Virus record (IMG/VR): IMGVR_UViG_3300043468_001158
DNA length: 64,000 bases
DNA from: a virus
Lineage: Duplodnaviria; Caudoviricetes
Direction: 5' to 3' (one strand)
Shown one piece after another: positions 1 through 64,000 of the stretch. The position numbers and the translations under genes were made by a program. Under the pieces are notes generated by a model that worked only from the letters and a program-made list of their open reading frames with translations, searched no databases and had not been told where the DNA came from. Positions within the stretch are counted from its first letter, which is position 1, and each line of letters opens with the position of its first letter.

Positions 1-1755
1 AGAACGAATGTTATGTTCTTCGGCAAGAGGCTTATTCAAATCTTGTCCTTGCAAATCAAAAACATAATGTAATAATTTACCTATAAGTTCTTGATTATAA
101 AGTTCTTTCCAATAAGGTTTGCGATATCTTCCAGCATTTACATCTTGCGACAGTTTTGAAAGTATTTGATATTCTTCTTTAGTAATTTTGAATTTTTGAA
201 GAATAGATTCTTCTGCAGCTGGTGGAGTATCTTCAGTTTTATCTTTTCCGTCCAACCCGTCACTGGGTTTTTCTTCTTTTTCATTCCTGTCATCACTTGT
301 AGTTTTTTCTTCAGTTTCTTCTTCAGGCTTTAGCAATGGCTCTTCATCATCATCTTTCGGTTTTGAAGTATCTGTTTTTGGGTCATCTTTTTCATCTTTA
401 GCAGGAGCCTGTTCATCAGGAGCTTTTAATACCTTACTTAGTAATTCGCTAATCTTACGACTATGTTTTTCACCAAATTGAATAATAAGATGATCTTCAA
501 TAAATTCTTTGAAAGCTGCTGGAGTTTTTGGACGTCCTTCTTCAGACCAAGCTTTATGTAAGGAATCAACTGTAATCTTACGACCTCCTAGTCCTAGTAA
601 TCCTTCACTTAGGATATCATCTTCTAAATCAGAAACATCTGTTTGTTCACGAAGTTGTTCATCAAGTTCCTCTTTAGTTAGTATTGAAAAATCCTTTCTA
701 CCATATGAACGTAATGCAATGTTACTTATCTGTTTGAGAGTTTTTTTCGTAAGACCTTTTAATATAACACTCAAATTGATTGTATCTTCTAATGATGCTG
801 CTGAATAAACACCATGGTTCCAAATAAAGATTTTGTTTTTGCCTTTATTTGCATGTTCAAGTGCTTCAATAAATTTGCAACCTTTGATCTTAAATTTGAT
901 ATTATCAGAAGGTCTAGTAAAAATAGTAAAGGCGAGGGGAATAAATGTGGTAGATCGGCCGATTGTATACAATGGCCTAGGTTCAGAACCATCTTCCGCA
1001 AAAAAATCAGCTTTTTTGATAATAAGTTTGATAAGTTCTTTATTTTCATTGACTACATCAATTAATGGTTTATCTTTGTTAGCCTCAGTCCAAGCTTCTA
1101 ATGCTTGATAATTATCAACAGTTTTTTCATATACATTTTGTTTTATCTGTTGATGTTGAAGAAGAGAATTGACATAATCTCCAAAATCTTTAGCTTTGAA
1201 CTTACCATTTCCACTATTGATGAAATCAGCCATTGCCTTAACAGTTGACATTAGAACTCGTCTTATAAAAACAAATTCTTCACCATTAGCTAACCATTTT
1301 GAAATAAATGGTTTTGTTTCAAGTGACTGTTCTTTATCAGCAATCGAATTGAAAGAGGAAGATATTGAACTAGTAAAAAATTGACGATGTTTATATTCAT
1401 AGAGGCTATCGTCAGTAAAATATTCTCTAACTTGCTTCTTCAATGCATCATAACTTTCAGCAGATTTCTTATCATCACGGTCAGCTTTCGCTTTTTCATC
1501 TTCATCATGAGCTTTATCTTTTTCTTCCTGTTTCTTTTGATCTTCTTCAGCTTTTTCTTCAGCAGTTTTATCAATTCCGCCAAAAAATTTTTTGTTTAGT
1601 TTGAATAGTTCATCATTTTGTCTAATACCCAATTCAACTTTTTTGAATAATTCAATTATCTGTTCATCAGTATATTTAGAACCGGAGGGATTAGCTTCAT
1701 TCAAAACAAAGTTATTGATTCCTGCAAGTTTTGCAATAGTATTAGTAGAAAACAT
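1..1755 (-). CDS. Large K/E-rich late protein, truncated at the window edge (>585 aa); possible internal head protein
   Basis: Absent from the ORF track because it has no stop in the window. ATG at 1755 reads MFSTNIAKLAGINNFVLNEANP; segments translated by hand were open, including the last codons (FDLQGQDLNKPLAEEHNIRS). Late box at 1802-1809. Confidence 0.8.
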   Translation of the reverse strand, partial: MFSTNTIAKLAGINNFVLNEANPSGSKYTDEQIIELFKKVELGIRQNDELFKLNKKFFGGIDKTAEEKAEEDQKKQEEKDKAHDEDEKAKADRDDKKSAESYDALKKQVREYFTDDSLYEYKHRQFFTSSISSSFNSIADKEQSLETKPFISKWLANGEEFVFIRRVLMSTVKAMADFINSGNGKFKAKDFGDYVNSLLQHQQIKQNVYEKTVDNYQALEAWTEANKDKPLIDVVNENKELIKLIIKKADFFAEDGSEPRPLYTIGRSTTFIPLAFTIFTRPSDNIKFKIKGCKFIEALEHANKGKNKIFIWNHGVYSAASLEDTINLSVILKGLTKKTLKQISNIALRSYGRKDFSILTKEELDEQLREQTDVSDLEDDILSEGLLGLGGRKITVDSLHKAWSEEGRPKTPAAFKEFIEDHLIIQFGEKHSRKISELLSKVLKAPDEQAPAKDEKDDPKTDTSKPKDDDEEPLLKPEEETEEKTTSDDRNEKEEKPSDGLDGKDKTEDTPPAAEESILQKFKITKEEYQILSKLSQDVNAGRYRKPYWKELYNQELIGKLLHYVFDLQGQDLNKPLAEEHNIRS

Positions 1756-1801
1756 TATATGAGTAACCCGTGTACATGAGAAATATGTTATGATAAACAA
1801 C

Positions 1802-1809
1802 TATTTATA
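1802..1809 (-). promoter_or_regulatory. T4-type late promoter TATAAATA
   Basis: Exact T4 gp55 late consensus about 47 nt upstream of the ATG at 1755. Confidence 0.7.
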
Positions 1810-1840
1810 CAGAATGTCTAACAGGAAGAGGTCTTAGCAC

Positions 1841-1869
1841 TGTACATTAGCCATCAAATGTGTTATAAT
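1841..1869 (+). promoter_or_regulatory. sigma70-type early promoter
   Basis: TGTACA-N17-TATAAT upstream of the helicase. Confidence 0.65.
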
Positions 1870-1905
1870 GTTTAATGAACATCCAATAAAGAAGAGCCAA
1901 CATCA

Positions 1906-3645
1906 ATGCTAAAATACGAACAAGCAATTCTTGACTCGTTCAAGAAGCTAGGCAAAACTCCACGAGGTCATCAGCTTGCTGACATTCATTACATTCTCGA
2001 AGCATACCTTGACAGGGGCAAAACCAAAGTTATACTTTCAGCTCCAACGGGAAGTGGTAAGTCAATCATAGGTGCAGTTGTTGCTGATGTGCTACATGCT
2101 TTATCAACTGACAAGAACCATCATGGCCATCATATTGATGATGTTGTTGAACGTGAAGGCTCATTTATTCTGGTTGGCACAAACATTCTTGCAACTCAGT
2201 ATGCGGATACCTTTGAAAATGTAAGGGATTTTCTTCAAGTAAAAGGCGCAAACAACTACGAATGTCGAGCTCTTTCAACTTTCACTGACCCAGTCTTTGC
2301 AGATAGTTGCTGCGAATCTGACATGAAGAAGTCAAAGCAAGCTGACCTATTACAAATGGTTGATAAGTATTGTGGTAAATGTGAATATGCATATGTTCGT
2401 AAAGCAAAACATAAAGTTCAACATCTTATTACGAATTACAGTTACTTCTTTATCGACCGGCTTTTTACTAAACAGCATGCTTATAGAACAATTACCGTTT
2501 GGGATGAAGCACATACTCTAAACGATACTTTTGCTGAACATTGTGCAGTCTTTGTTTCTGATAAACGACTAACTCAAATCGCAGAAGAAATTACTGAAGT
2601 ATTACAATTCACCGAACTTGAAGTATTTAAGTTTCTAAAAGACTTTAAGAATTCTATTAAGAATGGACATATTACTGAAAACAATTACTTGGAGTATCTA
2701 GAGAAACTTCATAAGTTCTATAAACGAGTAGAAGATGAAGGGAAACTTCAAGCAAAATCTCTAATGATTCAATCTAATCTAAAAGAATATGGAAAGATTA
2801 GTAAGATAGCTAAAAAGTATGGGGATATGGCATGTAAGATTGGTGATTTACTTTCATATATGTATGAACATATCTTTGAGCTGAATACTACAACAAAAGA
2901 ACTTATCGTCAAACCAATCTTTGTTGGCGATATGTTTCAAACTTTAGTCAATTCAAAGTATCAGCTTTTTATGTCGGCTACGGTTTCTGGACCATTACTC
3001 ATTGATACTTTAGCTCTTAATCCTGATGAAGTGGAGTTTATCAAACTCCCACCATACTTCCCGGTCGATAATAAGAAAATGATATTTCTTAGTGTCGATA
3101 AACTAAACTATGTTTCAATGAAAGACCCTAAAGTTCAAACAAAACTTGTAAAGGCTTGTGTCAAATTAGTTGATAGACATATCAATGAAGGAGAAAATGG
3201 GATTATCCTAACACCAAGTTTTGATGTTACTGAAATGATTTCTAAAAGTCTTACACATGTCAAATTGTTTCAACATGAACGTGGCACTAAACTTGCTCCT
3301 TTAGTTGAAAAGTTCAAAAAATGTAATGAGCCATCAGTTCTGATTTCACCAAGTATGTTTGAAGGTTTATCACTTGATGACGACTTGTCACGATTTCAGA
3401 TTTACGTCAAAGCACCATATGCATCTTTAGGTGAAAAACGAGTCAAGTATATTGCAGACAATTACAAACAGCTGTATGAACTGCAAACCATACTTCGCAT
3501 CATTCAGGGAGCAGGTCGTTCAGTTAGAAGTGAAGAAGATTATGCAACAACTTACATGTTAGACTCGATGTTGTCCTACTTATGGAAAAGTCGACTGAAT
3601 GAATGGAAAGATGAGTTCAGTGTATCATATCAAACACTAATGTAA
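1906..3645 (+). CDS. dinG: DinG/XPD-like SF2 helicase, probably with an Fe-S cluster
   Basis: Walker A SAPTGSGKS, DEAH, motif VI QGAGRSVRS; Cys cluster (YEC...SCC...CGKC) between motifs Ia and II. Confidence 0.85.
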   Translation: MLKYEQAILDSFKKLGKTPRGHQLADIHYILEAYLDRGKTKVILSAPTGSGKSIIGAVVADVLHALSTDKNHHGHHIDDVVEREGSFILVGTNILATQYADTFENVRDFLQVKGANNYECRALSTFTDPVFADSCCESDMKKSKQADLLQMVDKYCGKCEYAYVRKAKHKVQHLITNYSYFFIDRLFTKQHAYRTITVWDEAHTLNDTFAEHCAVFVSDKRLTQIAEEITEVLQFTELEVFKFLKDFKNSIKNGHITENNYLEYLEKLHKFYKRVEDEGKLQAKSLMIQSNLKEYGKISKIAKKYGDMACKIGDLLSYMYEHIFELNTTTKELIVKPIFVGDMFQTLVNSKYQLFMSATVSGPLLIDTLALNPDEVEFIKLPPYFPVDNKKMIFLSVDKLNYVSMKDPKVQTKLVKACVKLVDRHINEGENGIILTPSFDVTEMISKSLTHVKLFQHERGTKLAPLVEKFKKCNEPSVLISPSMFEGLSLDDDLSRFQIYVKAPYASLGEKRVKYIADNYKQLYELQTILRIIQGAGRSVRSEEDYATTYMLDSMLSYLWKSRLNEWKDEFSVSYQTLM

Positions 3646-3739
3646 CAATCGTGTAATAACTCATTTGATTGTTTCCTTTTATGAAACAGCTAATTATAGA
3701 AAATAGCTATGTAAATCAATAGGTTGAAAAAGTCTGTTT

Positions 3740-3747
3740 GATAAATA
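3740..3747 (+). promoter_or_regulatory. Late-type promoter GATAAATA
   Basis: The 14-bp context tgtttgataaatac recurs at 53735-53748. Confidence 0.55.
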
Positions 3748-3810
3748 CTTATGGAGGTTGTGTTACAATATAATCTCCATAATTGTTAAACTACTACAAG
3801 AGAAAACAAA

Positions 3811-3981
3811 ATGAACACACCATTGAAATACTTAGGAATTGCCTTAGGCGGCATATTCTTCTGGGCGGTGAGTGGTTTTGTACATGAAGGCCAACTCATC
3901 AACGCTTGCGAGAAAGGAAAAACGGTAACCACCACTCATCCTTCTTATAACCTACAAGGATGCAAGCTCGTCAAACGATAA
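3811..3981 (+). CDS. Small membrane-anchored protein (56 aa)
   Basis: Hand-translated as MNTPLKYLGIALGGIFFWAVSGFVHEGQLINACEKGK...; below the ORF-track cut-off; AGAG upstream. Confidence 0.6.
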   Translation: MNTPLKYLGIALGGIFFWAVSGFVHEGQLINACEKGKTVTTTHPSYNLQGCKLVKR

Positions 3982-4023
3982 CACGTTTTTAGTGTGATAT
4001 CATATACCAATAATAAGATGCTA

Positions 4024-4052
4024 TTTACTTGAGCTGACGTTTGTGTTATAAT
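4024..4052 (+). promoter_or_regulatory. sigma70-type early promoter
   Basis: TTTACT-N17-TATAAT. Confidence 0.7.
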
Positions 4053-4091
4053 TGTGCTATACATCAGTTCAAGTAAAAGGCACACCTCCAC

Positions 4092-4634
4092 ATGAAGCTA
4101 AAACTTCCATACCAACATTATGTGATTGAAGGTATTGATGGACTCGGTAAGAGCACCCTCATCAATGCAATCAAAAATGCAGACGGTTTCTTTCACTACA
4201 TTCATTACGAAAAACCGCAAGCACTTGATGTGTATGATAATGACTTATTCACATATCAATCAAATAGTTTCCAATATGGGTTTGAATTATTAGAACAACA
4301 GATAGTACCATTCATCTTTGACCGCTTTCATCTTGGCGAACTTGTTTATGCACATCGTTATAGAGGTTATGATGGTGAATATGTCTTTAGCATGGAACGC
4401 GATTACAAAGTTGAAAAATGGAGTCATGTCAAACTCATCCTACTTGTGACTTCAAACTGGTCTCACATTGTGGATGATGGATTATCATTTGACTTTTCTG
4501 CTAAAGAACAAGAGCAAGAAGATTTCATTAGAGCAATACAACAATCCCAATTCCCACGTCGTCAAATCATTGATATCTGTCATAAAGATGGACGTCGTAA
4601 AACACCCCAAGAACTATTAGAGGAGATTTCCTAA
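4092..4634 (+). CDS. Thymidylate/dNMP kinase-like P-loop kinase
   Basis: IEGIDGLGKST P-loop and FDRFHLGELVY (DR motif of the TMK family). Confidence 0.75.
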   Translation: MKLKLPYQHYVIEGIDGLGKSTLINAIKNADGFFHYIHYEKPQALDVYDNDLFTYQSNSFQYGFELLEQQIVPFIFDRFHLGELVYAHRYRGYDGEYVFSMERDYKVEKWSHVKLILLVTSNWSHIVDDGLSFDFSAKEQEQEDFIRAIQQSQFPRRQIIDICHKDGRRKTPQELLEEIS

Positions 4635-4635
4635 G

Positions 4636-6138
4636 ATGGCCGTCATCGAAACAAAAATACCAAAACAACTGTATGTCACTCTCAGACAAGAACGACGAGT
4701 AGAACCTGATGATGCACCATTAGGCTTTGCTTCTCCATACGAACCTGGTACAAGTGGCTTCAAGAAAAGACAAAAAACCCAATTAGAATGGGCTTATCAA
4801 GTTTCACATCCTCATACAACATTTACCATTCATGACCTTCATAGAATAAATGTCTATCAAAATCAATTGTCGCTTATGTATTCACAGGATGATACGTCTG
4901 GTGAAGTCAAGATGTTTGAATGGGTTGACGATGAAACATTACCACGATTAGAAGCTAAAGATAATGATGACTGGCTAAAACAATACTTACCAAATACCTA
5001 TTGCGGCAAGTCTCGTCAAGAAGTTACTGACGACCATCCAATGGCACCTAAGATTCTTGACAATGTTCCGCTTTCTGGTTATCAATTGACTAAAGAAGTT
5101 CGTCGTACTGGTTGGAATGGTGGTAATGTTGTATGGCGAATTCTTGACCCGCGTGGATTCCAGCTTGAAATCAGTTCAGCTAATCTTGCTCGTATCATTG
5201 ATTGCTCGACTATTACTGAAGGTGTCATTATGGAACCTTGTATCTGGGGACGGTCAGGAGCTGCAAATGTATTGCTTCCAATGTCATCAGACATTTGTAA
5301 AGCTGCTTATGTGAATACTGAGCGAGCTGAAAAAAAGAAGATTCCATTGAAAGAAGTGTCAATCGGCGATCATGTTAGGATTCAAGAATCTTCAAAGAAT
5401 GAAGATATTGTGTATGAGTATCTTGGTAAATTCACGATTATCACTGGCTCAACACGTAATGAATTTTACCCATATACCACATTCAGTGGCATACATGTAG
5501 CTCGTGACAATTATGAACGGTATGTATTACGCAGGGTTGATTTTGTTGGAGGCAAAAATCAAATAGCTTATGAGTTCTATTCAACTCCAACTGTATATGA
5601 AATAGTTCAAAAGACTTTAGTTCCTAAAGATAAAGTTGAAGTATGTCAAAGACTAAATGACCTTGCATCAAGTAGATTCTTTGGGACTGATGAAACTCAT
5701 TCGCATTTATCTTATGATTCTCGTATTGTTGGATTCTGTATTGGCAAACCATCAGATTTTTCTTTATCATTAGAAAAAGTAGATGATGATGTAGATGAAT
5801 ATGCTAGAAATTGGACTATGTATGAAAGTCAATTTGAAAACTCAAAAGTCAAATCTTATTTCGTTCGTAAAGACAATCAATTATATATGATTGCTAATAA
5901 TAGAAATAATATTAGATTAGTTCCATGCAAAATAGATAAAGTTTCTATAAATTTTGAAACTAAAGTAGTAAAACATTCAAGTGGTTATTATGCTCGTAAT
6001 ATGGAAGTTCCAGTGACTTACGATTTAGATATATTGCCACCAAATGATAAAGAATGGTTTCAATTAGTTCTAAATCTAAATGGAAACAAAATACAACAAT
6101 CCTTATATCAATTCAACGACATTTCAATAAATGACTGA
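4636..6138 (+). CDS. Conserved phage hypothetical protein
   Basis: 500-aa ORF; the LGFASPY...WRILDPRGFQLEISSANL block is familiar from large phages; no function recognised. Confidence 0.8.
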   Translation: MAVIETKIPKQLYVTLRQERRVEPDDAPLGFASPYEPGTSGFKKRQKTQLEWAYQVSHPHTTFTIHDLHRINVYQNQLSLMYSQDDTSGEVKMFEWVDDETLPRLEAKDNDDWLKQYLPNTYCGKSRQEVTDDHPMAPKILDNVPLSGYQLTKEVRRTGWNGGNVVWRILDPRGFQLEISSANLARIIDCSTITEGVIMEPCIWGRSGAANVLLPMSSDICKAAYVNTERAEKKKIPLKEVSIGDHVRIQESSKNEDIVYEYLGKFTIITGSTRNEFYPYTTFSGIHVARDNYERYVLRRVDFVGGKNQIAYEFYSTPTVYEIVQKTLVPKDKVEVCQRLNDLASSRFFGTDETHSHLSYDSRIVGFCIGKPSDFSLSLEKVDDDVDEYARNWTMYESQFENSKVKSYFVRKDNQLYMIANNRNNIRLVPCKIDKVSINFETKVVKHSSGYYARNMEVPVTYDLDILPPNDKEWFQLVLNLNGNKIQQSLYQFNDISIND

Positions 6139-6670
6139 TACTAATCCGCTATTCATTTCAGATACTCACTGGTTTCATCAGAACATAATCAAATATTGTA
6201 ATAGACCATTTGAATCCGCTGATGAAATGAATGAAACTTTACTAACAAACTGGAATGCAAAAGTCAAACCTCAAGATACTGTTTATTTCTTAGGGGATTT
6301 TGCTTTTGCTCCACATGATAAGGTAAAAGCCGTTCTTGACCGGCTTAATGGAAATATTCATTTATGTCGAGGCAATCATGACAAACCTTTGAATAGCCTT
6401 CATCATTACTTTACTTCAGTCTTTGATTTGAAAACGATTATGATAAAGGATGAAACCTGTATCAATGGAGTTCAGCCAATTGTTCTTTGTCATTATCCAT
6501 TATTGACTTGGGATAGACAAAGATATAATAGTTGGATGCTTCATGGTCATGTTCATTCCCCTATCAATACTAAATCATCTGTCAAAAGATATGATGTTGG
6601 AGTAGATGCTAATAACTATACACCTATTTCTTATTTAGAATTGAAAGAATGGTTCAATACTGATAAATAG
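6131..6670 (+). CDS. Calcineurin-like metallophosphoesterase
   Basis: SDTH, LGD, GNHD, CHYP and HGHVH metal-binding motifs. Confidence 0.9.
   Translation: MTDTNPLFISDTHWFHQNIIKYCNRPFESADEMNETLLTNWNAKVKPQDTVYFLGDFAFAPHDKVKAVLDRLNGNIHLCRGNHDKPLNSLHHYFTSVFDLKTIMIKDETCINGVQPIVLCHYPLLTWDRQRYNSWMLHGHVHSPINTKSSVKRYDVGVDANNYTPISYLELKEWFNTDK
6662..6669 (+). promoter_or_regulatory. Late-type promoter GATAAATA for the 6718-10095 operon
   Basis: NATAAATA box overlapping the end of the upstream gene. Confidence 0.5.
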
Positions 6671-6717
6671 AAGTTATATAGACACTCTCTAATATCATAC
6701 ACAGGACATTCTTTATT

Positions 6718-7812
6718 ATGCTTACTTTTTCATCTTATCTTTTAGAAGATAAACTTCCTCGTGCTATTTTATGCGAAGGAGGAAATGTTCAGATTGGTGA
6801 CCATGCGGCTCAACATATTAACTTAGAAGACCACGATAGAGATATCGTGTCAGATGTTATTATGAAGTCACTGGTTGAATTGAACCATTCCTTCAAAGAA
6901 GATACCGGGCTTTACATCTGGAAACCATCAGTTCTCAAAGACGGAAAGATTTTCTCAGGTTCAACTAAACACTTTTTCGATAGTCGTATTCCAACAGAAA
7001 CTTTTGTCAAACACAAAAAGTCCGTTGGCGATATTGATTTGATGGTTGATGAAAACTTGAAGAAACAAATCATCGCTTTCATCTCTGACCGCAAAGGCGA
7101 AAACTTTGGAAGTTTGGAGCTAATAGGTTCTCAACAATCCGGCGACCAAACAATCACTCTTTGGAAGTTGGAACCTATGGGTATCAATGTTCAGGTTGAT
7201 TTGGAGTATGTAGAATTTCTAAAAGATGAGCCGACTGAATGGTCTGAGTTTTCACATTCGGCTTCTTTTGAAGATATGGAAATTGGTATCAAAGGAGCCT
7301 TCCATAAACTTCTAATGACGTCACTAATGGGACATACAAAAGCTGATGCCATTCTTCAAATGAAGACTAAGCAGAAAGATATCAAAGCTGGAACTCATGC
7401 TCTTTCAATCAAGGGATTACGTAAAAAGTTTGAAAAGATTGGCGAACTTGATGGAAAGAATGTTGTCAGAGAAACGGGTTCTAAAGAATGGAACCGCAAC
7501 TTCTATGATATCTTAAGAGAGATTTTCGGTAAAGAAGCAAGTGCCGATGAAGTCAAAATGTTTTGGTCTTATACTGGAATTCTAAAGCTTTTGAAAAAGA
7601 ATATGGCTAAAGATGATTTGAAAAAAGTATTTGAAGAATTCATTGATAGATTATTTGGCGAAGGAGCACAAGGTTTATATCGTGGTGACCCAAATCGAGA
7701 TTTAGATGAAAAGATGGTTGCGTTGAAATATGCTAAAGAGAAATTAAATCTAGATTTAGACGAACATGCATTGCATAGATTACAAAAAGAATTCTACGAA
7801 AAGTACAAGTAA
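6718..7812 (+). CDS. Pol-beta-superfamily nucleotidyltransferase-like protein with capsid-targeting-like N-terminus
   Basis: IFSGST...KSVGDIDLMVD (GS and DxD) plus a later VQVDLE acidic strand; N-terminus MLTFSSYLLE. Confidence 0.65.
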   Translation: MLTFSSYLLEDKLPRAILCEGGNVQIGDHAAQHINLEDHDRDIVSDVIMKSLVELNHSFKEDTGLYIWKPSVLKDGKIFSGSTKHFFDSRIPTETFVKHKKSVGDIDLMVDENLKKQIIAFISDRKGENFGSLELIGSQQSGDQTITLWKLEPMGINVQVDLEYVEFLKDEPTEWSEFSHSASFEDMEIGIKGAFHKLLMTSLMGHTKADAILQMKTKQKDIKAGTHALSIKGLRKKFEKIGELDGKNVVRETGSKEWNRNFYDILREIFGKEASADEVKMFWSYTGILKLLKKNMAKDDLKKVFEEFIDRLFGEGAQGLYRGDPNRDLDEKMVALKYAKEKLNLDLDEHALHRLQKEFYEKYK

Positions 7813-8490
7813 ATGATTACATTCAAAGAATACTTATTAGGGGAGATGACATTAGTCGACCCTGCGGTATCTGCCAAAATGTTATACGATTATTTAGATG
7901 ATATAGAACCTTTGATTATTCATGGTGGTGGAGTAACTCATATTGGTGACATTGAAGAATATCAAGTATATCATACTAAGTATAACAATTATGAAGTATA
8001 TGCTTTAAGAAAGGATGATGAAGTTGCTTGTGTATTCAAATGTATGTTTAGAACCTTTCCGATAATTGATAAAGTTCTTTATGTGTTTATCATGGTAACA
8101 AAACCCTCGTTTCAGGGTAAAGCTTTATCTGCAAAAATGATACACTTTTTCAATACTCGAGAAGTATGGCATGTGCTCATTGATGACTTATTATCTCCAT
8201 CGAATAAGAATAACCTAGAAAAGATTGCTAAAGATGAAAATTCTTCAGCATGCTGGTATAATGTAAAGACTGGTGAAATTGAGCCATTCAAAAATACTGA
8301 AGGAAAATACACATTCAATTTTGCTCATCCTGAAACACATTGGCAAATTCTTTTTCAGAAAAGACATAAAGGCGATAATGAAGATATCTTTAAGACTGAA
8401 GAAGTTTATTCAAGATTTTGGAAAAGGGAACATATAGCAGAATGTCGTATGATTAATGGATATGAACATTTAGGACTAGGAACCGATTAA
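7813..8490 (+). CDS. GNAT-like acetyltransferase with capsid-targeting-like N-terminus
   Basis: MVTKPSFQGKALSAKMI resembles GNAT motif A; paralogous to 9397 (YNxKT and WxI motifs); N-terminus MITFKEYLLGE. Confidence 0.6.
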   Translation: MITFKEYLLGEMTLVDPAVSAKMLYDYLDDIEPLIIHGGGVTHIGDIEEYQVYHTKYNNYEVYALRKDDEVACVFKCMFRTFPIIDKVLYVFIMVTKPSFQGKALSAKMIHFFNTREVWHVLIDDLLSPSNKNNLEKIAKDENSSACWYNVKTGEIEPFKNTEGKYTFNFAHPETHWQILFQKRHKGDNEDIFKTEEVYSRFWKREHIAECRMINGYEHLGLGTD

Positions 8491-8492
8491 GA

Positions 8493-9437
8493 ATGATTAC
8501 ATTTAGACAATTTTTAGCAGAAGAAAGCGAAAGCGAAATCGCTAAAACAAAGCGACAAGGCATTGTGCATTTTCAAGACATGAAGCCGGTTGAAGCATTA
8601 CAGTTTCTTCGTAAAATCAAAGATGAGATGAAGGGTAAGTTGAAAGACATTCCCGTTACTCTCAAAGTTGATGGAGGTTCTTTACGATTTGGTAAAGATA
8701 AGAAAGGTGAATACTTTCTGGAAACTGGTAATAGCGGTCCTATTCAGTCTAAGAAAGCTTTTTCAACTTTCAACCGTGATAAAGGTGTAACCTCTGAAGT
8801 CATCATTCAACGTGCTATGCATTATGATGATATCTATGACCATATTGAAGATAGTAAGATATGGGAAACTTTACCAAATGATGCTAAAGTGTCATGCGAA
8901 ATCCTATACAATCCAATGGGTGAAGAAGTCGAAGATGACCACTTAAAGTTCGTATCAGTGAAGTACAATGCTCATAAACTTGGAAAGCTAATGACATTGG
9001 TTCCAATCACAGTCACTGTATCTTCTACTGGAGCAGCACATCCTGATAAAGACAAGATTATTGATGACCTGCTTAATCAGTCGGATAAAGACATCAAAAT
9101 CATTTCGCCTAAACTGAAACCTCTTACTTTAGATGTTGAGGCTCACTTGAAACCACTTGAGTCCATTGGTGAAGATGCAGAGCAAATCCTGAAATCCCTG
9201 AAGCATGCTGACAAACCATTGAAGCTAGAGTATCAAGTCATTCTGAATGCAATCAAAGCTCGTGTAGCCGATGCTATCATGCAACATCCAATCAAAGGTA
9301 GGGATGTCATAGGGGATGAAATAGAAGGGTACGTAGTAGAACTCTCCGGAAAGCTTTATAAAGTCACTACTCCAAAGTTCAAACAAGCTAAGAAAGATGA
9401 GAAAAAAAAGACTACAGGAATCAGCTTTAGAATTTGA
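8493..9437 (+). CDS. KxDG ligase-fold covalent nucleotidyltransferase-like protein with capsid-targeting-like N-terminus
   Basis: Motif I TLKVDG, motif III CEILY, motif IV EIEGYVVE, motif V YKV; no OB domain; N-terminus MITFRQFLAEE. Confidence 0.65.
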   Translation: MITFRQFLAEESESEIAKTKRQGIVHFQDMKPVEALQFLRKIKDEMKGKLKDIPVTLKVDGGSLRFGKDKKGEYFLETGNSGPIQSKKAFSTFNRDKGVTSEVIIQRAMHYDDIYDHIEDSKIWETLPNDAKVSCEILYNPMGEEVEDDHLKFVSVKYNAHKLGKLMTLVPITVTVSSTGAAHPDKDKIIDDLLNQSDKDIKIISPKLKPLTLDVEAHLKPLESIGEDAEQILKSLKHADKPLKLEYQVILNAIKARVADAIMQHPIKGRDVIGDEIEGYVVELSGKLYKVTTPKFKQAKKDEKKKTTGISFRI

Positions 9438-10095
9438 AGTTACTGACTTATCTTATATTGATAAAGTACCAAATCATTCTCGTGATTTTAGGGCATTTAA
9501 GTTTCTAAATGAAGATTCAGCACAACCATTACCAGAACTAACCAAAAATGAACTTGCAAAAATTGATATGGATTCATGTAAGCTTTTTGGAACAATGAAT
9601 CAAATTGATATCTATCTAAGTGGTATATATGCAGGTCATCATACATTTGTTATTTTTGATGAAAAAACTAAAAACCCATTAGCATTCATAGTAGTGCAGA
9701 CCCAACCAATAATGTTGGCAGGCGAAGAACGAACACTAGAAGTTAGGTCTTGGACTCATCCAGCAGAACGAGGAAAAGGCTATGCTACTACCTTATATCA
9801 ATTTCTTGTTAAAAAACTTGAGTTGAAGTTAGTATGCGATGATATGTTATCGGATGATGCAGTCAAAATGTATAAACAGTTCATAGCAAAACGAAAATTT
9901 GATAACATTAGTTTTTATAATGAAAAGACTAAACAGGTTCAAGACGATGAACCCTCAAATTTATGGACAATGCCAAATCAGTGGCGAATTTTTCTAGAAT
10001 CATTTGATTCTATTGGCGGTCCGAAACCATTGTTTGGCAAGCCTGGTCTTAGACATATTGGCGAATCATGTTATGATAACATTGGATTTGATTAA
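9397..10095 (+). CDS. GNAT acetyltransferase
   Basis: WTHPAERGKGYATTLYQFL is a canonical acetyl-CoA-binding motif A; SDDAVKMY motif B; overlaps the previous gene by 41 nt. Confidence 0.75.
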   Translation: MRKKRLQESALEFEVTDLSYIDKVPNHSRDFRAFKFLNEDSAQPLPELTKNELAKIDMDSCKLFGTMNQIDIYLSGIYAGHHTFVIFDEKTKNPLAFIVVQTQPIMLAGEERTLEVRSWTHPAERGKGYATTLYQFLVKKLELKLVCDDMLSDDAVKMYKQFIAKRKFDNISFYNEKTKQVQDDEPSNLWTMPNQWRIFLESFDSIGGPKPLFGKPGLRHIGESCYDNIGFD

Positions 10096-10133
10096 AATTG
10101 TGAAGCCAGTAACAGTTTTCAGCCATTGAACTA

Positions 10134-10162
10134 TTTACAAGACATCTTTTACAAGATACAAT
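10134..10162 (+). promoter_or_regulatory. sigma70-type early promoter
   Basis: TTTACA-N17-TACAAT. Confidence 0.7.
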
Positions 10163-10178
10163 AGTTCCATATACAGAG

Positions 10179-10898
10179 ATGAGTATAGGAACTGCTACGA
10201 TGAGCACTCAAAAACCAAAAACCGTATTAGCAATAAGTGATGTCTTTTCCCGTATTCCTACGAAAAAACCATCAAAATGCACAGTGACACTGGACTCAGG
10301 ACAACGAGTTCCAGTCACACCTTCATTGGTACGTATCTTCAGTCTTCATGCAATTCATAATCATGCTCTTGAATGTAGCATTTGTGGTTGTATGGCTACA
10401 CATCTACAACAAGATTTTCAACGCCAAGCCGATGGAACCAATTGTGAAATTTGGCAATTGAAAGCTTGGAACAAAGAAAGTGAAAGACAAGTCTATCTAA
10501 ACGTTGATCATATTCTTCCACGTTCATTAGGTGGTACTTTAGAACCTTCAAATATGCGGATTGCATGTTCTCGTTGTAATGTAAAACGTGGAACTTCATT
10601 AGAAGGTATTGAACTTCCAGAACATATTCAAGTTCATAGCACGTTCTTCAATCTTCAAAAAACAATTGAATACTTGATAAAGAAGTATGCTACAAAAGTG
10701 AAAAAATTCAATGTTAAAATTGTTCATTTCAAAAACTACATCAACAAATACCTGATTGCTCGTAGCCAAAGTTATCGTCGTACAACCGATAGAACCATCT
10801 TCAGAAAAGCTGTTAGCTGTGGTCTAACTCAAATCGGCTTTACCTTTGCAATTGATGAACTTGATGCAATCGTAGATGCCAGTGCAATCGCCCTATAA
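10179..10898 (+). CDS. HNH endonuclease with Zn-ribbon
   Basis: CSICGC; VDHILPRSLGG...SNMRIACSRCNVKRG. Confidence 0.85.
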   Translation: MSIGTATMSTQKPKTVLAISDVFSRIPTKKPSKCTVTLDSGQRVPVTPSLVRIFSLHAIHNHALECSICGCMATHLQQDFQRQADGTNCEIWQLKAWNKESERQVYLNVDHILPRSLGGTLEPSNMRIACSRCNVKRGTSLEGIELPEHIQVHSTFFNLQKTIEYLIKKYATKVKKFNVKIVHFKNYINKYLIARSQSYRRTTDRTIFRKAVSCGLTQIGFTFAIDELDAIVDASAIAL

Positions 10899-10920
10899 TA
10901 CAAAGAGAGAATAACCCCAT

Positions 10921-11511
10921 ATGAAAGAAATGAATGTCCAATTTTCAGAAAACTTTGCCCAATTGTACAAAGACGAAGTTCGCAATAATGAACAACGTCT
11001 TGAAGCTGATGGCTTAATTCGAACTATTCAAAACATTGGTTTATCTCGTACATACAGGCTTCGGCAGTTTCGTTCTCTAATGCGACAATATTGGATTTAT
11101 CGAAACAAAGATAACTTGAAGCCGTTTCAAATTGCTTCTCAATTACCATTTGTTGAATTCGAATCTGACCTGTTCATTGAGAATACCAAACAACATGTCA
11201 AGTATCTTGAAGACACCGGATTTACAAAGTTGGATATTGACCTATTGCAACATATGATACATGATATGCTTTATCCCTATTGTGCAGGTGTTTATTTCCA
11301 TTCAGGACTGAACCTTGTTGTTAGAACAATGGAACCAGCATTCCTAAAAGATGTACAAAATGCTAAGTACTTCTTAGCTCATTTGCCAAAATCAATTAGA
11401 CAAAGTGATCATAAAGACATCTTCCGTTCTTTCTTGTACTACCAACATGCAATGCGGTCTTTAGGAGGAAATGAACAAAGAGGTTCTTTAGCAGAACTGT
11501 TACCAAAGTAA
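10921..11511 (+). CDS. Hypothetical protein
   Basis: ORF tiles the operon; no motif recognised. Confidence 0.75.
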   Translation: MKEMNVQFSENFAQLYKDEVRNNEQRLEADGLIRTIQNIGLSRTYRLRQFRSLMRQYWIYRNKDNLKPFQIASQLPFVEFESDLFIENTKQHVKYLEDTGFTKLDIDLLQHMIHDMLYPYCAGVYFHSGLNLVVRTMEPAFLKDVQNAKYFLAHLPKSIRQSDHKDIFRSFLYYQHAMRSLGGNEQRGSLAELLPK

Positions 11512-11523
11512 CAGTTTTAGCTA

Positions 11524-11552
11524 TTTACAAGTCTGTGGTTTGTTGATACAAT
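11524..11552 (+). promoter_or_regulatory. sigma70-type early promoter
   Basis: TTTACA-N17-TACAAT. Confidence 0.7.
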
Positions 11553-11586
11553 AGACCCATACTAAATCAATACGGAGTTTACTACG

Positions 11587-12180
11587 ATGACAACTAAATC
11601 AGCCACTGAACAATACGCAGCAATCAAAGTCAATCATGTCAAATACTTGGACGAGTTGAAGATTGTTGATGCTAACTTGGTTCGCATTCGCCCATTGCTT
11701 GAAGCTGAAAAAGGTTTCAACAAGTTGAACGGCACAAAAATCAACTTTATCAAAGAAGAGTTCCGTGTTGCCAAAGATGAGCAACTTCGCTTGTATGGCA
11801 TCTTGAAAAAAATCAATGCAGACCTTCGTGCGTTACGTGCCGGTGTTGATGCAGAACGTCATACTGCTCCTAAAGGTACAGGAAGCAAAAAAGCTCCACG
11901 TGACCCAAGTGTAAAAGCTGCCGCAAAGGCTGCAAAGGAAGCTGCTAAAGAAGCAGATAAAGCTGCAAAGAAAGCTGCTAAAGAAGCAGAACGTGAAAGA
12001 ACAAAAGCTGAACGTGATGCAAGACGTGAAGCTCGTCGTGAAGAATTGGAATTTATGAATAAGCCTGCATGTGGATACAACTTTCCATTATTGACTGATG
12101 CCGAACGTGCTGGTACAAAAATCATGAACCAAGTTTTTGCTAAGGTTGCTAAATCAACAGTTGTTGGTCCTGGAGTATAA
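11587..12180 (+). CDS. Basic Ala/Lys-rich protein (histone-H1-like low-complexity tract)
   Basis: KAAAKAAKEAAKEADKAAKKAAKEAERE; GGAG RBS; has its own promoter. Confidence 0.75.
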   Translation: MTTKSATEQYAAIKVNHVKYLDELKIVDANLVRIRPLLEAEKGFNKLNGTKINFIKEEFRVAKDEQLRLYGILKKINADLRALRAGVDAERHTAPKGTGSKKAPRDPSVKAAAKAAKEAAKEADKAAKKAAKEAERERTKAERDARREARREELEFMNKPACGYNFPLLTDAERAGTKIMNQVFAKVAKSTVVGPGV

Positions 12181-12184
12181 CTAC

Positions 12185-12985
12185 ATGTCAAAATACTACG
12201 TAAGATTTGTCCATTTCGCTCCGGATAATAAATCACAAAAAACTCCGGAAAATCCAAATCCTCAAGATAAGTCTTTGGTCTGGGCAATGTTGTATGATGA
12301 AGAAAGCCAAAGTGAATATGGTTCTCTCGCATGCGGATACATTCCAAATCGTTTGAACCTTGAAGAAATTGATAAGGAACAACATTATAGTGTCAATATG
12401 ATTACTTCATATTATATGGAGCATTTGAATGGTGGGCGAACTAACAATCGTCAATATGCCAGAATTGAAGATTATTGGAATGACCCATGTGTAAAAGATA
12501 AAGTTCAAGCTAAGTATCGTGAAGGTATGGAGTTCTGCTTTGCTTATATTGGCGACCCTGATCGTCTTGATGTTATCTATGAATTTACTATCAAAGCTAC
12601 ATTTGGACATCAATATAAACTGACTGGACATTTATATGATGATGCGACTCCTCCTGAAAGCTGGTATAATGAAGTTCATGCTAAACTGATTACCGAACTA
12701 AATGGCTTAGAAGTATTTGAGTCTGCTAGTGAAGCTATTCAGGGTCAATCTAAAGCAGATGACCTATTTGGCGAAAGATACTTCCCAGTTGCTAAAGCTC
12801 CGGTTTGGCAATACAAACAGTTGATTGAAGCTTGTCATGCATTCAAAGGTTGCTCAAACCCATTATATGATGACAAGTTTGTGTATATTGGTATTAGAAG
12901 CAAACAGGATGAACTTTGTGAAATAAACGAAATCTATAGTATCGAAGGTGGTGCTATACTCAAAAATAGAGAATGGAATTGGTAA
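12185..12985 (+). CDS. Hypothetical protein
   Basis: Start moved to the ATG at 12185 (MSKYYVRF), just after the upstream stop. Confidence 0.7.
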   Translation: MSKYYVRFVHFAPDNKSQKTPENPNPQDKSLVWAMLYDEESQSEYGSLACGYIPNRLNLEEIDKEQHYSVNMITSYYMEHLNGGRTNNRQYARIEDYWNDPCVKDKVQAKYREGMEFCFAYIGDPDRLDVIYEFTIKATFGHQYKLTGHLYDDATPPESWYNEVHAKLITELNGLEVFESASEAIQGQSKADDLFGERYFPVAKAPVWQYKQLIEACHAFKGCSNPLYDDKFVYIGIRSKQDELCEINEIYSIEGGAILKNREWNW

Positions 12986-12991
12986 GAACTT

Positions 12992-13549
12992 ATGATAACA
13001 ACTTATAAAGAACAACTCAAAAACCAACTTATATCAAAATTTGTGGAATTCAATAATGTAAAAATACCGCAGATTGAACAAGCGTTAGAAAAATCAATAA
13101 AAGAACATTTTCAATACGAAAAAAACAAAACTGTTGAGGTAGGTAAATTATATAGTCCATTTATTACTAATTTTATAATGAACAGCCTTCAACAAATCAT
13201 ACCTGGTTTTGAAGAATGTAAAACTGAAGGATATGATTTTTTGATAAACGATATTGCGGTTGAAAACAAAATTACTTTTTCTGATAAGTCTCAATGGACA
13301 GGAAACAAATATTCGTCAAAAGTGAGTAATCATTTATTGACTAAATGTTGTCTTGACGATGAATTTAGAATTTTAAGTTTTATTACAATGCATGTCGATT
13401 TAGATAAAATGAATTCGAAATGGACTTCAGGAAATGATAGTTCAGGCTTCACAAAATTACAAATTCTTAAAGAAGACTTGGATGAAGTGTCTCTTATTTA
13501 CGGAAACCCTCTCGTCACAAAAAGAGCAACCTACTTACAATTTATATGA
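12992..13549 (+). CDS. PD-(D/E)xK restriction-endonuclease-like protein
   Basis: GYDFLINDIAVENKITF gives a D...ExK active-site pattern; appears AT-richer than its neighbours. Confidence 0.55.
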   Translation: MITTYKEQLKNQLISKFVEFNNVKIPQIEQALEKSIKEHFQYEKNKTVEVGKLYSPFITNFIMNSLQQIIPGFEECKTEGYDFLINDIAVENKITFSDKSQWTGNKYSSKVSNHLLTKCCLDDEFRILSFITMHVDLDKMNSKWTSGNDSSGFTKLQILKEDLDEVSLIYGNPLVTKRATYLQFI

Positions 13550-13731
13550 TAACAACTGAACAACGATTACATGCTCTATTACACGGTCTTGGCCTGAGTA
13601 CTGATAGTATCAATAAGGTCAAGCTCTATAATGCAGAGCAAATACGAGATGTCGGTAAAGCAATTTCTGATGGCCGACTGTTTGATGTATCTTTAGATAG
13701 ACAACTCAATGTAAAGGTGAAACGATCATGA
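13546..13731 (+). CDS. Small hypothetical protein, paralogue A
   Basis: LHALLHGLGL...DVSL aligns with 13728. Confidence 0.75.
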   Translation: MITTEQRLHALLHGLGLSTDSINKVKLYNAEQIRDVGKAISDGRLFDVSLDRQLNVKVKRS

Positions 13732-13952
13732 ACACAAAAGAAGCTCAATTACGTGCATTGCTTGGTGGCTTAGGCCTAACTCATGAAAGCATTGAACGTG
13801 CAGTCAATATGGACCCATCTGAACTTTGTGAAGTTGGTGCGACATTGACGCAAGGTTCAAATGTTGAAGTTAGTCTCAATGAAGCTTTTGAAATTGAAAT
13901 GTCTTGGGACCCGTCATATAAACCGGAAGTAGCTTCACAACTTGAGTCTTAA
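13728..13952 (+). CDS. Small hypothetical protein, paralogue B
   Basis: LRALLGGLGL...EVSL aligns with 13546; 4-nt ATGA overlap. Confidence 0.75.
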   Translation: MNTKEAQLRALLGGLGLTHESIERAVNMDPSELCEVGATLTQGSNVEVSLNEAFEIEMSWDPSYKPEVASQLES

Positions 13953-13963
13953 AATCGTAAATC

Positions 13964-13979
13964 TGATAACTGGTTATCA
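13964..13979. promoter_or_regulatory. Palindromic operator-like site TGATAAC-TG-GTTATCA
   Basis: Perfect 7-bp inverted repeat 10 bp upstream of the -35; second copy at 41701. Confidence 0.65.
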
Positions 13980-13989
13980 CTTGCCACTA

Positions 13990-14018
13990 TTTACAAGTTG
14001 CGGCAAGTGATGTATAAT
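13990..14018 (+). promoter_or_regulatory. sigma70-type early promoter (topoisomerase operon)
   Basis: TTTACA-N17-TATAAT followed by ggacacat. Confidence 0.75.
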
Positions 14019-14059
14019 GGACACATACAAACAAACTGATACGAGAGGAGTATTTTATA

Positions 14060-14227
14060 ATGATGACAATTTACCTGGCAATTTCAACTTTTTTCTTTTT
14101 CTTTTTGGCTTATATTTGGTCTTCAAGAAATTTGCGAAATTCGTCTTTCAAATTTTCTCTTTTTGTGATGGCCCTGTTTAGCTCTTTTATGTTGCTAAAC
14201 AATTTAGGCTATATTGTCAAGTTGTAA
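14060..14227 (+). CDS. Small two-TM membrane protein (55 aa)
   Basis: Hand-translated as MMTIYLAISTFFFFFLAYIW...; strong GAGGAG RBS. Confidence 0.65.
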   Translation: MMTIYLAISTFFFFFLAYIWSSRNLRNSSFKFSLFVMALFSSFMLLNNLGYIVKL

Positions 14228-14262
14228 ATAGATTCCATTATAACTCGTGAAAAACAAATCAT

Positions 14263-16167
14263 ATGACAAAACATATTGCACAAACTTATCAAGTTCTTGA
14301 TGAGATTGACCACGTAAGAAAAAGAACTGGCATGTATTGCGGTTCTACTTCTTTACAAACATCAAAAGAATGGGTTTATCAACCTGAAGATAAAAGGATG
14401 GTGCAACAAGAAATTACTTACATTCCTGCTTTTGTCAAAATCTTTTCTGAAATCCTTGACAACGCAATCGACGAAGCTAAGCGAGCACCTGAAGTTCTTG
14501 ATACAATCAAGGTAGAACTTCGTGATGATGGCTACATTTCGGTTCATGATAATGGCCGAGGCATCCCCGTTGAAATACATCCTGAGACTGGAACATATGT
14601 CGCTGAAACCATCTTCTCTAACCTGCGAGCTGGTTCAAACTTCAACGATGATGAAGACCAATCTCTAATTGGTACAAATGGTGTTGGTAGCACACTAACC
14701 AATATCTTGAGTTCAGAGTTCAAAATTGAAAGCTGCGATGGGAATAAGTTGTTTCGTATGGAGTTCTGGAATGGCTTACGTGAGAAATCAGAAGCCAAGG
14801 TTACATCAAGTAGCAAGAACCATACTAAGATTACATTCAAACCTGATTACGAATTCTTCAACCTAAAAGGCGGGTTGGACGAAGACCATAAGTTGAAGCT
14901 CATCAAAAAAGTTGTTGATGCTGCAGCTAATAATGTAGGTGTTAAGTTCTATGTCAATGGCGAACGTATAGTAATGAAGAGCTTTGCAGATTATATTGCT
15001 CTTTATGATGAACAGTACGTCTTTGAATCCACTGAAGATTGGAAAGTTGGTATTTCTGCATCTGACGGATTTGACCAAATAAGCTTTATCAATTCAGTCG
15101 AAACTTATCAAGGTGGCACACATATCGATTATGTTATGTGGCAAATCGTTGATAGACTTCGCGAGTTCTTCAAAAAGAAACATAAAGTCGAAGTGAAACC
15201 TGGTGACCTTCGTGCTCATATGCGAGTCTATATCTCCGGCACTGTCAATCGTCCCAAGTTTAGCTCGCAGACTAAAGAGAACATGATTTCTCCTGTTAGC
15301 GAATGGAAAACTACATGGCGAGTATCTGACAAGTTTGTCAAGCAATTGACTCAATCATCTATTATCCAATCAGTTCTTGACTGGGTTGAAGCGAAGGAAA
15401 AAGCAAACGAACTTGCTGAACTTCGTAAGATGAATAAGGATGTCAATAAGTCTGACCCACGTAAGGTTCCAAAGTTCTCTGATGCAAACGAACGTAAAGA
15501 CCGTCATCAATGCGAACTCTATCTAGCTGAAGGGGACTCTGCTCGTACTTCAATCCAAGCTGCTCGCGGTAAGAACCCTTACATCGGCTCATTCTCACTT
15601 CGTGGGAAACCACTTAACGTGATGGATGCTGACAATAAAGACATTGTTGGAAACGCGGAAATTAAGAACATTATGACTATCACCGGACTTGAAATCGGTA
15701 AGAAAGTCGAGTCACTTGAAGACTTGCGGTTTGGTAAGATTGTGACTATGACTGATGAAGACCTTGACGGCATGCATATCACTTCACTGCTCCATAACTT
15801 CTTCGCTCGCTTCTGGCCAGAGCTATTTGAACTTGGTGCTATCTATCGTCTAAGAACCCCTCTTTACATTGTCACTGTCACTGGTGCTAAGAAAGGTGAT
15901 GAACCACTTGAGTTCTTCAGCGATGAAGACTACAAAGCATGGGCTCAACAAGGCATCAAGCACAAGTTTGAATACTTCAAAGGTTTAGGAACATTCGAGT
16001 CACATCAGTTCAAAAAGATTATCGATAACCGTGAAAAGTACTTAGTCAAAATCTCAGCTTTGCAGAACGAAGATGTTGAAGGATTGAACTTGGCTTTCTC
16101 AAATCGTGAAGCTGATAACAGAAAGGAATGGCTAATGAGTGCTAGTTATTTTCACTCATACGACTAA
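14263..16167 (+). CDS. gp39/60: Type IIA DNA topoisomerase large subunit (GHKL ATPase + TOPRIM; T4 gp39+gp60 equivalent)
   Basis: EILDNAIDE, DNGRGIP, GTNGVG, AEGDSA, LRGKPLN, MTDEDLDG, YFKGLG. Confidence 0.97.
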   Translation: MTKHIAQTYQVLDEIDHVRKRTGMYCGSTSLQTSKEWVYQPEDKRMVQQEITYIPAFVKIFSEILDNAIDEAKRAPEVLDTIKVELRDDGYISVHDNGRGIPVEIHPETGTYVAETIFSNLRAGSNFNDDEDQSLIGTNGVGSTLTNILSSEFKIESCDGNKLFRMEFWNGLREKSEAKVTSSSKNHTKITFKPDYEFFNLKGGLDEDHKLKLIKKVVDAAANNVGVKFYVNGERIVMKSFADYIALYDEQYVFESTEDWKVGISASDGFDQISFINSVETYQGGTHIDYVMWQIVDRLREFFKKKHKVEVKPGDLRAHMRVYISGTVNRPKFSSQTKENMISPVSEWKTTWRVSDKFVKQLTQSSIIQSVLDWVEAKEKANELAELRKMNKDVNKSDPRKVPKFSDANERKDRHQCELYLAEGDSARTSIQAARGKNPYIGSFSLRGKPLNVMDADNKDIVGNAEIKNIMTITGLEIGKKVESLEDLRFGKIVTMTDEDLDGMHITSLLHNFFARFWPELFELGAIYRLRTPLYIVTVTGAKKGDEPLEFFSDEDYKAWAQQGIKHKFEYFKGLGTFESHQFKKIIDNREKYLVKISALQNEDVEGLNLAFSNREADNRKEWLMSASYFHSYD

Positions 16168-16204
16168 TTGTGTTATAATAATACCATATTCATAAAGGAA
16201 CACT

Positions 16205-17575
16205 ATGGCTAAAACCGCAACTATTATCAACTACACTTTAGGTCAGACCGATGAACTCACATGTAAAGAGTTTATAGATACTAAGCTAAAGTTGTTTTCC
16301 GCGCATTCTAACGTGCGTGGTATTCCCTTCTTAGGAGATGGGTTCAAGCAATCTCATCGTAAAGCAATTTGGGGTATGCTATGTCGAGGTGAAGGTGCTG
16401 ATAAAGATACGATTGAACGACTTGCTGCAAGAGCTTGCTCTGATACGGACTATCATCACGGCGCGGCAAGTATGGAAGGAACTTTGGTCACATTGGCTCA
16501 AAAGTTCATCGGCTCTAACAACATGCCTTTAGTTGAAGGCTTTGGGCAATTCGGTAATCGACTATCGCGTAAGTCTGCTTCTGCTCGCTACATCAAAGCA
16601 AAGATTTCACCGAACTTTCGTAAGGTCTTTCGTAAAGAAGATGACCTCATCTTACAACATCATTACTCCAATGGCGATAAGATAGAGCCTCTCTACTTCA
16701 TCCCGATACTTCCAGTGTGTTTGCTTAACGGTGCTGACGGTATAGGTACAGGACACTCTACATACATCCTTGGTTACAATCCTAATGACCTTAAGTCCGC
16801 AATTCAACAGGTCTTGAAAGGTAAAAAGCTGAAACCCGGCACGTTGAAACCTTGGTATGATGGTTACAAAGGTACAATTGAACGTGACCCTGTTACAAAT
16901 CAAGTAGAGATTAGAGGTGTCTATCAAGAGGAAGGTAACCTTACCATTCGTGTGACCGAGTTACCGGTCGGTGTTCAAGATGAACATTACGAGGCTCATC
17001 TACATAAGCTAATGGACAAAGAAATCATCAAGAACTTTGTCAATCAGTCTGATGAAGAAGGTTTCGATTATCTTATTACTGCTCCTCGTTCTACTACTTC
17101 TAAAGACCCTGAAGAACTAATGAAGCTCCTTAAGTTGGTCTCTAAAGAAACTGAGAACTTGACATTATGGGATACGAATGGTGCTTTACGTCGATTTGAT
17201 AATGTTGAACAAATCATTGAAGAATTCGTTGAATGGCGAATTGCTCGTTATGAAGATAGACGACAAGCTCTTATCAAACTAACTGAAGAAGACATCTTAT
17301 GGTTAGATGAACGTATTCGGTTCATCAATTTCTACTTAGTAAATACTGAAAAGTTCCGTAATACTGGTAAGAAAGACTTGCTTGAACTCTTGTCAATACA
17401 AGAAGACTTTACTCGTCCTGAAGCATTATTGAACTTGAGCATTTGGTATCTAACTAAGGACAAGATTGAAGAGCTTGAAAAAGAGCTTGAAGCTAAGCTT
17501 GCATACTTAGAGCAATTACAAGGTGATACACCGGTTGCAATGTATGCTAAAGAAATCAGCGAACTGAAACTATAA
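16205..17575 (+). CDS. gp52: Type IIA DNA topoisomerase medium subunit (T4 gp52 / GyrA-like)
   Basis: DGFKQSHRK, YHHG, SARY (catalytic Tyr), LNGADGIGTG. Confidence 0.97.
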   Translation: MAKTATIINYTLGQTDELTCKEFIDTKLKLFSAHSNVRGIPFLGDGFKQSHRKAIWGMLCRGEGADKDTIERLAARACSDTDYHHGAASMEGTLVTLAQKFIGSNNMPLVEGFGQFGNRLSRKSASARYIKAKISPNFRKVFRKEDDLILQHHYSNGDKIEPLYFIPILPVCLLNGADGIGTGHSTYILGYNPNDLKSAIQQVLKGKKLKPGTLKPWYDGYKGTIERDPVTNQVEIRGVYQEEGNLTIRVTELPVGVQDEHYEAHLHKLMDKEIIKNFVNQSDEEGFDYLITAPRSTTSKDPEELMKLLKLVSKETENLTLWDTNGALRRFDNVEQIIEEFVEWRIARYEDRRQALIKLTEEDILWLDERIRFINFYLVNTEKFRNTGKKDLLELLSIQEDFTRPEALLNLSIWYLTKDKIEELEKELEAKLAYLEQLQGDTPVAMYAKEISELKL

Positions 17576-17591
17576 GAGGAATAAACATATC

Positions 17592-18158
17592 ATGGCTACA
17601 ATATCAGAACATTCTACTGCACCGATTGGCATTTTATACCCAAAGCAATCACGACATTTTTATGTCAAGTTCAATGAGTTTTCTGGAAAATTAACACCAC
17701 CAGAGCTTGAACGATTATCGTCTCAAGTACTTTCAGTAAGTACTTTTGATGCATTTCCAAAATCTGGTGATGGTATTCGAATTGAAATGGAAGACGATAA
17801 AGGTGGATTACTTGATGCGATTTTGGCAAAGATACATAAACAACGTATTGCATTAGATATTGAAGTTCTATTGTTGGATGATGGGAACAACATACTCAAA
17901 ACTATTGATTATGGTAAATGCTATGTTTATGCTGATATGTATAGTGGTTTGACATATGGTGGTGCTGAAGATTACACATCTACGGCTAATGTATCAAGTT
18001 CTCTTCCTGAAATTGATGTTCGAATACTTGAAAAAAGTGAATGGATTCAATTAGCCTATAACTGGCTCAAATCAATTCAACTTTCAAATAGAGTTGGTTC
18101 GTTATCAAATCAATACCCAGCAACAGTTCGTCGTACTCTTTCGTTCAAAAAGATATGA
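17592..18158 (+). CDS. Divergent tail-tube-like protein (gp19-family paralogue)
   Basis: MATIS...GILYPK..HFYVKF...LSSQVLSV...IEMEDD...IEVLLLD...CY....YSGLTY pattern recalls jumbo-phage tail tube proteins (from memory). Confidence 0.5.
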   Translation: MATISEHSTAPIGILYPKQSRHFYVKFNEFSGKLTPPELERLSSQVLSVSTFDAFPKSGDGIRIEMEDDKGGLLDAILAKIHKQRIALDIEVLLLDDGNNILKTIDYGKCYVYADMYSGLTYGGAEDYTSTANVSSSLPEIDVRILEKSEWIQLAYNWLKSIQLSNRVGSLSNQYPATVRRTLSFKKI

Positions 18159-18454
18159 GTGACAGCCAACAAGAACTTCTACCATTTGACCAATGGTTCA
18201 ACGAGAATGATGCATCTATCATAGATGCCGATGCGTATCAATGTGCTAAAGCTGCTTGGTATGCAGCTCTTCGTTGGGTAGCTGAAGAGCAACCTGTAAC
18301 TGCATGGCAATGTGAAACTGATGAACGAGTGATTACCGATAAGACTCGTAATAACCCGCTGTTCAAAGCAACTCGTGCAACCTTTAACGTTCCACTTTTT
18401 AGACATCCACATCATGCAACTAAAACCAGACGAAATCTTTCTGAAGACTCTTGA
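18155..18454 (+). CDS. Hypothetical protein
   Basis: Tiling ORF with ATGA overlap. Confidence 0.65.
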   Translation: MSDSQQELLPFDQWFNENDASIIDADAYQCAKAAWYAALRWVAEEQPVTAWQCETDERVITDKTRNNPLFKATRATFNVPLFRHPHHATKTRRNLSEDS

Positions 18455-18647
18455 AAAAGACTGTCCTGCAGTTCTTGATGCTATCAATGCTCAAGGCGAT
18501 TGGCATTTAGCCGATGCTCGAGAATTGTCAATGCAAATTCGAATGGCCCTTCATCAGTGCTATTTATTAGGTCGTTCTGATGAACGAGACCTTTGGACAC
18601 AAGAACTTGCTGATAAGTGGAAGCGTGAATACGACGAACGTAATTAA
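18414..18647 (+). CDS. Hypothetical protein
   Basis: Likely start MQLKPDE at 18414. Confidence 0.6.
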   Translation: MQLKPDEIFLKTLEKDCPAVLDAINAQGDWHLADARELSMQIRMALHQCYLLGRSDERDLWTQELADKWKREYDERN

Positions 18648-19129
18648 TGTCCTCTATAGAGCAGCACTTATCAAATCTTGAACTAACACTCAGCGAACTG
18701 AATGAAGCTTCGCTAAAGAAGTCTTATCGCCGTTTGGCAATGAAGTATCATCCTGATAGAACAAAAGGGGATGATACTTGGTTCAAACGTATCAAAGCTT
18801 CTTACGAATGGTTAGATGCAAATCTTGAGGTTGTATTGAACCCACCACCTAAAACAGAACCTTCCTCTGGTCAGGTGTATTGGTCTTCCTTTAGTGATAA
18901 GCCAAATCCAATGAAGCAACAAAGGTCATCGGCTCAACAATCTTATGGCCCAAAAAAGCCATATGTCTATCCGCAGAATATTCCAAAGTGGAACGGGATG
19001 TCATCATTAGACAGTGATTGGGAAGTTGCCCGATTTGAAAAGAAGAGCGATGATTTCATAGGTTCTGAATTTTCCGGTGATTATGTTAAGAAGAAGAAAC
19101 CCACTCAAACAAAAGATAATGATAGATGA
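18647..19129 (+). CDS. J-domain protein (class C, J-domain plus disordered tail)
   Basis: LKKSYRRLAMKYHPDRT...FKRIKASYE. Confidence 0.9.
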   Translation: MSSIEQHLSNLELTLSELNEASLKKSYRRLAMKYHPDRTKGDDTWFKRIKASYEWLDANLEVVLNPPPKTEPSSGQVYWSSFSDKPNPMKQQRSSAQQSYGPKKPYVYPQNIPKWNGMSSLDSDWEVARFEKKSDDFIGSEFSGDYVKKKKPTQTKDNDR

Positions 19130-19944
19130 ATAGACAAGAAGCATTTCAACATTTAGGCATTCCACCAACTGCATCTGAAGCTGAAGTCAAGAAAGCTTAT
19201 CGTAAGATGGCAGCAAAGCATCATCCTGACAAAGGTGGTAAAGAAGAAGACTTCAAACGTATCAAAGAAGCTTATGAATTGATTAGTGACCCTGCGAAGT
19301 TTTCAACTCGAAGTGGAGGAGGCGGGGGAACTCATTCAACCCATGGAACTTATACCCAGTCTGATTTAGAAGAGATGCTTCGTAAGGCTCGTGAACGAAT
19401 GAGTGGAAGCAATTCAAAAGTCTATCATGATTTCTTCAATTACGAACAGCCTAAACAACAATCATCGGCCTCTCAAATCAATGCAAAGATTAGCATCACT
19501 CTTGAAGAAGCTTTTGAGGGAGTTACAAAGCGAGTCAATATTCCCGGACTTGACCATCAAATCATTGCAAATGCTACACCTGGAACGAAAGATGGTGATA
19601 TAATACATGTAGCTCTTGACAACATGGTTAGAGTACATCTAATGATTGTTGTCAAGCCTCATGAGGTCTTTGAACTTGATGGCATCAATCTAAAAGTGAC
19701 AATGAACGGTCCAATGATTGACTTCTATACTGGAGCATCTTTGACTGTTCCAACGATTGAAGGTGGAAAGCTCAATGTCAAACTTCCACCAAACTCATTG
19801 GGCGAAACGACTTTACGTATCAAGGGGAAAGGCTTTATTGATAAAGTGTCTAAACAAAGAGGGAATCTATACGTAATCATCAAACCTGATTTACCACCAC
19901 TAACTGAAGAACAAATCGACAAACTGAAGGAAATACTCATATGA
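19126..19944 (+). CDS. dnaJ: DnaJ/CbpA-like class B co-chaperone
   Basis: J-domain with HHPDKG, Gly-rich linker, C-terminal domain ITLEEAFEG...GNLYV; no Zn finger. Confidence 0.9.
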   Translation: MNRQEAFQHLGIPPTASEAEVKKAYRKMAAKHHPDKGGKEEDFKRIKEAYELISDPAKFSTRSGGGGGTHSTHGTYTQSDLEEMLRKARERMSGSNSKVYHDFFNYEQPKQQSSASQINAKISITLEEAFEGVTKRVNIPGLDHQIIANATPGTKDGDIIHVALDNMVRVHLMIVVKPHEVFELDGINLKVTMNGPMIDFYTGASLTVPTIEGGKLNVKLPPNSLGETTLRIKGKGFIDKVSKQRGNLYVIIKPDLPPLTEEQIDKLKEILI

Positions 19945-20402
19945 AACCAAATCCATTAGCACAAGATATCTTATCAGCTATTGAAGCTAACCTACCATCA
20001 CTTGCTGCATCACAACTCAAAGAAGTGCTCAACAAAGCATCTGAAGATGCTGAAAATAGAGCTTGGTTAGAAACTGAATTGAAGAAAGAGATTGCACAGG
20101 CCAAGTCTCTTCAACAAGAAGTTTATCAACTCAAAACTCAAGTTGAATATCTAGAAGCTAAAGCTGAACGAGTTGAAGAACTTGAAAAAGAACTACGTGA
20201 AAAGCTTCAAACGATTGAAATTGACAAAATGACAATCAAACTTGATGCAGCAAATCAACGCTGCATGGTCGTAGAGCAATTAGTTGGTAAAGTCTTTGGA
20301 CATCCATATGTTACGGTTGGTAAGACGTCTAATGGCCAGCATCCTGGTGGAGTCTATTTCAACAATACTGAAACTGTTTCTACTACTGAGACGAAAGTGT
20401 GA
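19941..20402 (+). CDS. Coiled-coil hypothetical protein
   Basis: Heptad-rich E/K/L/Q segment. Confidence 0.75.
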   Translation: MKPNPLAQDILSAIEANLPSLAASQLKEVLNKASEDAENRAWLETELKKEIAQAKSLQQEVYQLKTQVEYLEAKAERVEELEKELREKLQTIEIDKMTIKLDAANQRCMVVEQLVGKVFGHPYVTVGKTSNGQHPGGVYFNNTETVSTTETKV

Positions 20403-20486
20403 TATAATATCACTTTATCTAATCTGATGACATACACATACGAGGACTAATCATATGAATCAACACTAAAATAGGAAATACTCAAT

Positions 20487-20894
20487 ATGAGCACAAATCA
20501 TTACCAAGACATTCTGGATTTTCACAACAAATTTGGAGTGCCTCTTGCTCCAACTCATACTCTTCTTGAAGGTGAAGCTTTAGAGTTTCGTCTAAACTTC
20601 TTACAAGAAGAACTTGATGAATTACGTAAAGCACATGATGAAGGTAATCTTGATGATGCAGTTGACGCATTGATTGACCTTGAAGTTGTGCTGCTCGGAA
20701 CTGCTCAATTTATGGGTATTTCACCTGAAGCTTACGAAGAACATTGGGAAGAAGTTCATACTGCTAACATGGCAAAAGAACGTTGTACTGATGCTTCACA
20801 ATCAAAACGTGGAACGTCTTTAGATATTCGCAAGCCTGCTGGGTGGGTGAAACCTTCTCATACGCCAATCATTGAAAAATACAAAGCTGAATAA
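20487..20894 (+). CDS. MazG/PRA-PH-like NTP pyrophosphohydrolase
   Basis: LQEELDEL...DALIDL..V...EVHTANMAK...IRKPAGWVKP. Confidence 0.85.
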   Translation: MSTNHYQDILDFHNKFGVPLAPTHTLLEGEALEFRLNFLQEELDELRKAHDEGNLDDAVDALIDLEVVLLGTAQFMGISPEAYEEHWEEVHTANMAKERCTDASQSKRGTSLDIRKPAGWVKPSHTPIIEKYKAE

Positions 20895-20909
20895 TGAGGT
20901 TATAAACCT

Positions 20910-21200
20910 ATGAATGCCATTCCTTATGCCGGTGATGAGCCTGATGTCTTTGAAGAACCAGATGCTCTTCAACCTACTTCCGGTTTTGAACCTTCAATTC
21001 CTTGGCCTGATCCGACTCCAGAACAATTGAATGCATTATGGTTCAATCGTATTTGGGATGCTATCAAGACTTGGGATATCAATGTGCCGGGAGCTTATGA
21101 GGGCTATTGTGGTGCAACAGGTAATCATGTTGTGCATATTCTAAATGCAATTACAGCTGATCATCAAAAGTATTTCAATGAACACGAACAGTGGAAATAA
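20910..21200 (+). CDS. Hypothetical protein
   Basis: GAGG RBS; tiling ORF. Confidence 0.7.
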   Translation: MNAIPYAGDEPDVFEEPDALQPTSGFEPSIPWPDPTPEQLNALWFNRIWDAIKTWDINVPGAYEGYCGATGNHVVHILNAITADHQKYFNEHEQWK

Positions 21201-21967
21201 TGAAGACTAAACACTTCCGCTTTGAAAAGATGAATGCTCGAGTTAGTCGATGGATAGAAGTAACGTTGAATTCTGGAACTCCAGATAGTGACTACAATAC
21301 TTCGCCATACATAACCTTTCGAGCATTTGATTATGTGTTTGAGATAAGCAGATTGCCAAGCTGGCTTTTACAACCATATGAAGAATGGGTGAATGTCTCA
21401 TATCCTGGTTGCGAACCAGGAAGAGGCTATACTCAATGTGATGAACGTTCTTATGGGTTTTCAATCTTTGACGACCATTTCAATCTTCGTTATGGTCGTA
21501 TGTCGGATTCATCTGTTCTTGAACAACGTATAGGTTTTACCTTACCATGGCTTGATGAAGAGCTTGTTCGCATTACACTGCTCAATCCTGACTATACGAC
21601 AATTCAAACTAATCTAGTTGGCTGGTCATTTCCCCAACGTGAAGAGTTTGAAAAGCAAGTGCCTAAAATGATTTACACTTTCACTGATGCGGATGGTTCT
21701 GAAAATCGAGCAGTGTGTTATATGGAAGAACGTGAATGGCGAAAAGGTAGAAGTAAATTGTGGAAGTGGTTACGACTGTTCAATAAGCCAAATGTTCAAA
21801 GATATCTTGATGTTGAATTTGACCGAGAAGCTGGCAAGGAACAAGGCTCTTACAAAGGTGGAGTATGTTCGTTATGCACCCCAATAGAAAGTCTAACAAC
21901 TCCACTTGATACATTCAAGAAGTGGGCGGAAAAAGAAAGAATCACTAACATACAACGAGTTCAATAA
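21191..21967 (+). CDS. Hypothetical protein
   Basis: 258-aa tiling ORF. Confidence 0.75.
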   Translation: MEIMKTKHFRFEKMNARVSRWIEVTLNSGTPDSDYNTSPYITFRAFDYVFEISRLPSWLLQPYEEWVNVSYPGCEPGRGYTQCDERSYGFSIFDDHFNLRYGRMSDSSVLEQRIGFTLPWLDEELVRITLLNPDYTTIQTNLVGWSFPQREEFEKQVPKMIYTFTDADGSENRAVCYMEEREWRKGRSKLWKWLRLFNKPNVQRYLDVEFDREAGKEQGSYKGGVCSLCTPIESLTTPLDTFKKWAEKERITNIQRVQ

Positions 21968-22851
21968 TGACATACATACTAAAAGAATATGACGACGCAC
22001 TTGCTTCCATTTACAATACTGGTTGGGAAATGCCAGTTGAAAGAACAGGTAAAGGATGTCGTGTCAAGTTAGGTATTACTACACGTTATGACATTAGCAA
22101 ACAGTTTCCAGTATTGTCATATCGAAAGATGGCTTGGAAATCATTTGTCAAAGAAGTCCTGTGGTACATTTCAGGTAGCGATAACATTCACGACCTTGAA
22201 AAGATGGGTTGCAATGTTTGGACTCCTTGGATAAATGATGAATTTACTCAAAGAGCTGGATTGAAACAAGGTTCAATAGGTTTTGGTTATGGACCTAACC
22301 TGATTCATTATGGTGCAGAGTTTAGCAGTATTCATCCACTTCGTGGCGGATTCAATCAATTGGACTACGTCATCAATACCCTCAAAACTAGCCCAGGCTC
22401 AAGACAGGCAATGTTTGTGATGTGGCGACCTGACAGGTTCAATCAAGTCTTATTACCGGCTTGTCATTTTGCTTATCACTTTATGGTCTCTCCAAATGAA
22501 GCCGGCGAAATGAAAGTTTTGAACTGCGAAATCTTTCAACGCTCTGCAGATTATCCTATTGGTGTTCCTGCCAACATCTTTATGGGTGCAGTCTTTACCT
22601 ATTTGATTGCTCAACAATTGGATATGGTTCCAGGCGAGTTGATTCATTCTGCTTCTCATGCTCATATCTACCATAATGCTTTGAAAGAAACAGAAGAATA
22701 TCTTTTTGATAGAGTTGAAAACTTGATTGCATTTGAGTCACCAGTCATGGTCATAAATAAACGTGATAGCATCTATGATTATACTATAGATGACTTCACT
22801 TTAGAAGGATATGAATCCTATGACAAAATCAACTTCCCTATTGCAGTCTAA
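21967..22851 (+). CDS. thyA: Thymidylate synthase (ThyA type)
   Basis: LPACH catalytic Cys, QRSAD, GVPAN (dUMP-specifying Asn), HAHIY; uninterrupted. Confidence 0.95.
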   Translation: MTYILKEYDDALASIYNTGWEMPVERTGKGCRVKLGITTRYDISKQFPVLSYRKMAWKSFVKEVLWYISGSDNIHDLEKMGCNVWTPWINDEFTQRAGLKQGSIGFGYGPNLIHYGAEFSSIHPLRGGFNQLDYVINTLKTSPGSRQAMFVMWRPDRFNQVLLPACHFAYHFMVSPNEAGEMKVLNCEIFQRSADYPIGVPANIFMGAVFTYLIAQQLDMVPGELIHSASHAHIYHNALKETEEYLFDRVENLIAFESPVMVINKRDSIYDYTIDDFTLEGYESYDKINFPIAV

Positions 22852-22853
22852 TA

Positions 22854-23243
22854 ATGAATACTAGAATCAAAGCTCAAACTCCACTCACACATGCAATCAT
22901 TAATTCAATGGTTCGTAAGATTGACTATTGGCTTAATCAGTTGAATGATAACAATGATGAACCATTTACTTTCTTTGAATCTGAAAACTTTATCTGGGAT
23001 GTATCTGATACTGATGTTGTTCCAGGTTTGACAATCAATCATCCTGATGGTATTGTCAAGATTTGGTGGTCCCACGATACTGATGAACAATCTGCTCAGT
23101 TCTATACGAACATTGATAAATCAGCTGAACAAGATTTGACATATTACATTTCACTTGAACAATTGGTTCTTAAAGACATTAAAGTTCTAGAAGAAACACT
23201 AATCAAACAAATCCAATTGTCATTTGCTCAAGAAGCAGAATAA
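22854..23243 (+). CDS. Hypothetical acidic protein
   Basis: Tiling ORF ending just before a terminator hairpin. Confidence 0.7.
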   Translation: MNTRIKAQTPLTHAIINSMVRKIDYWLNQLNDNNDEPFTFFESENFIWDVSDTDVVPGLTINHPDGIVKIWWSHDTDEQSAQFYTNIDKSAEQDLTYYISLEQLVLKDIKVLEETLIKQIQLSFAQEAE

Positions 23244-23258
23244 CCTCCCCCTCCTTAT

Positions 23259-23293
23259 AAATCTAGCAAGATAGGAAATGTCTTGCTAGATTT
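23259..23293 (+). terminator. Terminator-like hairpin
   Basis: Perfect 13-bp stem aaatctagcaaga/tcttgctagattt, loop taggaaatg. Confidence 0.65.
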
Positions 23294-23317
23294 TACTCTA
23301 TAAGTTTTTGAAAAAGT

Positions 23318-23325
23318 CATAAATA
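23318..23325 (+). promoter_or_regulatory. Late-type promoter CATAAATA
   Basis: About 50 nt upstream of 23375. Confidence 0.55.
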
Positions 23326-23374
23326 GATTTTACATTATAAGTAATCTACACAAACATTTCAATATCAACTTTAT

Positions 23375-24838
23375 ATGAGTATATCGTTCAAATCATTCTT
23401 ACTAGAAACTCAATTCGATACATCCGAGCTTATTGAAAAGACTGCTCGTTCAGGAGAATATGATTCTAAGTGGCGAACCTATATCCTAAAAAAGCTTATC
23501 AATAAACATGAACCTCTTGAATTGAAAGATGGGACAAAGATTGTTATTGATACTGAAAATGCATTAGTCAAACATTTATTAGCTCTTATTCCAGATAAAA
23601 ATGAAAAGCTTATTGGAGATAAAGCCAATGAGCTAAAAGACTTTCTCAAGAAAGAAAAACCATTCGTTGATAAAAGTGGAACTGCATATAAGTTATCAGA
23701 TATCAAAAAGTCTGAAGCATTTGGTGGTGGCACTAAAGGTTCAGGTGGTGGAGCAGCTGATACTGAAAAGAATGAAAGCTTACAATGCGTTGCTCTTGCA
23801 TTACGTCAGAATAAAAACAAAAAAATTGACATTGATGATTTCAATGAAGATGATATCAAAGAATCTGATAAGTATTTCGATATTTCATTTACTTATAGTA
23901 ATCCTCAAGAATTAGCAGATGAATTAGTTTCAAATGAAACGTGGTCTAAAGTGTATGTCAATACTGCAAATAAACTATTTTCTTATTTGAAACTAGATGA
24001 AACTCTAAACTTTTATAGAGGTAATTCATGGGTTAAATCTTTATATGATTTAGCTAAGAAACTTGATAAGAATGACAATTCTACTTTTTCTAACTTTAAC
24101 AAATGGAATCCTGCAGATATATGGTTAGTAAAAGATTCTATCAAAGTTCCCCATGATATGACATCTTTATTAGAACTCAATCAATGGCTTATTGATAAGT
24201 TCAAAGACCGCACAGTAATCGGAGTATCACTGAAAAAAACCGAAGATGCTTCCGTCAAAGAAATCAATCTTGATAATGCAATTGAAGATATTGCTAAGAT
24301 TGATGGTATTAAGTTTATGATTGAATCTCGAAATGATATCTTTAGAGCTAAAGATGCTTATATAGTTTTTGATGAAGATAAACTTCAATTAAGAACTGAC
24401 CAAAAAGATAAACCTGTCAATATTCAAGGTGAAATAAAAGGAACTAAAGCGGCTCACGGAAAAATCGGATTTGGAAACATTCAAAAGATTCTAAAAAATC
24501 TAAATCTATCTCAATTAGAATCTGCTGCAGAACTAAAAAGTTTGATAGATAATTCAACTCTTGATAAAAAGAAACGTTATATCAAATTGATTCCAAAGAT
24601 GACACAATATGTCAAGAGTATTTCAAATCATTATTCAATCGATTATATTGAAGAACAATTTTTAGCAAGTAAAAATACTGAAAGCGATGGTTGGGTTATT
24701 TCAAAACTTCAAGCAGTTCAGCTAATAAGTATATTGAAAAAAGAATCAGAACAAACTCAAATCGATTTTGTTCTAAATGCTATTACTATTGCAGCAAGCA
24801 AAAGTGATTTATCTTCCGTTTATGCTAAAGTAAGTTAG
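23375..24838 (+). CDS. PD-(D/E)xK-like nuclease-fold protein with capsid-targeting-like N-terminus
   Basis: EKNESLQC...KWNPADIWL...IGVSLKK; N-terminus MSISFKSFLLE. Confidence 0.55.
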   Translation: MSISFKSFLLETQFDTSELIEKTARSGEYDSKWRTYILKKLINKHEPLELKDGTKIVIDTENALVKHLLALIPDKNEKLIGDKANELKDFLKKEKPFVDKSGTAYKLSDIKKSEAFGGGTKGSGGGAADTEKNESLQCVALALRQNKNKKIDIDDFNEDDIKESDKYFDISFTYSNPQELADELVSNETWSKVYVNTANKLFSYLKLDETLNFYRGNSWVKSLYDLAKKLDKNDNSTFSNFNKWNPADIWLVKDSIKVPHDMTSLLELNQWLIDKFKDRTVIGVSLKKTEDASVKEINLDNAIEDIAKIDGIKFMIESRNDIFRAKDAYIVFDEDKLQLRTDQKDKPVNIQGEIKGTKAAHGKIGFGNIQKILKNLNLSQLESAAELKSLIDNSTLDKKKRYIKLIPKMTQYVKSISNHYSIDYIEEQFLASKNTESDGWVISKLQAVQLISILKKESEQTQIDFVLNAITIAASKSDLSSVYAKVS

Positions 24839-24851
24839 GGAAAACAATAAT

Positions 24852-25283
24852 ATGCCAAACTCAGTCGTTAAGTCTTTTGCCAAACGTGCAAATAAATCAG
24901 AATCTGAAGTAGAAAAACTTTGGAAAGAAACCGAAGAAGAAGTCAAAGATAAGTTCAAGTTCAAAACTTCTGCATATTGGGCTTATGTAAATAAAACAGT
25001 TCAACATAAGTTAGGTTTAGCAAAAGAATCGCTTTCATTTAGAGACTATTGTTCTATTATTTTGAATGAAGATAAAAAAGAACCCTTTAAAATTGGACAA
25101 GTTGTAAAACTCTGTAAAGCAATAAAAGATATTCCCGATGCAACCATTGGAGAAACTTTTTCTATTATCGATATAGATGAAAAGTCAGGAGATATCAAAA
25201 TATCAAATGCCTTTGGACCAGAATATCAAGATACGTATTTCAAAAAAGATTATTTTACTACAATTGAGGCAAAAGATAAATAA
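24852..25283 (+). CDS. Conserved phage late protein
   Basis: MPNSVVKSFAK...EVEKLW...YWAYV...KLGL block typical of large myophages. Confidence 0.75.
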   Translation: MPNSVVKSFAKRANKSESEVEKLWKETEEEVKDKFKFKTSAYWAYVNKTVQHKLGLAKESLSFRDYCSIILNEDKKEPFKIGQVVKLCKAIKDIPDATIGETFSIIDIDEKSGDIKISNAFGPEYQDTYFKKDYFTTIEAKDK

Positions 25284-25489
25284 TGAAAAAGGAAACACCT
25301 AGCGATTTCGCTGCAAAATCGATTCGTAAAGATTTTTCTGCGAAAAAGAAAGGAAACGGGAATAAAGATTCCGTTGTTTTTGAAGATAAGCGTCCTGGTT
25401 CAGAACCATACAAAAAACCTAAGACGCATTTCAAACATTATCTTGAAGAACATTTAGATGATGAAGATGAATCTTTAGATTACTTATAA
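25283..25489 (+). CDS. Small charged hypothetical protein
   Basis: TAATG overlap with the previous gene. Confidence 0.65.
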   Translation: MKKETPSDFAAKSIRKDFSAKKKGNGNKDSVVFEDKRPGSEPYKKPKTHFKHYLEEHLDDEDESLDYL

Positions 25490-25513
25490 ATCAATAAAGG
25501 GAGAAAGTTTGAT

Positions 25514-26044
25514 ATGTTAGTCGTTCCAATAAAGGGAGATATCATAACGACAGAAGATGGTGATGAATTTACCGTTGCAGGATTTACAAACTTTAGAGAT
25601 AAAGGTCCGGCAGTTTATGTAAAGAGTAATCCTGATTCAGAATCTAAATCTACTTTACCTATTTACTTTTTTGATATCAAAAATCTAAACGGTATCAAAG
25701 TAGAGTTCAACAATTCTTCTAAAGTATTGAATGCTCTTGGGATGTTGAAGAGAAAGCTTCATTTACCCCAAAAAGATGATTACATCATTATTGAAATTGA
25801 CGATGATGACAAAGAAGAAGATACGGATACATCAACTAAAAAGGTAAAGGTAAAAGAACTTAAACTTCACAATAAAAACATTGGCTTATCGCGAGGATTA
25901 GTTATACTTGGAGATGATGCGGTCATCTATTCCCTTGAAAGTATAAATAGGATAAAGCGTTCTCATGGTGATAGCTTTTTTGACAAAAGTCAATTCCTAA
26001 AACTTTATAAAGACTATCTTGGATACAATGGCAAACATAAATAA
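25514..26044 (+). CDS. Hypothetical protein
   Basis: GGGAG RBS. Confidence 0.75.
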   Translation: MLVVPIKGDIITTEDGDEFTVAGFTNFRDKGPAVYVKSNPDSESKSTLPIYFFDIKNLNGIKVEFNNSSKVLNALGMLKRKLHLPQKDDYIIIEIDDDDKEEDTDTSTKKVKVKELKLHNKNIGLSRGLVILGDDAVIYSLESINRIKRSHGDSFFDKSQFLKLYKDYLGYNGKHK

Positions 26045-26261
26045 TAACGATTTTTTTGCTCAGCTAATTGAAAGTTCTTCTAAGACAAGATATCAAGAGT
26101 TTATCGCTGAAATGGGAATTGAGAAAGTAAAAGTTCTAATACCAGTCAGCAAAGCAAAAGACTTCGAAAAAGAAGCTATTACTGAAGCTCCGTCTTTCAT
26201 TAAAGAACTGAAAGCAATTGTTCAAAAGTATGATGGTATTCTAAGCGAAGAGGCAATCTAA
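26019..26261 (+). CDS. Small hypothetical protein (true start may be 26028)
   Basis: Tiling ORF; contains RYQEFIAE. Confidence 0.65.
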   Translation: MDTMANINNNDFFAQLIESSSKTRYQEFIAEMGIEKVKVLIPVSKAKDFEKEAITEAPSFIKELKAIVQKYDGILSEEAI

Positions 26262-26264
26262 ACT

Positions 26265-26924
26265 ATGACTCAATTATACACTAATAATGCCTTATCATTA
26301 TTAGAAAATTCGCTTACGTCGTCAGGGCTAGAAATACATGTTATTCCTGGGGACGGGGTATTATACCCCCAACCGACCAATCCTGGTGACTTCTTTCTTG
26401 TTACTTTAGAAGACCCTCATAATGCAGGTCAAACTGAGATTGTCAAAATCATTCAGCGAATTGGTGACGCTCTTTACATTGACCCGATTTTTGGCAGAGG
26501 TTTTGATGATACGACTGCTAGAGCTTGGGCTCCTGATGTTCTAGTCGATCATCGCATTACTGCTTATACTCTTCGCAAGATTGAACAAGTCAAAGGAGCA
26601 GTTACTAATCCTGACGACCCTAACATTGTTCAATCAAATCAATCGCTAATAAGTGATACGTATGAAGTCGTATTTCCAAACAATCTTTCATGTAAATGGA
26701 TTGTCACTGTTCTTCATGAACCTACGGGTCGTATTTCAATTGCTGAAGTTCTTGCTGCATACCGACCTGCTCCACTTACTCCATCATATACTGTCTATGC
26801 AAAGACTGGAGATAATCTCAAATATACGATGAGTGTAGTTTCAAGTGGTTCTGAAATGAGATTGGTTGTAAATAATACAGATACTGTCGATTTTCGCATA
26901 AATTGCATAAGATTGAACTATTGA
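26265..26924 (+). CDS. Tail-fibre-associated structural protein
   Basis: YTNNA.SLL...PGDG..YP...FFLVTLE...EIVKI..R.GD...RG.DDT.A..W...DHRITA module common in phage tail proteins; C-terminal KWIV domain shared with 26977. Confidence 0.6.
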   Translation: MTQLYTNNALSLLENSLTSSGLEIHVIPGDGVLYPQPTNPGDFFLVTLEDPHNAGQTEIVKIIQRIGDALYIDPIFGRGFDDTTARAWAPDVLVDHRITAYTLRKIEQVKGAVTNPDDPNIVQSNQSLISDTYEVVFPNNLSCKWIVTVLHEPTGRISIAEVLAAYRPAPLTPSYTVYAKTGDNLKYTMSVVSSGSEMRLVVNNTDTVDFRINCIRLNY

Positions 26925-26925
26925 G

Positions 26926-26933
26926 AATAAATA
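26926..26933 (+). promoter_or_regulatory. Late-type promoter AATAAATA
   Basis: Lies between the stop and the GGAG RBS of 26977. Confidence 0.5.
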
Positions 26934-26976
26934 CAGAATAATTATCTAACTAAATCTATTACAAGGAGTAATAACA

Positions 26977-28518
26977 ATGAGTGAAAGTTTCTTTCAAATC
27001 TATCGCGGTCTAGAAATTGACGAGACCGTCCAATATCTTCAAGGTGCAGGCGCACCTGGTGCCGGTGATTCTGGTAATGCATTAGTTGGTTCAGTTTATA
27101 CTGACAACTTGAATGGCGACATTTGGACCAAAATCACAGCTGGTGTTGGTGTTCAACATTGGTCAAAAATGGCTTCAGAAACTTGGGTCAATAACAACAT
27201 CTCTGGCACTATTTCATGGAGAGAGCCTGCAGTTGTAATTGATACAACTTCTACTACTTTACCTTCTGGTCCTGCTTCTGCAGTTGTTGATGGTGTAACA
27301 CTTGTTGATGGCGATCGTGTTCTTTTCTCTGGATTATCTGGCGTTCCTAACGTCTATATCTATGATACTACAACCGAGTCATTTACCCAAGACAACAATT
27401 CATTGTCTCAAGGTGATACTATCTACATCGATAGTGGTACAAACGGCGGTACTCGTTGGACCTACAATGGTACAGCTTGGGTTCGTTTTGATAGTGCTTC
27501 ACTTGACGAACTTGCTTACATCCGTGCTTATGATGGCAAACCTGCAGCTGGTAACTTAGCTCCTGTTTATACTTCTACTACTATTGTAACACAAGGTTCT
27601 AACCTTACTGTTGCAATCAGTGCATTAGATGCTGAACTTGGTGCTGGTGTTTCAACTGGTAACTTCATTTCTGCATCAGACAGTTTGAACACAAATGTTC
27701 AATCTCTTGATACTGAATTAGGTGCTAATGTTACTAATGGTAACTACATCTTAGCTGCTAACAAAATGAATGGCAACATTCAAGCTCTTGATACAGCTTT
27801 TGGCGCTCCAACCGGAACTGGTAACTGGATTTCTAATGCACAACATGTCAATGGCAACTTACTTGCTCTTGATACTGAAATCGGTGCTAACGTTTCTAAT
27901 GGTAATCACATTCTTGCGATCAATACCATCAATGAAAACATCCAAGAACTTGATACTAGCTTAGGTGCTACAGTTACTTCTGGAAACTACATCATCAACA
28001 GCAATAGCACAAACACTAATGTTCAAGCATTAGATACTGCTCTTGGTGTGAATGTAACTTCTGGTAACTTCATCTTATCAACCAACAAAATCAACAACAA
28101 CATTCAAGCTCTTGATACCGAAATTGGTGCTCAAGTTACTTCAGGTACTTACATCCTGAATACTAACAGCATCAACCAAAACGTTCAAGCGATTGATGTA
28201 GCTCTTACTGAAATCAGCAAAGAAAGCACTGTTACTAACGTAACTACTTCAACTGCTGTTGATACTGTAGCTGCTACTGTTGCTAAATGGATTGTCAAAG
28301 TAACTGATGCTGCTAACTCTGCAAACGTTACTGCTTACGAAGTATTTGGTGCAAGCAATGGTCTTACTGCTGACTTTACCAAATTTGCTACATTGAAACT
28401 TGGTTCAACTATTCCAGGTCTTTCAATTGCAGTTGCTCTTTCAGGTGCTAACTTACAACTTTCAGTTGCTTCTACTGCAGCTGTCAATGTAACTGCTCGT
28501 AGAGTGTCAAGCATCTAA
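26977..28518 (+). CDS. Fibre-like virion protein with 27-aa repeats
   Basis: VDGVTLVDGDRVLF module, then seven LD-[AT]-x-x-G...GN[FYWH]I...N.Q repeats. Confidence 0.75.
   Translation: MSESFFQIYRGLEIDETVQYLQGAGAPGAGDSGNALVGSVYTDNLNGDIWTKITAGVGVQHWSKMASETWVNNNISGTISWREPAVVIDTTSTTLPSGPASAVVDGVTLVDGDRVLFSGLSGVPNVYIYDTTTESFTQDNNSLSQGDTIYIDSGTNGGTRWTYNGTAWVRFDSASLDELAYIRAYDGKPAAGNLAPVYTSTTIVTQGSNLTVAISALDAELGAGVSTGNFISASDSLNTNVQSLDTELGANVTNGNYILAANKMNGNIQALDTAFGAPTGTGNWISNAQHVNGNLLALDTEIGANVSNGNHILAINTINENIQELDTSLGATVTSGNYIINSNSTNTNVQALDTALGVNVTSGNFILSTNKINNNIQALDTEIGAQVTSGTYILNTNSINQNVQAIDVALTEISKESTVTNVTTSTAVDTVAATVAKWIVKVTDAANSANVTAYEVFGASNGLTADFTKFATLKLGSTIPGLSIAVALSGANLQLSVASTAAVNVTARRVSSI
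27625..28191 (+). repeat. Seven degenerate 81-bp (27-aa) tandem coding repeats
   Basis: LDAELGAGVSTGNFISASDSLNTNVQS / LDTELGANVTNGNYILAANKMNGNIQA / ... / LDTEIGAQVTSGTYILNTNSINQNVQA. Confidence 0.85.
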
Positions 28519-28543
28519 TTTCTTAGTAGTAGTACAATAAACT

Positions 28544-28580
28544 AGAAGGAGGAGCATCAGAAATGGTGTATCCTCCTTCT
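28544..28580 (+). terminator. Terminator-like hairpin
   Basis: 10-bp stem agaaggagga/tcctccttct, extendable with G-U pairs, GAAA-containing loop. Confidence 0.6.
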
Positions 28581-28598
28581 TAGTATTGGTGTTATGAC

Positions 28599-28606
28599 CA
28601 TAAATA
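28599..28606 (+). promoter_or_regulatory. Late-type promoter CATAAATA
   Basis: Lies downstream of the track start 28594, which argues the true start is 28642. Confidence 0.55.
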
Positions 28607-28641
28607 GCTTATGGCATATCATACACAATCAACAGGCAAGC

Positions 28642-31600
28642 ATGACTATCATTGACAATTCATTCACTGTTTCTGACCTAAGCATAAATGACCAATTGCT
28701 TATTTTCGGTGGAGACCAAGACCCGTCAGTTACACAGGAAGAAGCACCAAAAGGTTCGTTGTTCTTACGTACTACAGGTCATATCTTTCTAAAGACTGGT
28801 CCTAATAACGCTGATTGGACAACACTTTCAATCATTGATAGACTATCAGCAATTAGTTCAGCCGATAGTACTCCAGGATATCTTCAAGATAAGATAGTTC
28901 CAGCATCTAACTTGCAAGTAGCATTGCTAAATGCAAGTGGTAATGAACAACTTCAATTAGACTTAGCAAATACTGGTATCGCAGCAGGTTCTTATACTCG
29001 CTTAGTAATTGATAGCAAAGGACGTGCTACTTCAGGAACTAATCCTACTACACTTGCTGGATATGGAATAGTTGATGCTCAACCACTGAATGCTAATCTA
29101 ACATCAATTAGTGGAAGTTCAACCTTAGGCTTTCTAACAAGAACTGCTCCAGGAACTATTGTTACTCGTTCTCTTACTACTTCAACCTTAGACATTGTCA
29201 ATCCATCAGGAACTGCTGGTAATGCTTCAATTGATTTGGCTGCAATAGGTCTCCCAGTTTCGAATAGCTTTGTCAAAATCACAACTGACAACTTTGGCCG
29301 TGTATCAGCTACGTCATCAGTTACTTCTTCTGACATCATAACCTCTTTAGGCTATACTCCAGTGAATAATGCTGGTGATAGCATGACTGGCTTATTGACA
29401 CTTTCAGGTGACCCAACAAATCCACTTCATGCTACGACTAAGCAATATGTTGATAATGCAATCACTGGTCTTGACTTCAAGACCTCAGTAAAAGCTGCGA
29501 CGACTGCTAACATCACTTTATCAGGTGCTCAAACAATTGACGGAATTGCTCTTGTAGCTGGGGATAGAGTGCTTGTCAAAAATCAGACAACTACTTCGCA
29601 AAATGGCATCTATGTCGTTGCAACTGGAGCTTGGTCTCGTGCAACTGATGCGGACAATTCTGGTAATGGTGCTGAAGTAACAACAGGAATGTATTGCTAT
29701 GTTGATCAAGGTTCAACTCAAGCTTCTTCTGGTTGGACACTAACTACAACTGGAACTATCACTCTTGGAACAACAGGTCTTGTCTTTACTCAGTTCAATG
29801 GTTTAGGTCAAATCACGGCAGGAAATGGTCTTTCTAAGACAGGCAATACTCTGAACGTTGGAACCGGTTCAAGCACTCGCATTGTTGTTGGAACTGATAC
29901 TATCGACCTTGCAACGTCAGGTGTAACTGCCGGAACGTACAATACGATTACTGTTGATGCTTATGGACGTGCAACAGTTGGAGCAAATACTGCATATCTA
30001 ACAGGTAATCAATCAATCAGTTTGACAGGTGATGCAACAGGTTCAGGAACGACTTCAATCCCAGTGACACTTGCAAATGTGGTAACTGCAGGAACATCTC
30101 CAAAAGTGACTTACAATGCTAAGGGTTTAGTAACTGGTGGAACTTCGCTGATTGCATCTGACATTCCATCACTTGATTGGTCTAAGATTACGACTGGCAA
30201 ACCAACAACTCTTGCTGGTTATGGTATCACGGATGCACAACCACTTAGCCCAAGACTAACAAGCTTAGCGACAAATGCAGTGTTTGGACTTATTGTCAAT
30301 CTTCCAGGAAACGTAGTAGATTCCCGCATACTTCATTCCAACACTCTTGACGTTGTATTTGCTGATGGCATTAGTGGAAACCCAACAGTTGATTTGCCTT
30401 TCTTTGGAACTGCAGGAACTTACAACAACGTAACAGTTGATGTGTATGGCCGTGTATCTTCTGGTTCTAATGTTGCATATCTTACTGGAAATCAAAGTAT
30501 CACTATCACTGGTGATGGTAATGGTTCAGGAACTACTTCAATTCCATTCACTCTTAATACTGTCAATGGAAATGTTGGTTCTTTCGGAAGCTCAACAGCT
30601 GTTCCTCAATTGACAGTGAATGCTAAAGGTTTGGTGACTGCGGTTACTAATACTTCGATTGCTTTCCCAGTGACTTCAGTTGCAGGTATGACTGGAACAG
30701 TAACACTAACATCATCTAATGTTGGACTTGGAAGTGTTCAAAATGCTCTTCAAGTTATCAATGCTGGTGGTGCTACATCTCTTGCATCTGGAACTTTAGT
30801 ATCAAGACCGTCAGCAGGAACAGCAAATCGTTTCTATGTGACGACTGATACTGCTGGACTTTATCGTGACAATGGTTCATCTTGGGACCTAATACTTCCA
30901 GCTCTTTCAGGTGATGTCAATTCATCTGCAGGCAATACAACATTGACACTTGCGACGATTGGAACTCCAGTTTCGAATAGCTTTGTCAAAATCACAACCG
31001 ATACTAAAGGTCGTGTATCTGCCACAAGCTCGGTGACTTCTTCTGACATTACGACAGCTTTAGGCTATACTCCAGTCAATAAAGCTGGTGATAGTATGAC
31101 TGGTGCTATTACTTTATCAGGTGACCCAACATTACCGCTTCATGCGGCAACTAAGCAGTATGTTGATAATGTAGTCACAGGACTTGATTTCAAGAACTCT
31201 GTACGAATAGCTTCAACTGGAAACCTAACTCTTTCAGGACTTCAAACGATTGATGGCATAGTCTCAGTTATTGGTGACCGCATCTTAGTGAAAGACCAAA
31301 CGACAGCTTCTCAAAATGGCATCTATGTGATTGCTTCTGGTGCTTGGACACGTTCTACAGATGCAGATAGCAATGCAGAAGTGACATCAGGTCTTTACAC
31401 ATACGTTGAACAAGGAACTAACAATGCTGGGTCTGGTTGGGTGCTATCTACATCTAATCCTATCACGGTTGGAACTACATCTCTTACATTTACTCAGTTC
31501 AATGGACTTGCTCAATTGATTGCAGGTAATGGCCTAACTAAGACTGGGAATACTCTTAACGTAAATGCAGCAGGTGGAAGTCCTATTCAAGTCAATGCCG

Positions 31601-33492
31601 ATAATATTGACCTCATAAACTCTGGTATTGTTGCTGGAACTTACAATAACATTACGGTTGATGCGAGAGGATTAGCTTGGGCTGGTTCTAATGTAGCTTA
31701 TTTGACAAGCAATCAAAACATCACTTTATCGGGTGATGTATCTGGTTCTGGAACGACTGCTATTACGGCAACTCTTGCAAACTCTGGTGTTGTGGCTGGT
31801 ACTTACAATGGTATCACTGTCAATGCTAAGGGTATTGTGACTAATGCGGTCAATCAAAACTACTTGACTGCTAATCAAACGATTACGATTACAGGTGATG
31901 CAACTGGTTCAGGAACTACTTCCATTCCATTGACATTGAATGTCGTGCCAATTATCAAAGGTGGTACTGGTCAAACGACTGCTCTTGCCGGTTTCAATGC
32001 ATTGTCTCCACTCACAACTAAAGGTGATATACTTGCCCATACTGGTGCGAACAATGTTAGACAGCCTGTTGGAACTAATGGCTACTTCTTGATGTCTGAC
32101 GATACCTCAGTGACAGGGCTATCTTATCAACCGGTGATTACGACTGATAGATTTACGAAGATTACTGCAAATGATACTACTTCAGACTATCTTGCATCTA
32201 AAGTAGTAGCCGGTTCTGGCATTTCGCTAACAGTCAATAACTCAGGAGCTAACGAAACTCTAACGATTGCAAGTACAATGACATCTGCTGACCAAGCAGT
32301 CTGTCAAGTTGCTAACACTGCCACAAGCTCGATTACCACTACTTTTGCAAACGTTACTTGGCAAACTCAACATATTGAGAATAACGCATCAGTTATCGTA
32401 TGGGCATCAGGAGCTCCAGTCACAGTTGGACAAACTGGTCTTTATGAACTTGGTTATAGCATTCCAATAGTTTCAAGAAATGCTACACGTACTATCAGTG
32501 TTCAAATGTTGAAGAATGGAACCACTGTTCTAAATGGTTCTACCTCAGCATTTACTTTTGCATCAAATACAACAGGTTCTTTAGAGAATGTGTTTGCGGC
32601 TGACTTAGTATCAGGTGACTTTATCACGGTTCAAGTAAGAACTTCAACTGGAACAGACACTCTTGCAATTGGAGCTTGTCTAACAGTGACCCGTCTTTCA
32701 GGTGCTACTGGCCCTGTTGGTCCGCAAGGTATTCAAGGTATTCAAGGTGAAGTTGGTCCTCAAGGTCCTCAAGGTGTTTCTGGCCCAATGGGTCCTGCGG
32801 GTTCAGGAAGTTCTATCAATCTTCAAGATGAAGGTGTGATTGTATCAGGTGGTCCATTTACTCAATTGAACTTTACTGGTCCATTGGTAAGTGCAACTAA
32901 TGCTGGTTCAGGTGTTGGTCAAATCAACGTGAATGCTAATGTTGATGCTCTTTCTGATGTAACTATTACTTCACCACAACATGGTCAATTACTTGTCTAT
33001 AATTCAGTGACATCTAATTGGGAAAATGCATTCTTGACGGTTCTTTCGCCAGTCGGAAAAACCTTTACGTTAGACTTTGGAAGTCAAGCTAATGCAGGTA
33101 CTAACATTTGGCTTGGGTGCGACGACGTTATCGTTCCTTCAAATGCAACACCGCATATTATGCCATGGGATTGTCAATTAGTTGGACTTACTTTCTCTAA
33201 TACTGTCGCAAACTCAGGTTGTGATATTGAGCTTCGTAAAGTTGCATGGAATGCTGGAAATCAAACTTCAACATTACAACTTACTGTTCCACTTCGTAAT
33301 GCAAGAGCAGCAAGAAAGACAACATTTACTTCACCTATCACTTTTGCCGCTGGCGACCATGTTGGTATCTACTTACGAAGTGTTGCAGGTCAAACTAATC
33401 CATCTGCGTGCTTTGCAGTATTACACTTTATGATTACTTCAGATACTCAAGAAGATGTAACTGAAACTTGGACTGGTAATATGAGTTCATAA
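28642..33492 (+). CDS. Long tail fibre protein (~1616 aa), Thr/Gly/Ser-rich, with a duplicated module, a C1q-like domain and a collagen-like stretch
   Basis: Repeated AGTY..[VI]TVD..GR and LTGD.TGSG motifs, TKQYVD, DG.....GDRVLVK; GPVGPQGIQG triplets at 32701-32802. Confidence 0.85.
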   Translation: MTIIDNSFTVSDLSINDQLLIFGGDQDPSVTQEEAPKGSLFLRTTGHIFLKTGPNNADWTTLSIIDRLSAISSADSTPGYLQDKIVPASNLQVALLNASGNEQLQLDLANTGIAAGSYTRLVIDSKGRATSGTNPTTLAGYGIVDAQPLNANLTSISGSSTLGFLTRTAPGTIVTRSLTTSTLDIVNPSGTAGNASIDLAAIGLPVSNSFVKITTDNFGRVSATSSVTSSDIITSLGYTPVNNAGDSMTGLLTLSGDPTNPLHATTKQYVDNAITGLDFKTSVKAATTANITLSGAQTIDGIALVAGDRVLVKNQTTTSQNGIYVVATGAWSRATDADNSGNGAEVTTGMYCYVDQGSTQASSGWTLTTTGTITLGTTGLVFTQFNGLGQITAGNGLSKTGNTLNVGTGSSTRIVVGTDTIDLATSGVTAGTYNTITVDAYGRATVGANTAYLTGNQSISLTGDATGSGTTSIPVTLANVVTAGTSPKVTYNAKGLVTGGTSLIASDIPSLDWSKITTGKPTTLAGYGITDAQPLSPRLTSLATNAVFGLIVNLPGNVVDSRILHSNTLDVVFADGISGNPTVDLPFFGTAGTYNNVTVDVYGRVSSGSNVAYLTGNQSITITGDGNGSGTTSIPFTLNTVNGNVGSFGSSTAVPQLTVNAKGLVTAVTNTSIAFPVTSVAGMTGTVTLTSSNVGLGSVQNALQVINAGGATSLASGTLVSRPSAGTANRFYVTTDTAGLYRDNGSSWDLILPALSGDVNSSAGNTTLTLATIGTPVSNSFVKITTDTKGRVSATSSVTSSDITTALGYTPVNKAGDSMTGAITLSGDPTLPLHAATKQYVDNVVTGLDFKNSVRIASTGNLTLSGLQTIDGIVSVIGDRILVKDQTTASQNGIYVIASGAWTRSTDADSNAEVTSGLYTYVEQGTNNAGSGWVLSTSNPITVGTTSLTFTQFNGLAQLIAGNGLTKTGNTLNVNAAGGSPIQVNADNIDLINSGIVAGTYNNITVDARGLAWAGSNVAYLTSNQNITLSGDVSGSGTTAITATLANSGVVAGTYNGITVNAKGIVTNAVNQNYLTANQTITITGDATGSGTTSIPLTLNVVPIIKGGTGQTTALAGFNALSPLTTKGDILAHTGANNVRQPVGTNGYFLMSDDTSVTGLSYQPVITTDRFTKITANDTTSDYLASKVVAGSGISLTVNNSGANETLTIASTMTSADQAVCQVANTATSSITTTFANVTWQTQHIENNASVIVWASGAPVTVGQTGLYELGYSIPIVSRNATRTISVQMLKNGTTVLNGSTSAFTFASNTTGSLENVFAADLVSGDFITVQVRTSTGTDTLAIGACLTVTRLSGATGPVGPQGIQGIQGEVGPQGPQGVSGPMGPAGSGSSINLQDEGVIVSGGPFTQLNFTGPLVSATNAGSGVGQINVNANVDALSDVTITSPQHGQLLVYNSVTSNWENAFLTVLSPVGKTFTLDFGSQANAGTNIWLGCDDVIVPSNATPHIMPWDCQLVGLTFSNTVANSGCDIELRKVAWNAGNQTSTLQLTVPLRNARAARKTTFTSPITFAAGDHVGIYLRSVAGQTNPSACFAVLHFMITSDTQEDVTETWTGNMSS
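29236..31780 (+). repeat. Internal duplication of a ~280-aa module in the tail fibre (approx. 29236-30075 and 30946-31780)
   Basis: PVSNSFVKITTD...LGYTPVN.AGDSMTG...FTQFNG; identical 32-mer at 29254-29285 and 30967-30998. Confidence 0.85.
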
Positions 33493-33495
33493 ATA
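33488..33495 (+). promoter_or_regulatory. Late-type promoter CATAAATA
   Basis: Overlaps the fibre-gene stop codon. Confidence 0.5.
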
Positions 33496-33524
33496 GACTA
33501 AACCTTTAGGAAACAATTAAGAAC

Positions 33525-34463
33525 ATGGCAACACAAATTATCAAACTCAAAAACAATACACAACGTATCTTATCTTTTGCTGGTAAGGATTTACAAGTGG
33601 GTGAAGAACTTGATGTCACTCCATCAATACAATCGTATTACAAAGAAGATACTGAGCTCTTTGATATGATAGGCTGTTTTGATATTATTGTCAATGATGG
33701 TATCAAAGACCTTAATCCGACTGAAGGTTGGAAATGGATACTTGGCAATGGTGGATTTCCAATGTCAGAAGTTGGTAACAAAGTTTGGGTGCATTCATCA
33801 GCTAAACCCGTTATTGATGGCAAGATGTTTTACAGCCAATGGATAGGAGCTGGAGATGATGAGCAAAATGGATTACTTGGACAAGGTCCTATAGCCGCTA
33901 TTCAAAACACTCCAGGTACTCCGCGTTCTCATGTAGATTTATTGTTTGATAGTAATTTCGGAGATACTTATGTTCATGAAGGATATGCAATGTGGCAAGA
34001 TGCAAAAATTGGTGATTATGTCAATGCTTTGATTTGTGCAGAAGGTTGTCATTTACAACAAGTTCAAGATTTAGATTTAGTCATTGACGAAGACGGTTAC
34101 ATTACATATTCGACTGGAGGACCTGGAACTGGAACGCATGGGTTTGCATCAGCACCTTATTTGCTTCCGAGAACTTTTAGCAAAGATGGCGATTGGGATT
34201 ATGATGAAACTAATGGGTTACGTCCTAATTTTACTAAGACAGGTGGGTATAAGATGTCTGTCAATGAATCGATAATCCACCGGTTCATTAATAGAATGCC
34301 AGTGCTTGGAACCAATGGTCATCCAGTTCGTTTAGCATCCGAAGATACATTCAAACTTCCTCATGGATACTTCTTACGATTGGAATGCGTGAACGTTTCA
34401 GATAGCACATGGGCAGCCGCATTCTTTATTACTGTTTATCGCGAAAGAACTTATAAGCCATAA
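33525..34463 (+). CDS. Probable virion structural protein (fibre-associated)
   Basis: Late position; IIVNDG..DL...GW N-terminal block seen in phage fibre-linked proteins. Confidence 0.6.
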   Translation: MATQIIKLKNNTQRILSFAGKDLQVGEELDVTPSIQSYYKEDTELFDMIGCFDIIVNDGIKDLNPTEGWKWILGNGGFPMSEVGNKVWVHSSAKPVIDGKMFYSQWIGAGDDEQNGLLGQGPIAAIQNTPGTPRSHVDLLFDSNFGDTYVHEGYAMWQDAKIGDYVNALICAEGCHLQQVQDLDLVIDEDGYITYSTGGPGTGTHGFASAPYLLPRTFSKDGDWDYDETNGLRPNFTKTGGYKMSVNESIIHRFINRMPVLGTNGHPVRLASEDTFKLPHGYFLRLECVNVSDSTWAAAFFITVYRERTYKP

Positions 34464-34466
34464 TAA

Positions 34467-34835
34467 ATGTCTATCAATTCTTGTTCAATCAATGCTTTCA
34501 CAATCAATGGCCTGGCTTGCAGGAGAAGATTTGGTAACCCAATTCCACCGCAACCTGTTACTGGCGGTGGGAATGTTCAGCATTATCGTTATCAAAACTG
34601 GTTTGGAAGACCTGATGATGATGATGAAGAACAAGAAGATACTCTTCAGAACTTAGAAGGATTCAACATTTCCGTTTCGGTTACAATGAATGGACAAACT
34701 TTTAGCCAAACTATTGAGAATAATCCAGCTAATAATGTTGTACCAATGATTGCATTGACTAATCTACAATTTGAACAAACAATACCTAATATCAAACTAA
34801 ACAATCTAAAACTAAGAAGGGAACGTAAAGAATGA
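34467..34835 (+). CDS. Hypothetical late protein
   Basis: MSINSCSINAFTING N-terminus; acidic patch. Confidence 0.7.
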   Translation: MSINSCSINAFTINGLACRRRFGNPIPPQPVTGGGNVQHYRYQNWFGRPDDDDEEQEDTLQNLEGFNISVSVTMNGQTFSQTIENNPANNVVPMIALTNLQFEQTIPNIKLNNLKLRRERKE

Positions 34836-35554
34836 ATGTCGCCTCTAATAACATAGAACTTGGTGAAGATTTCAAAGTCTCATTTGGTCTAAGCATTGCT
34901 GGAACATCAGCAACTCCAAGTGAAGTGCGAGTATTCTTATCTTGCTGTGAATCCATTAGACTTTGCAGTATCGCTACATTGAATAGTGGTTCGAATGAAT
35001 ATGAAACTTCTATTCCCATTTTGACAAGTCTGTTTAGTGGTAAGACTTCTGCAAAGCTATCAATTGAAGTTGTACTGAATGGTAAAGTGATTACTCCATA
35101 TTCGCAAACGATTGATTTGAATTCACCATCAGTTGAAGTGACGTCTGATACTCCTCCTTCTGATAATGCTATTAGAACTGATACATCAAACTTCATTACT
35201 CAAGATGAATTACGTCAAGCTGCTCAACGTTATGTTGAACAACCTAAGCCGCCTAGTTCAATCTTTTCGTTTGAAGACCTTATTCAATTAGATAAAGAGG
35301 AAAAAGTTATTGAGGAAAAAGCTACACCTACTCCTAAAAAGCAAATCCAATTTACTAAGCCTGTTCGTCAAGAACGTAAAGCACCAGCACCATCAATTGA
35401 CTTAGAGACTTTAGTGAATGTAGCCGAAGCTAAATTGAATGAAACTAAACCAAAAGTCAAACAAAGTGTTACAATAGACAAACCAATCAAAATAGTGAAG
35501 GAGCAAACTTCGTCACTGTTCAAACTTTCAAAAACTAAAATAGTAGAGAGATAA
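34832..35554 (+). CDS. Hypothetical late protein
   Basis: Beta-rich N-terminus, disordered C-terminus. Confidence 0.7.
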   Translation: MNVASNNIELGEDFKVSFGLSIAGTSATPSEVRVFLSCCESIRLCSIATLNSGSNEYETSIPILTSLFSGKTSAKLSIEVVLNGKVITPYSQTIDLNSPSVEVTSDTPPSDNAIRTDTSNFITQDELRQAAQRYVEQPKPPSSIFSFEDLIQLDKEEKVIEEKATPTPKKQIQFTKPVRQERKAPAPSIDLETLVNVAEAKLNETKPKVKQSVTIDKPIKIVKEQTSSLFKLSKTKIVER

Positions 35555-35562
35555 TACCATAT

Positions 35563-35751
35563 ATGAGAAGTTATAGCGATAACGCAATATCTAAAGAACA
35601 ATTTGAAGCACTTGAAAATGTAGCTGCTACAACATTTTCTAACCAAGAATACGTCAAACGTAAAGCCAGAATAGCGGTTGTTCTTGCATATGCTTCAGTC
35701 ATTCTGGCTTCAATCAGCTTAGGCATTTCAATTTACAGCGTATTCAACTAA
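35563..35751 (+). CDS. Small protein with C-terminal TM helix
   Basis: IAVVLAYASVILASISLGISIYSVF. Confidence 0.6.
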   Translation: MRSYSDNAISKEQFEALENVAATTFSNQEYVKRKARIAVVLAYASVILASISLGISIYSVFN

Positions 35752-35752
35752 T

Positions 35753-35959
35753 ATGTCTAATCAATCATCACTCTTACAACGTTCATATTCTGAAGAAGAT
35801 TTAGAAAAACTAAAACACCTTATGTCATTTAGAACTTATGAGTTCTCGAAAGAAGATGAACCTTTTTCACGTGACTATTCAAACAATAAAGGTCGATTGC
35901 AAAGACAAGAAGCTTATCAAGCCTTCAAGACAAAGTTGAATGAAATGTGTGACGAATAG
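35753..35959 (+). CDS. Small hypothetical protein
   Basis: Tiling ORF. Confidence 0.6.
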   Translation: MSNQSSLLQRSYSEEDLEKLKHLMSFRTYEFSKEDEPFSRDYSNNKGRLQRQEAYQAFKTKLNEMCDE

Positions 35960-35992
35960 TCAAATCTGATACCCACTTCACAAAAATAACCG

Positions 35993-36020
35993 TTTACATC
36001 TGACATTGATGTTGTATAAT
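35993..36020 (+). promoter_or_regulatory. sigma70-type early promoter
   Basis: TTTACA-N16-TATAAT-agacacat. Confidence 0.7.
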
Positions 36021-36049
36021 AGACACATGTTCAAACAAATGTAGAGTGA

Positions 36050-36232
36050 ATGAAGATGAACGCACAACACCTATTGAACTTCCTACTTGCCGCTGCTAAT
36101 GCAGGTGTCAATCTTCGTGAATTTGAAGTTATGACTCGTTCAACTACTTATGATGGTTTAGGTCAAGGTGAAGACCTTGAAACCTATCCAGAACAAGTTG
36201 AACTTGATGAAGACTATTTGGTTTTTAGATAA
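36050..36232 (+). CDS. Small early hypothetical protein
   Basis: First ORF after the promoter. Confidence 0.6.
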   Translation: MKMNAQHLLNFLLAAANAGVNLREFEVMTRSTTYDGLGQGEDLETYPEQVELDEDYLVFR

Positions 36233-36495
36233 TGGTAGCTTCAGGGTTTGGGTTTAGATTTGAAGGAACAGTAGTCACCAATGAAAAGACTGGTGATAGT
36301 GTTCAAGTAGGACGAACCTTTTCCCGTTCAAACCATAAACAAAAAGAACTAGCAATCAAAATCCTTCGTGCTCGTCAATGGGCACGAGAAAACGGTTATG
36401 GACCATCTGAAGAAATCGTAGCAAACTATGAAAACCCAGATGATGAACCATTTCCACACCACCAACCCGATTATAGAGATAGGCCTTTGCCATGA
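36232..36495 (+). CDS. Small early hypothetical protein
   Basis: Tiling ORF. Confidence 0.6.
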   Translation: MVASGFGFRFEGTVVTNEKTGDSVQVGRTFSRSNHKQKELAIKILRARQWARENGYGPSEEIVANYENPDDEPFPHHQPDYRDRPLP

Positions 36496-37595
36496 CGATG
36501 ATGCACTTTCCAATTATCACTCACATTGATGAACTACGAGAAAAAGTAGAACACTTACCTGAAATCCGCTTTGCATTACAAGAAAATGGCACTACTGTTG
36601 TTTGTGCTATGATTTCTGACAGTGATACTTATTCTGGCGATGCTGGTCCTTGGGCTCGTGAATGCCGTGGTATCGTTTTTGATGCACGAGGCAAATTGAT
36701 TGCTCGTCCAATTCACAAGTTCTTCAATGTTGGCGAACGTCCTGACACTCATCATCAAGTATTGCCTTGGAATGCTACAGTTCGCAAAATGGACAAACGT
36801 GATGGTTCTGTCATCAATCCTGTTATCGTGAATGGCGCGATGAAGTTCAAATCCAAGAAGTCATTTACTTCTGAGCGAGCAGTCCAAGCTGAACAATTTG
36901 CATCACTAAACGACAGAAGATTTAGCTGGGAAATGTTATCAAATGGCTTTACGCCAACATTTGAATTGACTTCTCCTTATGCTCGTATTGTCATGAAGTA
37001 TCCTACTAGCAAATTGACTTTGTTACATGTTCGTGAAAATACTACTGGTCGATACTTAGACAAAATGAGCTTGATGACTTTAGCTGAAGAGTTTCAAATT
37101 GACTTAGTCAGTGAATACTCTCCAACAAATTGGACTTGGGCTGAAGACAAAGCTTATCTTGAATCTGTTGAAGGTATTGAAGGCTATGTGTATCAGTTTG
37201 AAAATGGAGACATGGTCAAAGCAAAGTCTAAATGGTATCTTGACCGTCATCATGCAATGACTGCACTAACTTATCGCAATGTAGCAGAGCTGGTTGTTGC
37301 TGAAGGTATTGACGATTTGAAGTCTCACATTGTAGAAATGGGCGAACCTGATTTGCTTGAAAAGATTGAACATATCGAACATGAAATCACTCGTCAAGTT
37401 TCTGAAATGGCTGACTTTGTAGAAACGATTGTTCGAAATGAACGTCATCTTGAACGTAAAGAGTTTGCTATGAAGTTCAAAGAACTACCTGGCTTTGGAT
37501 TACTTATGAAAGCTTATGAAGGCAAAGAACCTAACTACTTAGAGTTCTATGCCCGTCATCATTTGAAAAATGATTGGGAAGTGTTAACTCTTTAA
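36492..37595 (+). CDS. rnlA: T4 Rnl1-family RNA ligase
   Basis: ECRGIVF, KFFNVGE, KRDGS (motif I), FELTSP, EGIEGYV, MVKAKSKWY. Confidence 0.9.
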   Translation: MTMMHFPIITHIDELREKVEHLPEIRFALQENGTTVVCAMISDSDTYSGDAGPWARECRGIVFDARGKLIARPIHKFFNVGERPDTHHQVLPWNATVRKMDKRDGSVINPVIVNGAMKFKSKKSFTSERAVQAEQFASLNDRRFSWEMLSNGFTPTFELTSPYARIVMKYPTSKLTLLHVRENTTGRYLDKMSLMTLAEEFQIDLVSEYSPTNWTWAEDKAYLESVEGIEGYVYQFENGDMVKAKSKWYLDRHHAMTALTYRNVAELVVAEGIDDLKSHIVEMGEPDLLEKIEHIEHEITRQVSEMADFVETIVRNERHLERKEFAMKFKELPGFGLLMKAYEGKEPNYLEFYARHHLKNDWEVLTL

Positions 37596-38353
37596 TTTTC
37601 TACTGATAAGCTGGCGTCATCTAGATTTTTGACATAGTTGTCTAACTTATCAAGAAATCCATTATTACGAATAGTTTTCCATGCAAGATTTTCAACACTA
37701 AACTCGCCCGAGTTTTTCTCAAGACCGCTCTGACGTAATCGTTTGATGCGGTCTTTTAGTATCTGCACACTATCACGGTCAGTTACTTTATCATCTATCA
37801 ATGAAGTAATTTGGTCCATGATTTCACCCGCTTTAGACTTTACTGAAGTATCATCATATGTCGGTGGAACCGGATTACCAAACGATGGTTGCTTTATCCA
37901 CTTTTTCTTTCTAACACTGTAAATGCCAGCAGCAACAAGTTTATCGCCTTCAGGTTGTGCGTATAGTTCTACTGGATAACCATGAATTTTGATATCATGA
38001 TCTTTATTCCACAAGTTCTTCTTAGCTTTGAAGCAATCTTCTATGAAACTTCCAGGACAATCTGGACATGCTTTCTTTTCATTGACTATCAAATGCAAAT
38101 CAATGTCTGAAAGTTTTGAATAGTTGAAAGAACAATTCGAACCAGTGATAATGATATCTGATACTGAACTTGATGGGATTGACAAGAATTCGATAAACTC
38201 TTGAGCAATTCTTTCAAGTGCTTCTGCAACTCGTTCATTAAGTTTATTCTGTTCCCATAACTTTGGGTTCAATGTATCATGATATTCAAGATGTGTTTTA
38301 ATTTTAGCATAATCTTGCTTTTCATGAAGATATTGTTTGAAAGAAGTTCCCAC
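37592..38353 (-). CDS. Pol-beta-superfamily nucleotidyltransferase with capsid-targeting-like N-terminus (GTG start)
   Basis: ITGSNCSFNYSKLSDIDLHL, PVELYAQ; N-terminus MGTSFKQYLHE; TATAAATA upstream. Confidence 0.8.
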   Translation of the reverse strand: MGTSFKQYLHEKQDYAKIKTHLEYHDTLNPKLWEQNKLNERVAEALERIAQEFIEFLSIPSSSVSDIIITGSNCSFNYSKLSDIDLHLIVNEKKACPDCPGSFIEDCFKAKKNLWNKDHDIKIHGYPVELYAQPEGDKLVAAGIYSVRKKKWIKQPSFGNPVPPTYDDTSVKSKAGEIMDQITSLIDDKVTDRDSVQILKDRIKRLRQSGLEKNSGEFSVENLAWKTIRNNGFLDKLDNYVKNLDDASLSVEN

Positions 38354-38397
38354 TTGTATTAGTTCTCCACATTGAACATTACTTATAATAGTAATGC

Positions 38398-38405
38398 TAT
38401 TTATA
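38398..38405 (-). promoter_or_regulatory. T4-type late promoter TATAAATA
   Basis: Exact consensus about 45 nt upstream of 38353. Confidence 0.7.
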
Positions 38406-38416
38406 CTATAACTAAT

Positions 38417-38671
38417 TTAGAAATATGAAATCTCATTTGGAACTAATTTAGATTGAATCAATTCATCAAGTTTCTCGATAGCCTCAACAAACTGTTTTGC
38501 TCCAATGTTCCCCTTACTATGAAGGAATTCCCATCTATCATATAAGATGTTCTTTTGTGCAATCAAGTCATCTATTGATAACTCAGGCCACTGTTCGCGA
38601 GGAATGATTGACTTCTTCTCTTGTGTAATGTCAAGTACATCAGGAGGTTGTTGATTTAATAAAGTGTTCAT
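38417..38671 (-). CDS. Small late hypothetical protein
   Basis: ORF preceded by CATAAATA at 38701-38708. Confidence 0.65.
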   Translation of the reverse strand: MNTLLNQQPPDVLDITQEKKSIIPREQWPELSIDDLIAQKNILYDRWEFLHSKGNIGAKQFVEAIEKLDELIQSKLVPNEISYF

Positions 38672-38700
38672 ATGATTATGTAAAGTGTGTAATAATAAAA

Positions 38701-38708
38701 TATTTATG
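38701..38708 (-). promoter_or_regulatory. Late-type promoter CATAAATA
   Basis: About 30 nt upstream of 38671. Confidence 0.5.
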
Positions 38709-38949
38709 AACTACATAAAAGAAGACTATCATCTACATGGGAGAGAAATCTGCATATATATAATACCCTTAGTCTGTCAGTTTTTTCTTCCACATAAATG
38801 TCATAAAAATGACATATTTTAGTATTTCCTCCACATAAGAAAAACATTGTTCAATTAATTTTATAAGTTTTTGAAGAAATCATCATTTTTCTTCAAAAAT
38901 TGCCGAGTGATTAGTCATGGAAAATGATGCATTTGAAAAACAGTATATA

Positions 38950-39006
38950 AATCAATAAGTTACGAAGATAATGATAAATAAAAACAGTAATAAAATCAAC
39001 TACTTA
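38950..39006 (+). promoter_or_regulatory. Two IHF-consensus sites (WATCAANNNNTTR)
   Basis: AATCAATAAGTTA at 38950-38962 and AATCAACTACTTA at 38994-39006, in the largest AT-rich intergenic gap. Confidence 0.5.
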
Positions 39007-39056
39007 GAAAAAGACAAACTTCTGGTTTGTCTAAATATCTACATGTCAAAACACCA

Positions 39057-39085
39057 TTTACATTGCTACATACATAGAGTATAAT
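39057..39085 (+). promoter_or_regulatory. sigma70-type early promoter
   Basis: TTTACA-N17-TATAAT. Confidence 0.75.
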
Positions 39086-39115
39086 TACTTCAATCAATTT
39101 ACATAGAGGATTTTT

Positions 39116-39424
39116 ATGAGTCAAAAAACAGTCTTAGTTCTAAAGTTAGCGAATGGTGATGAAGTTGTTGGCCAACATATCAATGGTCCGCAAGATGTTA
39201 TAACACTTAGACGTCCGTTACGATTGGCACTTGTTCGTGACCCATCAACTGGGCAACCTGGTAAAGCACTGATGGAATGGATAATGTTAGCTCCTGAAAC
39301 TGAAGAAGTGAGTGTGTATGTGAACCAATTGCTTGTTGCACCAATACGAGCTTCTAAAGAACTTGCTGATACTTGGTTGGAACAAACATCAGGTTTCATA
39401 TTGACAACCCAATTGAATGGATAA
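39116..39424 (+). CDS. Sm-like fold protein
   Basis: VLKLANGDEVVG...TLRRPLRL pattern of T4-like-phage Sm-like proteins. Confidence 0.55.
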   Translation: MSQKTVLVLKLANGDEVVGQHINGPQDVITLRRPLRLALVRDPSTGQPGKALMEWIMLAPETEEVSVYVNQLLVAPIRASKELADTWLEQTSGFILTTQLNG

Positions 39425-39426
39425 TC

Positions 39427-39738
39427 ATGTCAAGCCATGACGATGAAGTTTGTTCAATTTGCGGAAGACTTCTTGGGGATGTGATGGTAGATGAACATCA
39501 TCTAATTCCCAAGACTTTCAAAGGTAAAGAAACAATAACACTTCATAAAGTGTGTCATCGAATGATACATGCTACTTTTTCTGAAAGAGAACTTCAAAAG
39601 TACTATCATACAATTGAACGACTTCTTTCAGATGAAAAGATGCAGCGATTTGTTGAATGGGTAAAGAAAAAGCCGTTAGACTTCTACATAAGTATCGATG
39701 ATACTGTTGAACGTAAATCAAAAAGACGAGGAAAATAA
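39427..39738 (+). CDS. Small HNH endonuclease
   Basis: CSICGR...EHHLIPK...LHKVCHRMIH. Confidence 0.85.
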   Translation: MSSHDDEVCSICGRLLGDVMVDEHHLIPKTFKGKETITLHKVCHRMIHATFSERELQKYYHTIERLLSDEKMQRFVEWVKKKPLDFYISIDDTVERKSKRRGK

Positions 39739-39739
39739 A

Positions 39740-40534
39740 ATGGGTGCAATAAAAGGTAAAATCTATAGACCAGCATTAATTGCGGTTCCAAATATTTTGA
39801 CTAGACTCAATGATGATTATCGAGAGCATTGGCCATATAAGATAATTCAAATTGGTCAGGCAAATGTTTATAGTACTCGCCGCGACATATTCTTGAGTAA
39901 GAATATGGATATGATAGGTTTTTCATTTGCGAATGATTCGCATATTTTTGTATATGATAAAAAATCATCTGATGGTAGAGTTGAAATTACAGTAAACAGC
40001 CTAAAATATGTTATCTTTCCTAAGCAATTAGAAAAAGATACTACGTCGGAAACTAAAAGAATCCTTGACCAAGGAATGTCGAGATTTATTCATACTACTT
40101 ATTTGGATTTAGAACAAATCCAAGCACAGACTTCTGTTGAACTGAAGGCAGGTAAATTGTCATTTTCATTAGAAGTCGGTAAAGAATATCAAACTGCTAA
40201 TAACGGTCGTGTCAAACTAATTGCTTTTGAAGATAAAAGCGATTTTGCTACAGAACCAATGTTTATTGGCCTGATAAAACGAAATGATGGAGAACCCACA
40301 AATGTTGCGTATAGATGTGATATCAATGGAAAAACTTTATCTCATGGCGGTAATAGTCATTATGATATTGTTGAACCAAAACGAAGATATAGAGTCTATA
40401 CTTATGCATGGTTAGGATTAGAATCTAAAAAAGTCTATACTTCAAGTGTGATTGATTCAGATGTAATTCCACGTTTTCTTGAAGATAACCCAAGAGTAAA
40501 GTATGAAGTTTCAATTGGGACATTCGAGCTCTAA
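39740..40534 (+). CDS. Hypothetical protein with a C-terminal domain paralogous to 43517
   Basis: KEYQTANNGRVKLI...LSHGGNSHYDIV. Confidence 0.7.
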   Translation: MGAIKGKIYRPALIAVPNILTRLNDDYREHWPYKIIQIGQANVYSTRRDIFLSKNMDMIGFSFANDSHIFVYDKKSSDGRVEITVNSLKYVIFPKQLEKDTTSETKRILDQGMSRFIHTTYLDLEQIQAQTSVELKAGKLSFSLEVGKEYQTANNGRVKLIAFEDKSDFATEPMFIGLIKRNDGEPTNVAYRCDINGKTLSHGGNSHYDIVEPKRRYRVYTYAWLGLESKKVYTSSVIDSDVIPRFLEDNPRVKYEVSIGTFEL

Positions 40535-40538
40535 TCAT

Positions 40539-40796
40539 ATGTCATCTTTTGACGAAATCTTTCAAAATGCTTCTGAAGATAGAGCAGCATATGCAGTGTT
40601 TGCGGTTCAACGATTAGTTCTATTGAACCACTATCTTGCTCAATATGCAAATATTGGCGTCAAATTTTACTGTGATATGACTAACGATGAAGAATGTCAA
40701 TTCTTTATGAATGTTCTGATATATATGCACCAAGAAAAAGTGATGGACTTATCTGACATTCTCCCCTTTATTGACCCAGAAATTTTCTATAAATAG
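40539..40796 (+). CDS. Hypothetical protein
   Basis: Likely start MSSFDEIF. Confidence 0.6.
   Translation: MSSFDEIFQNASEDRAAYAVFAVQRLVLLNHYLAQYANIGVKFYCDMTNDEECQFFMNVLIYMHQEKVMDLSDILPFIDPEIFYK
40788..40795 (+). promoter_or_regulatory. T4-type late promoter TATAAATA upstream of Hsp20
   Basis: Exact consensus, though it overlaps a stop codon. Confidence 0.5.
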
Positions 40797-40913
40797 ATTT
40801 GATAGAACATTGAACAAGGGTTCTTTATTCTGTCAATCACTTAGCTTCTGACTATTGTAGTAGAAGCGAATTTTTAGAAATATCTCAAACGCTTATTATA
40901 AGGAGAGAGAATT

Positions 40914-41372
40914 ATGAGTAACATCAATGCGCCTATTCGTGGCATCCCTACAAACTTTTCAAAACAGTTGTCACAATACCTTGTTGGATTTGATGACATC
41001 TTTGATACATTTGAAAAGGTTTTGAACAAATCTATCAACACCACTCCAAACTTCCCACCACGCAACATCATTCGATTAGATGAAAATCATTTCCGTATTG
41101 AATACGCAGTTGCTGGTTTTGCACGAGAAGATTTGACAGTTAGTGTTGAACGTGAATCGTTGCTTGTCGTAGAAGGCAAGAAAGTCAATAAAACTGAACT
41201 TGACCCTGCTTACTACTTGCATCGTGGAATTGGCTTACGTGATTTTCGTAATGAAATCACTATCCCAGAAGGCTCAGAACTGGCAGTCCAACTTATCAAT
41301 GGATTACTAATCGTTGATGTGTCTAAACCTGTCAAACTTGAACCAGAACCAAAGCTTATTGCAATAGGCTAA
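40914..41372 (+). CDS. ibpA: Small heat-shock protein (Hsp20, IbpA-like)
   Basis: FPPRNII...IEYAVAGF...YLHRGI..RDF...NGLL. Confidence 0.92.
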   Translation: MSNINAPIRGIPTNFSKQLSQYLVGFDDIFDTFEKVLNKSINTTPNFPPRNIIRLDENHFRIEYAVAGFAREDLTVSVERESLLVVEGKKVNKTELDPAYYLHRGIGLRDFRNEITIPEGSELAVQLINGLLIVDVSKPVKLEPEPKLIAIG

Positions 41373-41385
41373 TCGTGTCATAGAG

Positions 41386-41409
41386 ATGGAGGGGAGAAAT
41401 CCCCTCCAT
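41386..41409 (+). terminator. Terminator-like hairpin
   Basis: atggagggg-agaaat-cccctccat. Confidence 0.65.
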
Positions 41410-41439
41410 TCACTCACTTCTTCATGAAATACTCTCTAT

Positions 41440-41652
41440 ATGTCATACAACGTTATTGATGTCGTCAAAGACGAGCTAAAAGGCACTGCAGATAAACTAA
41501 CCAAACAAGAACAAAAACTTCGCCTTGATGTTTGTAATGAATGCGAACATAAGACAAAGCTTACTCGACAATGTGGCCTATGCGGGTGTTTTCTTGACCT
41601 CAAAACGAAATACCGTTCTTCTGAATGCGATGCCGGGAAGTGGTCCATATAG
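41440..41652 (+). CDS. Small Cys-rich (Zn-binding) protein
   Basis: RLDVCNEC...CGLCGCF...ECDAGKW. Confidence 0.75.
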   Translation: MSYNVIDVVKDELKGTADKLTKQEQKLRLDVCNECEHKTKLTRQCGLCGCFLDLKTKYRSSECDAGKWSI

Positions 41653-41700
41653 AGACCATAAAGCATCCTTATGTAAGCGGTATGGACCAAAGTTCAATTC

Positions 41701-41716
41701 TGATAACCAGTTATCA
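41701..41716. promoter_or_regulatory. Palindromic operator-like site TGATAAC-CA-GTTATCA
   Basis: Second copy, again 10 bp upstream of the -35. Confidence 0.65.
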
Positions 41717-41726
41717 CTTCTAACCA

Positions 41727-41755
41727 TTTACATTGCTTCTAAGTCTAGATACAAT
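41727..41755 (+). promoter_or_regulatory. sigma70-type early promoter
   Basis: TTTACA-N17-TACAAT-agaccc. Confidence 0.7.
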
Positions 41756-41788
41756 AGACCCATATTCTGATGAAAGAGGAGAAATACG

Positions 41789-41950
41789 ATGAATGCAGTT
41801 ATGTTTATGATTAGCGCACAAATAGCTATAACTATGGTTGATAAATTTTTTCCACATATGCTCATATGGGCAATTTGGATAATTGTAATTCTTGCATTGG
41901 TCCCGCTTGTACGTTTAGCTCTTGCTACAATAATATGCAAACATTTCTAA
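41789..41950 (+). CDS. Small membrane protein (53 aa)
   Basis: Hand-translated as MNAVMFMISAQIAITMVDKFFPHMLIWAIWIIVILALVPL...; GAGGAG RBS. Confidence 0.6.
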   Translation: MNAVMFMISAQIAITMVDKFFPHMLIWAIWIIVILALVPLVRLALATIICKHF

Positions 41951-42459
41951 GTGAAACAACTTTTAGCGGTTCTGCTGAAGTTCTTGACAAACGTCGGCTC
42001 AATAGTCAGTTCAAAGAAGCTCGTCAAATCATGGACGTTCTTTTTGCTAAACCTCGTGAAGATGGTAAAAAGATTGCATGGCAAAATCATCCTGCTGTGT
42101 TGATGTGGAAAGGACATGAATACTACTTATGGTTGTACATCAAACGAATGAGAGAAGAATGTATCTATCGTGGCATCAAAGTCGAAAAGAACACTGACGC
42201 TGTCAATAAGCATATCCATCTAATTGACTCGCCGGATATGTGTCAAGACCCTCCTTTGTGGTGGTCTGATGAAACATTACGAAATCGAGTGATTATGACT
42301 CATCGTGCTCGACTGTTTGTAAAAGACCCGGTTCATTATGCAAAATATGAACAATGGGTAGAACCCGCTAAAGAACTTGTATGCTGTGTTGGAAAGTGCA
42401 ATTACTTTTGGCCAAGTCATCACGAACGAAATCTTTCTATGGGGAAAGCAAATGTATAA
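41935..42459 (+). CDS. Pyrimidine-dimer DNA glycosylase (DenV)-related / MSMEG_6728-like protein
   Basis: MQTFL...F..SA.VLD..RL..Q..EA.QI...W.NHPAVLMWKG; start reassigned to 41935. Confidence 0.75.
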   Translation: MQTFLSETTFSGSAEVLDKRRLNSQFKEARQIMDVLFAKPREDGKKIAWQNHPAVLMWKGHEYYLWLYIKRMREECIYRGIKVEKNTDAVNKHIHLIDSPDMCQDPPLWWSDETLRNRVIMTHRARLFVKDPVHYAKYEQWVEPAKELVCCVGKCNYFWPSHHERNLSMGKANV

Positions 42460-42868
42460 AGACAACGATGGTAAAGAAGTATTCGAAAAAGGTGATAAAG
42501 TCATTGGCTCAACATGGGATATGTTTGTTGAACAACCTGATGTTAAAGGTATCTTTTCGCACTATGACCCAGACGATAACAAGCCTCATTTATATTCAAA
42601 GAATGACATTGAGATTTCAGTGTATGGACAAACAAGAAAGTTTGACCAAGTTCGAGCTGATAAGACAATGTTCGTGAATGCAAAACAAATCAAACGCTTG
42701 ATTGAACAAATTGAAGCTAATGGTGTTGATTTGGAAACTGTGAATATTCAATTGGCGATACGAATTCCAGGTCATCGAATTGAAATGATTGATGGTGCTC
42801 AAGTCTTTGCTCAATACGCATCGTATGGAGTTCGTGACGAAGGTGTTGTTCTCAAATTAGAAAACTGA
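42452..42868 (+). CDS. Hypothetical protein
   Basis: Likely start MYKDNDG. Confidence 0.6.
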   Translation: MYKDNDGKEVFEKGDKVIGSTWDMFVEQPDVKGIFSHYDPDDNKPHLYSKNDIEISVYGQTRKFDQVRADKTMFVNAKQIKRLIEQIEANGVDLETVNIQLAIRIPGHRIEMIDGAQVFAQYASYGVRDEGVVLKLEN

Positions 42869-42900
42869 TAAGTACTTCACAAAAATTGACATAGTGGCTA

Positions 42901-42928
42901 TTTACATCTAAAGTAGAGAGTTTATAAT
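42901..42928 (+). promoter_or_regulatory. sigma70-type early promoter
   Basis: TTTACA-N16-TATAAT-agacacat. Confidence 0.7.
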
Positions 42929-42977
42929 AGACACATATTCAAACAAACCACACAATGATGAGAGAGAGGAACCTACG

Positions 42978-43391
42978 ATGACTAACCAAATCAAAGAATT
43001 CGACAAACAAAACCTGAAAACCTTACGTAGTGATATTGAAGCTGCATTGGCTGAAGTTGCCAAAAAACATGGTATCACTTTAGGTGTTGGCAACATCTCA
43101 TTTAGAGCTGATTCATTTTCAGCTAAAATCACTGCTGCAACTGTTGCTGAAGGTGATGATAGCGATGGTGTTATGTCTGGTAAACAAATGAAATGGGCTC
43201 AAGACTTCAAATCACATGCTTCGTTATTCGGTATGAAACATACTGACTTAGGTAAAACCGTGACGATTGGTGCTTTTACATATGTGATCGTTGGTGCTCG
43301 CCCAAGAGCAAAACAAAATATAGTATTGCAAAATCCAAATGGCGGCTTCAATGTTCAAGAAGCTTCAGTTGTTGCAAAATTTCTGAAATAA
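42978..43391 (+). CDS. Conserved early phage protein
   Basis: GAGGA RBS; tiling ORF. Confidence 0.75.
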   Translation: MTNQIKEFDKQNLKTLRSDIEAALAEVAKKHGITLGVGNISFRADSFSAKITAATVAEGDDSDGVMSGKQMKWAQDFKSHASLFGMKHTDLGKTVTIGAFTYVIVGARPRAKQNIVLQNPNGGFNVQEASVVAKFLK

Positions 43392-43403
43392 GGAGATAGT
43401 ATT

Positions 43404-43505
43404 ATGGCACCTACAGAAGTCATTATTAGAGTTATTGAATTGGGTGTAATGCTATGCGTCTTTATGGCATTGGTTTTGGTAATAGCTGAAAACGCTACGA
43501 AGTAG
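43404..43505 (+). CDS. 33-aa single-TM peptide
   Basis: AGGAG RBS; MAPTEVIIRVIELGVMLCVFMALVLVIAENATK. Confidence 0.55.
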   Translation: MAPTEVIIRVIELGVMLCVFMALVLVIAENATK

Positions 43506-43516
43506 GAGAAGTTCAA

Positions 43517-44233
43517 ATGAGCAAAGTTATTACAATATATCAAAAGCCTTTAGACAAACCAGTTAGACGTTATCTTCTTGGCAATGGAATATTTACTAAA
43601 TGTATCACATCTATCAAAATTGAAGACGATCATGACAATAAACATTATTCTATAGACAATCTCAATCGAACTTTGTTTATTGACCAAGATGATAAAAGTT
43701 TTTGGTATAAAAATCGTAATGACAACGGTGCATCCAAGTATGCAATAACTAAACCTAAATATGGACGTCCATATCAAACTCTAAATCTCGGTGGTGCAAC
43801 ACCTATTCGGATATATGAAGACGACATCATTATGTTTGAAAACGTTATTCCTTCGCCATTAGGACCTACAATCAAAGGAATTCTATTGAAAGTCGACGAA
43901 GAATACAAGTTGCGAAATGGTATGAGGATGAAGATTGTTGCATGCATATCTGATAAAGATTATACTGATGATGAAGTTTTTGTTGGAGTGTATAAGATTG
44001 ACAGATTGAATACAATTCGTTATAGCAGTTCAGGCACACTGCTTTCACACGGTAATGATAAAAACTATGATATTGTTGATTTGTGGAGAGAACAAGATGT
44101 TTGGATTGTAGTAGTTCCAGTAGCAAGTCCAACTTGTTTCGAATCCAAAACATTTCTGACTAAAGAAGCTGCTGAAAAATATCAAAAACTTCGTGGTGCT
44201 GGTTCTATCACGAAAGTAACTATGGAGAAATAA
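43517..44233 (+). CDS. Hypothetical protein with a domain paralogous to 39740
   Basis: EEYKLRNGMRMKIV...LSHGNDKNYDIV. Confidence 0.7.
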   Translation: MSKVITIYQKPLDKPVRRYLLGNGIFTKCITSIKIEDDHDNKHYSIDNLNRTLFIDQDDKSFWYKNRNDNGASKYAITKPKYGRPYQTLNLGGATPIRIYEDDIIMFENVIPSPLGPTIKGILLKVDEEYKLRNGMRMKIVACISDKDYTDDEVFVGVYKIDRLNTIRYSSSGTLLSHGNDKNYDIVDLWREQDVWIVVVPVASPTCFESKTFLTKEAAEKYQKLRGAGSITKVTMEK

Positions 44234-44235
44234 CA

Positions 44236-45435
44236 ATGAGTAACTTTGAAGTCCTTGTACAAAAAATCTTTATCTCTGAGCATCCAAATGCGGATGCTCT
44301 TGAAATCGGCCACATTGGCGACCCTGAAGGCAATCAAGTTGTATGTCGTAAAGGTCTCTATAAGACTGGCGATTTAGTCGCATACATCGGTGAAAATTCT
44401 GTCGTCCCTGAATGGGTACTGAAGAAGTACGGATTTTGGAACGAAGAAAAAGACAAAGGCTTGCTGGCCGGTTCGAAAGGTGACCGTGTCAAAGCTGTCA
44501 AACTTCGCGATGCTTTTAGTCTCGGGATTTGCATTCCTGTTGTACTAATGGATGATGTTCCTGGTACTAATAACGCATATGCTATTAGCGATGAAGACGG
44601 CGAAGTCTGTATCGTTGAAGAAGGCCAAGATGTTGCCGAAATCTTAGGTGTCACTAAGTATGAGCCACCAATCCCTGTGCATATGTCTGGTGAAGTGTTC
44701 AATGCTGGTCAGGATGTAGGTGTCAATTACGACATTGAAGACCTTGCTAAATATCCACATGTTCTGATTGAAGACGAAGAAGTTCAAATGACTGTCAAGT
44801 TGCACGGTACTAACTGCTCTGTGACTTGTGTGGTTGGCGATGGTCTAAATCGTCATAACATCAATGAATGGACTGAAGTTGGTGCTGGAGCTATTGCTGT
44901 TGGTTCTAAAGGCTTGAGTGCTCAAGGTCTGTTCTTCAAGAACAATGAAGCTAATGCTGGTAATTTGTACTTGAATGGTACTCGTCAATACTGGGAAGCT
45001 ATTACTAACTATGCATTAGTAATGGGTACCGATGGAAACTTTGAATGTATCACTGTCGTTGGCGAAGTCTTTGGTGGTGCTGTTCAAACCGGTTTTGACT
45101 ATGGTCTAAAAGCTCCAGAGTTCCGAGTGTTTGATGTCTATATTGGCTATCGCGGTCGTGGTTTCTGGTTGGACGATAAGGTACTTGATAACTTTTGCAA
45201 TTTGACTGGTATTACTCGAGTGCCTCTTGTGTATCGTGGTCCATACTCTAGAGAGTTAGCACGTAAGCTTGCTAATGACCCTGAAAGTGCATTGCCAAAT
45301 GTCAAGCATGTTCGTGAAGGTGTGGTTATCAAACCTGTTGTAGAACGTCGAGACCCAGTGCTTGGTCGTGTAGTAGTGAAGACTCGTTCTGATGCTTACA
45401 TGACTCGCAAAGGCAATCATACTGATTACAACTGA
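44236..45435 (+). CDS. DRB0094-family RNA ligase
   Basis: N-terminal OB (HPNADALE...GDLVAYI), motif I KLHGTN, VGEVFG, FRVFDV, REGVVIK. Confidence 0.9.
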   Translation: MSNFEVLVQKIFISEHPNADALEIGHIGDPEGNQVVCRKGLYKTGDLVAYIGENSVVPEWVLKKYGFWNEEKDKGLLAGSKGDRVKAVKLRDAFSLGICIPVVLMDDVPGTNNAYAISDEDGEVCIVEEGQDVAEILGVTKYEPPIPVHMSGEVFNAGQDVGVNYDIEDLAKYPHVLIEDEEVQMTVKLHGTNCSVTCVVGDGLNRHNINEWTEVGAGAIAVGSKGLSAQGLFFKNNEANAGNLYLNGTRQYWEAITNYALVMGTDGNFECITVVGEVFGGAVQTGFDYGLKAPEFRVFDVYIGYRGRGFWLDDKVLDNFCNLTGITRVPLVYRGPYSRELARKLANDPESALPNVKHVREGVVIKPVVERRDPVLGRVVVKTRSDAYMTRKGNHTDYN

Positions 45436-45467
45436 TAACCTGATAACAGTATTTGTGTCATCACCTA

Positions 45468-45496
45468 TTTACATTTGTTAGACTTCTAAGTATAAT
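45468..45496 (+). promoter_or_regulatory. sigma70-type early promoter
   Basis: TTTACA-N17-TATAAT-agatacat. Confidence 0.75.
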
Positions 45497-45526
45497 AGAT
45501 ACATAATCTAGTAAAAAGGTGATGAT

Positions 45527-45838
45527 GTGAGTACTCAAAAACATTTGGCAAAAGTAGTTCGACTTGATTGGCGAAAACATCCTAATCATAAAGGACCATA
45601 TTTATGGTATGAAACCCAAGATGGTAGAAAGTTTAGTTGGATAGATTTTAGACCATCTGAATGGCCCGATGCTAAAGTTTATGTTGTGAAAAAATTGAAT
45701 GTCATTAGAGCTAATCAATGGACTTATGAAGTGTATGAAGTTCCAAGACAAGACTTGATTGACATACGATATGGTAATAATTGGAAATGGTTAGGGAAAC
45801 AACGTGGCATGGTTTATGAGGTGAAAAATGTATACTAA
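45527..45838 (+). CDS. Small early hypothetical protein (GTG start)
   Basis: Trp-rich ORF after the promoter. Confidence 0.6.
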   Translation: MSTQKHLAKVVRLDWRKHPNHKGPYLWYETQDGRKFSWIDFRPSEWPDAKVYVVKKLNVIRANQWTYEVYEVPRQDLIDIRYGNNWKWLGKQRGMVYEVKNVY

Positions 45839-46007
45839 ACTTTCAAAAGGCGATAAAGTTTCATTTCGTATTAGTGATTCATTTGGTGATGCAATCAAGG
45901 TTGGAACAGTCACTGGATTTACTAATAAGAAAGTCCGCGTAAGTTTTTCTCATTGCGGATTTGCACACGATAAACTAATGTTTGAACGGAACTTGACACC
46001 TCTATAG
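45828..46007 (+). CDS. 59-aa SH3/KOW-like small protein
   Basis: Hand-translated as MYTKLSKGDKVSFRISDSFGDAIKVGTVTGFTNKKVRV...; GAGGTG RBS. Confidence 0.6.
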   Translation: MYTKLSKGDKVSFRISDSFGDAIKVGTVTGFTNKKVRVSFSHCGFAHDKLMFERNLTPL

Positions 46008-46026
46008 AAATAGGATGGCAAATAAA

Positions 46027-46368
46027 ATGAAAAAGATACTAATTCTAAATCTATTAGCATTGATTGGATGTAGTAGTGCTGAAGAATTGAAGCATTCATT
46101 CAATCAGGTTTCAGGGCAATCTATTAGTATTATAAGATCTCATCCTGTTCGACAGATGACAGCTATCAATGGGAATACAGTATATGTTTATTCACCACAT
46201 TCTACTGAATCCAATAACTTGTCTATTCAAGTAAATAATAACAAAAGATTTCCATGCGAAATCTTTATAGAAGTCAATTCTGATAATATGATTATTGGAA
46301 CTTCTTATAAAGGTAATGCATGCAATTCTTTTTATGAACGAACAATGAACCCTTATTCAAATGATTGA
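46027..46368 (+). CDS. Lipoprotein
   Basis: MKKILILNLLALIG-C lipobox. Confidence 0.75.
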   Translation: MKKILILNLLALIGCSSAEELKHSFNQVSGQSISIIRSHPVRQMTAINGNTVYVYSPHSTESNNLSIQVNNNKRFPCEIFIEVNSDNMIIGTSYKGNACNSFYERTMNPYSND

Positions 46369-46702
46369 AACAAAACTTCTACAAGAATTCATTCCAAACG
46401 GTAGCTATAGCTTTGGGGCGACTCAAAGCTATTCTTCTGATGTCTTTGGATTTCGAACTGGTCCAAATGTATCAGTTCTTGAAATACGATATGCAGAACA
46501 ATACAATGTCATGATACAAGGAGAACTTCGAGTATCATCTGACTTTGATTGTTGGCAACTCTTGTGGAGGTTTAGACAGCTTGATATTCCTGACATCGTA
46601 AAATTGATGATGGCCGAAGTACGACAAGCTGGAATGGAGCAAGGTAAGAAGAAGCTTCGCGACGATTTGAAAGAACTTCTATTTCCAGAAAGGTACGTGT
46701 AA
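46361..46702 (+). CDS. Hypothetical protein
   Basis: Tiling ORF. Confidence 0.65.
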   Translation: MIETKLLQEFIPNGSYSFGATQSYSSDVFGFRTGPNVSVLEIRYAEQYNVMIQGELRVSSDFDCWQLLWRFRQLDIPDIVKLMMAEVRQAGMEQGKKKLRDDLKELLFPERYV

Positions 46703-46703
46703 A

Positions 46704-47144
46704 ATGAGCAAAATTGGTTCTAAGAACATTTGTCGAATGAACGAATACAGCAATGCTGCTTTTCTAAAGGCTCATTGCTCATGTCTTGACGATGACCATA
46801 TTCATACACTGATGATTGACTACGATGATGACCTTGATATCATTGACCTTATCATCTATGCTAAAGCATTCACTCCATATAAAGACAACTTCCATTGCAA
46901 AGGCTTTTGGGAACACTTTGTCTATTGGTACAAAGATAAGCGTCAAAGACTAAGCTGGATAATGGACATTGTGTTCAAAGGTTACATCCAAGTCGAGACT
47001 TCTTTCGAATTCCATGGCGAAGAACAGATTGATGACTATCTAACAACTGTTGCCAACGCTAAAGACCGCATTAGTTACAATGTCAAAATGCGAACCGCTT
47101 CACATTCTGACCATTTACACGACCATGAAAGTGTGGTAGAATAA
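46704..47144 (+). CDS. Hypothetical protein
   Basis: Tiling ORF; HCSC motif. Confidence 0.65.
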   Translation: MSKIGSKNICRMNEYSNAAFLKAHCSCLDDDHIHTLMIDYDDDLDIIDLIIYAKAFTPYKDNFHCKGFWEHFVYWYKDKRQRLSWIMDIVFKGYIQVETSFEFHGEEQIDDYLTTVANAKDRISYNVKMRTASHSDHLHDHESVVE

Positions 47145-47172
47145 ATCAAAAGTTGAAGGGAGGTAAAGTGTC

Positions 47173-47577
47173 ATGGGCACAAACTACTACGTTGATGATA
47201 GTCCAAGGTTCAAAACCTCTTCTGCTAAACATCGGTTTCATATTGGCAAAAACTCAGCGGGTTGGGAATTCGGTTTTAGAGGTTGGTCAAAAAGTTCTAA
47301 GTTCGGGAAAGAAATCGGAAGCTGGGCTCAATGGAAAGAACACATTATGAACATTGGTTTTGTGTATGATGAATATGGCAATCTATTTGATGCTGATACT
47401 TTCATTGAAAAAGTTGAAAACACAAAAGTTCCTTACCGTCATATGTTCACTAATGATATGGTAACTCCATTCAATCATTATGATTATTGTGTCATTCACC
47501 ACCCAGAACATATTTCATCTGAGCATGAATGGAAAGATGATGAAGGTTGGTCTTTTTCTTCTACGGAGTTTTCGTAA
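47173..47577 (+). CDS. Conserved phage hypothetical protein
   Basis: MGTNYY...HIGK.SAGW.F...DEYG. Confidence 0.75.
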   Translation: MGTNYYVDDSPRFKTSSAKHRFHIGKNSAGWEFGFRGWSKSSKFGKEIGSWAQWKEHIMNIGFVYDEYGNLFDADTFIEKVENTKVPYRHMFTNDMVTPFNHYDYCVIHHPEHISSEHEWKDDEGWSFSSTEFS

Positions 47578-47578
47578 A

Positions 47579-47896
47579 ATGATTACTATTGAAACTTACA
47601 AAGTCTTTCATCCTGGCATTCGACTCTATTCTAAAGGCGGAACTTATTGTCAATCATTATCTCCATGTCATTGGGGTAAGAAAGGTAAGACCTGGTCTTC
47701 TCAAGGTGCTCTTAGACGACATCTTTTCCAGTACTGTTCTGAAAATGGTTATGCTACTCAGGTTAGCATTCCAAAAGAATGGGAGGTTCATGCCATTACG
47801 ACCAATCCAACCACTGGAGTTTTAGAACTTGCAGTCTATAATGCAAGAAAGTTCTATCTCAAAACACATTTACAAACAGATGAAACTGTAGTATAA
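47579..47896 (+). CDS. Hypothetical protein
   Basis: Likely start MITIETYK. Confidence 0.6.
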   Translation: MITIETYKVFHPGIRLYSKGGTYCQSLSPCHWGKKGKTWSSQGALRRHLFQYCSENGYATQVSIPKEWEVHAITTNPTTGVLELAVYNARKFYLKTHLQTDETVV

Positions 47897-47897
47897 T
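47869..47897 (+). promoter_or_regulatory. sigma70-type early promoter for telA
   Basis: TTTACA-N17-TATAAT. Confidence 0.7.
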
Positions 47898-47930
47898 TAC
47901 TTCACTTACTTCAACAGGAAGACTAACACG

Positions 47931-49208
47931 ATGGCCGCTTCTCCTTTTACCCCTAAACAAGCAACGTCAGATTTTGTTCAACAACAGATGAAAGATAATC
48001 AGTTCGTAATCAATAAACCACAAACACCAACAACTCCTGTAGTCAAGACATTTGCTCCAGTGACAGCACCAACGGTGCCAATATCTAATGTGCAACAAGC
48101 ATTCAATCCAGTGTCTCCAAAAGCAATTGCAGAAACGGGTGCTTCATCACATCGAGTAGTCAATTTGCTTTCAACGTTTGACAGTTCAACAGGTATCTTG
48201 GATTTTGGTAAAGATGTCATGGCGACTATTTCTTCTAAGTCTGACGAAATGCTCAAAGAAGTCAAAGATGCTGATGTTGATTTTGTCGAAACCCAAATGC
48301 GAAGCATTTTGACAATGGCCAAATCTTTACATCTTCCAAAAGCTGGTGACCATTCAAAAGATGGTGCCGGCGGTTGGCTGACTGGTTTAGTTGCAAAAGT
48401 CAAAGAAAACTTCGTTGATACTAAAGAGCAATTGTTATCTGAATTCAACAATGTATCGACCCAAATGGACCGAGTGATTGGTGAAGTCGATCAAGCAAAC
48501 CGTCGTATCATTGACAAAGTCAAAGGTTTGCAGACGATGTATCAATCAAACTTGCAAGACTACAAGAACCTGGACCAATTGATAAAGGATGCTACTGAAG
48601 CATACAATATCAAAGTCGCTGAATATGACAAGTTGCAAGCTCAAGTGACTGATGCTCTTCAAGCTCAAACTTTACAACGTATGGGTAGTAATCTTGACAG
48701 GTTAGACAAGAAGATTGCTAACATGAAAAGCTTTCAATTGATGTGCTTGCAAGATGCTCCTAATCTGGCTCAAATGGAAGACAATGCGGTTACGTTGCTT
48801 GAAAAGTTTGATACCATCAAGACAATGACTATCCCACTTTGGAAGAAGCAGATTAGGATGTTTATCGACGGGCAAGAACTCAATCGTGCGGCAAAGCTTG
48901 CATCTGCTGTTGATGATGCAAACAATGCTATGATTTCTGCGAACTCGACTGCTAACAAGCAGAATGCAATCGAAACTACTCGATTGAATCAACGTGGCAT
49001 TGTCGATATGCAGACTGCAGAACAGGTTCATGAGAACTTACTTGCTACACTAGAAGAAGTCTCTAACATCAATGCAGCTGGCCGTAAGCAACGTATCGAA
49101 AGTTCTGACCGTATGGATGAAATGAAACGACTGTATGCGTCTATTGCATCAGGTCAAACATCTGTATCGGATGCACGTGGGAAAGTGTTACCGTCTTCAC
49201 AAAACTAA
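47931..49208 (+). CDS. telA: Toxic anion resistance protein (TelA/KlaA family)
   Basis: DFGKD...SDEML; coiled coil; TIPLWKKQ; EIQ/ANN-type C-terminus with L...LEEV..I...GRKQR. Confidence 0.8.
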   Translation: MAASPFTPKQATSDFVQQQMKDNQFVINKPQTPTTPVVKTFAPVTAPTVPISNVQQAFNPVSPKAIAETGASSHRVVNLLSTFDSSTGILDFGKDVMATISSKSDEMLKEVKDADVDFVETQMRSILTMAKSLHLPKAGDHSKDGAGGWLTGLVAKVKENFVDTKEQLLSEFNNVSTQMDRVIGEVDQANRRIIDKVKGLQTMYQSNLQDYKNLDQLIKDATEAYNIKVAEYDKLQAQVTDALQAQTLQRMGSNLDRLDKKIANMKSFQLMCLQDAPNLAQMEDNAVTLLEKFDTIKTMTIPLWKKQIRMFIDGQELNRAAKLASAVDDANNAMISANSTANKQNAIETTRLNQRGIVDMQTAEQVHENLLATLEEVSNINAAGRKQRIESSDRMDEMKRLYASIASGQTSVSDARGKVLPSSQN

Positions 49209-49211
49209 CCA

Positions 49212-49240
49212 TTTACTTTTGCCATCTTTTGTAGTATAAT
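49212..49240 (+). promoter_or_regulatory. sigma70-type early promoter
   Basis: TTTACT-N17-TATAAT-agacat. Confidence 0.7.
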
Positions 49241-49246
49241 AGACAT

Positions 49247-49606
49247 ATGAAAGTCAAACTATCAGGTAAGCAATACAAAGAATTCATGAAGGACAATGTC
49301 TTTTGGCCAGAAGGTTTATGGGTTGAAGAAGACATTCTTTCGGTTGATGATGAACCTGTTAGAGAAATTGATGAAGAGGATCTTAGCGATAGTGCAATCA
49401 TAACTATTGAAGATGGCTTTTTGAACTGTGATGATAATGCATCAGATAAAGCAAAAGCATGGCAGTTCAAATCATATCAACCGTTTATCAAGAAATGGTT
49501 ACAACAACAAACAAATCAAACACTGGTGATAGATGTTCCCAAGGAACAATACGATGAAGTTCTAACATATCTAAAAACTCATAAATGCAAAATCATACTA
49601 AAATAG
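49247..49606 (+). CDS. Acidic hypothetical protein
   Basis: First ORF after the promoter. Confidence 0.65.
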   Translation: MKVKLSGKQYKEFMKDNVFWPEGLWVEEDILSVDDEPVREIDEEDLSDSAIITIEDGFLNCDDNASDKAKAWQFKSYQPFIKKWLQQQTNQTLVIDVPKEQYDEVLTYLKTHKCKIILK

Positions 49607-50580
49607 AAGACATGCTTGAACAGTCATTTTGGGATTTTGATGCAGCACGCAAAGGTTATGGCGATTGGAAGAATCGTCCTCAATCAGAACGAGATGCATT
49701 CAAACAAATTGTTCGACAATTTGTCAAATTGGAATCACAATTTTCAGAAGTTGTTCTTGCTCCACCAGAACCACCACCTTGTCGTATCTTACGAGAAGGG
49801 TGTATTGATACTTGCCAAATATGTGGAAGTTCTATCAAGCATAATTGGTATGGGAAGAAGTTAGGTTGTATTCAACCTCAATGCAGTAATTTTATAAACA
49901 TAAGGTATAAACATATGGCTATTGATATAAACAAACGTGTTGCATCTGTCGGCATTGTTCTTGAAAAACGCAAGATGAACAACATTCCGTGTCAAGTCAA
50001 ACTTTGCATTGACAAATCTGGTTCAATGCAAAACTTGTATAACGATGGCACGGTACAAGATGTGGTTGAACGAGTTCTTGCGATTTCACTCAAAGTTGAC
50101 CAAGACGGAACTGTTGATGTATTTGCATTCCACAACAAAACTCAAGCTGTCAAAGCGGTGACACTTCCTTTGATGGAAAACTATGTCAAAAAAGAAATCG
50201 AAGACAAGATGGGTTGGGGTGGTACTTCTTATGCACCGGCCTTTGAAGCAATCGTCAATTCTTCTAAAGGTAAGAAAGGTTTGTTCGGCTTTGGTGCTAA
50301 ACCTGCTGATCCTACTCTGGCTATCTTCATTACTGATGGCGAAAATGATGATGCTCGTGAAGCTGAAAAAGTCATCAAAGATTCACAATCTGAAAACATC
50401 TATTGGTTGTTGATGGGTATTGGTAGTGCAAACTTTAGGTTCATCGAACAACTCGGCGACAAATATCCCAATGCTGGTTTTGTTCCAGTCAATGACATCA
50501 GTGCTATTGATGATGACGATTTATTTGAAGCGATGTTGAATGAAGAACTTGCAACATGGTTTCAAAAATTCAAAAAATAA
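49585..50580 (+). CDS. Ter-associated vWA domain protein (the vWA part starts at the ATG at 49915)
   Basis: MIDAS DKSGS...GGTSY...FITDGE; N-terminal 110 aa look unrelated. Confidence 0.85.
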   Translation: MQNHTKIEDMLEQSFWDFDAARKGYGDWKNRPQSERDAFKQIVRQFVKLESQFSEVVLAPPEPPPCRILREGCIDTCQICGSSIKHNWYGKKLGCIQPQCSNFINIRYKHMAIDINKRVASVGIVLEKRKMNNIPCQVKLCIDKSGSMQNLYNDGTVQDVVERVLAISLKVDQDGTVDVFAFHNKTQAVKAVTLPLMENYVKKEIEDKMGWGGTSYAPAFEAIVNSSKGKKGLFGFGAKPADPTLAIFITDGENDDAREAEKVIKDSQSENIYWLLMGIGSANFRFIEQLGDKYPNAGFVPVNDISAIDDDDLFEAMLNEELATWFQKFKK

Positions 50581-50583
50581 TTT

Positions 50584-50850
50584 ATGACTAATTCAGATAG
50601 ACGTTTTGAACTAGGTCTATCTTCGCTATCAGCTTTTATTCTGGCATTTTCACTCGACCCGCTTATCGGTAGTTTGTTGAGTATTATTGTTGGAATAACA
50701 GCTGGAGTTTTGATGAAGGCGAAGTTTGCTTTCATTCTTGCTATTTCAGTATTAGCGTGGATGGTGTTGATAACTACTTTTGGTTTGATGGTGACAGTTA
50801 TTTCGATGATTGTTATTTTAGCTTTACTTTATACGCTATTACCAATTTAA
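50584..50850 (+). CDS. Three-TM membrane protein
   Basis: Almost wholly hydrophobic. Confidence 0.7.
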   Translation: MTNSDRRFELGLSSLSAFILAFSLDPLIGSLLSIIVGITAGVLMKAKFAFILAISVLAWMVLITTFGLMVTVISMIVILALLYTLLPI

Positions 50851-50877
50851 TTTTTACAAATAAAAGAGGAAAATCTG

Positions 50878-51912
50878 ATGTTGAAATATTTTACGAGTTC
50901 GTTTTGGGTTGCTGGAATCGGTTTAGGTCTGGCTTTTTGGATTGGTGGCGTTCAAGCTCTTTGGATTGCTACAGTTCTATCAGTTCTTGAAGTAAGTTTG
51001 AGTTTTGATAACGCGGTTGTCAATGCTCAGGTGCTTAAGGATATGGATGCAGTATGGCGACATCGCTTCATTACGTGGGGTATGGCTATTGCAGTATTTG
51101 GTATGCGAATGCTCTTCCCACTTATCATTGTATCGATTGCATTAGGTATCAATCCAATAGCATCTTTCTTGTTAGCAGTAGCTGAACCTGAACAATATGC
51201 TCATGCTCTCGAATCAGTGCATACATCGGTCATGGGTTTTGGTGGAACATTCCTCATGATGGTCGCCTTCAAGTTCTTTATTGACGATGAAAAAGAAGTT
51301 CATTGGTTACGTCAAGTAGAATCAAAGCTGACTTTTCTTGGAAAGATTGAAGCTGTACAAGCTGCAATGACATTAGTCTTAGTATTCTTTACTTCTAAAA
51401 TCATTGGGTACTTACACGGTTCTGAAGATGAATTGTCATTCTTAATAGCAAGTATTTGGGGCTTAGTGACTTACATTTTGGTTGATGGTATTGAAGCATT
51501 CATTGGCGTTGAAGAAGGTGATGCAACTATGGCAGTTGCAAAATCTGGGTTAGCAAGCTTCTTATATCTTGAAGTGTTAGATGCTAGCTTCTCATTTGAT
51601 GGTGTTCTTGGTGCTCTTGCTTTATCTAACAACATCTTTATCATTATGATTGGTTTAGGTATTGGTGCTATGTTTGTCCGAAGCTTGACATTGCTAATGG
51701 TTGATAAAGGTACAGTTGATCAGTATCGTTATTTGGAACACGGTGCCTTCTGGGCAATCTTAGGATTGGCGGTCATTATGTTCATCAATACTGTATTCGA
51801 AATCCCTGAAACAATCACTGGTTTGATAGGTGCTGCGTTTATTGGTGCTTCAATTCTATCTTCAGTCAAACACAACAAATCTGCAATTGGCGGAATAGTT
51901 ACTAATGGTTAA
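50878..51912 (+). CDS. DUF475 / TerC-like integral membrane protein
   Basis: LEVSLSFDNAVVNA, YLEVLDASFSFDGV, YLEHGAFWAI. Confidence 0.9.
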   Translation: MLKYFTSSFWVAGIGLGLAFWIGGVQALWIATVLSVLEVSLSFDNAVVNAQVLKDMDAVWRHRFITWGMAIAVFGMRMLFPLIIVSIALGINPIASFLLAVAEPEQYAHALESVHTSVMGFGGTFLMMVAFKFFIDDEKEVHWLRQVESKLTFLGKIEAVQAAMTLVLVFFTSKIIGYLHGSEDELSFLIASIWGLVTYILVDGIEAFIGVEEGDATMAVAKSGLASFLYLEVLDASFSFDGVLGALALSNNIFIIMIGLGIGAMFVRSLTLLMVDKGTVDQYRYLEHGAFWAILGLAVIMFINTVFEIPETITGLIGAAFIGASILSSVKHNKSAIGGIVTNG

Positions 51913-52327
51913 ACTAACAGGAAGAATCTTAATCGCTGATGAAGTCAATAGTAATCAGCGAATTTATCCAAAATCAGTTCTTGAAAAGATAGTTGAAGAG
52001 TGTAAAGATAAACCAATGCTTGGCCAGCTTGGAATGCCATATTGGCCAAAGACTTCAGTTGATTTAGATAGAGCAGCATTCAAATGTGAAAACTTTAGAA
52101 TGGACGGAAATGAATTGAAATGCGATATTGAATCACTTGATACTTTTCATGGTAAATTGTTTGAAGATATGGCTCAAAAAATACCGTTAGCATATTCAAG
52201 TATTGGTGTTGCAACAACTTCAACTGATGGTATTGTTGGTGATGATTTTCGTCTAACGGGAATAGCTGCAATTTCAGAACCTGATTGGTCTTTTTCAAAA
52301 ATAGGTAAAAACAATGACAACAAGTAA
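51905..52327 (+). CDS. Degenerate T4 gp21-like prohead protease paralogue
   Basis: ADEVNSNQRIYPKSVLEK...LGQLGMP...AYSSIG...FRLTGIAAISEP aligns with gp21 (from memory) but lacks the catalytic His and Asp. Confidence 0.7.
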   Translation: MVKLTGRILIADEVNSNQRIYPKSVLEKIVEECKDKPMLGQLGMPYWPKTSVDLDRAAFKCENFRMDGNELKCDIESLDTFHGKLFEDMAQKIPLAYSSIGVATTSTDGIVGDDFRLTGIAAISEPDWSFSKIGKNNDNK

Positions 52328-52880
52328 AAATGTAATTTCGCTCGAAAAGAAACAAACAGTCAATCTAACTAAAGCATCTGACTATCTTTCAAAAGTAAAG
52401 GTTAGGATGTCATGGGTCACCCCTACTAATGTCTTCCCTAAGTATGACTTAGATATCTCAGCCTTTCTATTGGGTGCTGATGGTAAGCTTTTATCTGAAG
52501 AAGGTTTCGTCTTCTTCAATCAAGAAGCTACACCAGACCGTTCAGTGTGGAAAACTGAAGATGAACTGTCAGGCGGTTTCGAAGAGCTTTATATCGACAT
52601 CAAAAAGCTTTCTGAAGCGGTCAAAGAAATTAGCTTGGTATCAACCATTCATAAAGCTGAACCCCGCAAGCAATCATTTGATCAGGTCAAAGATGCAAAG
52701 TTGGAAATCTTTGACCAAAATGATCAACCAATTGCGTTGTTCAACCTTGACACCTTAGCTCCTGGTTCTTGGGCAATTCAAGTCGGTTCTTTCTATCAAA
52801 CTGATGAAGGCTTTACTTTCCAAGGTATAGGTCAAGGTTTTCAGCTGGAACTTGTAGCATTTTTTGAAGGCTACAAGTAA
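52314..52880 (+). CDS. terD: TerD-family protein
   Basis: YDLDISAFLLGADGK...FVFFN...EELYIDI...SFDQVKDA...FQGIGQG. Confidence 0.85.
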   Translation: MTTSKNVISLEKKQTVNLTKASDYLSKVKVRMSWVTPTNVFPKYDLDISAFLLGADGKLLSEEGFVFFNQEATPDRSVWKTEDELSGGFEELYIDIKKLSEAVKEISLVSTIHKAEPRKQSFDQVKDAKLEIFDQNDQPIALFNLDTLAPGSWAIQVGSFYQTDEGFTFQGIGQGFQLELVAFFEGYK

Positions 52881-53047
52881 GTCTAACTTGGCACAATGAC
52901 AAAAGTTTAGAGTATAATATAACTTCAATGAAACATTGTTCTAACTATACTGAATAATAAACACGGTGACCGTTATGTAATACTCTAATTGATTTTTCGT
53001 ACAAAACATAAAATTTTGATAAAACATAAAAACGAGGAAATACTCAT

Positions 53048-53614
53048 ATGGCTATAAATCTGAACAAATCTGAAGGCAGTTCAATCAATTTGACCAAATC
53101 TGCTCCAGCTCTAAAAAACATTACGGTTCATTTGTGGTGGAATGGCAACGTCAATCCAATTGACCTGGATGTATCTGCTTTCATTTTGACCAATACTCCA
53201 AATGGCCCTAAGCTGATTGGCGATGAATACTTGGTCTTCTTCAACAATGAAACACCGGCTCATGGCATTGCATGGAAAACCAAAGACGAACGTGGTAGTG
53301 GTGTTGAAGAACTCTACATCAATATCGATAAGTTGGCTGCTCAAGCCAATGCTGATGAAGTGTCGATTGTCGTAACAATCGACAAAGCTAAAGAACGTGG
53401 CCATACTTTTGGTCAAATTACTGAAGCTGGTATTAAAATCCTGAATGCTGATACAGGTGAAGAAATTGCATTCTATGACCTTGACGAACAAGGTGCTGGT
53501 GCTACTGCTTGCCAAGTCGGTTCATTCTTCAAACAAAATGGTGAATTTACTTTCGCTGGTGTTGGTGCTATGTTTGACATCGGTTTGGGTGAATTTGTCG
53601 GTGGCTATAGCTAA
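53048..53614 (+). CDS. terD: TerD-family protein
   Basis: MAINLNK...INLTK, DLDVSAFIL, VFFNN, TFGQI, FYDL. Confidence 0.85.
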   Translation: MAINLNKSEGSSINLTKSAPALKNITVHLWWNGNVNPIDLDVSAFILTNTPNGPKLIGDEYLVFFNNETPAHGIAWKTKDERGSGVEELYINIDKLAAQANADEVSIVVTIDKAKERGHTFGQITEAGIKILNADTGEEIAFYDLDEQGAGATACQVGSFFKQNGEFTFAGVGAMFDIGLGEFVGGYS

Positions 53615-53660
53615 TAAGAATGATCATTCAGTTTCCAAAATCAAAACTGAATAGAAACGT

Positions 53661-53684
53661 AAGGATGGATGAAAGTCCATCCTT
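53661..53684 (+). terminator. Rho-independent terminator
   Basis: aaggatggat-GAAA-gtccatcctt, followed by a T-rich tail. Confidence 0.7.
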
Positions 53685-53739
53685 TGTTCTTTCGAATAAT
53701 GTCATTTGTTGGTTTTCCTATAAACGTAAAAAATTGTTT

Positions 53740-53747
53740 GATAAATA
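53740..53747 (+). promoter_or_regulatory. Late-type promoter GATAAATA
   Basis: Upstream of 53783; same context as 3740. Confidence 0.55.
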
Positions 53748-53782
53748 CAGATTGAATCAAACACAATTATAGGAGAACTACA

Positions 53783-54076
53783 ATGTTCAAAACTGCAATA
53801 CTAAAACTACTTGGCGAACTTGGCGACTTTTTAGCCGTTCTTTTCAAATCTGGTATTCAAAAAGAACTCAAGATTCTTTTACCAATTGCTCTAAAAGCTG
53901 TAAAAGAAGTAGCATCTGATATCACATTAGTGACCGGCGATGCTAAGTTCAATGCCGCTTTTGATATCATTGGAAAAGAACTTGGAAGCCAACAATCAGC
54001 AATTGGCCGTTCGCTTGTTAATCTTGCAATCGAGTTAGCATACCAAAAATTCTTGGATGCAGCTCCTACCAAATAA
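53783..54076 (+). CDS. Small late protein, weak resemblance to LL-H-type holins
   Basis: GDAKFNAAF...VNLAIELAY; AGGAG RBS; no strong TM segment. Confidence 0.4.
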   Translation: MFKTAILKLLGELGDFLAVLFKSGIQKELKILLPIALKAVKEVASDITLVTGDAKFNAAFDIIGKELGSQQSAIGRSLVNLAIELAYQKFLDAAPTK

Positions 54077-54097
54077 CCATATTCTCTACAAAGTATT

Positions 54098-54280
54098 ATG
54101 AACAAAAAAGAATCAGACCGTCTAAAGGCAGCAGCCAGAAAAGTATCAAAGATTGATACCGCAACCAATGTAAACCAACCTGCAATGCCTTCTAATGATG
54201 GAAGTCTTTGTTGTGGAGCAATACATCCATGGATTGTTTGGGGAACAGCTTTAGTAATAATGTTATTCATTATCATCTAA
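54098..54280 (+). CDS. Small protein with C-terminal TM helix
   Basis: WIVWGTALVIMLFIII. Confidence 0.55.
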   Translation: MNKKESDRLKAAARKVSKIDTATNVNQPAMPSNDGSLCCGAIHPWIVWGTALVIMLFIII

Positions 54281-54420
54281 GTAAAGACTAAAGGTTATAC
54301 AGGGCTGCCGGGTTTCATCCTTAAAACGTCACGGCAGCACAACTCTTTTCTATTGGCTCAAATAAATTTCTAAGACGTTAGCCAGTCGTCTTGTCAAAAT
54401 CGACAAAGGAGTATCATCTC

Positions 54421-55200
54421 ATGGTCTATAAAAAGAACTTCGCTCTTGCGATAAAAGCACACGGCAAAATCCTACGTGAAAGTGGAGAACAAGTCTTCCT
54501 ACCTTATGGTTGCGAATACTCTATCGTTCTCAAAAATCTACATTCCAAAAAAGCTTCTGTCAAGGTTTGGATTGATGGACAGTTAGTCACTGAAGGCTGT
54601 TCGCTAATCATCAAACCAAATGAATCTATTGACTTAGAACGATTCATTAGAAATGGTAATCTTACTTCAGTTGGCAATCGATTCAAGTTCATTGAAAGAA
54701 CTGAATCAATTGAAAATCATCGCGGCATTAAGATTGATGATGGTCTTGTTCGAATTGAATACCAGTTCGAAAGACAAGTGCAGCCAATTCCGACACCAAT
54801 GATGCAACCAACTTATCGTCATTATCCACCTGTTTGGACATCAACTGTTCGTGGAATGGTACCAGGTCAATCAATTGGTGATGAAGGATTTTTTGGTGGC
54901 CAAGTATCAGAAATTTTAGCTTGTAACGCTCACTCGTCAGTAGCATCGGTATCAAATGTCGGTATCACTGTTGAAGGTAGTATCTCTGACCAAGCATTTG
55001 AAACCTGTCTGCCACTTTGGTTAGAAGATGAAGTTCATGCAATGACACTTCAGCTAGTTGGAGAAGTAGCACAAAGTGGGGTAAGAGTTGAAAAGCCTAT
55101 CACCGTAAAAGCTAAACCGACTTGCAAGACTTGTGGAAAGTTGAATAAAGCTACATCAAAGTTTTGTAGTAATTGTGGAACTTCTCTTCAAATTGTATAA
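54421..55200 (+). CDS. Conserved jumbo-phage protein with C-terminal Zn ribbon
   Basis: GKILRE...LPYGCEYSIVLKN...WIDG...RFKFIER; CKTCG...FCSNCG; AAGGAG RBS supports the ATG at 54421. Confidence 0.8.
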   Translation: MVYKKNFALAIKAHGKILRESGEQVFLPYGCEYSIVLKNLHSKKASVKVWIDGQLVTEGCSLIIKPNESIDLERFIRNGNLTSVGNRFKFIERTESIENHRGIKIDDGLVRIEYQFERQVQPIPTPMMQPTYRHYPPVWTSTVRGMVPGQSIGDEGFFGGQVSEILACNAHSSVASVSNVGITVEGSISDQAFETCLPLWLEDEVHAMTLQLVGEVAQSGVRVEKPITVKAKPTCKTCGKLNKATSKFCSNCGTSLQIV

Positions 55201-55203
55201 ATA
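55196..55203 (+). promoter_or_regulatory. T4-type late promoter TATAAATA
   Basis: Exact consensus. Confidence 0.6.
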
Positions 55204-55233
55204 CAATACACTTTTATGTAAGGAGAATAACCA

Positions 55234-55431
55234 ATGCAAGACGATTTATCAATTTTTCTAAATGCTGCTTCTAAAAAAGACTATCGTATAGATTTCAAAC
55301 TTTCTTCAGAAGAAGCCCCAGTACCTGCTCCTGTTGTAGTTCCTGAACCAGTTGTAGTTCCTGAACCAGTTGTAGTTCCAGCTCCAGTTGTAGTTCCTGA
55401 ACCTGAAGTAATTATTCCGGAAGCAGTATAA
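55234..55431 (+). CDS. Small Pro/Val/Glu-repeat late protein
   Basis: AAGGAG RBS; (PVVVP[EA])x4. Confidence 0.7.
   Translation: MQDDLSIFLNAASKKDYRIDFKLSSEEAPVPAPVVVPEPVVVPEPVVVPAPVVVPEPEVIIPEAV
55330..55401 (+). repeat. Four 18-bp tandem repeats
   Basis: ccWgttgtagttcc(tgaa/agct) x4. Confidence 0.85.
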
Positions 55432-55442
55432 TATTATAAAGC

Positions 55443-55473
55443 AATATGAGAGTTATAACCTAACTCTCATATT
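55443..55473 (+). terminator. Terminator-like hairpin
   Basis: Perfect 13-bp stem aatatgagagtta/taactctcatatt, 5-nt loop. Confidence 0.55.
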
Positions 55474-55482
55474 CTATTACTC

Positions 55483-55490
55483 AATAAATA
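55483..55490 (+). promoter_or_regulatory. Late-type promoter AATAAATA
   Basis: Upstream of 55536 and 55772. Confidence 0.45.
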
Positions 55491-55535
55491 GTTTATCTTT
55501 ATCATAAACTAAAATACAAGCAAGAGAGTAATAGT

Positions 55536-55751
55536 ATGAGACTAAATCAATTATCGTCTGACAATATTGAACTACCAACTGAAAATATTTTATTTGAGCG
55601 TAATCCTCTAAATATCCCAGTTGAAGACATTGACATTAGAAAACCTTTAGGTATATCTGATGAAAGATGGACTGAAGAATTTATAGAAGATCTTAAAGAA
55701 ATGAAAATATCTCGTCCAGATTTGTTTAGAAAAATAATGCTAGGACTTTAA
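55536..55751 (+). CDS. Small late hypothetical protein
   Basis: MRLNQL...ILFE N-terminus. Confidence 0.6.
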   Translation: MRLNQLSSDNIELPTENILFERNPLNIPVEDIDIRKPLGISDERWTEEFIEDLKEMKISRPDLFRKIMLGL

Positions 55752-55771
55752 CTACAGGGAGTTAAACCAAA

Positions 55772-58636
55772 ATGAAGTTCTCACACCTCACACCTAAAAA
55801 ATCTTCTACTGACACCGTCGATATGACTATATTGGAAATGGCAGCACCAAGAAAAAACAAAAGTGTTCAACCCGGTGGAAATGCTTTGGGTAATGGACCT
55901 GAAGCGGTTTCTGAAAAAATTCCAGAGTTCAAACCGAAAAGTTCATCACTTGAACAAACTGTTGAATTGTTTGAAGACATTCTCGAAAACATGGCAAATA
56001 AGCGTGACTTTAAACAGTACGCTGGTATGCTTTTGACCGGTGACCCAGGAACAGGTAAAACACAACGTATTAACTTACTTGCAAAAGTATTAGGTATTGA
56101 CCTTATTACTGTTGAAGCACCACATATTGTTGAAGAACATATTATCAATATTCCATTTATTGTTTTTGATACTTCAAAAAATAAAGAAACTGCTGAATCT
56201 ACTTCACTGAAACGATCAAAAGATAAAGAAAATAATTTATATAAAGTAGTATTAGCTGATAGCAATTTATATACTGCATTGAAAAAAGTTAATATTGTTT
56301 CAGATAATGAACATTTGAAAAATATATACAAAAACTCTAAAGATGTAATTGCGACATATGAAGCTTTAGGTGGAACTCCAACTGAATTACCAGAAGAGAT
56401 TTCAGATATTCGTAAACAATTCAAGGTTATTCTTTTTCTTGATGAATATTTTCGTCAAAATTCTCCGCGTATTAAAAATATGTTACGTGGCATTCTAAAT
56501 GGTAAGATTGGTAATCATGACATCCCAAAAAGTGCTTATGTTGTTTACGCTTCTAATATGCATGACGAAGGTCTTTCAGAAATACAAAAGAACTTCCAGT
56601 TTGAAAATGTTGAAATTAAAAACCCATCAAAAGACGAATGGTTTACTTGGTTAGTCAATAAGTTTGAAGATGATAAACACATTAGATTGAAACCTGCTTT
56701 AATCAATAGATTTCATCATATTTTAGATGATGAAGACATGAGCCATAACGATATTGCGTCTGATGTTAGAACTTCGCCACGTCGTTGGGAACAGTTATTA
56801 CTTTATATCAATGCATCGCTTCCGGCAAAAGATGAAAAAGATGCAATTAATTTGATGACAAACGTTAAAACTAATTTTAGAAATTATCTTGAAGGTGATC
56901 ATTCAAGTTTAGCTAAAAAAGTTCTTGAAGCTACAGCAACTTTGATACATGAAACTTCTGGATTTGAAGTTTCAGCTACAGCTCAAAACTCTGCATCTGA
57001 TTGGCGAAATACCTTAAAACATCAAATTGAAACCAAGATGAAACTTGGTGATATGCGTAAGTATGTTCCTATTATTGCTGGTCTTCCAGGTATCGGTAAA
57101 ACTGCACAAGCATATGATTTGGCTAAAGAATTAGATCTTCGCTTTATTGACCTTGATTGTTCAACACTTACTTCTGAAGATGTTTCAGGTTTACCATTAC
57201 CATCTTCAAATGAAGATGATCCAGATGGCATTGAAACAATTTTTTCAATGCCATCTTTATATCAGCTATTGATGCAAAAAATCAAGGAAGAAGATAAAAA
57301 GTATTTGAAGAAACTAGAAAAAGAATTTCCAAAAGATTTTAATGAAAAGAAAAAAGAATATGAATCTAGACAATATAAATATCTTATTTTCTTTGACGAG
57401 TTGAATAGAAATTCTCCAAAAGTATTCAACGGCATTAGACGAGTATTGCTTGAAAAGAACTTTGGACCAAGTGATAAAGGAAACGGAAAATTATTAGAAC
57501 TTCCATCTTCTGCTATTATGCTAGGTGCTATTAACCCTGATGATACTGGAGCTGAACGTCTTACTAAACATATGCAAGATGTTCTTGATATCATGGATGC
57601 AAAAAGTTCTTGGAAAGATACTTTAAGTTATTTATCTCATGAGAAAAACGAAATACCAGATGCGCCTAAAGAAATACATCAATTGTCTTTAGCAATTGTT
57701 AAATTATTGGCTAACAAATTTGAAACTAAATCGCCAGAAGTTGCGGCAGATCATCGTCCGTTCTTTTGGGACCTTGGAAAACATGGTGAAGGTCAAGAAA
57801 TTTATATTTCGCCGCGTGAATATAATCAGTTATATGTTGGTATGGGGAGATCTATTAATCGACAAATGAATAAGATTAAAAAACTTGATCTTAATTCGAT
57901 GAAGCAAGAAGAATTGATGCAATTAGAAGGTAAAGTACGTGCAAAGATTTTTAAAGCAATAAAGAAAAATACCAAATTTATTTTGTTTAAACATAACGCA
58001 GTTGAAGATTTCTTCTATCATGATTTAGAAGCATATATTATGCATAGTGATGATATTGATTTAGGTGAAAATTTCTTTTATAGAAAAGCAGTCAATGTTA
58101 AAGAAATTTCATTAGACAAAGTAATCGGAAAATATTTAGAAGGTGGTTCAGATAAAATAGCTGAAAATGATTCGTTTTTAGTTTATTTGCAAAATGCTGA
58201 CATTCAAACACTTAGAGAAAATTTAGCAGACGTACTTACTAGTAAAATTGATAATGATGCATCAGTAAAGAAATTTATCTTTGATCATGACCACCCTGTA
58301 CTAAGACTTGCTGTTAATGATAAACTGTTTACTAAAAAAGATTTGAGTAACGATGTACTTCCCAACGGGATTATATTAGATGAGTCTAAAAAAGTATCTT
58401 TACTTGAAAACTTTTTTAGAGGTGTTGCGTTTTCATTACAGATACATTCGATTGCGAACGATAGGATTAATGTCATATTGATCGCCGCATTAGATGCAGC
58501 TGGAGTTATCCACAAAAACTTCAAGACTGATCAAGAGGAAGAAGATGGCATTGAAAGTGAAATATCTAAGTTGCAAATCATGGCATCTAAAATCACAAAA
58601 CGTCTTGCAAAATCTGATGAATTGCCAGATGCATAA
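55772..58636 (+). CDS. Tandem (two-module) AAA+ ATPase, MoxR/dynein-like
   Basis: Walker A GDPGTGKT with Walker B LFLDEY; second Walker A GLPGIGKT with Walker B IFFDELNR; SPRRWE and SPREY sensor-II-like motifs. Confidence 0.85.
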   Translation: MKFSHLTPKKSSTDTVDMTILEMAAPRKNKSVQPGGNALGNGPEAVSEKIPEFKPKSSSLEQTVELFEDILENMANKRDFKQYAGMLLTGDPGTGKTQRINLLAKVLGIDLITVEAPHIVEEHIINIPFIVFDTSKNKETAESTSLKRSKDKENNLYKVVLADSNLYTALKKVNIVSDNEHLKNIYKNSKDVIATYEALGGTPTELPEEISDIRKQFKVILFLDEYFRQNSPRIKNMLRGILNGKIGNHDIPKSAYVVYASNMHDEGLSEIQKNFQFENVEIKNPSKDEWFTWLVNKFEDDKHIRLKPALINRFHHILDDEDMSHNDIASDVRTSPRRWEQLLLYINASLPAKDEKDAINLMTNVKTNFRNYLEGDHSSLAKKVLEATATLIHETSGFEVSATAQNSASDWRNTLKHQIETKMKLGDMRKYVPIIAGLPGIGKTAQAYDLAKELDLRFIDLDCSTLTSEDVSGLPLPSSNEDDPDGIETIFSMPSLYQLLMQKIKEEDKKYLKKLEKEFPKDFNEKKKEYESRQYKYLIFFDELNRNSPKVFNGIRRVLLEKNFGPSDKGNGKLLELPSSAIMLGAINPDDTGAERLTKHMQDVLDIMDAKSSWKDTLSYLSHEKNEIPDAPKEIHQLSLAIVKLLANKFETKSPEVAADHRPFFWDLGKHGEGQEIYISPREYNQLYVGMGRSINRQMNKIKKLDLNSMKQEELMQLEGKVRAKIFKAIKKNTKFILFKHNAVEDFFYHDLEAYIMHSDDIDLGENFFYRKAVNVKEISLDKVIGKYLEGGSDKIAENDSFLVYLQNADIQTLRENLADVLTSKIDNDASVKKFIFDHDHPVLRLAVNDKLFTKKDLSNDVLPNGIILDESKKVSLLENFFRGVAFSLQIHSIANDRINVILIAALDAAGVIHKNFKTDQEEEDGIESEISKLQIMASKITKRLAKSDELPDA

Positions 58637-58652
58637 AAAATTGTAAAAGTTG

Positions 58653-58681
58653 TTTACATTTGCCCTACATTAGAGTATAAT
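58653..58681 (+). promoter_or_regulatory. sigma70-type early promoter
   Basis: TTTACA-N17-TATAAT. Confidence 0.75.
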
Positions 58682-58715
58682 AAAATCATATTCTAACATG
58701 TAGGGTAAATGTCAA

Positions 58716-59369
58716 ATGTTGAACTCGATGAATAACGTTGGTGGCTACTCCCAAAAAGATAAACAAATACAAGACGAACGTGAAAGAGTTCATCGTTTCA
58801 TTGCAACACGAGCACTAAGAACTGACAAACGTGAACTAACAGTTGATAGTTATGGTTTTGTCAATCTGAATGTAGTAGAATTTACAGTTGAAAAAGAACT
58901 GACTACTGGAGATATTGACCATCGTAAGTTAGGTTTTCACTTTGGTGCAGTTCGTAACATCTCCTTTAAAAGATTAGGATTAGACTCGCTTTATGCTTTT
59001 CCATACTTAGCTAATATGGTCGATGCTAGCGAGAACAACATCTCATCTATCAATGAATTGCCAATGTGCAAATACAAGACATTGAACCTTTCAAAAAATC
59101 CAATCACTTCTCTACACGGTATTGCAGGTAAGCTAACCGAATGTACACTCCTCGCAATTCCTGACACTGTCAGAAGTCATATCTTAGGTCTGCTAAAAGT
59201 CAAAGGTTTGAAAACTGTTGTAACAACAGAGTTTCTTACGAAAGATAAAGTTGAATTATTTCTAATGCTAAAAATTGTCAATAAGCATTTATCTTCTAAA
59301 AACCCTAACATGATTGATTGCCAACGAGAACTAATTGAAAATGATTTAGATGAATACGCTGAAATGTGA
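58716..59369 (+). CDS. Leucine-rich-repeat protein, paralogue A
   Basis: VDASENNISSINELP, LNLSKNPITSLHGI; C-terminus CQRELIENDLDEYAE. Confidence 0.75.
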   Translation: MLNSMNNVGGYSQKDKQIQDERERVHRFIATRALRTDKRELTVDSYGFVNLNVVEFTVEKELTTGDIDHRKLGFHFGAVRNISFKRLGLDSLYAFPYLANMVDASENNISSINELPMCKYKTLNLSKNPITSLHGIAGKLTECTLLAIPDTVRSHILGLLKVKGLKTVVTTEFLTKDKVELFLMLKIVNKHLSSKNPNMIDCQRELIENDLDEYAEM

Positions 59370-59433
59370 AGTTCTTCACAACATGAACCATACTTCGTAT
59401 GGTATAATATACCTATAATTTGATAAAGGAGTA

Positions 59434-59670
59434 ATGACGATGTACGTACCGGAAAGAGTTTATAATCACTTGCCAGAGTTTTGGTTAGGTTGTGCAATTG
59501 CATCAATCTTCATTGGGGTAAATGCAATTCTTGGCAGTTTGATGTTTGCTGCAATTTGTGGAACTATATTGACCATGCGTGGTAAGTGGCATATGGCTTT
59601 CTTGTTGCTTACATTCTATTTTGTGTTTTTAATGCTAGTTGCTGCTTCTCCAAAGATTGGTATTTGGTAA
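59434..59670 (+). CDS. Small multi-TM membrane protein
   Basis: Hydrophobic; AAGGAG RBS. Confidence 0.7.
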   Translation: MTMYVPERVYNHLPEFWLGCAIASIFIGVNAILGSLMFAAICGTILTMRGKWHMAFLLLTFYFVFLMLVAASPKIGIW

Positions 59671-59674
59671 GGAA

Positions 59675-60253
59675 ATGAAAGCTTCTGAAATTGAAAGACT
59701 GATTGGGGAATCTGGCTTAGCACCCTTTCTTTCTCTCAATTCAAACGGTCGAGTTGATTGTGAAAAAGTAGATTTGAAATTTTCATCTATCAATTGGCGA
59801 TATTTAGTAGAAGATAATGAGCTAAAGTTCCCATTTGGTATAGTTGTCGGTTTTGATGTTTCTAATTGTAATTTGAAGTCAATGAAGAACTTTCCACTTG
59901 AATGTTGTGGTGATTTTAGAGCAAGACATAATGAATTGACTTCGATTAAAGGTATTCCTCCACGAGCTCAAATGATTGATTTACGATACAATCCAATCAC
60001 TTCATTTGAAGGTATCGGAACTAAGGTCAAATCATGCAAATCATTGTGGATGCCTGCAATTGAATCTCATATGCTTGGTGTTCTACAAATCAAAGACTTA
60101 CGAAGTTTATACCTTCAAACTATTGATATGTCAATGGATACTTATAGAGCATTTCAAATTGTTCTAAAGTATATTGACCCTAAAAATCGAAACATTGTAC
60201 AGTGTCAACGAGAACTAATTGAAAATGATTTGGACGAGTACGCTGAATTCTAA
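59675..60253 (+). CDS. Leucine-rich-repeat protein, paralogue B
   Basis: FDVSNCNLKSMKNFP, FRARHNELTSIKGIP, IDLRYNPITSFEGI; same C-terminus as 58716. Confidence 0.75.
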   Translation: MKASEIERLIGESGLAPFLSLNSNGRVDCEKVDLKFSSINWRYLVEDNELKFPFGIVVGFDVSNCNLKSMKNFPLECCGDFRARHNELTSIKGIPPRAQMIDLRYNPITSFEGIGTKVKSCKSLWMPAIESHMLGVLQIKDLRSLYLQTIDMSMDTYRAFQIVLKYIDPKNRNIVQCQRELIENDLDEYAEF

Positions 60254-61947
60254 GAAGCCATGTATTGGTCTAATTGTTGTTCTGACGGACCAGATTTTCT
60301 GAAATGATGAAGAAAACCTGAACCACCGGGAGTTCCTTTCCTCATACCTTCTTGACCTTGACCATGTGACATATACATGAACTCTGCACGGGTTAAAGAT
60401 GAGTACCCTTGAGTATATGCATTATTACAAACTTGTCCTTTATTAGCACCGGCGATAGTTCCATTTGCATGAAAACTATCGTAACCTTTACCTTCATACT
60501 TTACCATTCTTAACATTGCTTTAGTAGCAAGTTCAACATTGCATCGTTGTTCACACGTAGGCGAAGCTATTCCTATTTCAGCATAAAATTTCCCAGCCGT
60601 TGCAGGCTGCATTTGAAATAAACCAAGAGCATGTGATTCAGGGTTTTTCTTATGCGCATCAGCATACTGGTTATAGGTACTTTCTAAGAATGCAATCTTA
60701 ACCATGTAGCGTGCTTCTTCTTGTGTTGCTCCGTTTGCTAAAGCTACGTCTTTGATTTGTTTTGCTATTTGATTTTGCGGAGGTGGAGTCCATCCTGGTG
60801 GCATACAATCACCACCCGGCATTACTCTTCCCGGTTTTACCCCAACAACCTTATCTTCAGCATTAGCGGGTTCAGTCAATAGTGGAATTGGCTTACAGTC
60901 TTCAGCTGCCTGAACTTTTTCTTGGGTAATACCTTTGTCTGTGTTCTGAACAGTTTGCACATTTGTAGGTGGAACGTTAGGGTCTGTTGCTCCTTGTTCT
61001 GCTCCAGCTGCAATTTTGATTTTGCCATTGATATACTTCATTGGGTCATCATGAGTAGTACCACCAAGTTTTACTTCAAAGTGTAAATGATTTCCGCGTG
61101 AAGCTCCAGTATTACCTTCATGGCCAATTACATCGCCTGCTTTTACAGTTTGGTCTTTTTCAACATATATTTCCCTAAGATGACCGTATAGAGTTGTTGC
61201 CAATAATTTGCCTGATGAATTGACATGCTTTATCAATATCATATTACCATAACTTTTATCGTTGGGCGCACGTGGTTTAACGACCTGCTGAACAACACCA
61301 TCAGCAGCAGCTAGGATTTTACCTTTACCACCGGTTGCTAAATCAACCCCTTTATGAAACTGTCTTTCGTGTGTGTCTCCTCTAATTCGCCACCCATAAC
61401 CTGATGTCATTACTGCACTGGGATTAGGATGTATCAATCGAAGGTCATCATCGTTACACTTCTTTGGTACTATCTGATATGTCTTCTCATCAATGGTGTT
61501 CTTGTTGGGGTCACTTGCTACAATTTCCAGCTCTGGAATATCCGCTTGTGCTCGTGCTTTGAGTGTTGCAGTAAAAGTCTTCTTTTCAAACTCGTCTTTG
61601 ACGGTTCCGCTCAAATGACCGGTTGAGTTATCATAAGTTAGACCTAAGTCAGCTGGAGTTTTGACATTACCTTGTTCATCTTTGATAACAAAGTCCCAAG
61701 TAACTGGGTGACTGCCATCAGACATTTTGAACGTCGTATCAACTTTCATCTTACAATCAACTGGAATTGAACCTGTAACGATGTGATCTTTTGGCGCAGT
61801 TGAGCCAGGTTCTGGTTGGGGAGGCTGTGGTCCTATACGTTTGACAAAGCATTCATCAGTCTCACCTTTGAGCTGAATTGCCGGAACATCAGTCCATTCT
61901 CCATCTACATTTTCTGAAGCTTTAGCTCCTGAGCACCCACATCCCAT
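60250..61947 (-). CDS. Peptidoglycan hydrolase: Ig-like domain + M23 peptidase + SLT lytic transglycosylase
   Basis: GLTYDNSTGHLSGTV (Ig-like); HKGVD...HLHFE (M23); AFLES...ALGLFQMQ (SLT). Confidence 0.85.
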   Translation of the reverse strand: MGCGCSGAKASENVDGEWTDVPAIQLKGETDECFVKRIGPQPPQPEPGSTAPKDHIVTGSIPVDCKMKVDTTFKMSDGSHPVTWDFVIKDEQGNVKTPADLGLTYDNSTGHLSGTVKDEFEKKTFTATLKARAQADIPELEIVASDPNKNTIDEKTYQIVPKKCNDDDLRLIHPNPSAVMTSGYGWRIRGDTHERQFHKGVDLATGGKGKILAAADGVVQQVVKPRAPNDKSYGNMILIKHVNSSGKLLATTLYGHLREIYVEKDQTVKAGDVIGHEGNTGASRGNHLHFEVKLGGTTHDDPMKYINGKIKIAAGAEQGATDPNVPPTNVQTVQNTDKGITQEKVQAAEDCKPIPLLTEPANAEDKVVGVKPGRVMPGGDCMPPGWTPPPQNQIAKQIKDVALANGATQEEARYMVKIAFLESTYNQYADAHKKNPESHALGLFQMQPATAGKFYAEIGIASPTCEQRCNVELATKAMLRMVKYEGKGYDSFHANGTIAGANKGQVCNNAYTQGYSSLTRAEFMYMSHGQGQEGMRKGTPGGSGFLHHFRKSGPSEQQLDQYMAS

Positions 61948-62237
61948 TATTCATGTACCTCATTTGACCATTTGATGATTGCATTTAGTTGTTCTTCAAG
62001 TCGAAGTGTTCTTTCTTCAGACTTCAATATCCATTCAGCTACATCACGTTGAGTAGCTCTATTCACATTTAGTGGCATCACTGGAGTTGGCATAAGAAGA
62101 AGTTCAGCTGGCGGTTTGACCACAACTCGTTCGACTTTGACAACAGTCTTAACTTCACCAGGAACAAGAACACTTTCGTTTGAACCGTTAGAAGCACAAC
62201 CGCTCAATGCTAAAGCAAGCAATAGAAAGTATTTCAT
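61947..62237 (-). CDS. o-spanin lipoprotein (Rz1-like)
   Basis: MKYFLLLALALSG-C lipobox, Pro-rich KPPAELL..PTP, downstream of the i-spanin. Confidence 0.8.
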   Translation of the reverse strand: MKYFLLLALALSGCASNGSNESVLVPGEVKTVVKVERVVVKPPAELLLMPTPVMPLNVNRATQRDVAEWILKSEERTLRLEEQLNAIIKWSNEVHE

Positions 62238-62725
62238 TTGACACCTCTTGATTGACGTAATGCCTGAACTTGTCTAACAGTTTCACGAAGAACTGGAGCA
62301 ACTTCTCCATCTTCAAGATGTGATACTTGATTACCTATCTTAGATAAAGCATTTGCATTAGCTCTCATTTGAGCATTGAAGCCTTCTACTAATTGAACTA
62401 CTTGTTCTCTGTCTCGTTGAAGCTGTTCATAGATAGCTTGATTTTCCTGATTGAGCTTGATAAGGTCGTTTGTCTGGTCAATCAATCTTTTGGATTGTTC
62501 CTGAACTTCAACGATTTGACTTTGAGCTTTAGCAACTTCTTCAGCTGCTTGCTTGTTCTTGTGGTTTAGATAGAGGATGTATCCACCAGCTCCTGTTAGA
62601 GCTGCAGCAAGAACTGCGATTGTCCAGCCTCGTTTGACGATGCCAGTGCCTGCAGTCCAGTAAAGTTTGATAGCATCCCATGATTGGCGAAAGTAGCCAA
62701 CAGCTTTTTCTTGTGCTTTGTCCAT
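62234..62725 (-). CDS. i-spanin (Rz-like)
   Basis: Single N-terminal TM followed by a periplasmic coiled coil. Confidence 0.8.
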   Translation of the reverse strand: MDKAQEKAVGYFRQSWDAIKLYWTAGTGIVKRGWTIAVLAAALTGAGGYILYLNHKNKQAAEEVAKAQSQIVEVQEQSKRLIDQTNDLIKLNQENQAIYEQLQRDREQVVQLVEGFNAQMRANANALSKIGNQVSHLEDGEVAPVLRETVRQVQALRQSRGVK

Positions 62726-62739
62726 ATAGTGTTATGATG

Positions 62740-63285
62740 TTATGGTTGAATGATACAGCGATATTGAACTCCATATTCTTGAACAAGAACTCGTTCAAGT
62801 TCTGCTGGGTTCAGACCAGTTTCGGTGATGTCCATGCCACCCATCTTCCAAACTTTTGCTGCAAGTTCTGAACAGAATTCGCCAGTAGCAAGTACAATGT
62901 TTGGAAGTTTCAAGTACTGTCTAACACCTGAAATGAATGCTCTTACGTAACTGTATTCTGCAGTTCCAACTCGTTCAACAAGAGAACCGGAAAACAGTCC
63001 GAACTTTACATGCTCAGGTTTTGCAAGAACATGTAATGGGTGCTTTTGATAGACTGAAAGAGGTGTGATGCGACGAGTAGCATCATAAGCTTCTACAACA
63101 AAAAGTCTCTTTTCACCATGTCCAGTGGATAACCAAATGGCTATGCAGGTATGATAGATAGGAGACTTAGACCAAGTTGTAATTAGCTTTTGAAGTAAAG
63201 ATGTTTTGTCTTCACGACGGAGAACCGAAATAATGTCTCCATCTTGTATGAGAGTTCTTGCTTGTTCATATGATATTGGAGTCAT
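62740..63285 (-). CDS. Permuted papain-like amidase (YaeF/YiiX family)
   Basis: GDII...YHTCIA...VVEA...YSY...FCSEL (His before Cys). Confidence 0.85.
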   Translation of the reverse strand: MTPISYEQARTLIQDGDIISVLRREDKTSLLQKLITTWSKSPIYHTCIAIWLSTGHGEKRLFVVEAYDATRRITPLSVYQKHPLHVLAKPEHVKFGLFSGSLVERVGTAEYSYVRAFISGVRQYLKLPNIVLATGEFCSELAAKVWKMGGMDITETGLNPAELERVLVQEYGVQYRCIIQP

Positions 63286-63304
63286 TTGATGTTATCCTTA
63301 GTTG

Positions 63305-63538
63305 TTATGCGATGCGAGCTTTTCCTGTTTGAGGAGTTGACCAACTGACAACAACGGTGTTAGCATCAGTGCAAACAACACTATAAGGGATAACGGTTTC
63401 AAGGTTTCCATCTACATAAACCATTGCATCAACTGCAACAGGATTCTTGTTCAAGTTATGAACAATTGTCCAAGTATCACTTGCAGTATTCTGCACATGA
63501 GCTAAACTTAATATACCAGGTTGAGGAACAAATACCAT
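63305..63538 (-). CDS. Small virion beta-domain protein
   Basis: HVQ..ASDTWTIVHNL..NP...P..V...N.V...S.P..G.A. Confidence 0.75.
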   Translation of the reverse strand: MVFVPQPGILSLAHVQNTASDTWTIVHNLNKNPVAVDAMVYVDGNLETVIPYSVVCTDANTVVVSWSTPQTGKARIA

Positions 63539-63543
63539 GTTGA

Positions 63544-63777
63544 TTATCCTACCAGGTGTGCTTTACCTGAAAACGGTTGCGAGAAAAAGATTTTGACACG
63601 ACTATTAGTAATGCGTTCAATTGACATTGGTAACATCTTTTCAAGAGTTCCGTTATTGTCAATCATTACATCAACTATTGGTGCAAAATCCATCTTATAG
63701 TCAATATCCCACTCTGTACTTGGAGTTGTCTGCGTGTGGGTATATTCTTTTGCCAATTTAAGAGTATAAGTTCCCAT
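63544..63777 (-). CDS. Small virion beta-domain protein (paralogue)
   Basis: HTQTTPSTEWDI...P..I...V...FS.PFSGKA. Confidence 0.75.
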   Translation of the reverse strand: MGTYTLKLAKEYTHTQTTPSTEWDIDYKMDFAPIVDVMIDNNGTLEKMLPMSIERITNSRVKIFFSQPFSGKAHLVG

Positions 63778-63782
63778 AGAAA

Positions 63783-64000
63783 TTACACCAATTTAGCAAC
63801 ACCAGTTTGTGGTGTAGTGAATGACAAAGTAACTTGATTACTTGAATTGTGGAAAATAGACGATGGTTGTATTTCATACGAACCAGAGAATACACGAGCA
63901 ATTGGTGCGTATCCTAAGTTATGTGTAATAACCCAACTTGTAGAAGGAGTAGTTTGATGAAACTCTAAAGCATATGTTGGTTTTTGAGCCCCGTCTAAAG
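63783..64000 (-). CDS. C-terminus of a protein entering from the right edge, carrying the same beta-domain
   Basis: Hand-translated as ...FHQTTPSTSWVITHNLGYAPIARV...FTTPQTGVAKLV*. Confidence 0.75.
   Translation of the reverse strand, partial: LDGAQKPTYALEFHQTTPSTSWVITHNLGYAPIARVFSGSYEIQPSSIFHNSSNQVTLSFTTPQTGVAKLV

Follow-up and report, generated by a model that had tools for sequence, protein, structure and literature searches.

The internal proteins of bacteriophage T4 are small (8-20 kDa) and basic, and share a 10-residue N-terminal leader in which positions 4 and 7 are aromatic, position 8 is leucine or isoleucine and position 10 is glutamate. The ipII and ipIII products start with MKTYQEFIAE, and that of ipI with MKTFKEF. 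This capsid-targeting sequence (CTS) is found on unrelated, genome-scattered, late-expressed proteins, in a phage with a gp21 prohead protease and the T4 scaffold and capsid. Within the CTS, residues 4 and 7 mainly govern targeting, and residues 8 and 10 processing (PMC9026906). T4 also packages one enzyme, the ADP-ribosyltransferase Alt, which is trimmed by gp21, injected and active before phage genes are expressed. Outside this lineage, enzymes and other proteins, such as the Dar antirestriction proteins of phage P1 and the ejection proteins of phiKZ and SPN3US, are loaded into the head via terminal signals or propeptides and delivered along with the DNA. The phiKZ-type proteases likewise cleave after glutamate, but these systems differ from the phage described here in their signals, cleavage motifs and head-assembly lineages.

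We analysed a stretch of 64,000 nucleotides (the window) that is part of the genome of an uncultured, probably jumbo, T4-like myophage known from metagenomes alone. The phage is very distant from T4; the gp39 topoisomerase subunit of the closest isolate shares 50% identity with its own. Judged from sequence, five of its proteins, four of them enzymes, carry a T4-like capsid-loading tag and are probably injected with the DNA. The mechanism is textbook T4 biology; the cargo is new.

A common N-terminus on five unrelated proteins

Five nearly identical N-termini had been noticed in a preliminary description of the window, and all of them are present in the sequence. They share the pattern M-x-[ST]-F-[KRS]-x-[FY]-L-x(1,2)-E and are borne by proteins A-E, which are mutually unrelated by BLAST and by fold. 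The features are as follows:

1..1755, minus strand: large ORF of at least 585 aa that leaves the window; starts MFSTNTIAKLAGINNFVLNE
1801-1808, minus strand: ATAAATAG box, 45 nt upstream of the 1755 ORF start
6663..6670, plus strand: ATAAATAG box, 48 nt upstream of A; shares bases with the stop codon of a phosphoesterase gene that lies before A
6718..7812, plus strand: A, predicted Pol-beta-type nucleotidyltransferase, 364 aa; tag MLTFSSYLLE (6718-6747); GS...GDID motif
7813..8490, plus strand: B, probable GNAT acetyltransferase, 225 aa; tag MITFKEYLLGE (7813-7845); begins immediately after the stop codon of A
8493..9437, plus strand: C, ATP-dependent RNA-ligase-fold enzyme, 314 aa; tag MITFRQFLAE (8493-8522)
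9397..10095, plus strand: F, GNAT acetyltransferase, 232 aa; Acetyltransf_1 at 26.9 bits (cut-off 20.7)
9402..9409, plus strand: A8 run at the C/F junction
23319..23326, plus strand: ATAAATAG box, 49 nt upstream of D
23375..24838, plus strand: D, phage-specific protein (phrog_1462), 487 aa; tag MSISFKSFLLE (23375-23407)
37592..38353, minus strand: E, predicted Pol-beta/MNT-type nucleotidyltransferase (phrog_36119), 253 aa; GTG start; tag MGTSFKQYLHE (38321-38353)
38397..38404, minus strand: (T)ATAAATAG box, 44 nt upstream of E

The regular expression proposed earlier, run as a six-frame scan, matches at 12 start codons, five of which are the tagged gene starts; a stricter pattern matches these five only. 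Given the amino-acid composition, chance alone would yield 0.04 occurrences of the loose pattern or 0.0005 of the strict one among 110 N-termini, with P(>=5) of ~6e-10. The core of the tag occurs five times in the 15,508 residues of long ORFs, always N-terminally and never internally, and is absent from all other ORFs of the window.

The wider class of 'weaker L/I-x-E variants' that had been proposed does not, as a class, exceed chance. Ten of the 49 long genes, five of them untagged, have an [LI]xE site among their first 12 residues, and the genes at 55536 and 55772 are consistent with chance. The gene at 9397 (F) corresponds to the C-terminal part of a protein that in relatives joins ligase and GNAT in one chain and is split here at the A8 run. 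The 1755 ORF starts with a leader of a second class ('IAGI' ... L-x-E), found also on proteins encoded beside the protease gene; unlike T4, this phage has at least one further leader class in the same genome.

The upstream box of the tagged genes is real, but its earlier spelling is better replaced by ATAAATAG, which has 10 matches against 3.4 expected, a number reached in 0 of 100 shuffles. Copies precede all three transcription units with tagged genes (starting with A, D and E) by 44-49 nt; B and C lie behind A, following the preceding gene by 0 and 2 nt, respectively. The same box is found upstream of tail-fibre-like genes. This late-promoter-like motif suggests that the tagged genes may be expressed late, together with the head genes. 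A scan with the sigma-70 consensus for early promoters stayed at chance level (21 found, 19.3 expected).

Identity of the tagged proteins

The ligase fold proposed for C is strongly supported. Residues K58 (in K58-x-D-G), D60, G61, R65, E136, E278, G279 and K290 are invariant in 28 sequences; the motif I KxDG lysine and motifs III, IV and V are in place, as is the adenylyltransferase fold. The predicted model is confident (pLDDT 90.7) except at residues 1-20, and its best 26 Foldseek matches are all RNA ligases (probability 0.98-1.0, with TM-scores of just 0.31-0.40), among them NgrRnl (5cot; E-value 2.7e-5, probability 1.0, TM 0.38); T4 Rnl1 and Rnl2 were also matched. No Pfam or PDB match was found at the sequence level. 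Motifs and modelled fold together make a strong case that C is an RNA ligase. F itself lacks a class-1 tag; two relatives carry it as a fusion to the ligase C-terminus, in proteins of 534 and 540 aa. With one A fewer in the A8 run, C and F would form a single ORF, as in those relatives; with one A more, the C-terminus would be that of a 99%-identical variant.

A and E both contain the hG[GS] ... D-x-D signature, with G71, D83 and D85 invariant and S72 at least 90% conserved in the E family. E reaches 17.8 bits against Pfam NTP_transf_2, under the 21-bit cut-off, and PF01909 is found on some of its homologues; its profile gives weak PDB matches (a putative NTase and MNT; E-values 0.045-0.7). 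The Atlas neighbours of A are viral 'nucleotidyltransferase family' clusters. The motifs and weak profile matches support both proteins as predicted Pol-beta-type nucleotidyltransferases, in line with the preliminary description. In A, the tag is followed by a linker, DKLPRAILCE, the end of which forms a second L-x-E directly before the conserved GGN with which the domain opens.

B is probably a GNAT, as suggested by a BLAST match to F at acetyl-CoA motif A (E-value 5e-4) and by Atlas proximity of 0.95 to viral GNAT clusters; it has no Pfam match, and the earlier assignment is kept as probable. The description of D as a nuclease found no support. Its model is confident (pLDDT 89) and resembles no known fold: Foldseek gave no match with an E-value <= 0.001, Pfam gave none, PDB gave none by sequence or profile, and the Atlas neighbours are viral hypothetical proteins only. 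These searches give no support to a PD-(D/E)xK or other nuclease, and the best VIA-align Z is 3.9, with restriction enzymes amid many unrelated matches; the invariant residues D248 ... S285-L-K287 are at most suggestive.

At 25-55 kDa and with pI values of 5.8-8.3, the near-neutral proteins A-E differ from the small, basic internal proteins of T4 and are more like Alt. They differ from Alt, a single cargo enzyme, in being several and of other classes (RNA ligase, Pol-beta nucleotidyltransferases, GNAT). A and D contain additional [LI]xE sites.

Head module and leader conservation

The tag agrees with MKTYQEFIAE of IPII/IPIII at the four experimentally important positions. Among 66 distinct tags that we collected, position 4 is Phe in 65, position 7 is Tyr or Phe in 65 and position 8 is Leu or Ile in 64, and position 10 is Glu. 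The head module of the phage itself was reached via six successive exact-protein look-ups, starting from a locus identical to window positions 60250-64000. It encodes Portal_T4, Peptidase_S77, a scaffold and the Gp23 major capsid protein, all with [LI]xE sites. The Peptidase_S77 is a gp21-type prohead protease in which GELTHP and GVSSRG are conserved and the catalytic His and Ser are intact. An IMG/VR relative (G001, a 164-kb fragment) likewise encodes a gp21-type protease and T4-type head module and has 8-9 tagged proteins.

The G001 orthologues of A, C and E (54, 46 and 63% identical) retain the tag. In the C family it is kept down to ~40% identity (28-sequence alignment), and many D-family and E-family proteins retain it as well. 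Members of the E family have either the class-1 tag or other short [LIF]xE leaders. The leader behaves as a module in the A family (616 relatives), where the domain starts at GGN: 61 of 149 representatives begin MGGN, without a leader, and leader-bearing members have [LI]xE immediately before GGN. The MGGN start would correspond to the end left by cleavage after the Glu beside GGN, which in A is that of the second site, E20. AlphaFold modelling leaves the tag detached from the fold or disordered (pLDDT <50 for residues 1-11 of D, 67-73 on average for residues 1-20 of C).

The central proposal of the preliminary description, a T4-type CTS ending in a gp21 cleavage site on enzymes predicted to be late-expressed, is well supported by comparison: by the T4 functional positions, the gp21-type protease, the modular leaders of homologues and the mass spectrometry of cyanophage virions discussed below.

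Proposed delivery with the DNA and its alternatives

We favour, as rather likely on sequence and analogy, a reading in which the tag (M-x-[ST]-F-K-[QE]-[YF]-L-x-E) is a T4-type CTS and the cargo is cleaved, kept in the head and released with the DNA. The aromatic residues at T4 positions 4 and 7 would anchor the protein on the scaffolding core during prohead assembly, and the Leu/Ile (8) and Glu (10) would form the site at which the gp21-type protease cuts off the tag. The mature proteins would then remain beside the DNA and exit at infection, as T4 internal proteins and Alt do. The predicted cargo would comprise a 35-kDa RNA ligase, nucleotidyltransferases of 40 and 28 kDa, a probable acetyltransferase of 25 kDa and the 54-kDa D.

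It is improbable, though the best of the alternatives, that the tag loads the prohead and the proteins then do their work within the head, or are broken down or expelled during maturation as scaffold fragments are, and do not reach the next host as active enzymes. Most T4 core proteins are indeed cut up and exit the head (PMC9026906), and the further [LI]xE sites of A and D would suit such a fate. Against it, T4 IPI-III stay in the head and are delivered, as are GFP and beta-galactosidase when fused to the CTS (PMC9026906), a DNA-filled head offers no obvious substrate to an RNA ligase or to nucleotidyltransferases, and homologues were detected in mature, CsCl-purified virions of cyanophages. 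In S-CREM2 virions, mass spectrometry detected ORF156, an E homologue, and the cytidylyltransferase ORF154, which starts with MKNFSSFLTE (PMC10665884); in S-SCSM1 virions it detected ORF91, which starts with MKSFLQFLKE (PMC9602691). ORF90 of S-SCSM1, a D homologue, is listed as a virion protein by its GenBank annotation. A point against the favoured reading is that ORF90 and ORF156 themselves lack the class-1 tag and have other N-termini with L-x-E or I-x-E. The cytidylyltransferases among the cytidylyltransferase/NMNAT-like virion proteins of these T4-like cyanophages share the tag itself (MK[SNK]F..F[LF].E). The authors of both studies also caution that abundant proteins may co-purify with virions, and their papers, unlike our predictions, report no ligase or GNAT cargo (PMC9602691, PMC10665884). 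Neither paper was retrieved by a full-text search for 'capsid targeting', which suggests that they do not connect their findings with the T4 CTS.

Very unlikely, in our view, is a shared N-terminus that serves as the recognition or modification site of another enzyme, or as a degradation or regulatory signal. No partner enzyme was seen near the tagged genes within the annotated parts of the window and G001, the tag fits the T4 CTS at experimentally defined positions, and leaderless homologues begin at the predicted cut.

We give slightly less credence still to a functionless peptide arising from recombining gene-start cassettes or from an element that acts in the mRNA or in translation initiation. 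In T-even phages, gene shuffling may be favoured by the conserved 5' ends of internal-protein genes, but the tags here differ at synonymous codons, so that the peptide rather than the DNA is conserved, the peptide is kept across families at 30-40% identity, and ribosome-binding sites and upstream sequences differ.

Under the favoured reading of a cleaved and injected cargo, our best guess is that, as soon as infection begins, the enzymes repair or modify RNA and modify host proteins. A more ambitious picture, which we offer tentatively and as a whole, is as follows. A single portable address of two aromatic residues and an [LI]-x-E cut would have been conserved in T4, in freshwater jumbo T4-like phages and in marine cyanophages alike. 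In this lineage it would load into the capsid a ready-made kit for RNA repair and modification, made up of an RNA ligase, which relatives carry fused to a GNAT, together with two Pol-beta nucleotidyltransferases and a second GNAT. Injected with the DNA, this kit might pre-empt host immunity that targets RNA or tRNA before any phage gene is expressed. In related phages, the same NTase module would head giant enzyme polyproteins cuttable by the protease.

If delivery with the DNA is correct, a 10-residue rule would read the injected proteome of uncultured T4-like phages from sequence, at least in these lineages, and nucleic-acid enzymes, not only small inhibitors, would be delivered. To our knowledge, T4 counters RNA-cleaving defences only after gene expression; an injected RNA ligase with nucleotidyltransferases would be a pre-emptive counter to such defences. 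The tag may also explain the recurring 'non-structural' enzymes, such as cytidylyltransferases, in cyanophage virion proteomes, and it suggests that protein delivery by CTS fusion, as practised with T4, may work in distant phages.

A shared N-terminal tag and its T4 counterpart

The sharing of an N-terminal tag of about ten residues by five window proteins (A–E) is real, and all five N-termini are present as the preliminary description wrote them. The genes, together with F, for which a weaker variant of the tag had been described, are as follows.

6718..7812 (+): A, probable Pol-beta-type nucleotidyltransferase
7813..8490 (+): B, probable GNAT
8493..9437 (+): C, RNA ligase
23375..24838 (+): D, protein with a confident model and no known fold
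37592..38353 (-): E, probable Pol-beta-type nucleotidyltransferase, GTG start
9397..10095 (+): F, GNAT (Pfam)

When the regex scan was run over all six-frame start codons, the strict pattern M.{1,3}F[KRS][EQS][FY]L.{1,2}E matched only A–E; the chance expectation from composition is 0.0005–0.04 matches per 110 N-termini. The tag core occurs five times in the 15,508 residues of the long ORFs, each time at residue 4 or 5. Codons differ at synonymous positions among the tag copies, which argues that selection acts on the peptide. AlphaFold models place the tag outside the fold in C (overall pLDDT 90.7), where a short helix at residues 4–9 is followed by a flexible linker, and in D (overall pLDDT 89.2), where residues 1–11 score below 50.

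T4 ipII and ipIII start with MKTYQEFIAE and ipI starts with MKTFKEF, as read from the T4 record. Residues 1–10 of IPIII are enough for packaging (Mullaney–Black experiments, reviewed in PMC9026906); within this capsid-targeting sequence (CTS), residues 4 and 7 mainly govern targeting, and residues 8 and 10 govern processing (PMC9026906). Across 66 distinct tags compiled from the window, one relative and three protein families, the four positions that are determinants in T4 hold F (65/66), Y or F (65/66), L or I (64/66) and then E. Serine or threonine precedes the first aromatic residue in 53 of the 66, as it likewise does in T4. We consider it likely that A–E are cargo proteins bearing a T4-type capsid-targeting tag. 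This reading extends a known T4 mechanism, the CTS having already been proposed as a general loading route for diverse proteins in T4-like phages (PMC9026906).

The sequence ATAAATAG, which resembles the T4 late promoter TATAAATA, occurs 10 times in the window versus 3.4 expected. A, D, E, the ORF at 1755 (-) and the gene at 55536 each have it 44–49 nt upstream of their start, and it also precedes tail-fibre-like genes. In cyanophage S-CREM2, CTATAAATAG is located upstream of a tagged cytidylyltransferase gene. At the level of the motif, late expression of the tagged genes is suggested. A sigma-70 promoter scan of 5800–10400, meant to tell early from late genes, gave matches at chance level.

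The window has a GC content of ~37%, and its genes, assigned by PHROG and Pfam, include T4-type topoisomerase II subunits gp39/gp52, a helicase, RNA ligases 1 and 2, tail-fibre-like giants and a TelA/TerD/vWA cluster. No close isolate relative emerged when 20 kb were compared by megablast with the INPHARED phages; the best match of gp39 is in the jumbo Ralstonia phage RsoM2USA (50% identity). Identical copies of window proteins are encoded on numerous metagenome contigs, with sizes up to 0.2–1 Mb, and relatives from this freshwater clade are present in many JGI lake metagenomes. IMG/VR contained neither an exact 45-mer match nor loci related via D.

Probable cargo proteins and their apparently exchangeable leaders

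Both nucleotidyltransferases named in the preliminary description, A and E, contain the GS...DxD signature of Pol-beta-type enzymes. The Atlas neighbours of A agree with this assignment, while E has weak Pfam and PDB matches to NTP_transf_2 and MNT, with PF01909 present in some homologues. The ligase fold proposed for C is well supported and is that of an RNA ligase: the KxDG, E, EG and K motifs are invariant in the family, and the top Foldseek matches are all RNA ligases (NgrRnl, T4 Rnl1, Rnl2, Rnl3 and REL1; probability ~1, TM only ~0.4). One C-family homologue, P0018, features an intein-splicing domain (PF14890). B is a probable GNAT, judging from its BLAST match to F and from the Atlas neighbours of B. 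The nuclease assignment of D was not demonstrable and was dropped for lack of evidence from Foldseek, structure alignment and Atlas. Searches of the PDB by sequence (A–E) and by C- and D-family profiles yielded nothing usable.

Rather than as a tagged gene with the leader MRKKRLQE, F is better read as the second half of a ligase–GNAT fusion that an A8 run has divided. Over its full length it aligns with the C-terminal halves of two relatives (534 and 540 aa), the N-terminal halves of which are the tagged ligase. The GNAT would therefore probably be carried along with the ligase C, in relatives at least. The C and F frames overlap by 41 nt (9397–9437) at the A8 run (9402–9409). With A7 the two frames would be joined, whereas A9 is the reading in a variant that is 99% identical and comes from another sample. 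Slippage during transcription, genuine variation between strains or an assembly error in the homopolymer could each account for this.

In the relative G001, an IMG/VR contig of 164 kb (estimated 46% complete), A, B and C form a block with the window's gene order, and all three genes are tagged (MISFKQFLLLE, MTSFKEYLQE and MTTFKEYLVE). Its E orthologue starts with MKISFKDYLLE, and four or five further genes are tagged. In the C family (28 sequences), the tag is kept to ~40% identity, and the linker after it varies in length. Many D-family members have it, for example MKSFKQYITE at ~32% identity. A strict tag is present in 25/64 E-family members, and others have different short leaders such as MRIFEIAAK, MLLLELAAK or MYLRELTQE.

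The A family (616 representatives) is the most telling case of modularity. Its conserved domain starts at GGN, and 61 of 149 representatives are leaderless, starting with MGGN. Leader-bearing members read ...[LI]-x-E|GGN, so that the cut predicted for a gp21-type protease would recreate the leaderless N-terminus. In A itself, DKLPRAILCE comes after the tag glutamate and ends in a second L-x-E immediately before GGN. The family also includes 34 polyproteins of >800 aa, with the A-type module at or near the N-terminus in most. In proteins of 1000–2078 aa from related phages (P0281, P0282, P0291, P0302 and others), the A-type nucleotidyltransferase is the first domain and is preceded by MxLxELF-type leaders. 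These proteins have the look of enzyme polyproteins addressed to the capsid.

The prohead protease and further leader classes

The sole Peptidase_S77-like protein in the window (140 aa, 51905–52327 (+)) lies inside the TelA/TerD/vWA-TerF cluster. It was rejected as the processing protease and is probably an inactive protease-fold paralogue, since its catalytic histidine is replaced (GQLGMP versus GELNHP); the serine is kept. The protease was sought by a contig walk through exact matches to window proteins; its first locus is identical to window 60250–64000, and six further steps followed. The head module was reached in the metagenome locus L059.

Head module ~47 kb beyond the window end, reached by the contig walk
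T4-type portal
Peptidase_S77 protease, 206 aa, GELTHP and GVSSRG intact
Six small leader-bearing proteins, leaders MKPEKSMKELFEIAGIKDID...LITE, MKINELFTE and MKDFEKLMKIAGITNINE
gp67-like protein
Scaffold, 306 aa, MDEILQKLLE...
Gp23-family capsid protein, ...QQLME|TAAAG

The same head module is present in G001. A complex prediction of the phage's own protease with residues 1–40 of C scored 0.00 and has no bearing either way. Between +2.5 and +26 kb from the window end, before baseplate genes, the loci L052, L055 and L057 contain giant genes (828, 1944, 1370, 3059 and 1189 aa) that are nearly devoid of Pfam matches and presumably code for giant fibre or baseplate proteins.

Weaker variants of the tag had been proposed at 1755, 55536 and 55772. 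The ORF at 1–1755 (-) does have a leader, but one of a different class: it starts with MFSTNTIAKLAGINNFVLNE and groups with the 'IAGI' leaders beside the protease gene. The genes at 55536 and 55772 have just an [LI]xE, which also occurs near the start in 11% of untagged genes, and are indistinguishable from chance. The small proteins encoded between the protease and the scaffold (L059 15461–19469, ~47.5–51.5 kb past the window end) carry this second leader class, (K/E)(L/I)(F)EIAGI...[LI]xE. Its motif is seen again in the gp67-like protein (KMKEIAGI), at the scaffold C-terminus (RIAGITS) and in the 1–1755 (-) ORF. A third type, MKINELFTE, resembles T4 gp24 (MAKINELLRE).

Five proteins of this genome share the C-terminal module ...CQRELIE(N/K/R)(D/N)LDEYAE: two LRR-like window proteins (58716–59369 and 59639–60253 (+)) and three leader-bearing proteins near the protease gene (L059 15944–17765). 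A related module, CQTELMKNGFKEY, forms the end of a tagged paralogue array in G001 (148–156 kb). The C-terminal module of the five proteins may serve as an additional element for core binding or cleavage.

Tagged enzymes in cyanophage virions

The S-CREM2 virion proteome includes ORF156 (126012–126725, 6 peptides) and the cytidylyltransferase ORF154 (PMC10665884). ORF156 is a tblastn match of E (43% identical), and ORF154 starts with MKNFSSFLTE. In S-SCSM1, the 'NMNAT' ORF91, which starts with MKSFLQFLKE, was seen in virions by mass spectrometry, and the authors state that enzymes of this kind recur in cyanophage virions (PMC9602691). ORF90 of the same phage is a D homologue, its virion status being taken from the GenBank annotation and the Figure 2 legend of that paper; the supplement, searched for both ORFs, returned neither under the terms used. 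Other cyanophage members of the same cytidylyltransferase family start with MKSFTSFFTE, MKKFSAFLNE, MKKFSAFLTE or MKLFNQFFKE. A full-text literature search for 'capsid targeting' had neither cyanophage paper among its matches.

That the cargo would be injected, and what it would then do, is inferred. New here are the cargo itself, the evidence that leaders are exchangeable modules with a predicted cut where the domain starts, and a connection to enzymes of cyanophage virions that had lacked an explanation.

Follow-up and report, generated by a model that had tools for sequence, protein, structure and literature searches.

The 64,000-nt stretch of DNA analysed here (hereafter, the window) comes from an uncultured lake-water T4-like phage, and among its large ORFs are matches to a DNA helicase, to the two subunits of topoisomerase II and to RNA ligase 1. 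It contains a block of tellurite-resistance-type (Ter) genes in the order TelA, vWA, DUF475/TerC, a 140-aa ORF, TerD1 and TerD2 (Table 1). The original prediction had placed this ORF inside a Ter cluster, overlapping both the DUF475 and terD genes, and it is present as described: Pfam identifies its neighbors as TelA, vWA, DUF475 and TerD, the DUF475 stop overlaps its start by 8 nt (ATGGTTAA), and the start of TerD1 sits 14 nt inside it. The gene lies among early-type genes and outside the head module, with DUF475 and TerD on either side. Its product, which we call the pseudo-protease, had Peptidase_S77 (PF03420) as its sole Pfam match and no match to the described Ter protein families. Searches of the 64-kb window with tblastn and hmmsearch detected no second S77-like gene.

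Table 1. Features of the Ter block and of the pseudo-protease gene, in window coordinates
Feature	Position	Strand	Basis or remark
Best sigma-70-like promoter match (11/12), just upstream of TelA	47869..47897	+	consensus match only
TelA-family protein (gene 1 of the Ter block)	47931..49208	+	Pfam PF05816, 3.5e-49
vWA-TerF-like protein	49585..50580	+	Pfam PF10138, 6e-42
DUF475/TerC-family membrane protein	50878..51912	+	Pfam PF04332, 7.5e-102
Pseudo-protease (triad-less gp21/S77-fold, 140 aa)	51905..52327	+	Pfam, PHROG, PDB, hhalign, AlphaFold2, omega
Stretch nearly free of synonymous changes between lineages	51925..52003	+	codons 8–33, ~80 nt
Met44 codon, at the T4 His85 position	52034..52036	+	alignments
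Ser98 codon, at the position of nucleophile Ser140	52196..52198	+	alignments
Ala121 codon, at the T4 Asp168 position	52265..52267	+	alignments
TerD-domain protein 1 (TerD1)	52314..52880	+	Pfam PF02342, 4e-41
TerD-domain protein 2 (TerD2)	53048..53614	+	Pfam PF02342, 5e-37
Terminator-like hairpin after TerD2	53661..53684	+	consensus match only

Fold and catalytic positions of the pseudo-protease

The pseudo-protease matched PF03420 with an E-value of 1.3e-7 and a score of 31.8 bits (cut-off 27), the head maturation protease family PHROG 207 with an E-value of 2e-13, and, in phmmer, the T4 gp21 crystal chain 5jbl with an E-value of 1.6e-6. When a profile of its clade was compared with a profile of 16 true proteases, hhalign returned a probability of 99.8% (E = 6.7e-28). 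A tblastn search of 50,697 phage records retrieved true gp21 genes only, at 32–35% identity and in one place per record; megablast of the region against cultured phages gave no match, and an IMG/VR scan with P0001 alone gave no relative. AlphaFold2, supplied with 131 relatives, produced a model with a mean pLDDT of 95.4 whose top PDB match was T4 gp21 (Foldseek TM 0.73, E = 3e-8). Superposed on 5jbl, the model gave a VIA Z of 14.9 and an rmsd of 1.7 Å over 124 residues (gp21 residues 37–173), and the next PDB matches were herpesvirus proteases, at Z 7–8.5. Together, the profile matches and the model show that 51905–52327 encodes a genuine gp21/S77-fold protein. The motifs from which a gp21 relationship had been proposed are present in the real T4 gp21.

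The two proteins have a fold in common at 28–35% identity, as well as motifs outside the triad (N-x-N-x-R-x-Y-P, a Pro after the His position, and D-F-x-L). The pseudo-protease spans the equivalent of gp21 residues ~40–183, and it is without the ~40 N-terminal residues of gp21, a pro-segment which blocks the active site, and without ~30 C-terminal residues. Their genomic settings also differ: the T4 gp21 gene is located between the portal/core and scaffold genes, whereas the pseudo-protease gene is in a Ter operon.

The triad of prohead proteases is His/Ser/Asp (Thomas et al. 2017, PMC5694885). Reading gp21 from the T4 record placed H85, S140 and D168 where expected, and Asp168 was invariant in all 69 of the 69 true proteases from IMG/VR. 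The hhalign alignment and two MAFFT alignments concurred in equating M44 with H85, S98 with S140, S99 with S141, and A121 with D168, which confirms the predicted changes of His to Met and Asp to Ala. The phmmer alignment to 5jbl was shifted by one residue at the Ser and put Ala96 at the nucleophile; it is biased because the 5jbl chain, an H85A/S140A mutant, carries Ala at both catalytic positions, and the hhalign and MAFFT alignments were preferred.

The residue equivalent to His85 was Met in all five clade lineages and Ser or Tyr in sister lineages, and the Asp168 equivalent was Ala across the whole clade. At the Ser98 position, two of the five closest lineages have Pro (P0003 and P0005), and among the next relatives P0008 and P0010 have Arg and P0009 has Val. 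These substitutions suggest that the nucleophile position is not under constraint in the clade, though a Ser is present in the window protein. The statement that only the Ser had been kept is accurate for the window sequence but does not extend to its relatives. No invariant His, Ser or Cys was found across the Ter-linked clade, and the position equivalent to S141 is kept as Ser or Thr family-wide.

Outside the triad, the pseudo-protease keeps most of the positions that are conserved in true proteases. In T4 numbering these are D48, N51, N53, R55 and Y57, together with P86, D160, F161 and L163, and they lie in the motifs D-x-x-N-x-N-x-R-x-Y-P and D-D-F-x-L. Such retention is typical of pseudo-enzymes which still bind what the enzyme binds. 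The kept motifs thus argue that the pseudo-protease probably retains the ability to bind a peptide or protein without cutting it.

Selection on the gene and its wider family

Four close protein clusters have the same length as the pseudo-protease, at 66–91% identity. The reading frame is open in eight contigs from five lineages, down to 66% identity, and 74 of the 140 positions are invariant in the clade. Under the GY+F3X4 codon model, the maximum-likelihood (ML) omega was 0.26 for the pseudo-protease, compared with 0.03–0.10 for four neighbors (DUF475, TerD1, TerD2 and the next small ORF). Fixing omega at 1 lowered lnL from -1314.2 to -1340.9, and neutrality was rejected (2dlnL 53). In the same pairs of genomes, Nei-Gojobori (NG86) dN/dS values were higher, 0.35–0.65 for the pseudo-protease versus 0.06–0.23 for the neighbors; we relied on the ML value of 0.26, which takes codon frequencies into account. 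The gene is under purifying selection and is not decaying, and neutral decay, one of the outcomes that would have undone the original prediction, does not describe it. The pseudo-protease protein changes 3–8 times faster than those of its neighbors, and its raised omega is no less compatible with a conflict protein in rapid evolution than with a housekeeping subunit.

A search of 1.84 billion representative sequences identified 498 proteins at E ≤ 1e-3, the best 150 of which were mostly 120–140 aa. We read the triad columns from 155 sequences aligned with T4 gp21. Only 21 of the 155 had H/S/D, and all of these were longer true proteases; 43 had M/R/N, and the rest had assorted non-catalytic residues. 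The tree placed the window clade (support 99) among short triad-less proteins, with P0008, P0010 and P0009 as the nearest, and the H/S/D true proteases grouped apart; resolution of the tree is poor owing to the short protein. The pseudo-protease nests in a large, old family of 120–150-aa triad-less gp21 cores and is no recent duplicate. It had been described as a gp21 paralogue, and it is a gp21 homologue, but not simply a paralogue of the phage's own gp21.

Members of this family belong to uncultured T4-like and giant phages and are encoded away from head genes. Searched against Pfam and PHROG, they matched no family besides S77 and PHROG 207, and a search for fusions found no extra Pfam domain in the longer members. 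In seven IMG/VR contigs the M/R/N type occupies a conserved module of replication genes, outside the head genes, with the order UvsX, UvsY-like, helicase, S77-like, an unknown 169-aa protein, lysozyme-like, ribonucleotide reductase. In LR756511, a complete phage of 595 kb, a strong H/S/S/D protease coexists with an M/R/S/D copy; this was the only genome in which coexistence with a complete H/S/D protease was seen. In BFVD, short proteins of the same fold from cultured jumbo phages rank with the best structural matches, for example a 144-aa protein of Yersinia phage fHe-Yen9-04 (TM 0.81), and the sequence family of the window protein at >40% identity comes from metagenomes only.

Diverged paralogues of the prohead protease have been described in giant phages, with their function left open (Thomas et al. 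2017, PMC5694885); examples are SPN3US gp117, 201phi2-1 gp206 (145 aa) and PhiPA3 gp143 (136 aa). The gp117-type paralogues consist of a short stand-alone core with no C-terminal part, have an incomplete triad, and are encoded apart from the real protease. By description and by structural matches the window protein is like them, with 140 aa, an M/S/A triad and a location in a Ter operon. However, the gp117-type paralogues occur in phiKZ-like phages with S80-type proteases, and gp117 has the Ser and Asp, whereas the window protein is from a T4-like phage and is without the His and Asp. The tie to Ter genes is a feature of the window protein and is unreported for the giant-phage copies.

Linkage to Ter genes and transcription

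The order DUF475, S77-like, TerD, TerD was found in the window and at L002, L003, L005–L007, L009 and L010, and in all close homologues the start of the S77-like gene overlaps the DUF475 stop. The gene for P0008 (42% identical) follows a TerD gene with a 4-nt overlap, and that TerD is 86% identical to TerD1 of the window. At the P0010 locus (38% identical) the order is vWA ... DUF475, TerD, S77-like, with a 23-nt overlap between the S77-like gene and TerD. Thus, there are three Ter-linked lineages (38–42% identical) with two gene orders, and in each the S77-like gene is coupled to the gene upstream. A TerD neighbor kept in three divergent members is the pattern that would be expected of functional linkage, and the persistence of the S77-like gene beside TerD/DUF475 in these lineages suggests a role with Ter proteins. 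From its placement and overlaps, the pseudo-protease gene of the Ter-linked sub-branch appears to be translationally coupled and integral to the phage Ter operon.

Abbreviated Ter operons (TelA, vWA-TerF, TerC/DUF475, TerD) borne by jumbo and T4-like phages were described by Iyer et al. 2021 (PMC7824862), who propose that the phage Ter module serves competition with superinfecting phages. The operons of Rhizobium phage RHph_Y65 and Ralstonia phage RsoM2USA match the TelA, vWA, DUF475, TerD order of the window. These abbreviated operons are without the S77-like gene, whereas in the window and two other lineages a pseudo-protease gene is found beside TerD, overlapping its neighbor; the association of a dead gp21 copy with Ter genes is a new element. 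Using hmmsearch, we found no S77-like gene in the Ter clusters of three cultured phages (RHph_Y65, RsoM2USA and MT838707), which have the identical gene order, and the Ter module therefore does not need this gene. Conversely, an IMG/VR scan (alignment A5) found no Ter homologues at 76 further family loci; most members of the wider family are not beside Ter genes, and thus the basic activity of the family is not Ter-specific. The gene's position among Ter genes could reflect an insertion that was tolerated and passed on among related phages, and the three Ter-linked lineages may be fairly close relatives (their TerD proteins are 54–86% identical), which weakens their independence. A predicted complex of TerD1 with the pseudo-protease scored 0.00 and was counted neither for nor against a direct interaction.

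Contigs 100% identical to the window cover the pseudo-protease gene in four metatranscriptome runs from two studies. In two runs of one sample, contig depth was 42–51 over 44.0–54.7 kb, fell to 1–6 over 54.9–58.4 kb, and was higher again after 58.7 kb; in the second study, contigs extended over 50.1–54.2 kb with almost nothing beyond. Because carried-over DNA would give even depth, this uneven depth makes it likely that the Ter block, including the pseudo-protease gene, is transcribed, the contigs giving no strand, ends or timing. The counts of promoter-like and terminator-like sequences in the region were no higher than in shuffles, and only the positions of the best sites, before TelA and after TerD2, are suggestive. 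The late promoter motif TATAAATA does not occur between 47.9 and 55.1 kb. This absence and the sigma-70-like site ahead of TelA make early or middle expression plausible. The gene encodes a real, selected and probably transcribed pseudo-protease of a large, largely undescribed family.

Candidate functions

The interpretation we favor, with a probability of roughly 0.5, is that the pseudo-protease is a non-catalytic binding subunit which works with the phage Ter module. It is a pseudo-enzyme, in which the T4-type prohead protease (gp21, S77) core fold is present but the His and Asp of the triad are not. Its putative partner would most likely be a Ter protein, either TerD or the DUF475 membrane protein, or else a ligand handed to them, and the pseudo-protease would thus act as an accessory binding subunit of the module.

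The original prediction also drew on a link between prohead proteases and CBASS, and that link is published: prohead proteases are a reported CBASS trigger (bioRxiv 10.1101/2023.05.21.541620; 10.64898/2026.03.04.709575), and CBASS escape mutations map to them. The prohead protease switches CBASS on by cutting a surface loop of the CD-NTase, and gp21 carrying H85A/S140A, the catalytically dead control, does not activate it (bioRxiv 10.64898/2026.03.04.709575). CBASS therefore senses cleavage, and a dead copy could not titrate the sensor as a ligand decoy, as had been suggested; at most, it could protect the loop from being cut.

An anti-defense role of this second kind would have the pseudo-protease bind a candidate (I/L)xE-type activation loop of the CD-NTase and leave it uncut, so that the real gp21 fails to trigger CBASS late in infection; other host sensors of phage protease activity might be bound likewise. 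We consider this unlikely. It would draw together the activation of CD-NTases by loop cleavage and the inactivity of dead gp21 (bioRxiv 10.64898/2026.03.04.709575), the escape mutations in prohead proteases, the non-catalytic protease motifs kept in the pseudo-protease, its rapid evolution relative to its neighbors (which fits a conflict role), a location in an operon that is probably early and is transcribed in natural samples, and the wide distribution of the family among phages expected to encode a real protease as well. However, a protein acting stoichiometrically would need to out-compete an enzyme, the pseudo-protease has no similarity to known anti-CBASS proteins, and this reading leaves the coupling to TerD/DUF475, conserved in three lineages, unexplained.

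A broader form of this idea, which we regard as similarly doubtful, is that the pseudo-protease is a peptide-recognition module which grips (I/L)xE substrates and is used in conflict, either by covering the CD-NTase loop or, within the membrane-bound Ter module, against superinfecting phages. By the latter route, it would recognize or poison the head-maturation machinery or the injected proteins of superinfecting T4-like phages; by the former, it would represent a new class of anti-CBASS protein.

No more probable is a role in head assembly, in which the pseudo-protease would regulate or chaperone by binding gp21 itself, as a dominant-negative subunit, or the (I/L)xE-ended capsid-targeting leaders of cargo proteins, blocking premature processing before proheads have formed. 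T4 gp21 is oligomeric, a pentamer in the crystal (PMC9958956), the ORF has the core without the N- and C-terminal segments, and the giant-phage paralogues have been set in a head-assembly context (Thomas et al. 2017, PMC5694885). Against this, neither in this phage nor across the wider family does the gene lie in or close to a head module, the operon is without a late promoter motif, and the adjacency to Ter genes is again left unexplained.

Residual proteolysis by Ser98 or Ser99 with a non-canonical base is highly improbable: Ser98 is present in the window sequence and family members all have Ser or Thr at the S141 equivalent, but the His85 and Asp168 equivalents are Met and Ala in the whole clade, Ser98 is replaced by Pro, Arg or Val in relatives, the Ter-linked clade offers no invariant His, Cys or Lys candidate, and H85A/S140A serves as the dead enzyme in T4 (bioRxiv 10.64898/2026.03.04.709575). 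We give equally little credence to the idea that the gene is a relic without function, a protease-gene fragment in decay that is open by chance, since the lost triad, an omega above that of the neighbors and the cultured-phage Ter clusters without the gene are outweighed by the frame open in eight contigs of five lineages down to 66% identity, the rejection of omega = 1 (2dlnL 53), the 74 of 140 invariant positions, the confident fold prediction, and hundreds of related clusters of equal length.

Since 2017, a few giant phages have been known to carry dead head-protease copies, to which no function is assigned. The present data add that uncultured T4-like phages have a large family of these copies under selection, that the copies are encoded among early or replication genes, and that in one branch the copy is built into a phage Ter operon, which provides concrete candidate partners, TerD and DUF475, for the binding subunit we propose. 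Because prohead-protease activity was reported in 2026 as the signal for many CBASS systems, a look-alike that does not cut, is conserved and is probably early is an obvious candidate counter-measure. Should that idea fail, the Ter link would still give rare access to the function of the phage Ter module.

The pseudo-protease gene also contains a near-invariant nucleotide stretch (Table 1). Four lineages have the same nucleotides throughout it and the fifth departs from them at three bases; the stretch has 0–1 synonymous differences per 16 sites, compared with synonymous proportions of 0.22–0.49 in the rest of the gene and 0.33–0.56 in the neighbors. No further copy of it occurs in the loci examined. 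Dual coding was rejected as the cause of the low synonymous rate, no alternative frame being kept open in homologues, and an RNA-structure cause was not supported (z-score -0.68, no compensatory pairs). Within the stretch lies an 8-bp inverted repeat, with arms at 51933–51940 and 51954–51961.

Gene content and conservation in the Ter block

A gene may have been gained or lost after TerD1, as comparison of the sequences suggests. Locus L017, from a relative whose TerD shares 86% identity with window TerD1, carries an S77-like gene of another type (encoding P0008) directly after the TerD1 counterpart, whereas the matching place in the window holds a 167-nt spacer that did not align with the closest relatives. 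The two TerD paralogues have themselves evolved very unequally, with dN of 0.04–0.09 for TerD1 versus 0.23 for TerD2 in the same genome pairs.

Within the 140-aa ORF, ~80 nt are near-identical at the nucleotide level across lineages, while the neighbouring genes of the same lineages show synonymous divergence of 0.4–1.0. Candidate roles for this stretch are those of an operator, an RNA element or a linker for recombination.

Positions of the features (window coordinates unless a locus is named)
Feature	Position	Setting
Conserved stretch	51925-52003	140-aa ORF
8-bp inverted repeat	51933-40 / 51954-61	conserved stretch
TerD1 and TerD2	52314-53614	Ter block
Spacer	52881-53047	after TerD1
P0008 gene	L017:553-939	after TerD1 counterpart
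297-aa triad-less S77 protein	L012:5884-6777	LR756511.1
TATAAATA	55196	low-depth 954-aa AAA+ gene region

Triad-less relatives elsewhere

The core family of short M/R/N-type gp21-like proteins (alignment A4) carries an invariant Ser-His pair (V-S-H-x-V-x-N-L-R). This pair also occurs in many true proteases of the cyanophage type, where the His at T4 position 98 is conserved; in contrast, T4 gp21 lacks it, and the window clade has A-F at that place. On IMG/VR contigs L019-L024 and L058, the M/R/N-type gene lies within a conserved module, UvsX - UvsY-like - helicase - S77-like - 169-aa (phrog_11279) - lysozyme-like - NrdA/NrdB. The 169-aa gene is directly downstream of the S77-like gene every time, and its product may be a partner of that protein.

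The 595-kb uncultured phage LR756511.1 encodes both a 297-aa protein with a triad-less S77 core (M/R/S/D) and, at a separate locus (L013), an ordinary H/S/S/D protease. The 297-aa protein has a twin-arginine-like, hydrophobic N-terminal leader, and its C-terminal extension had no Pfam match.

RNA depth beyond the Ter block

In two studies, the contigs assembled from RNA libraries stop at about 54.2–54.7 kb of the window, RNA depth drops at least 10-fold across the region of the 954-aa AAA+ gene, and it is up again from ~58.7 kb. These contig ends, together with the fall and later rise in depth, are a hint that transcription units of different timing may meet within 54200-58700.
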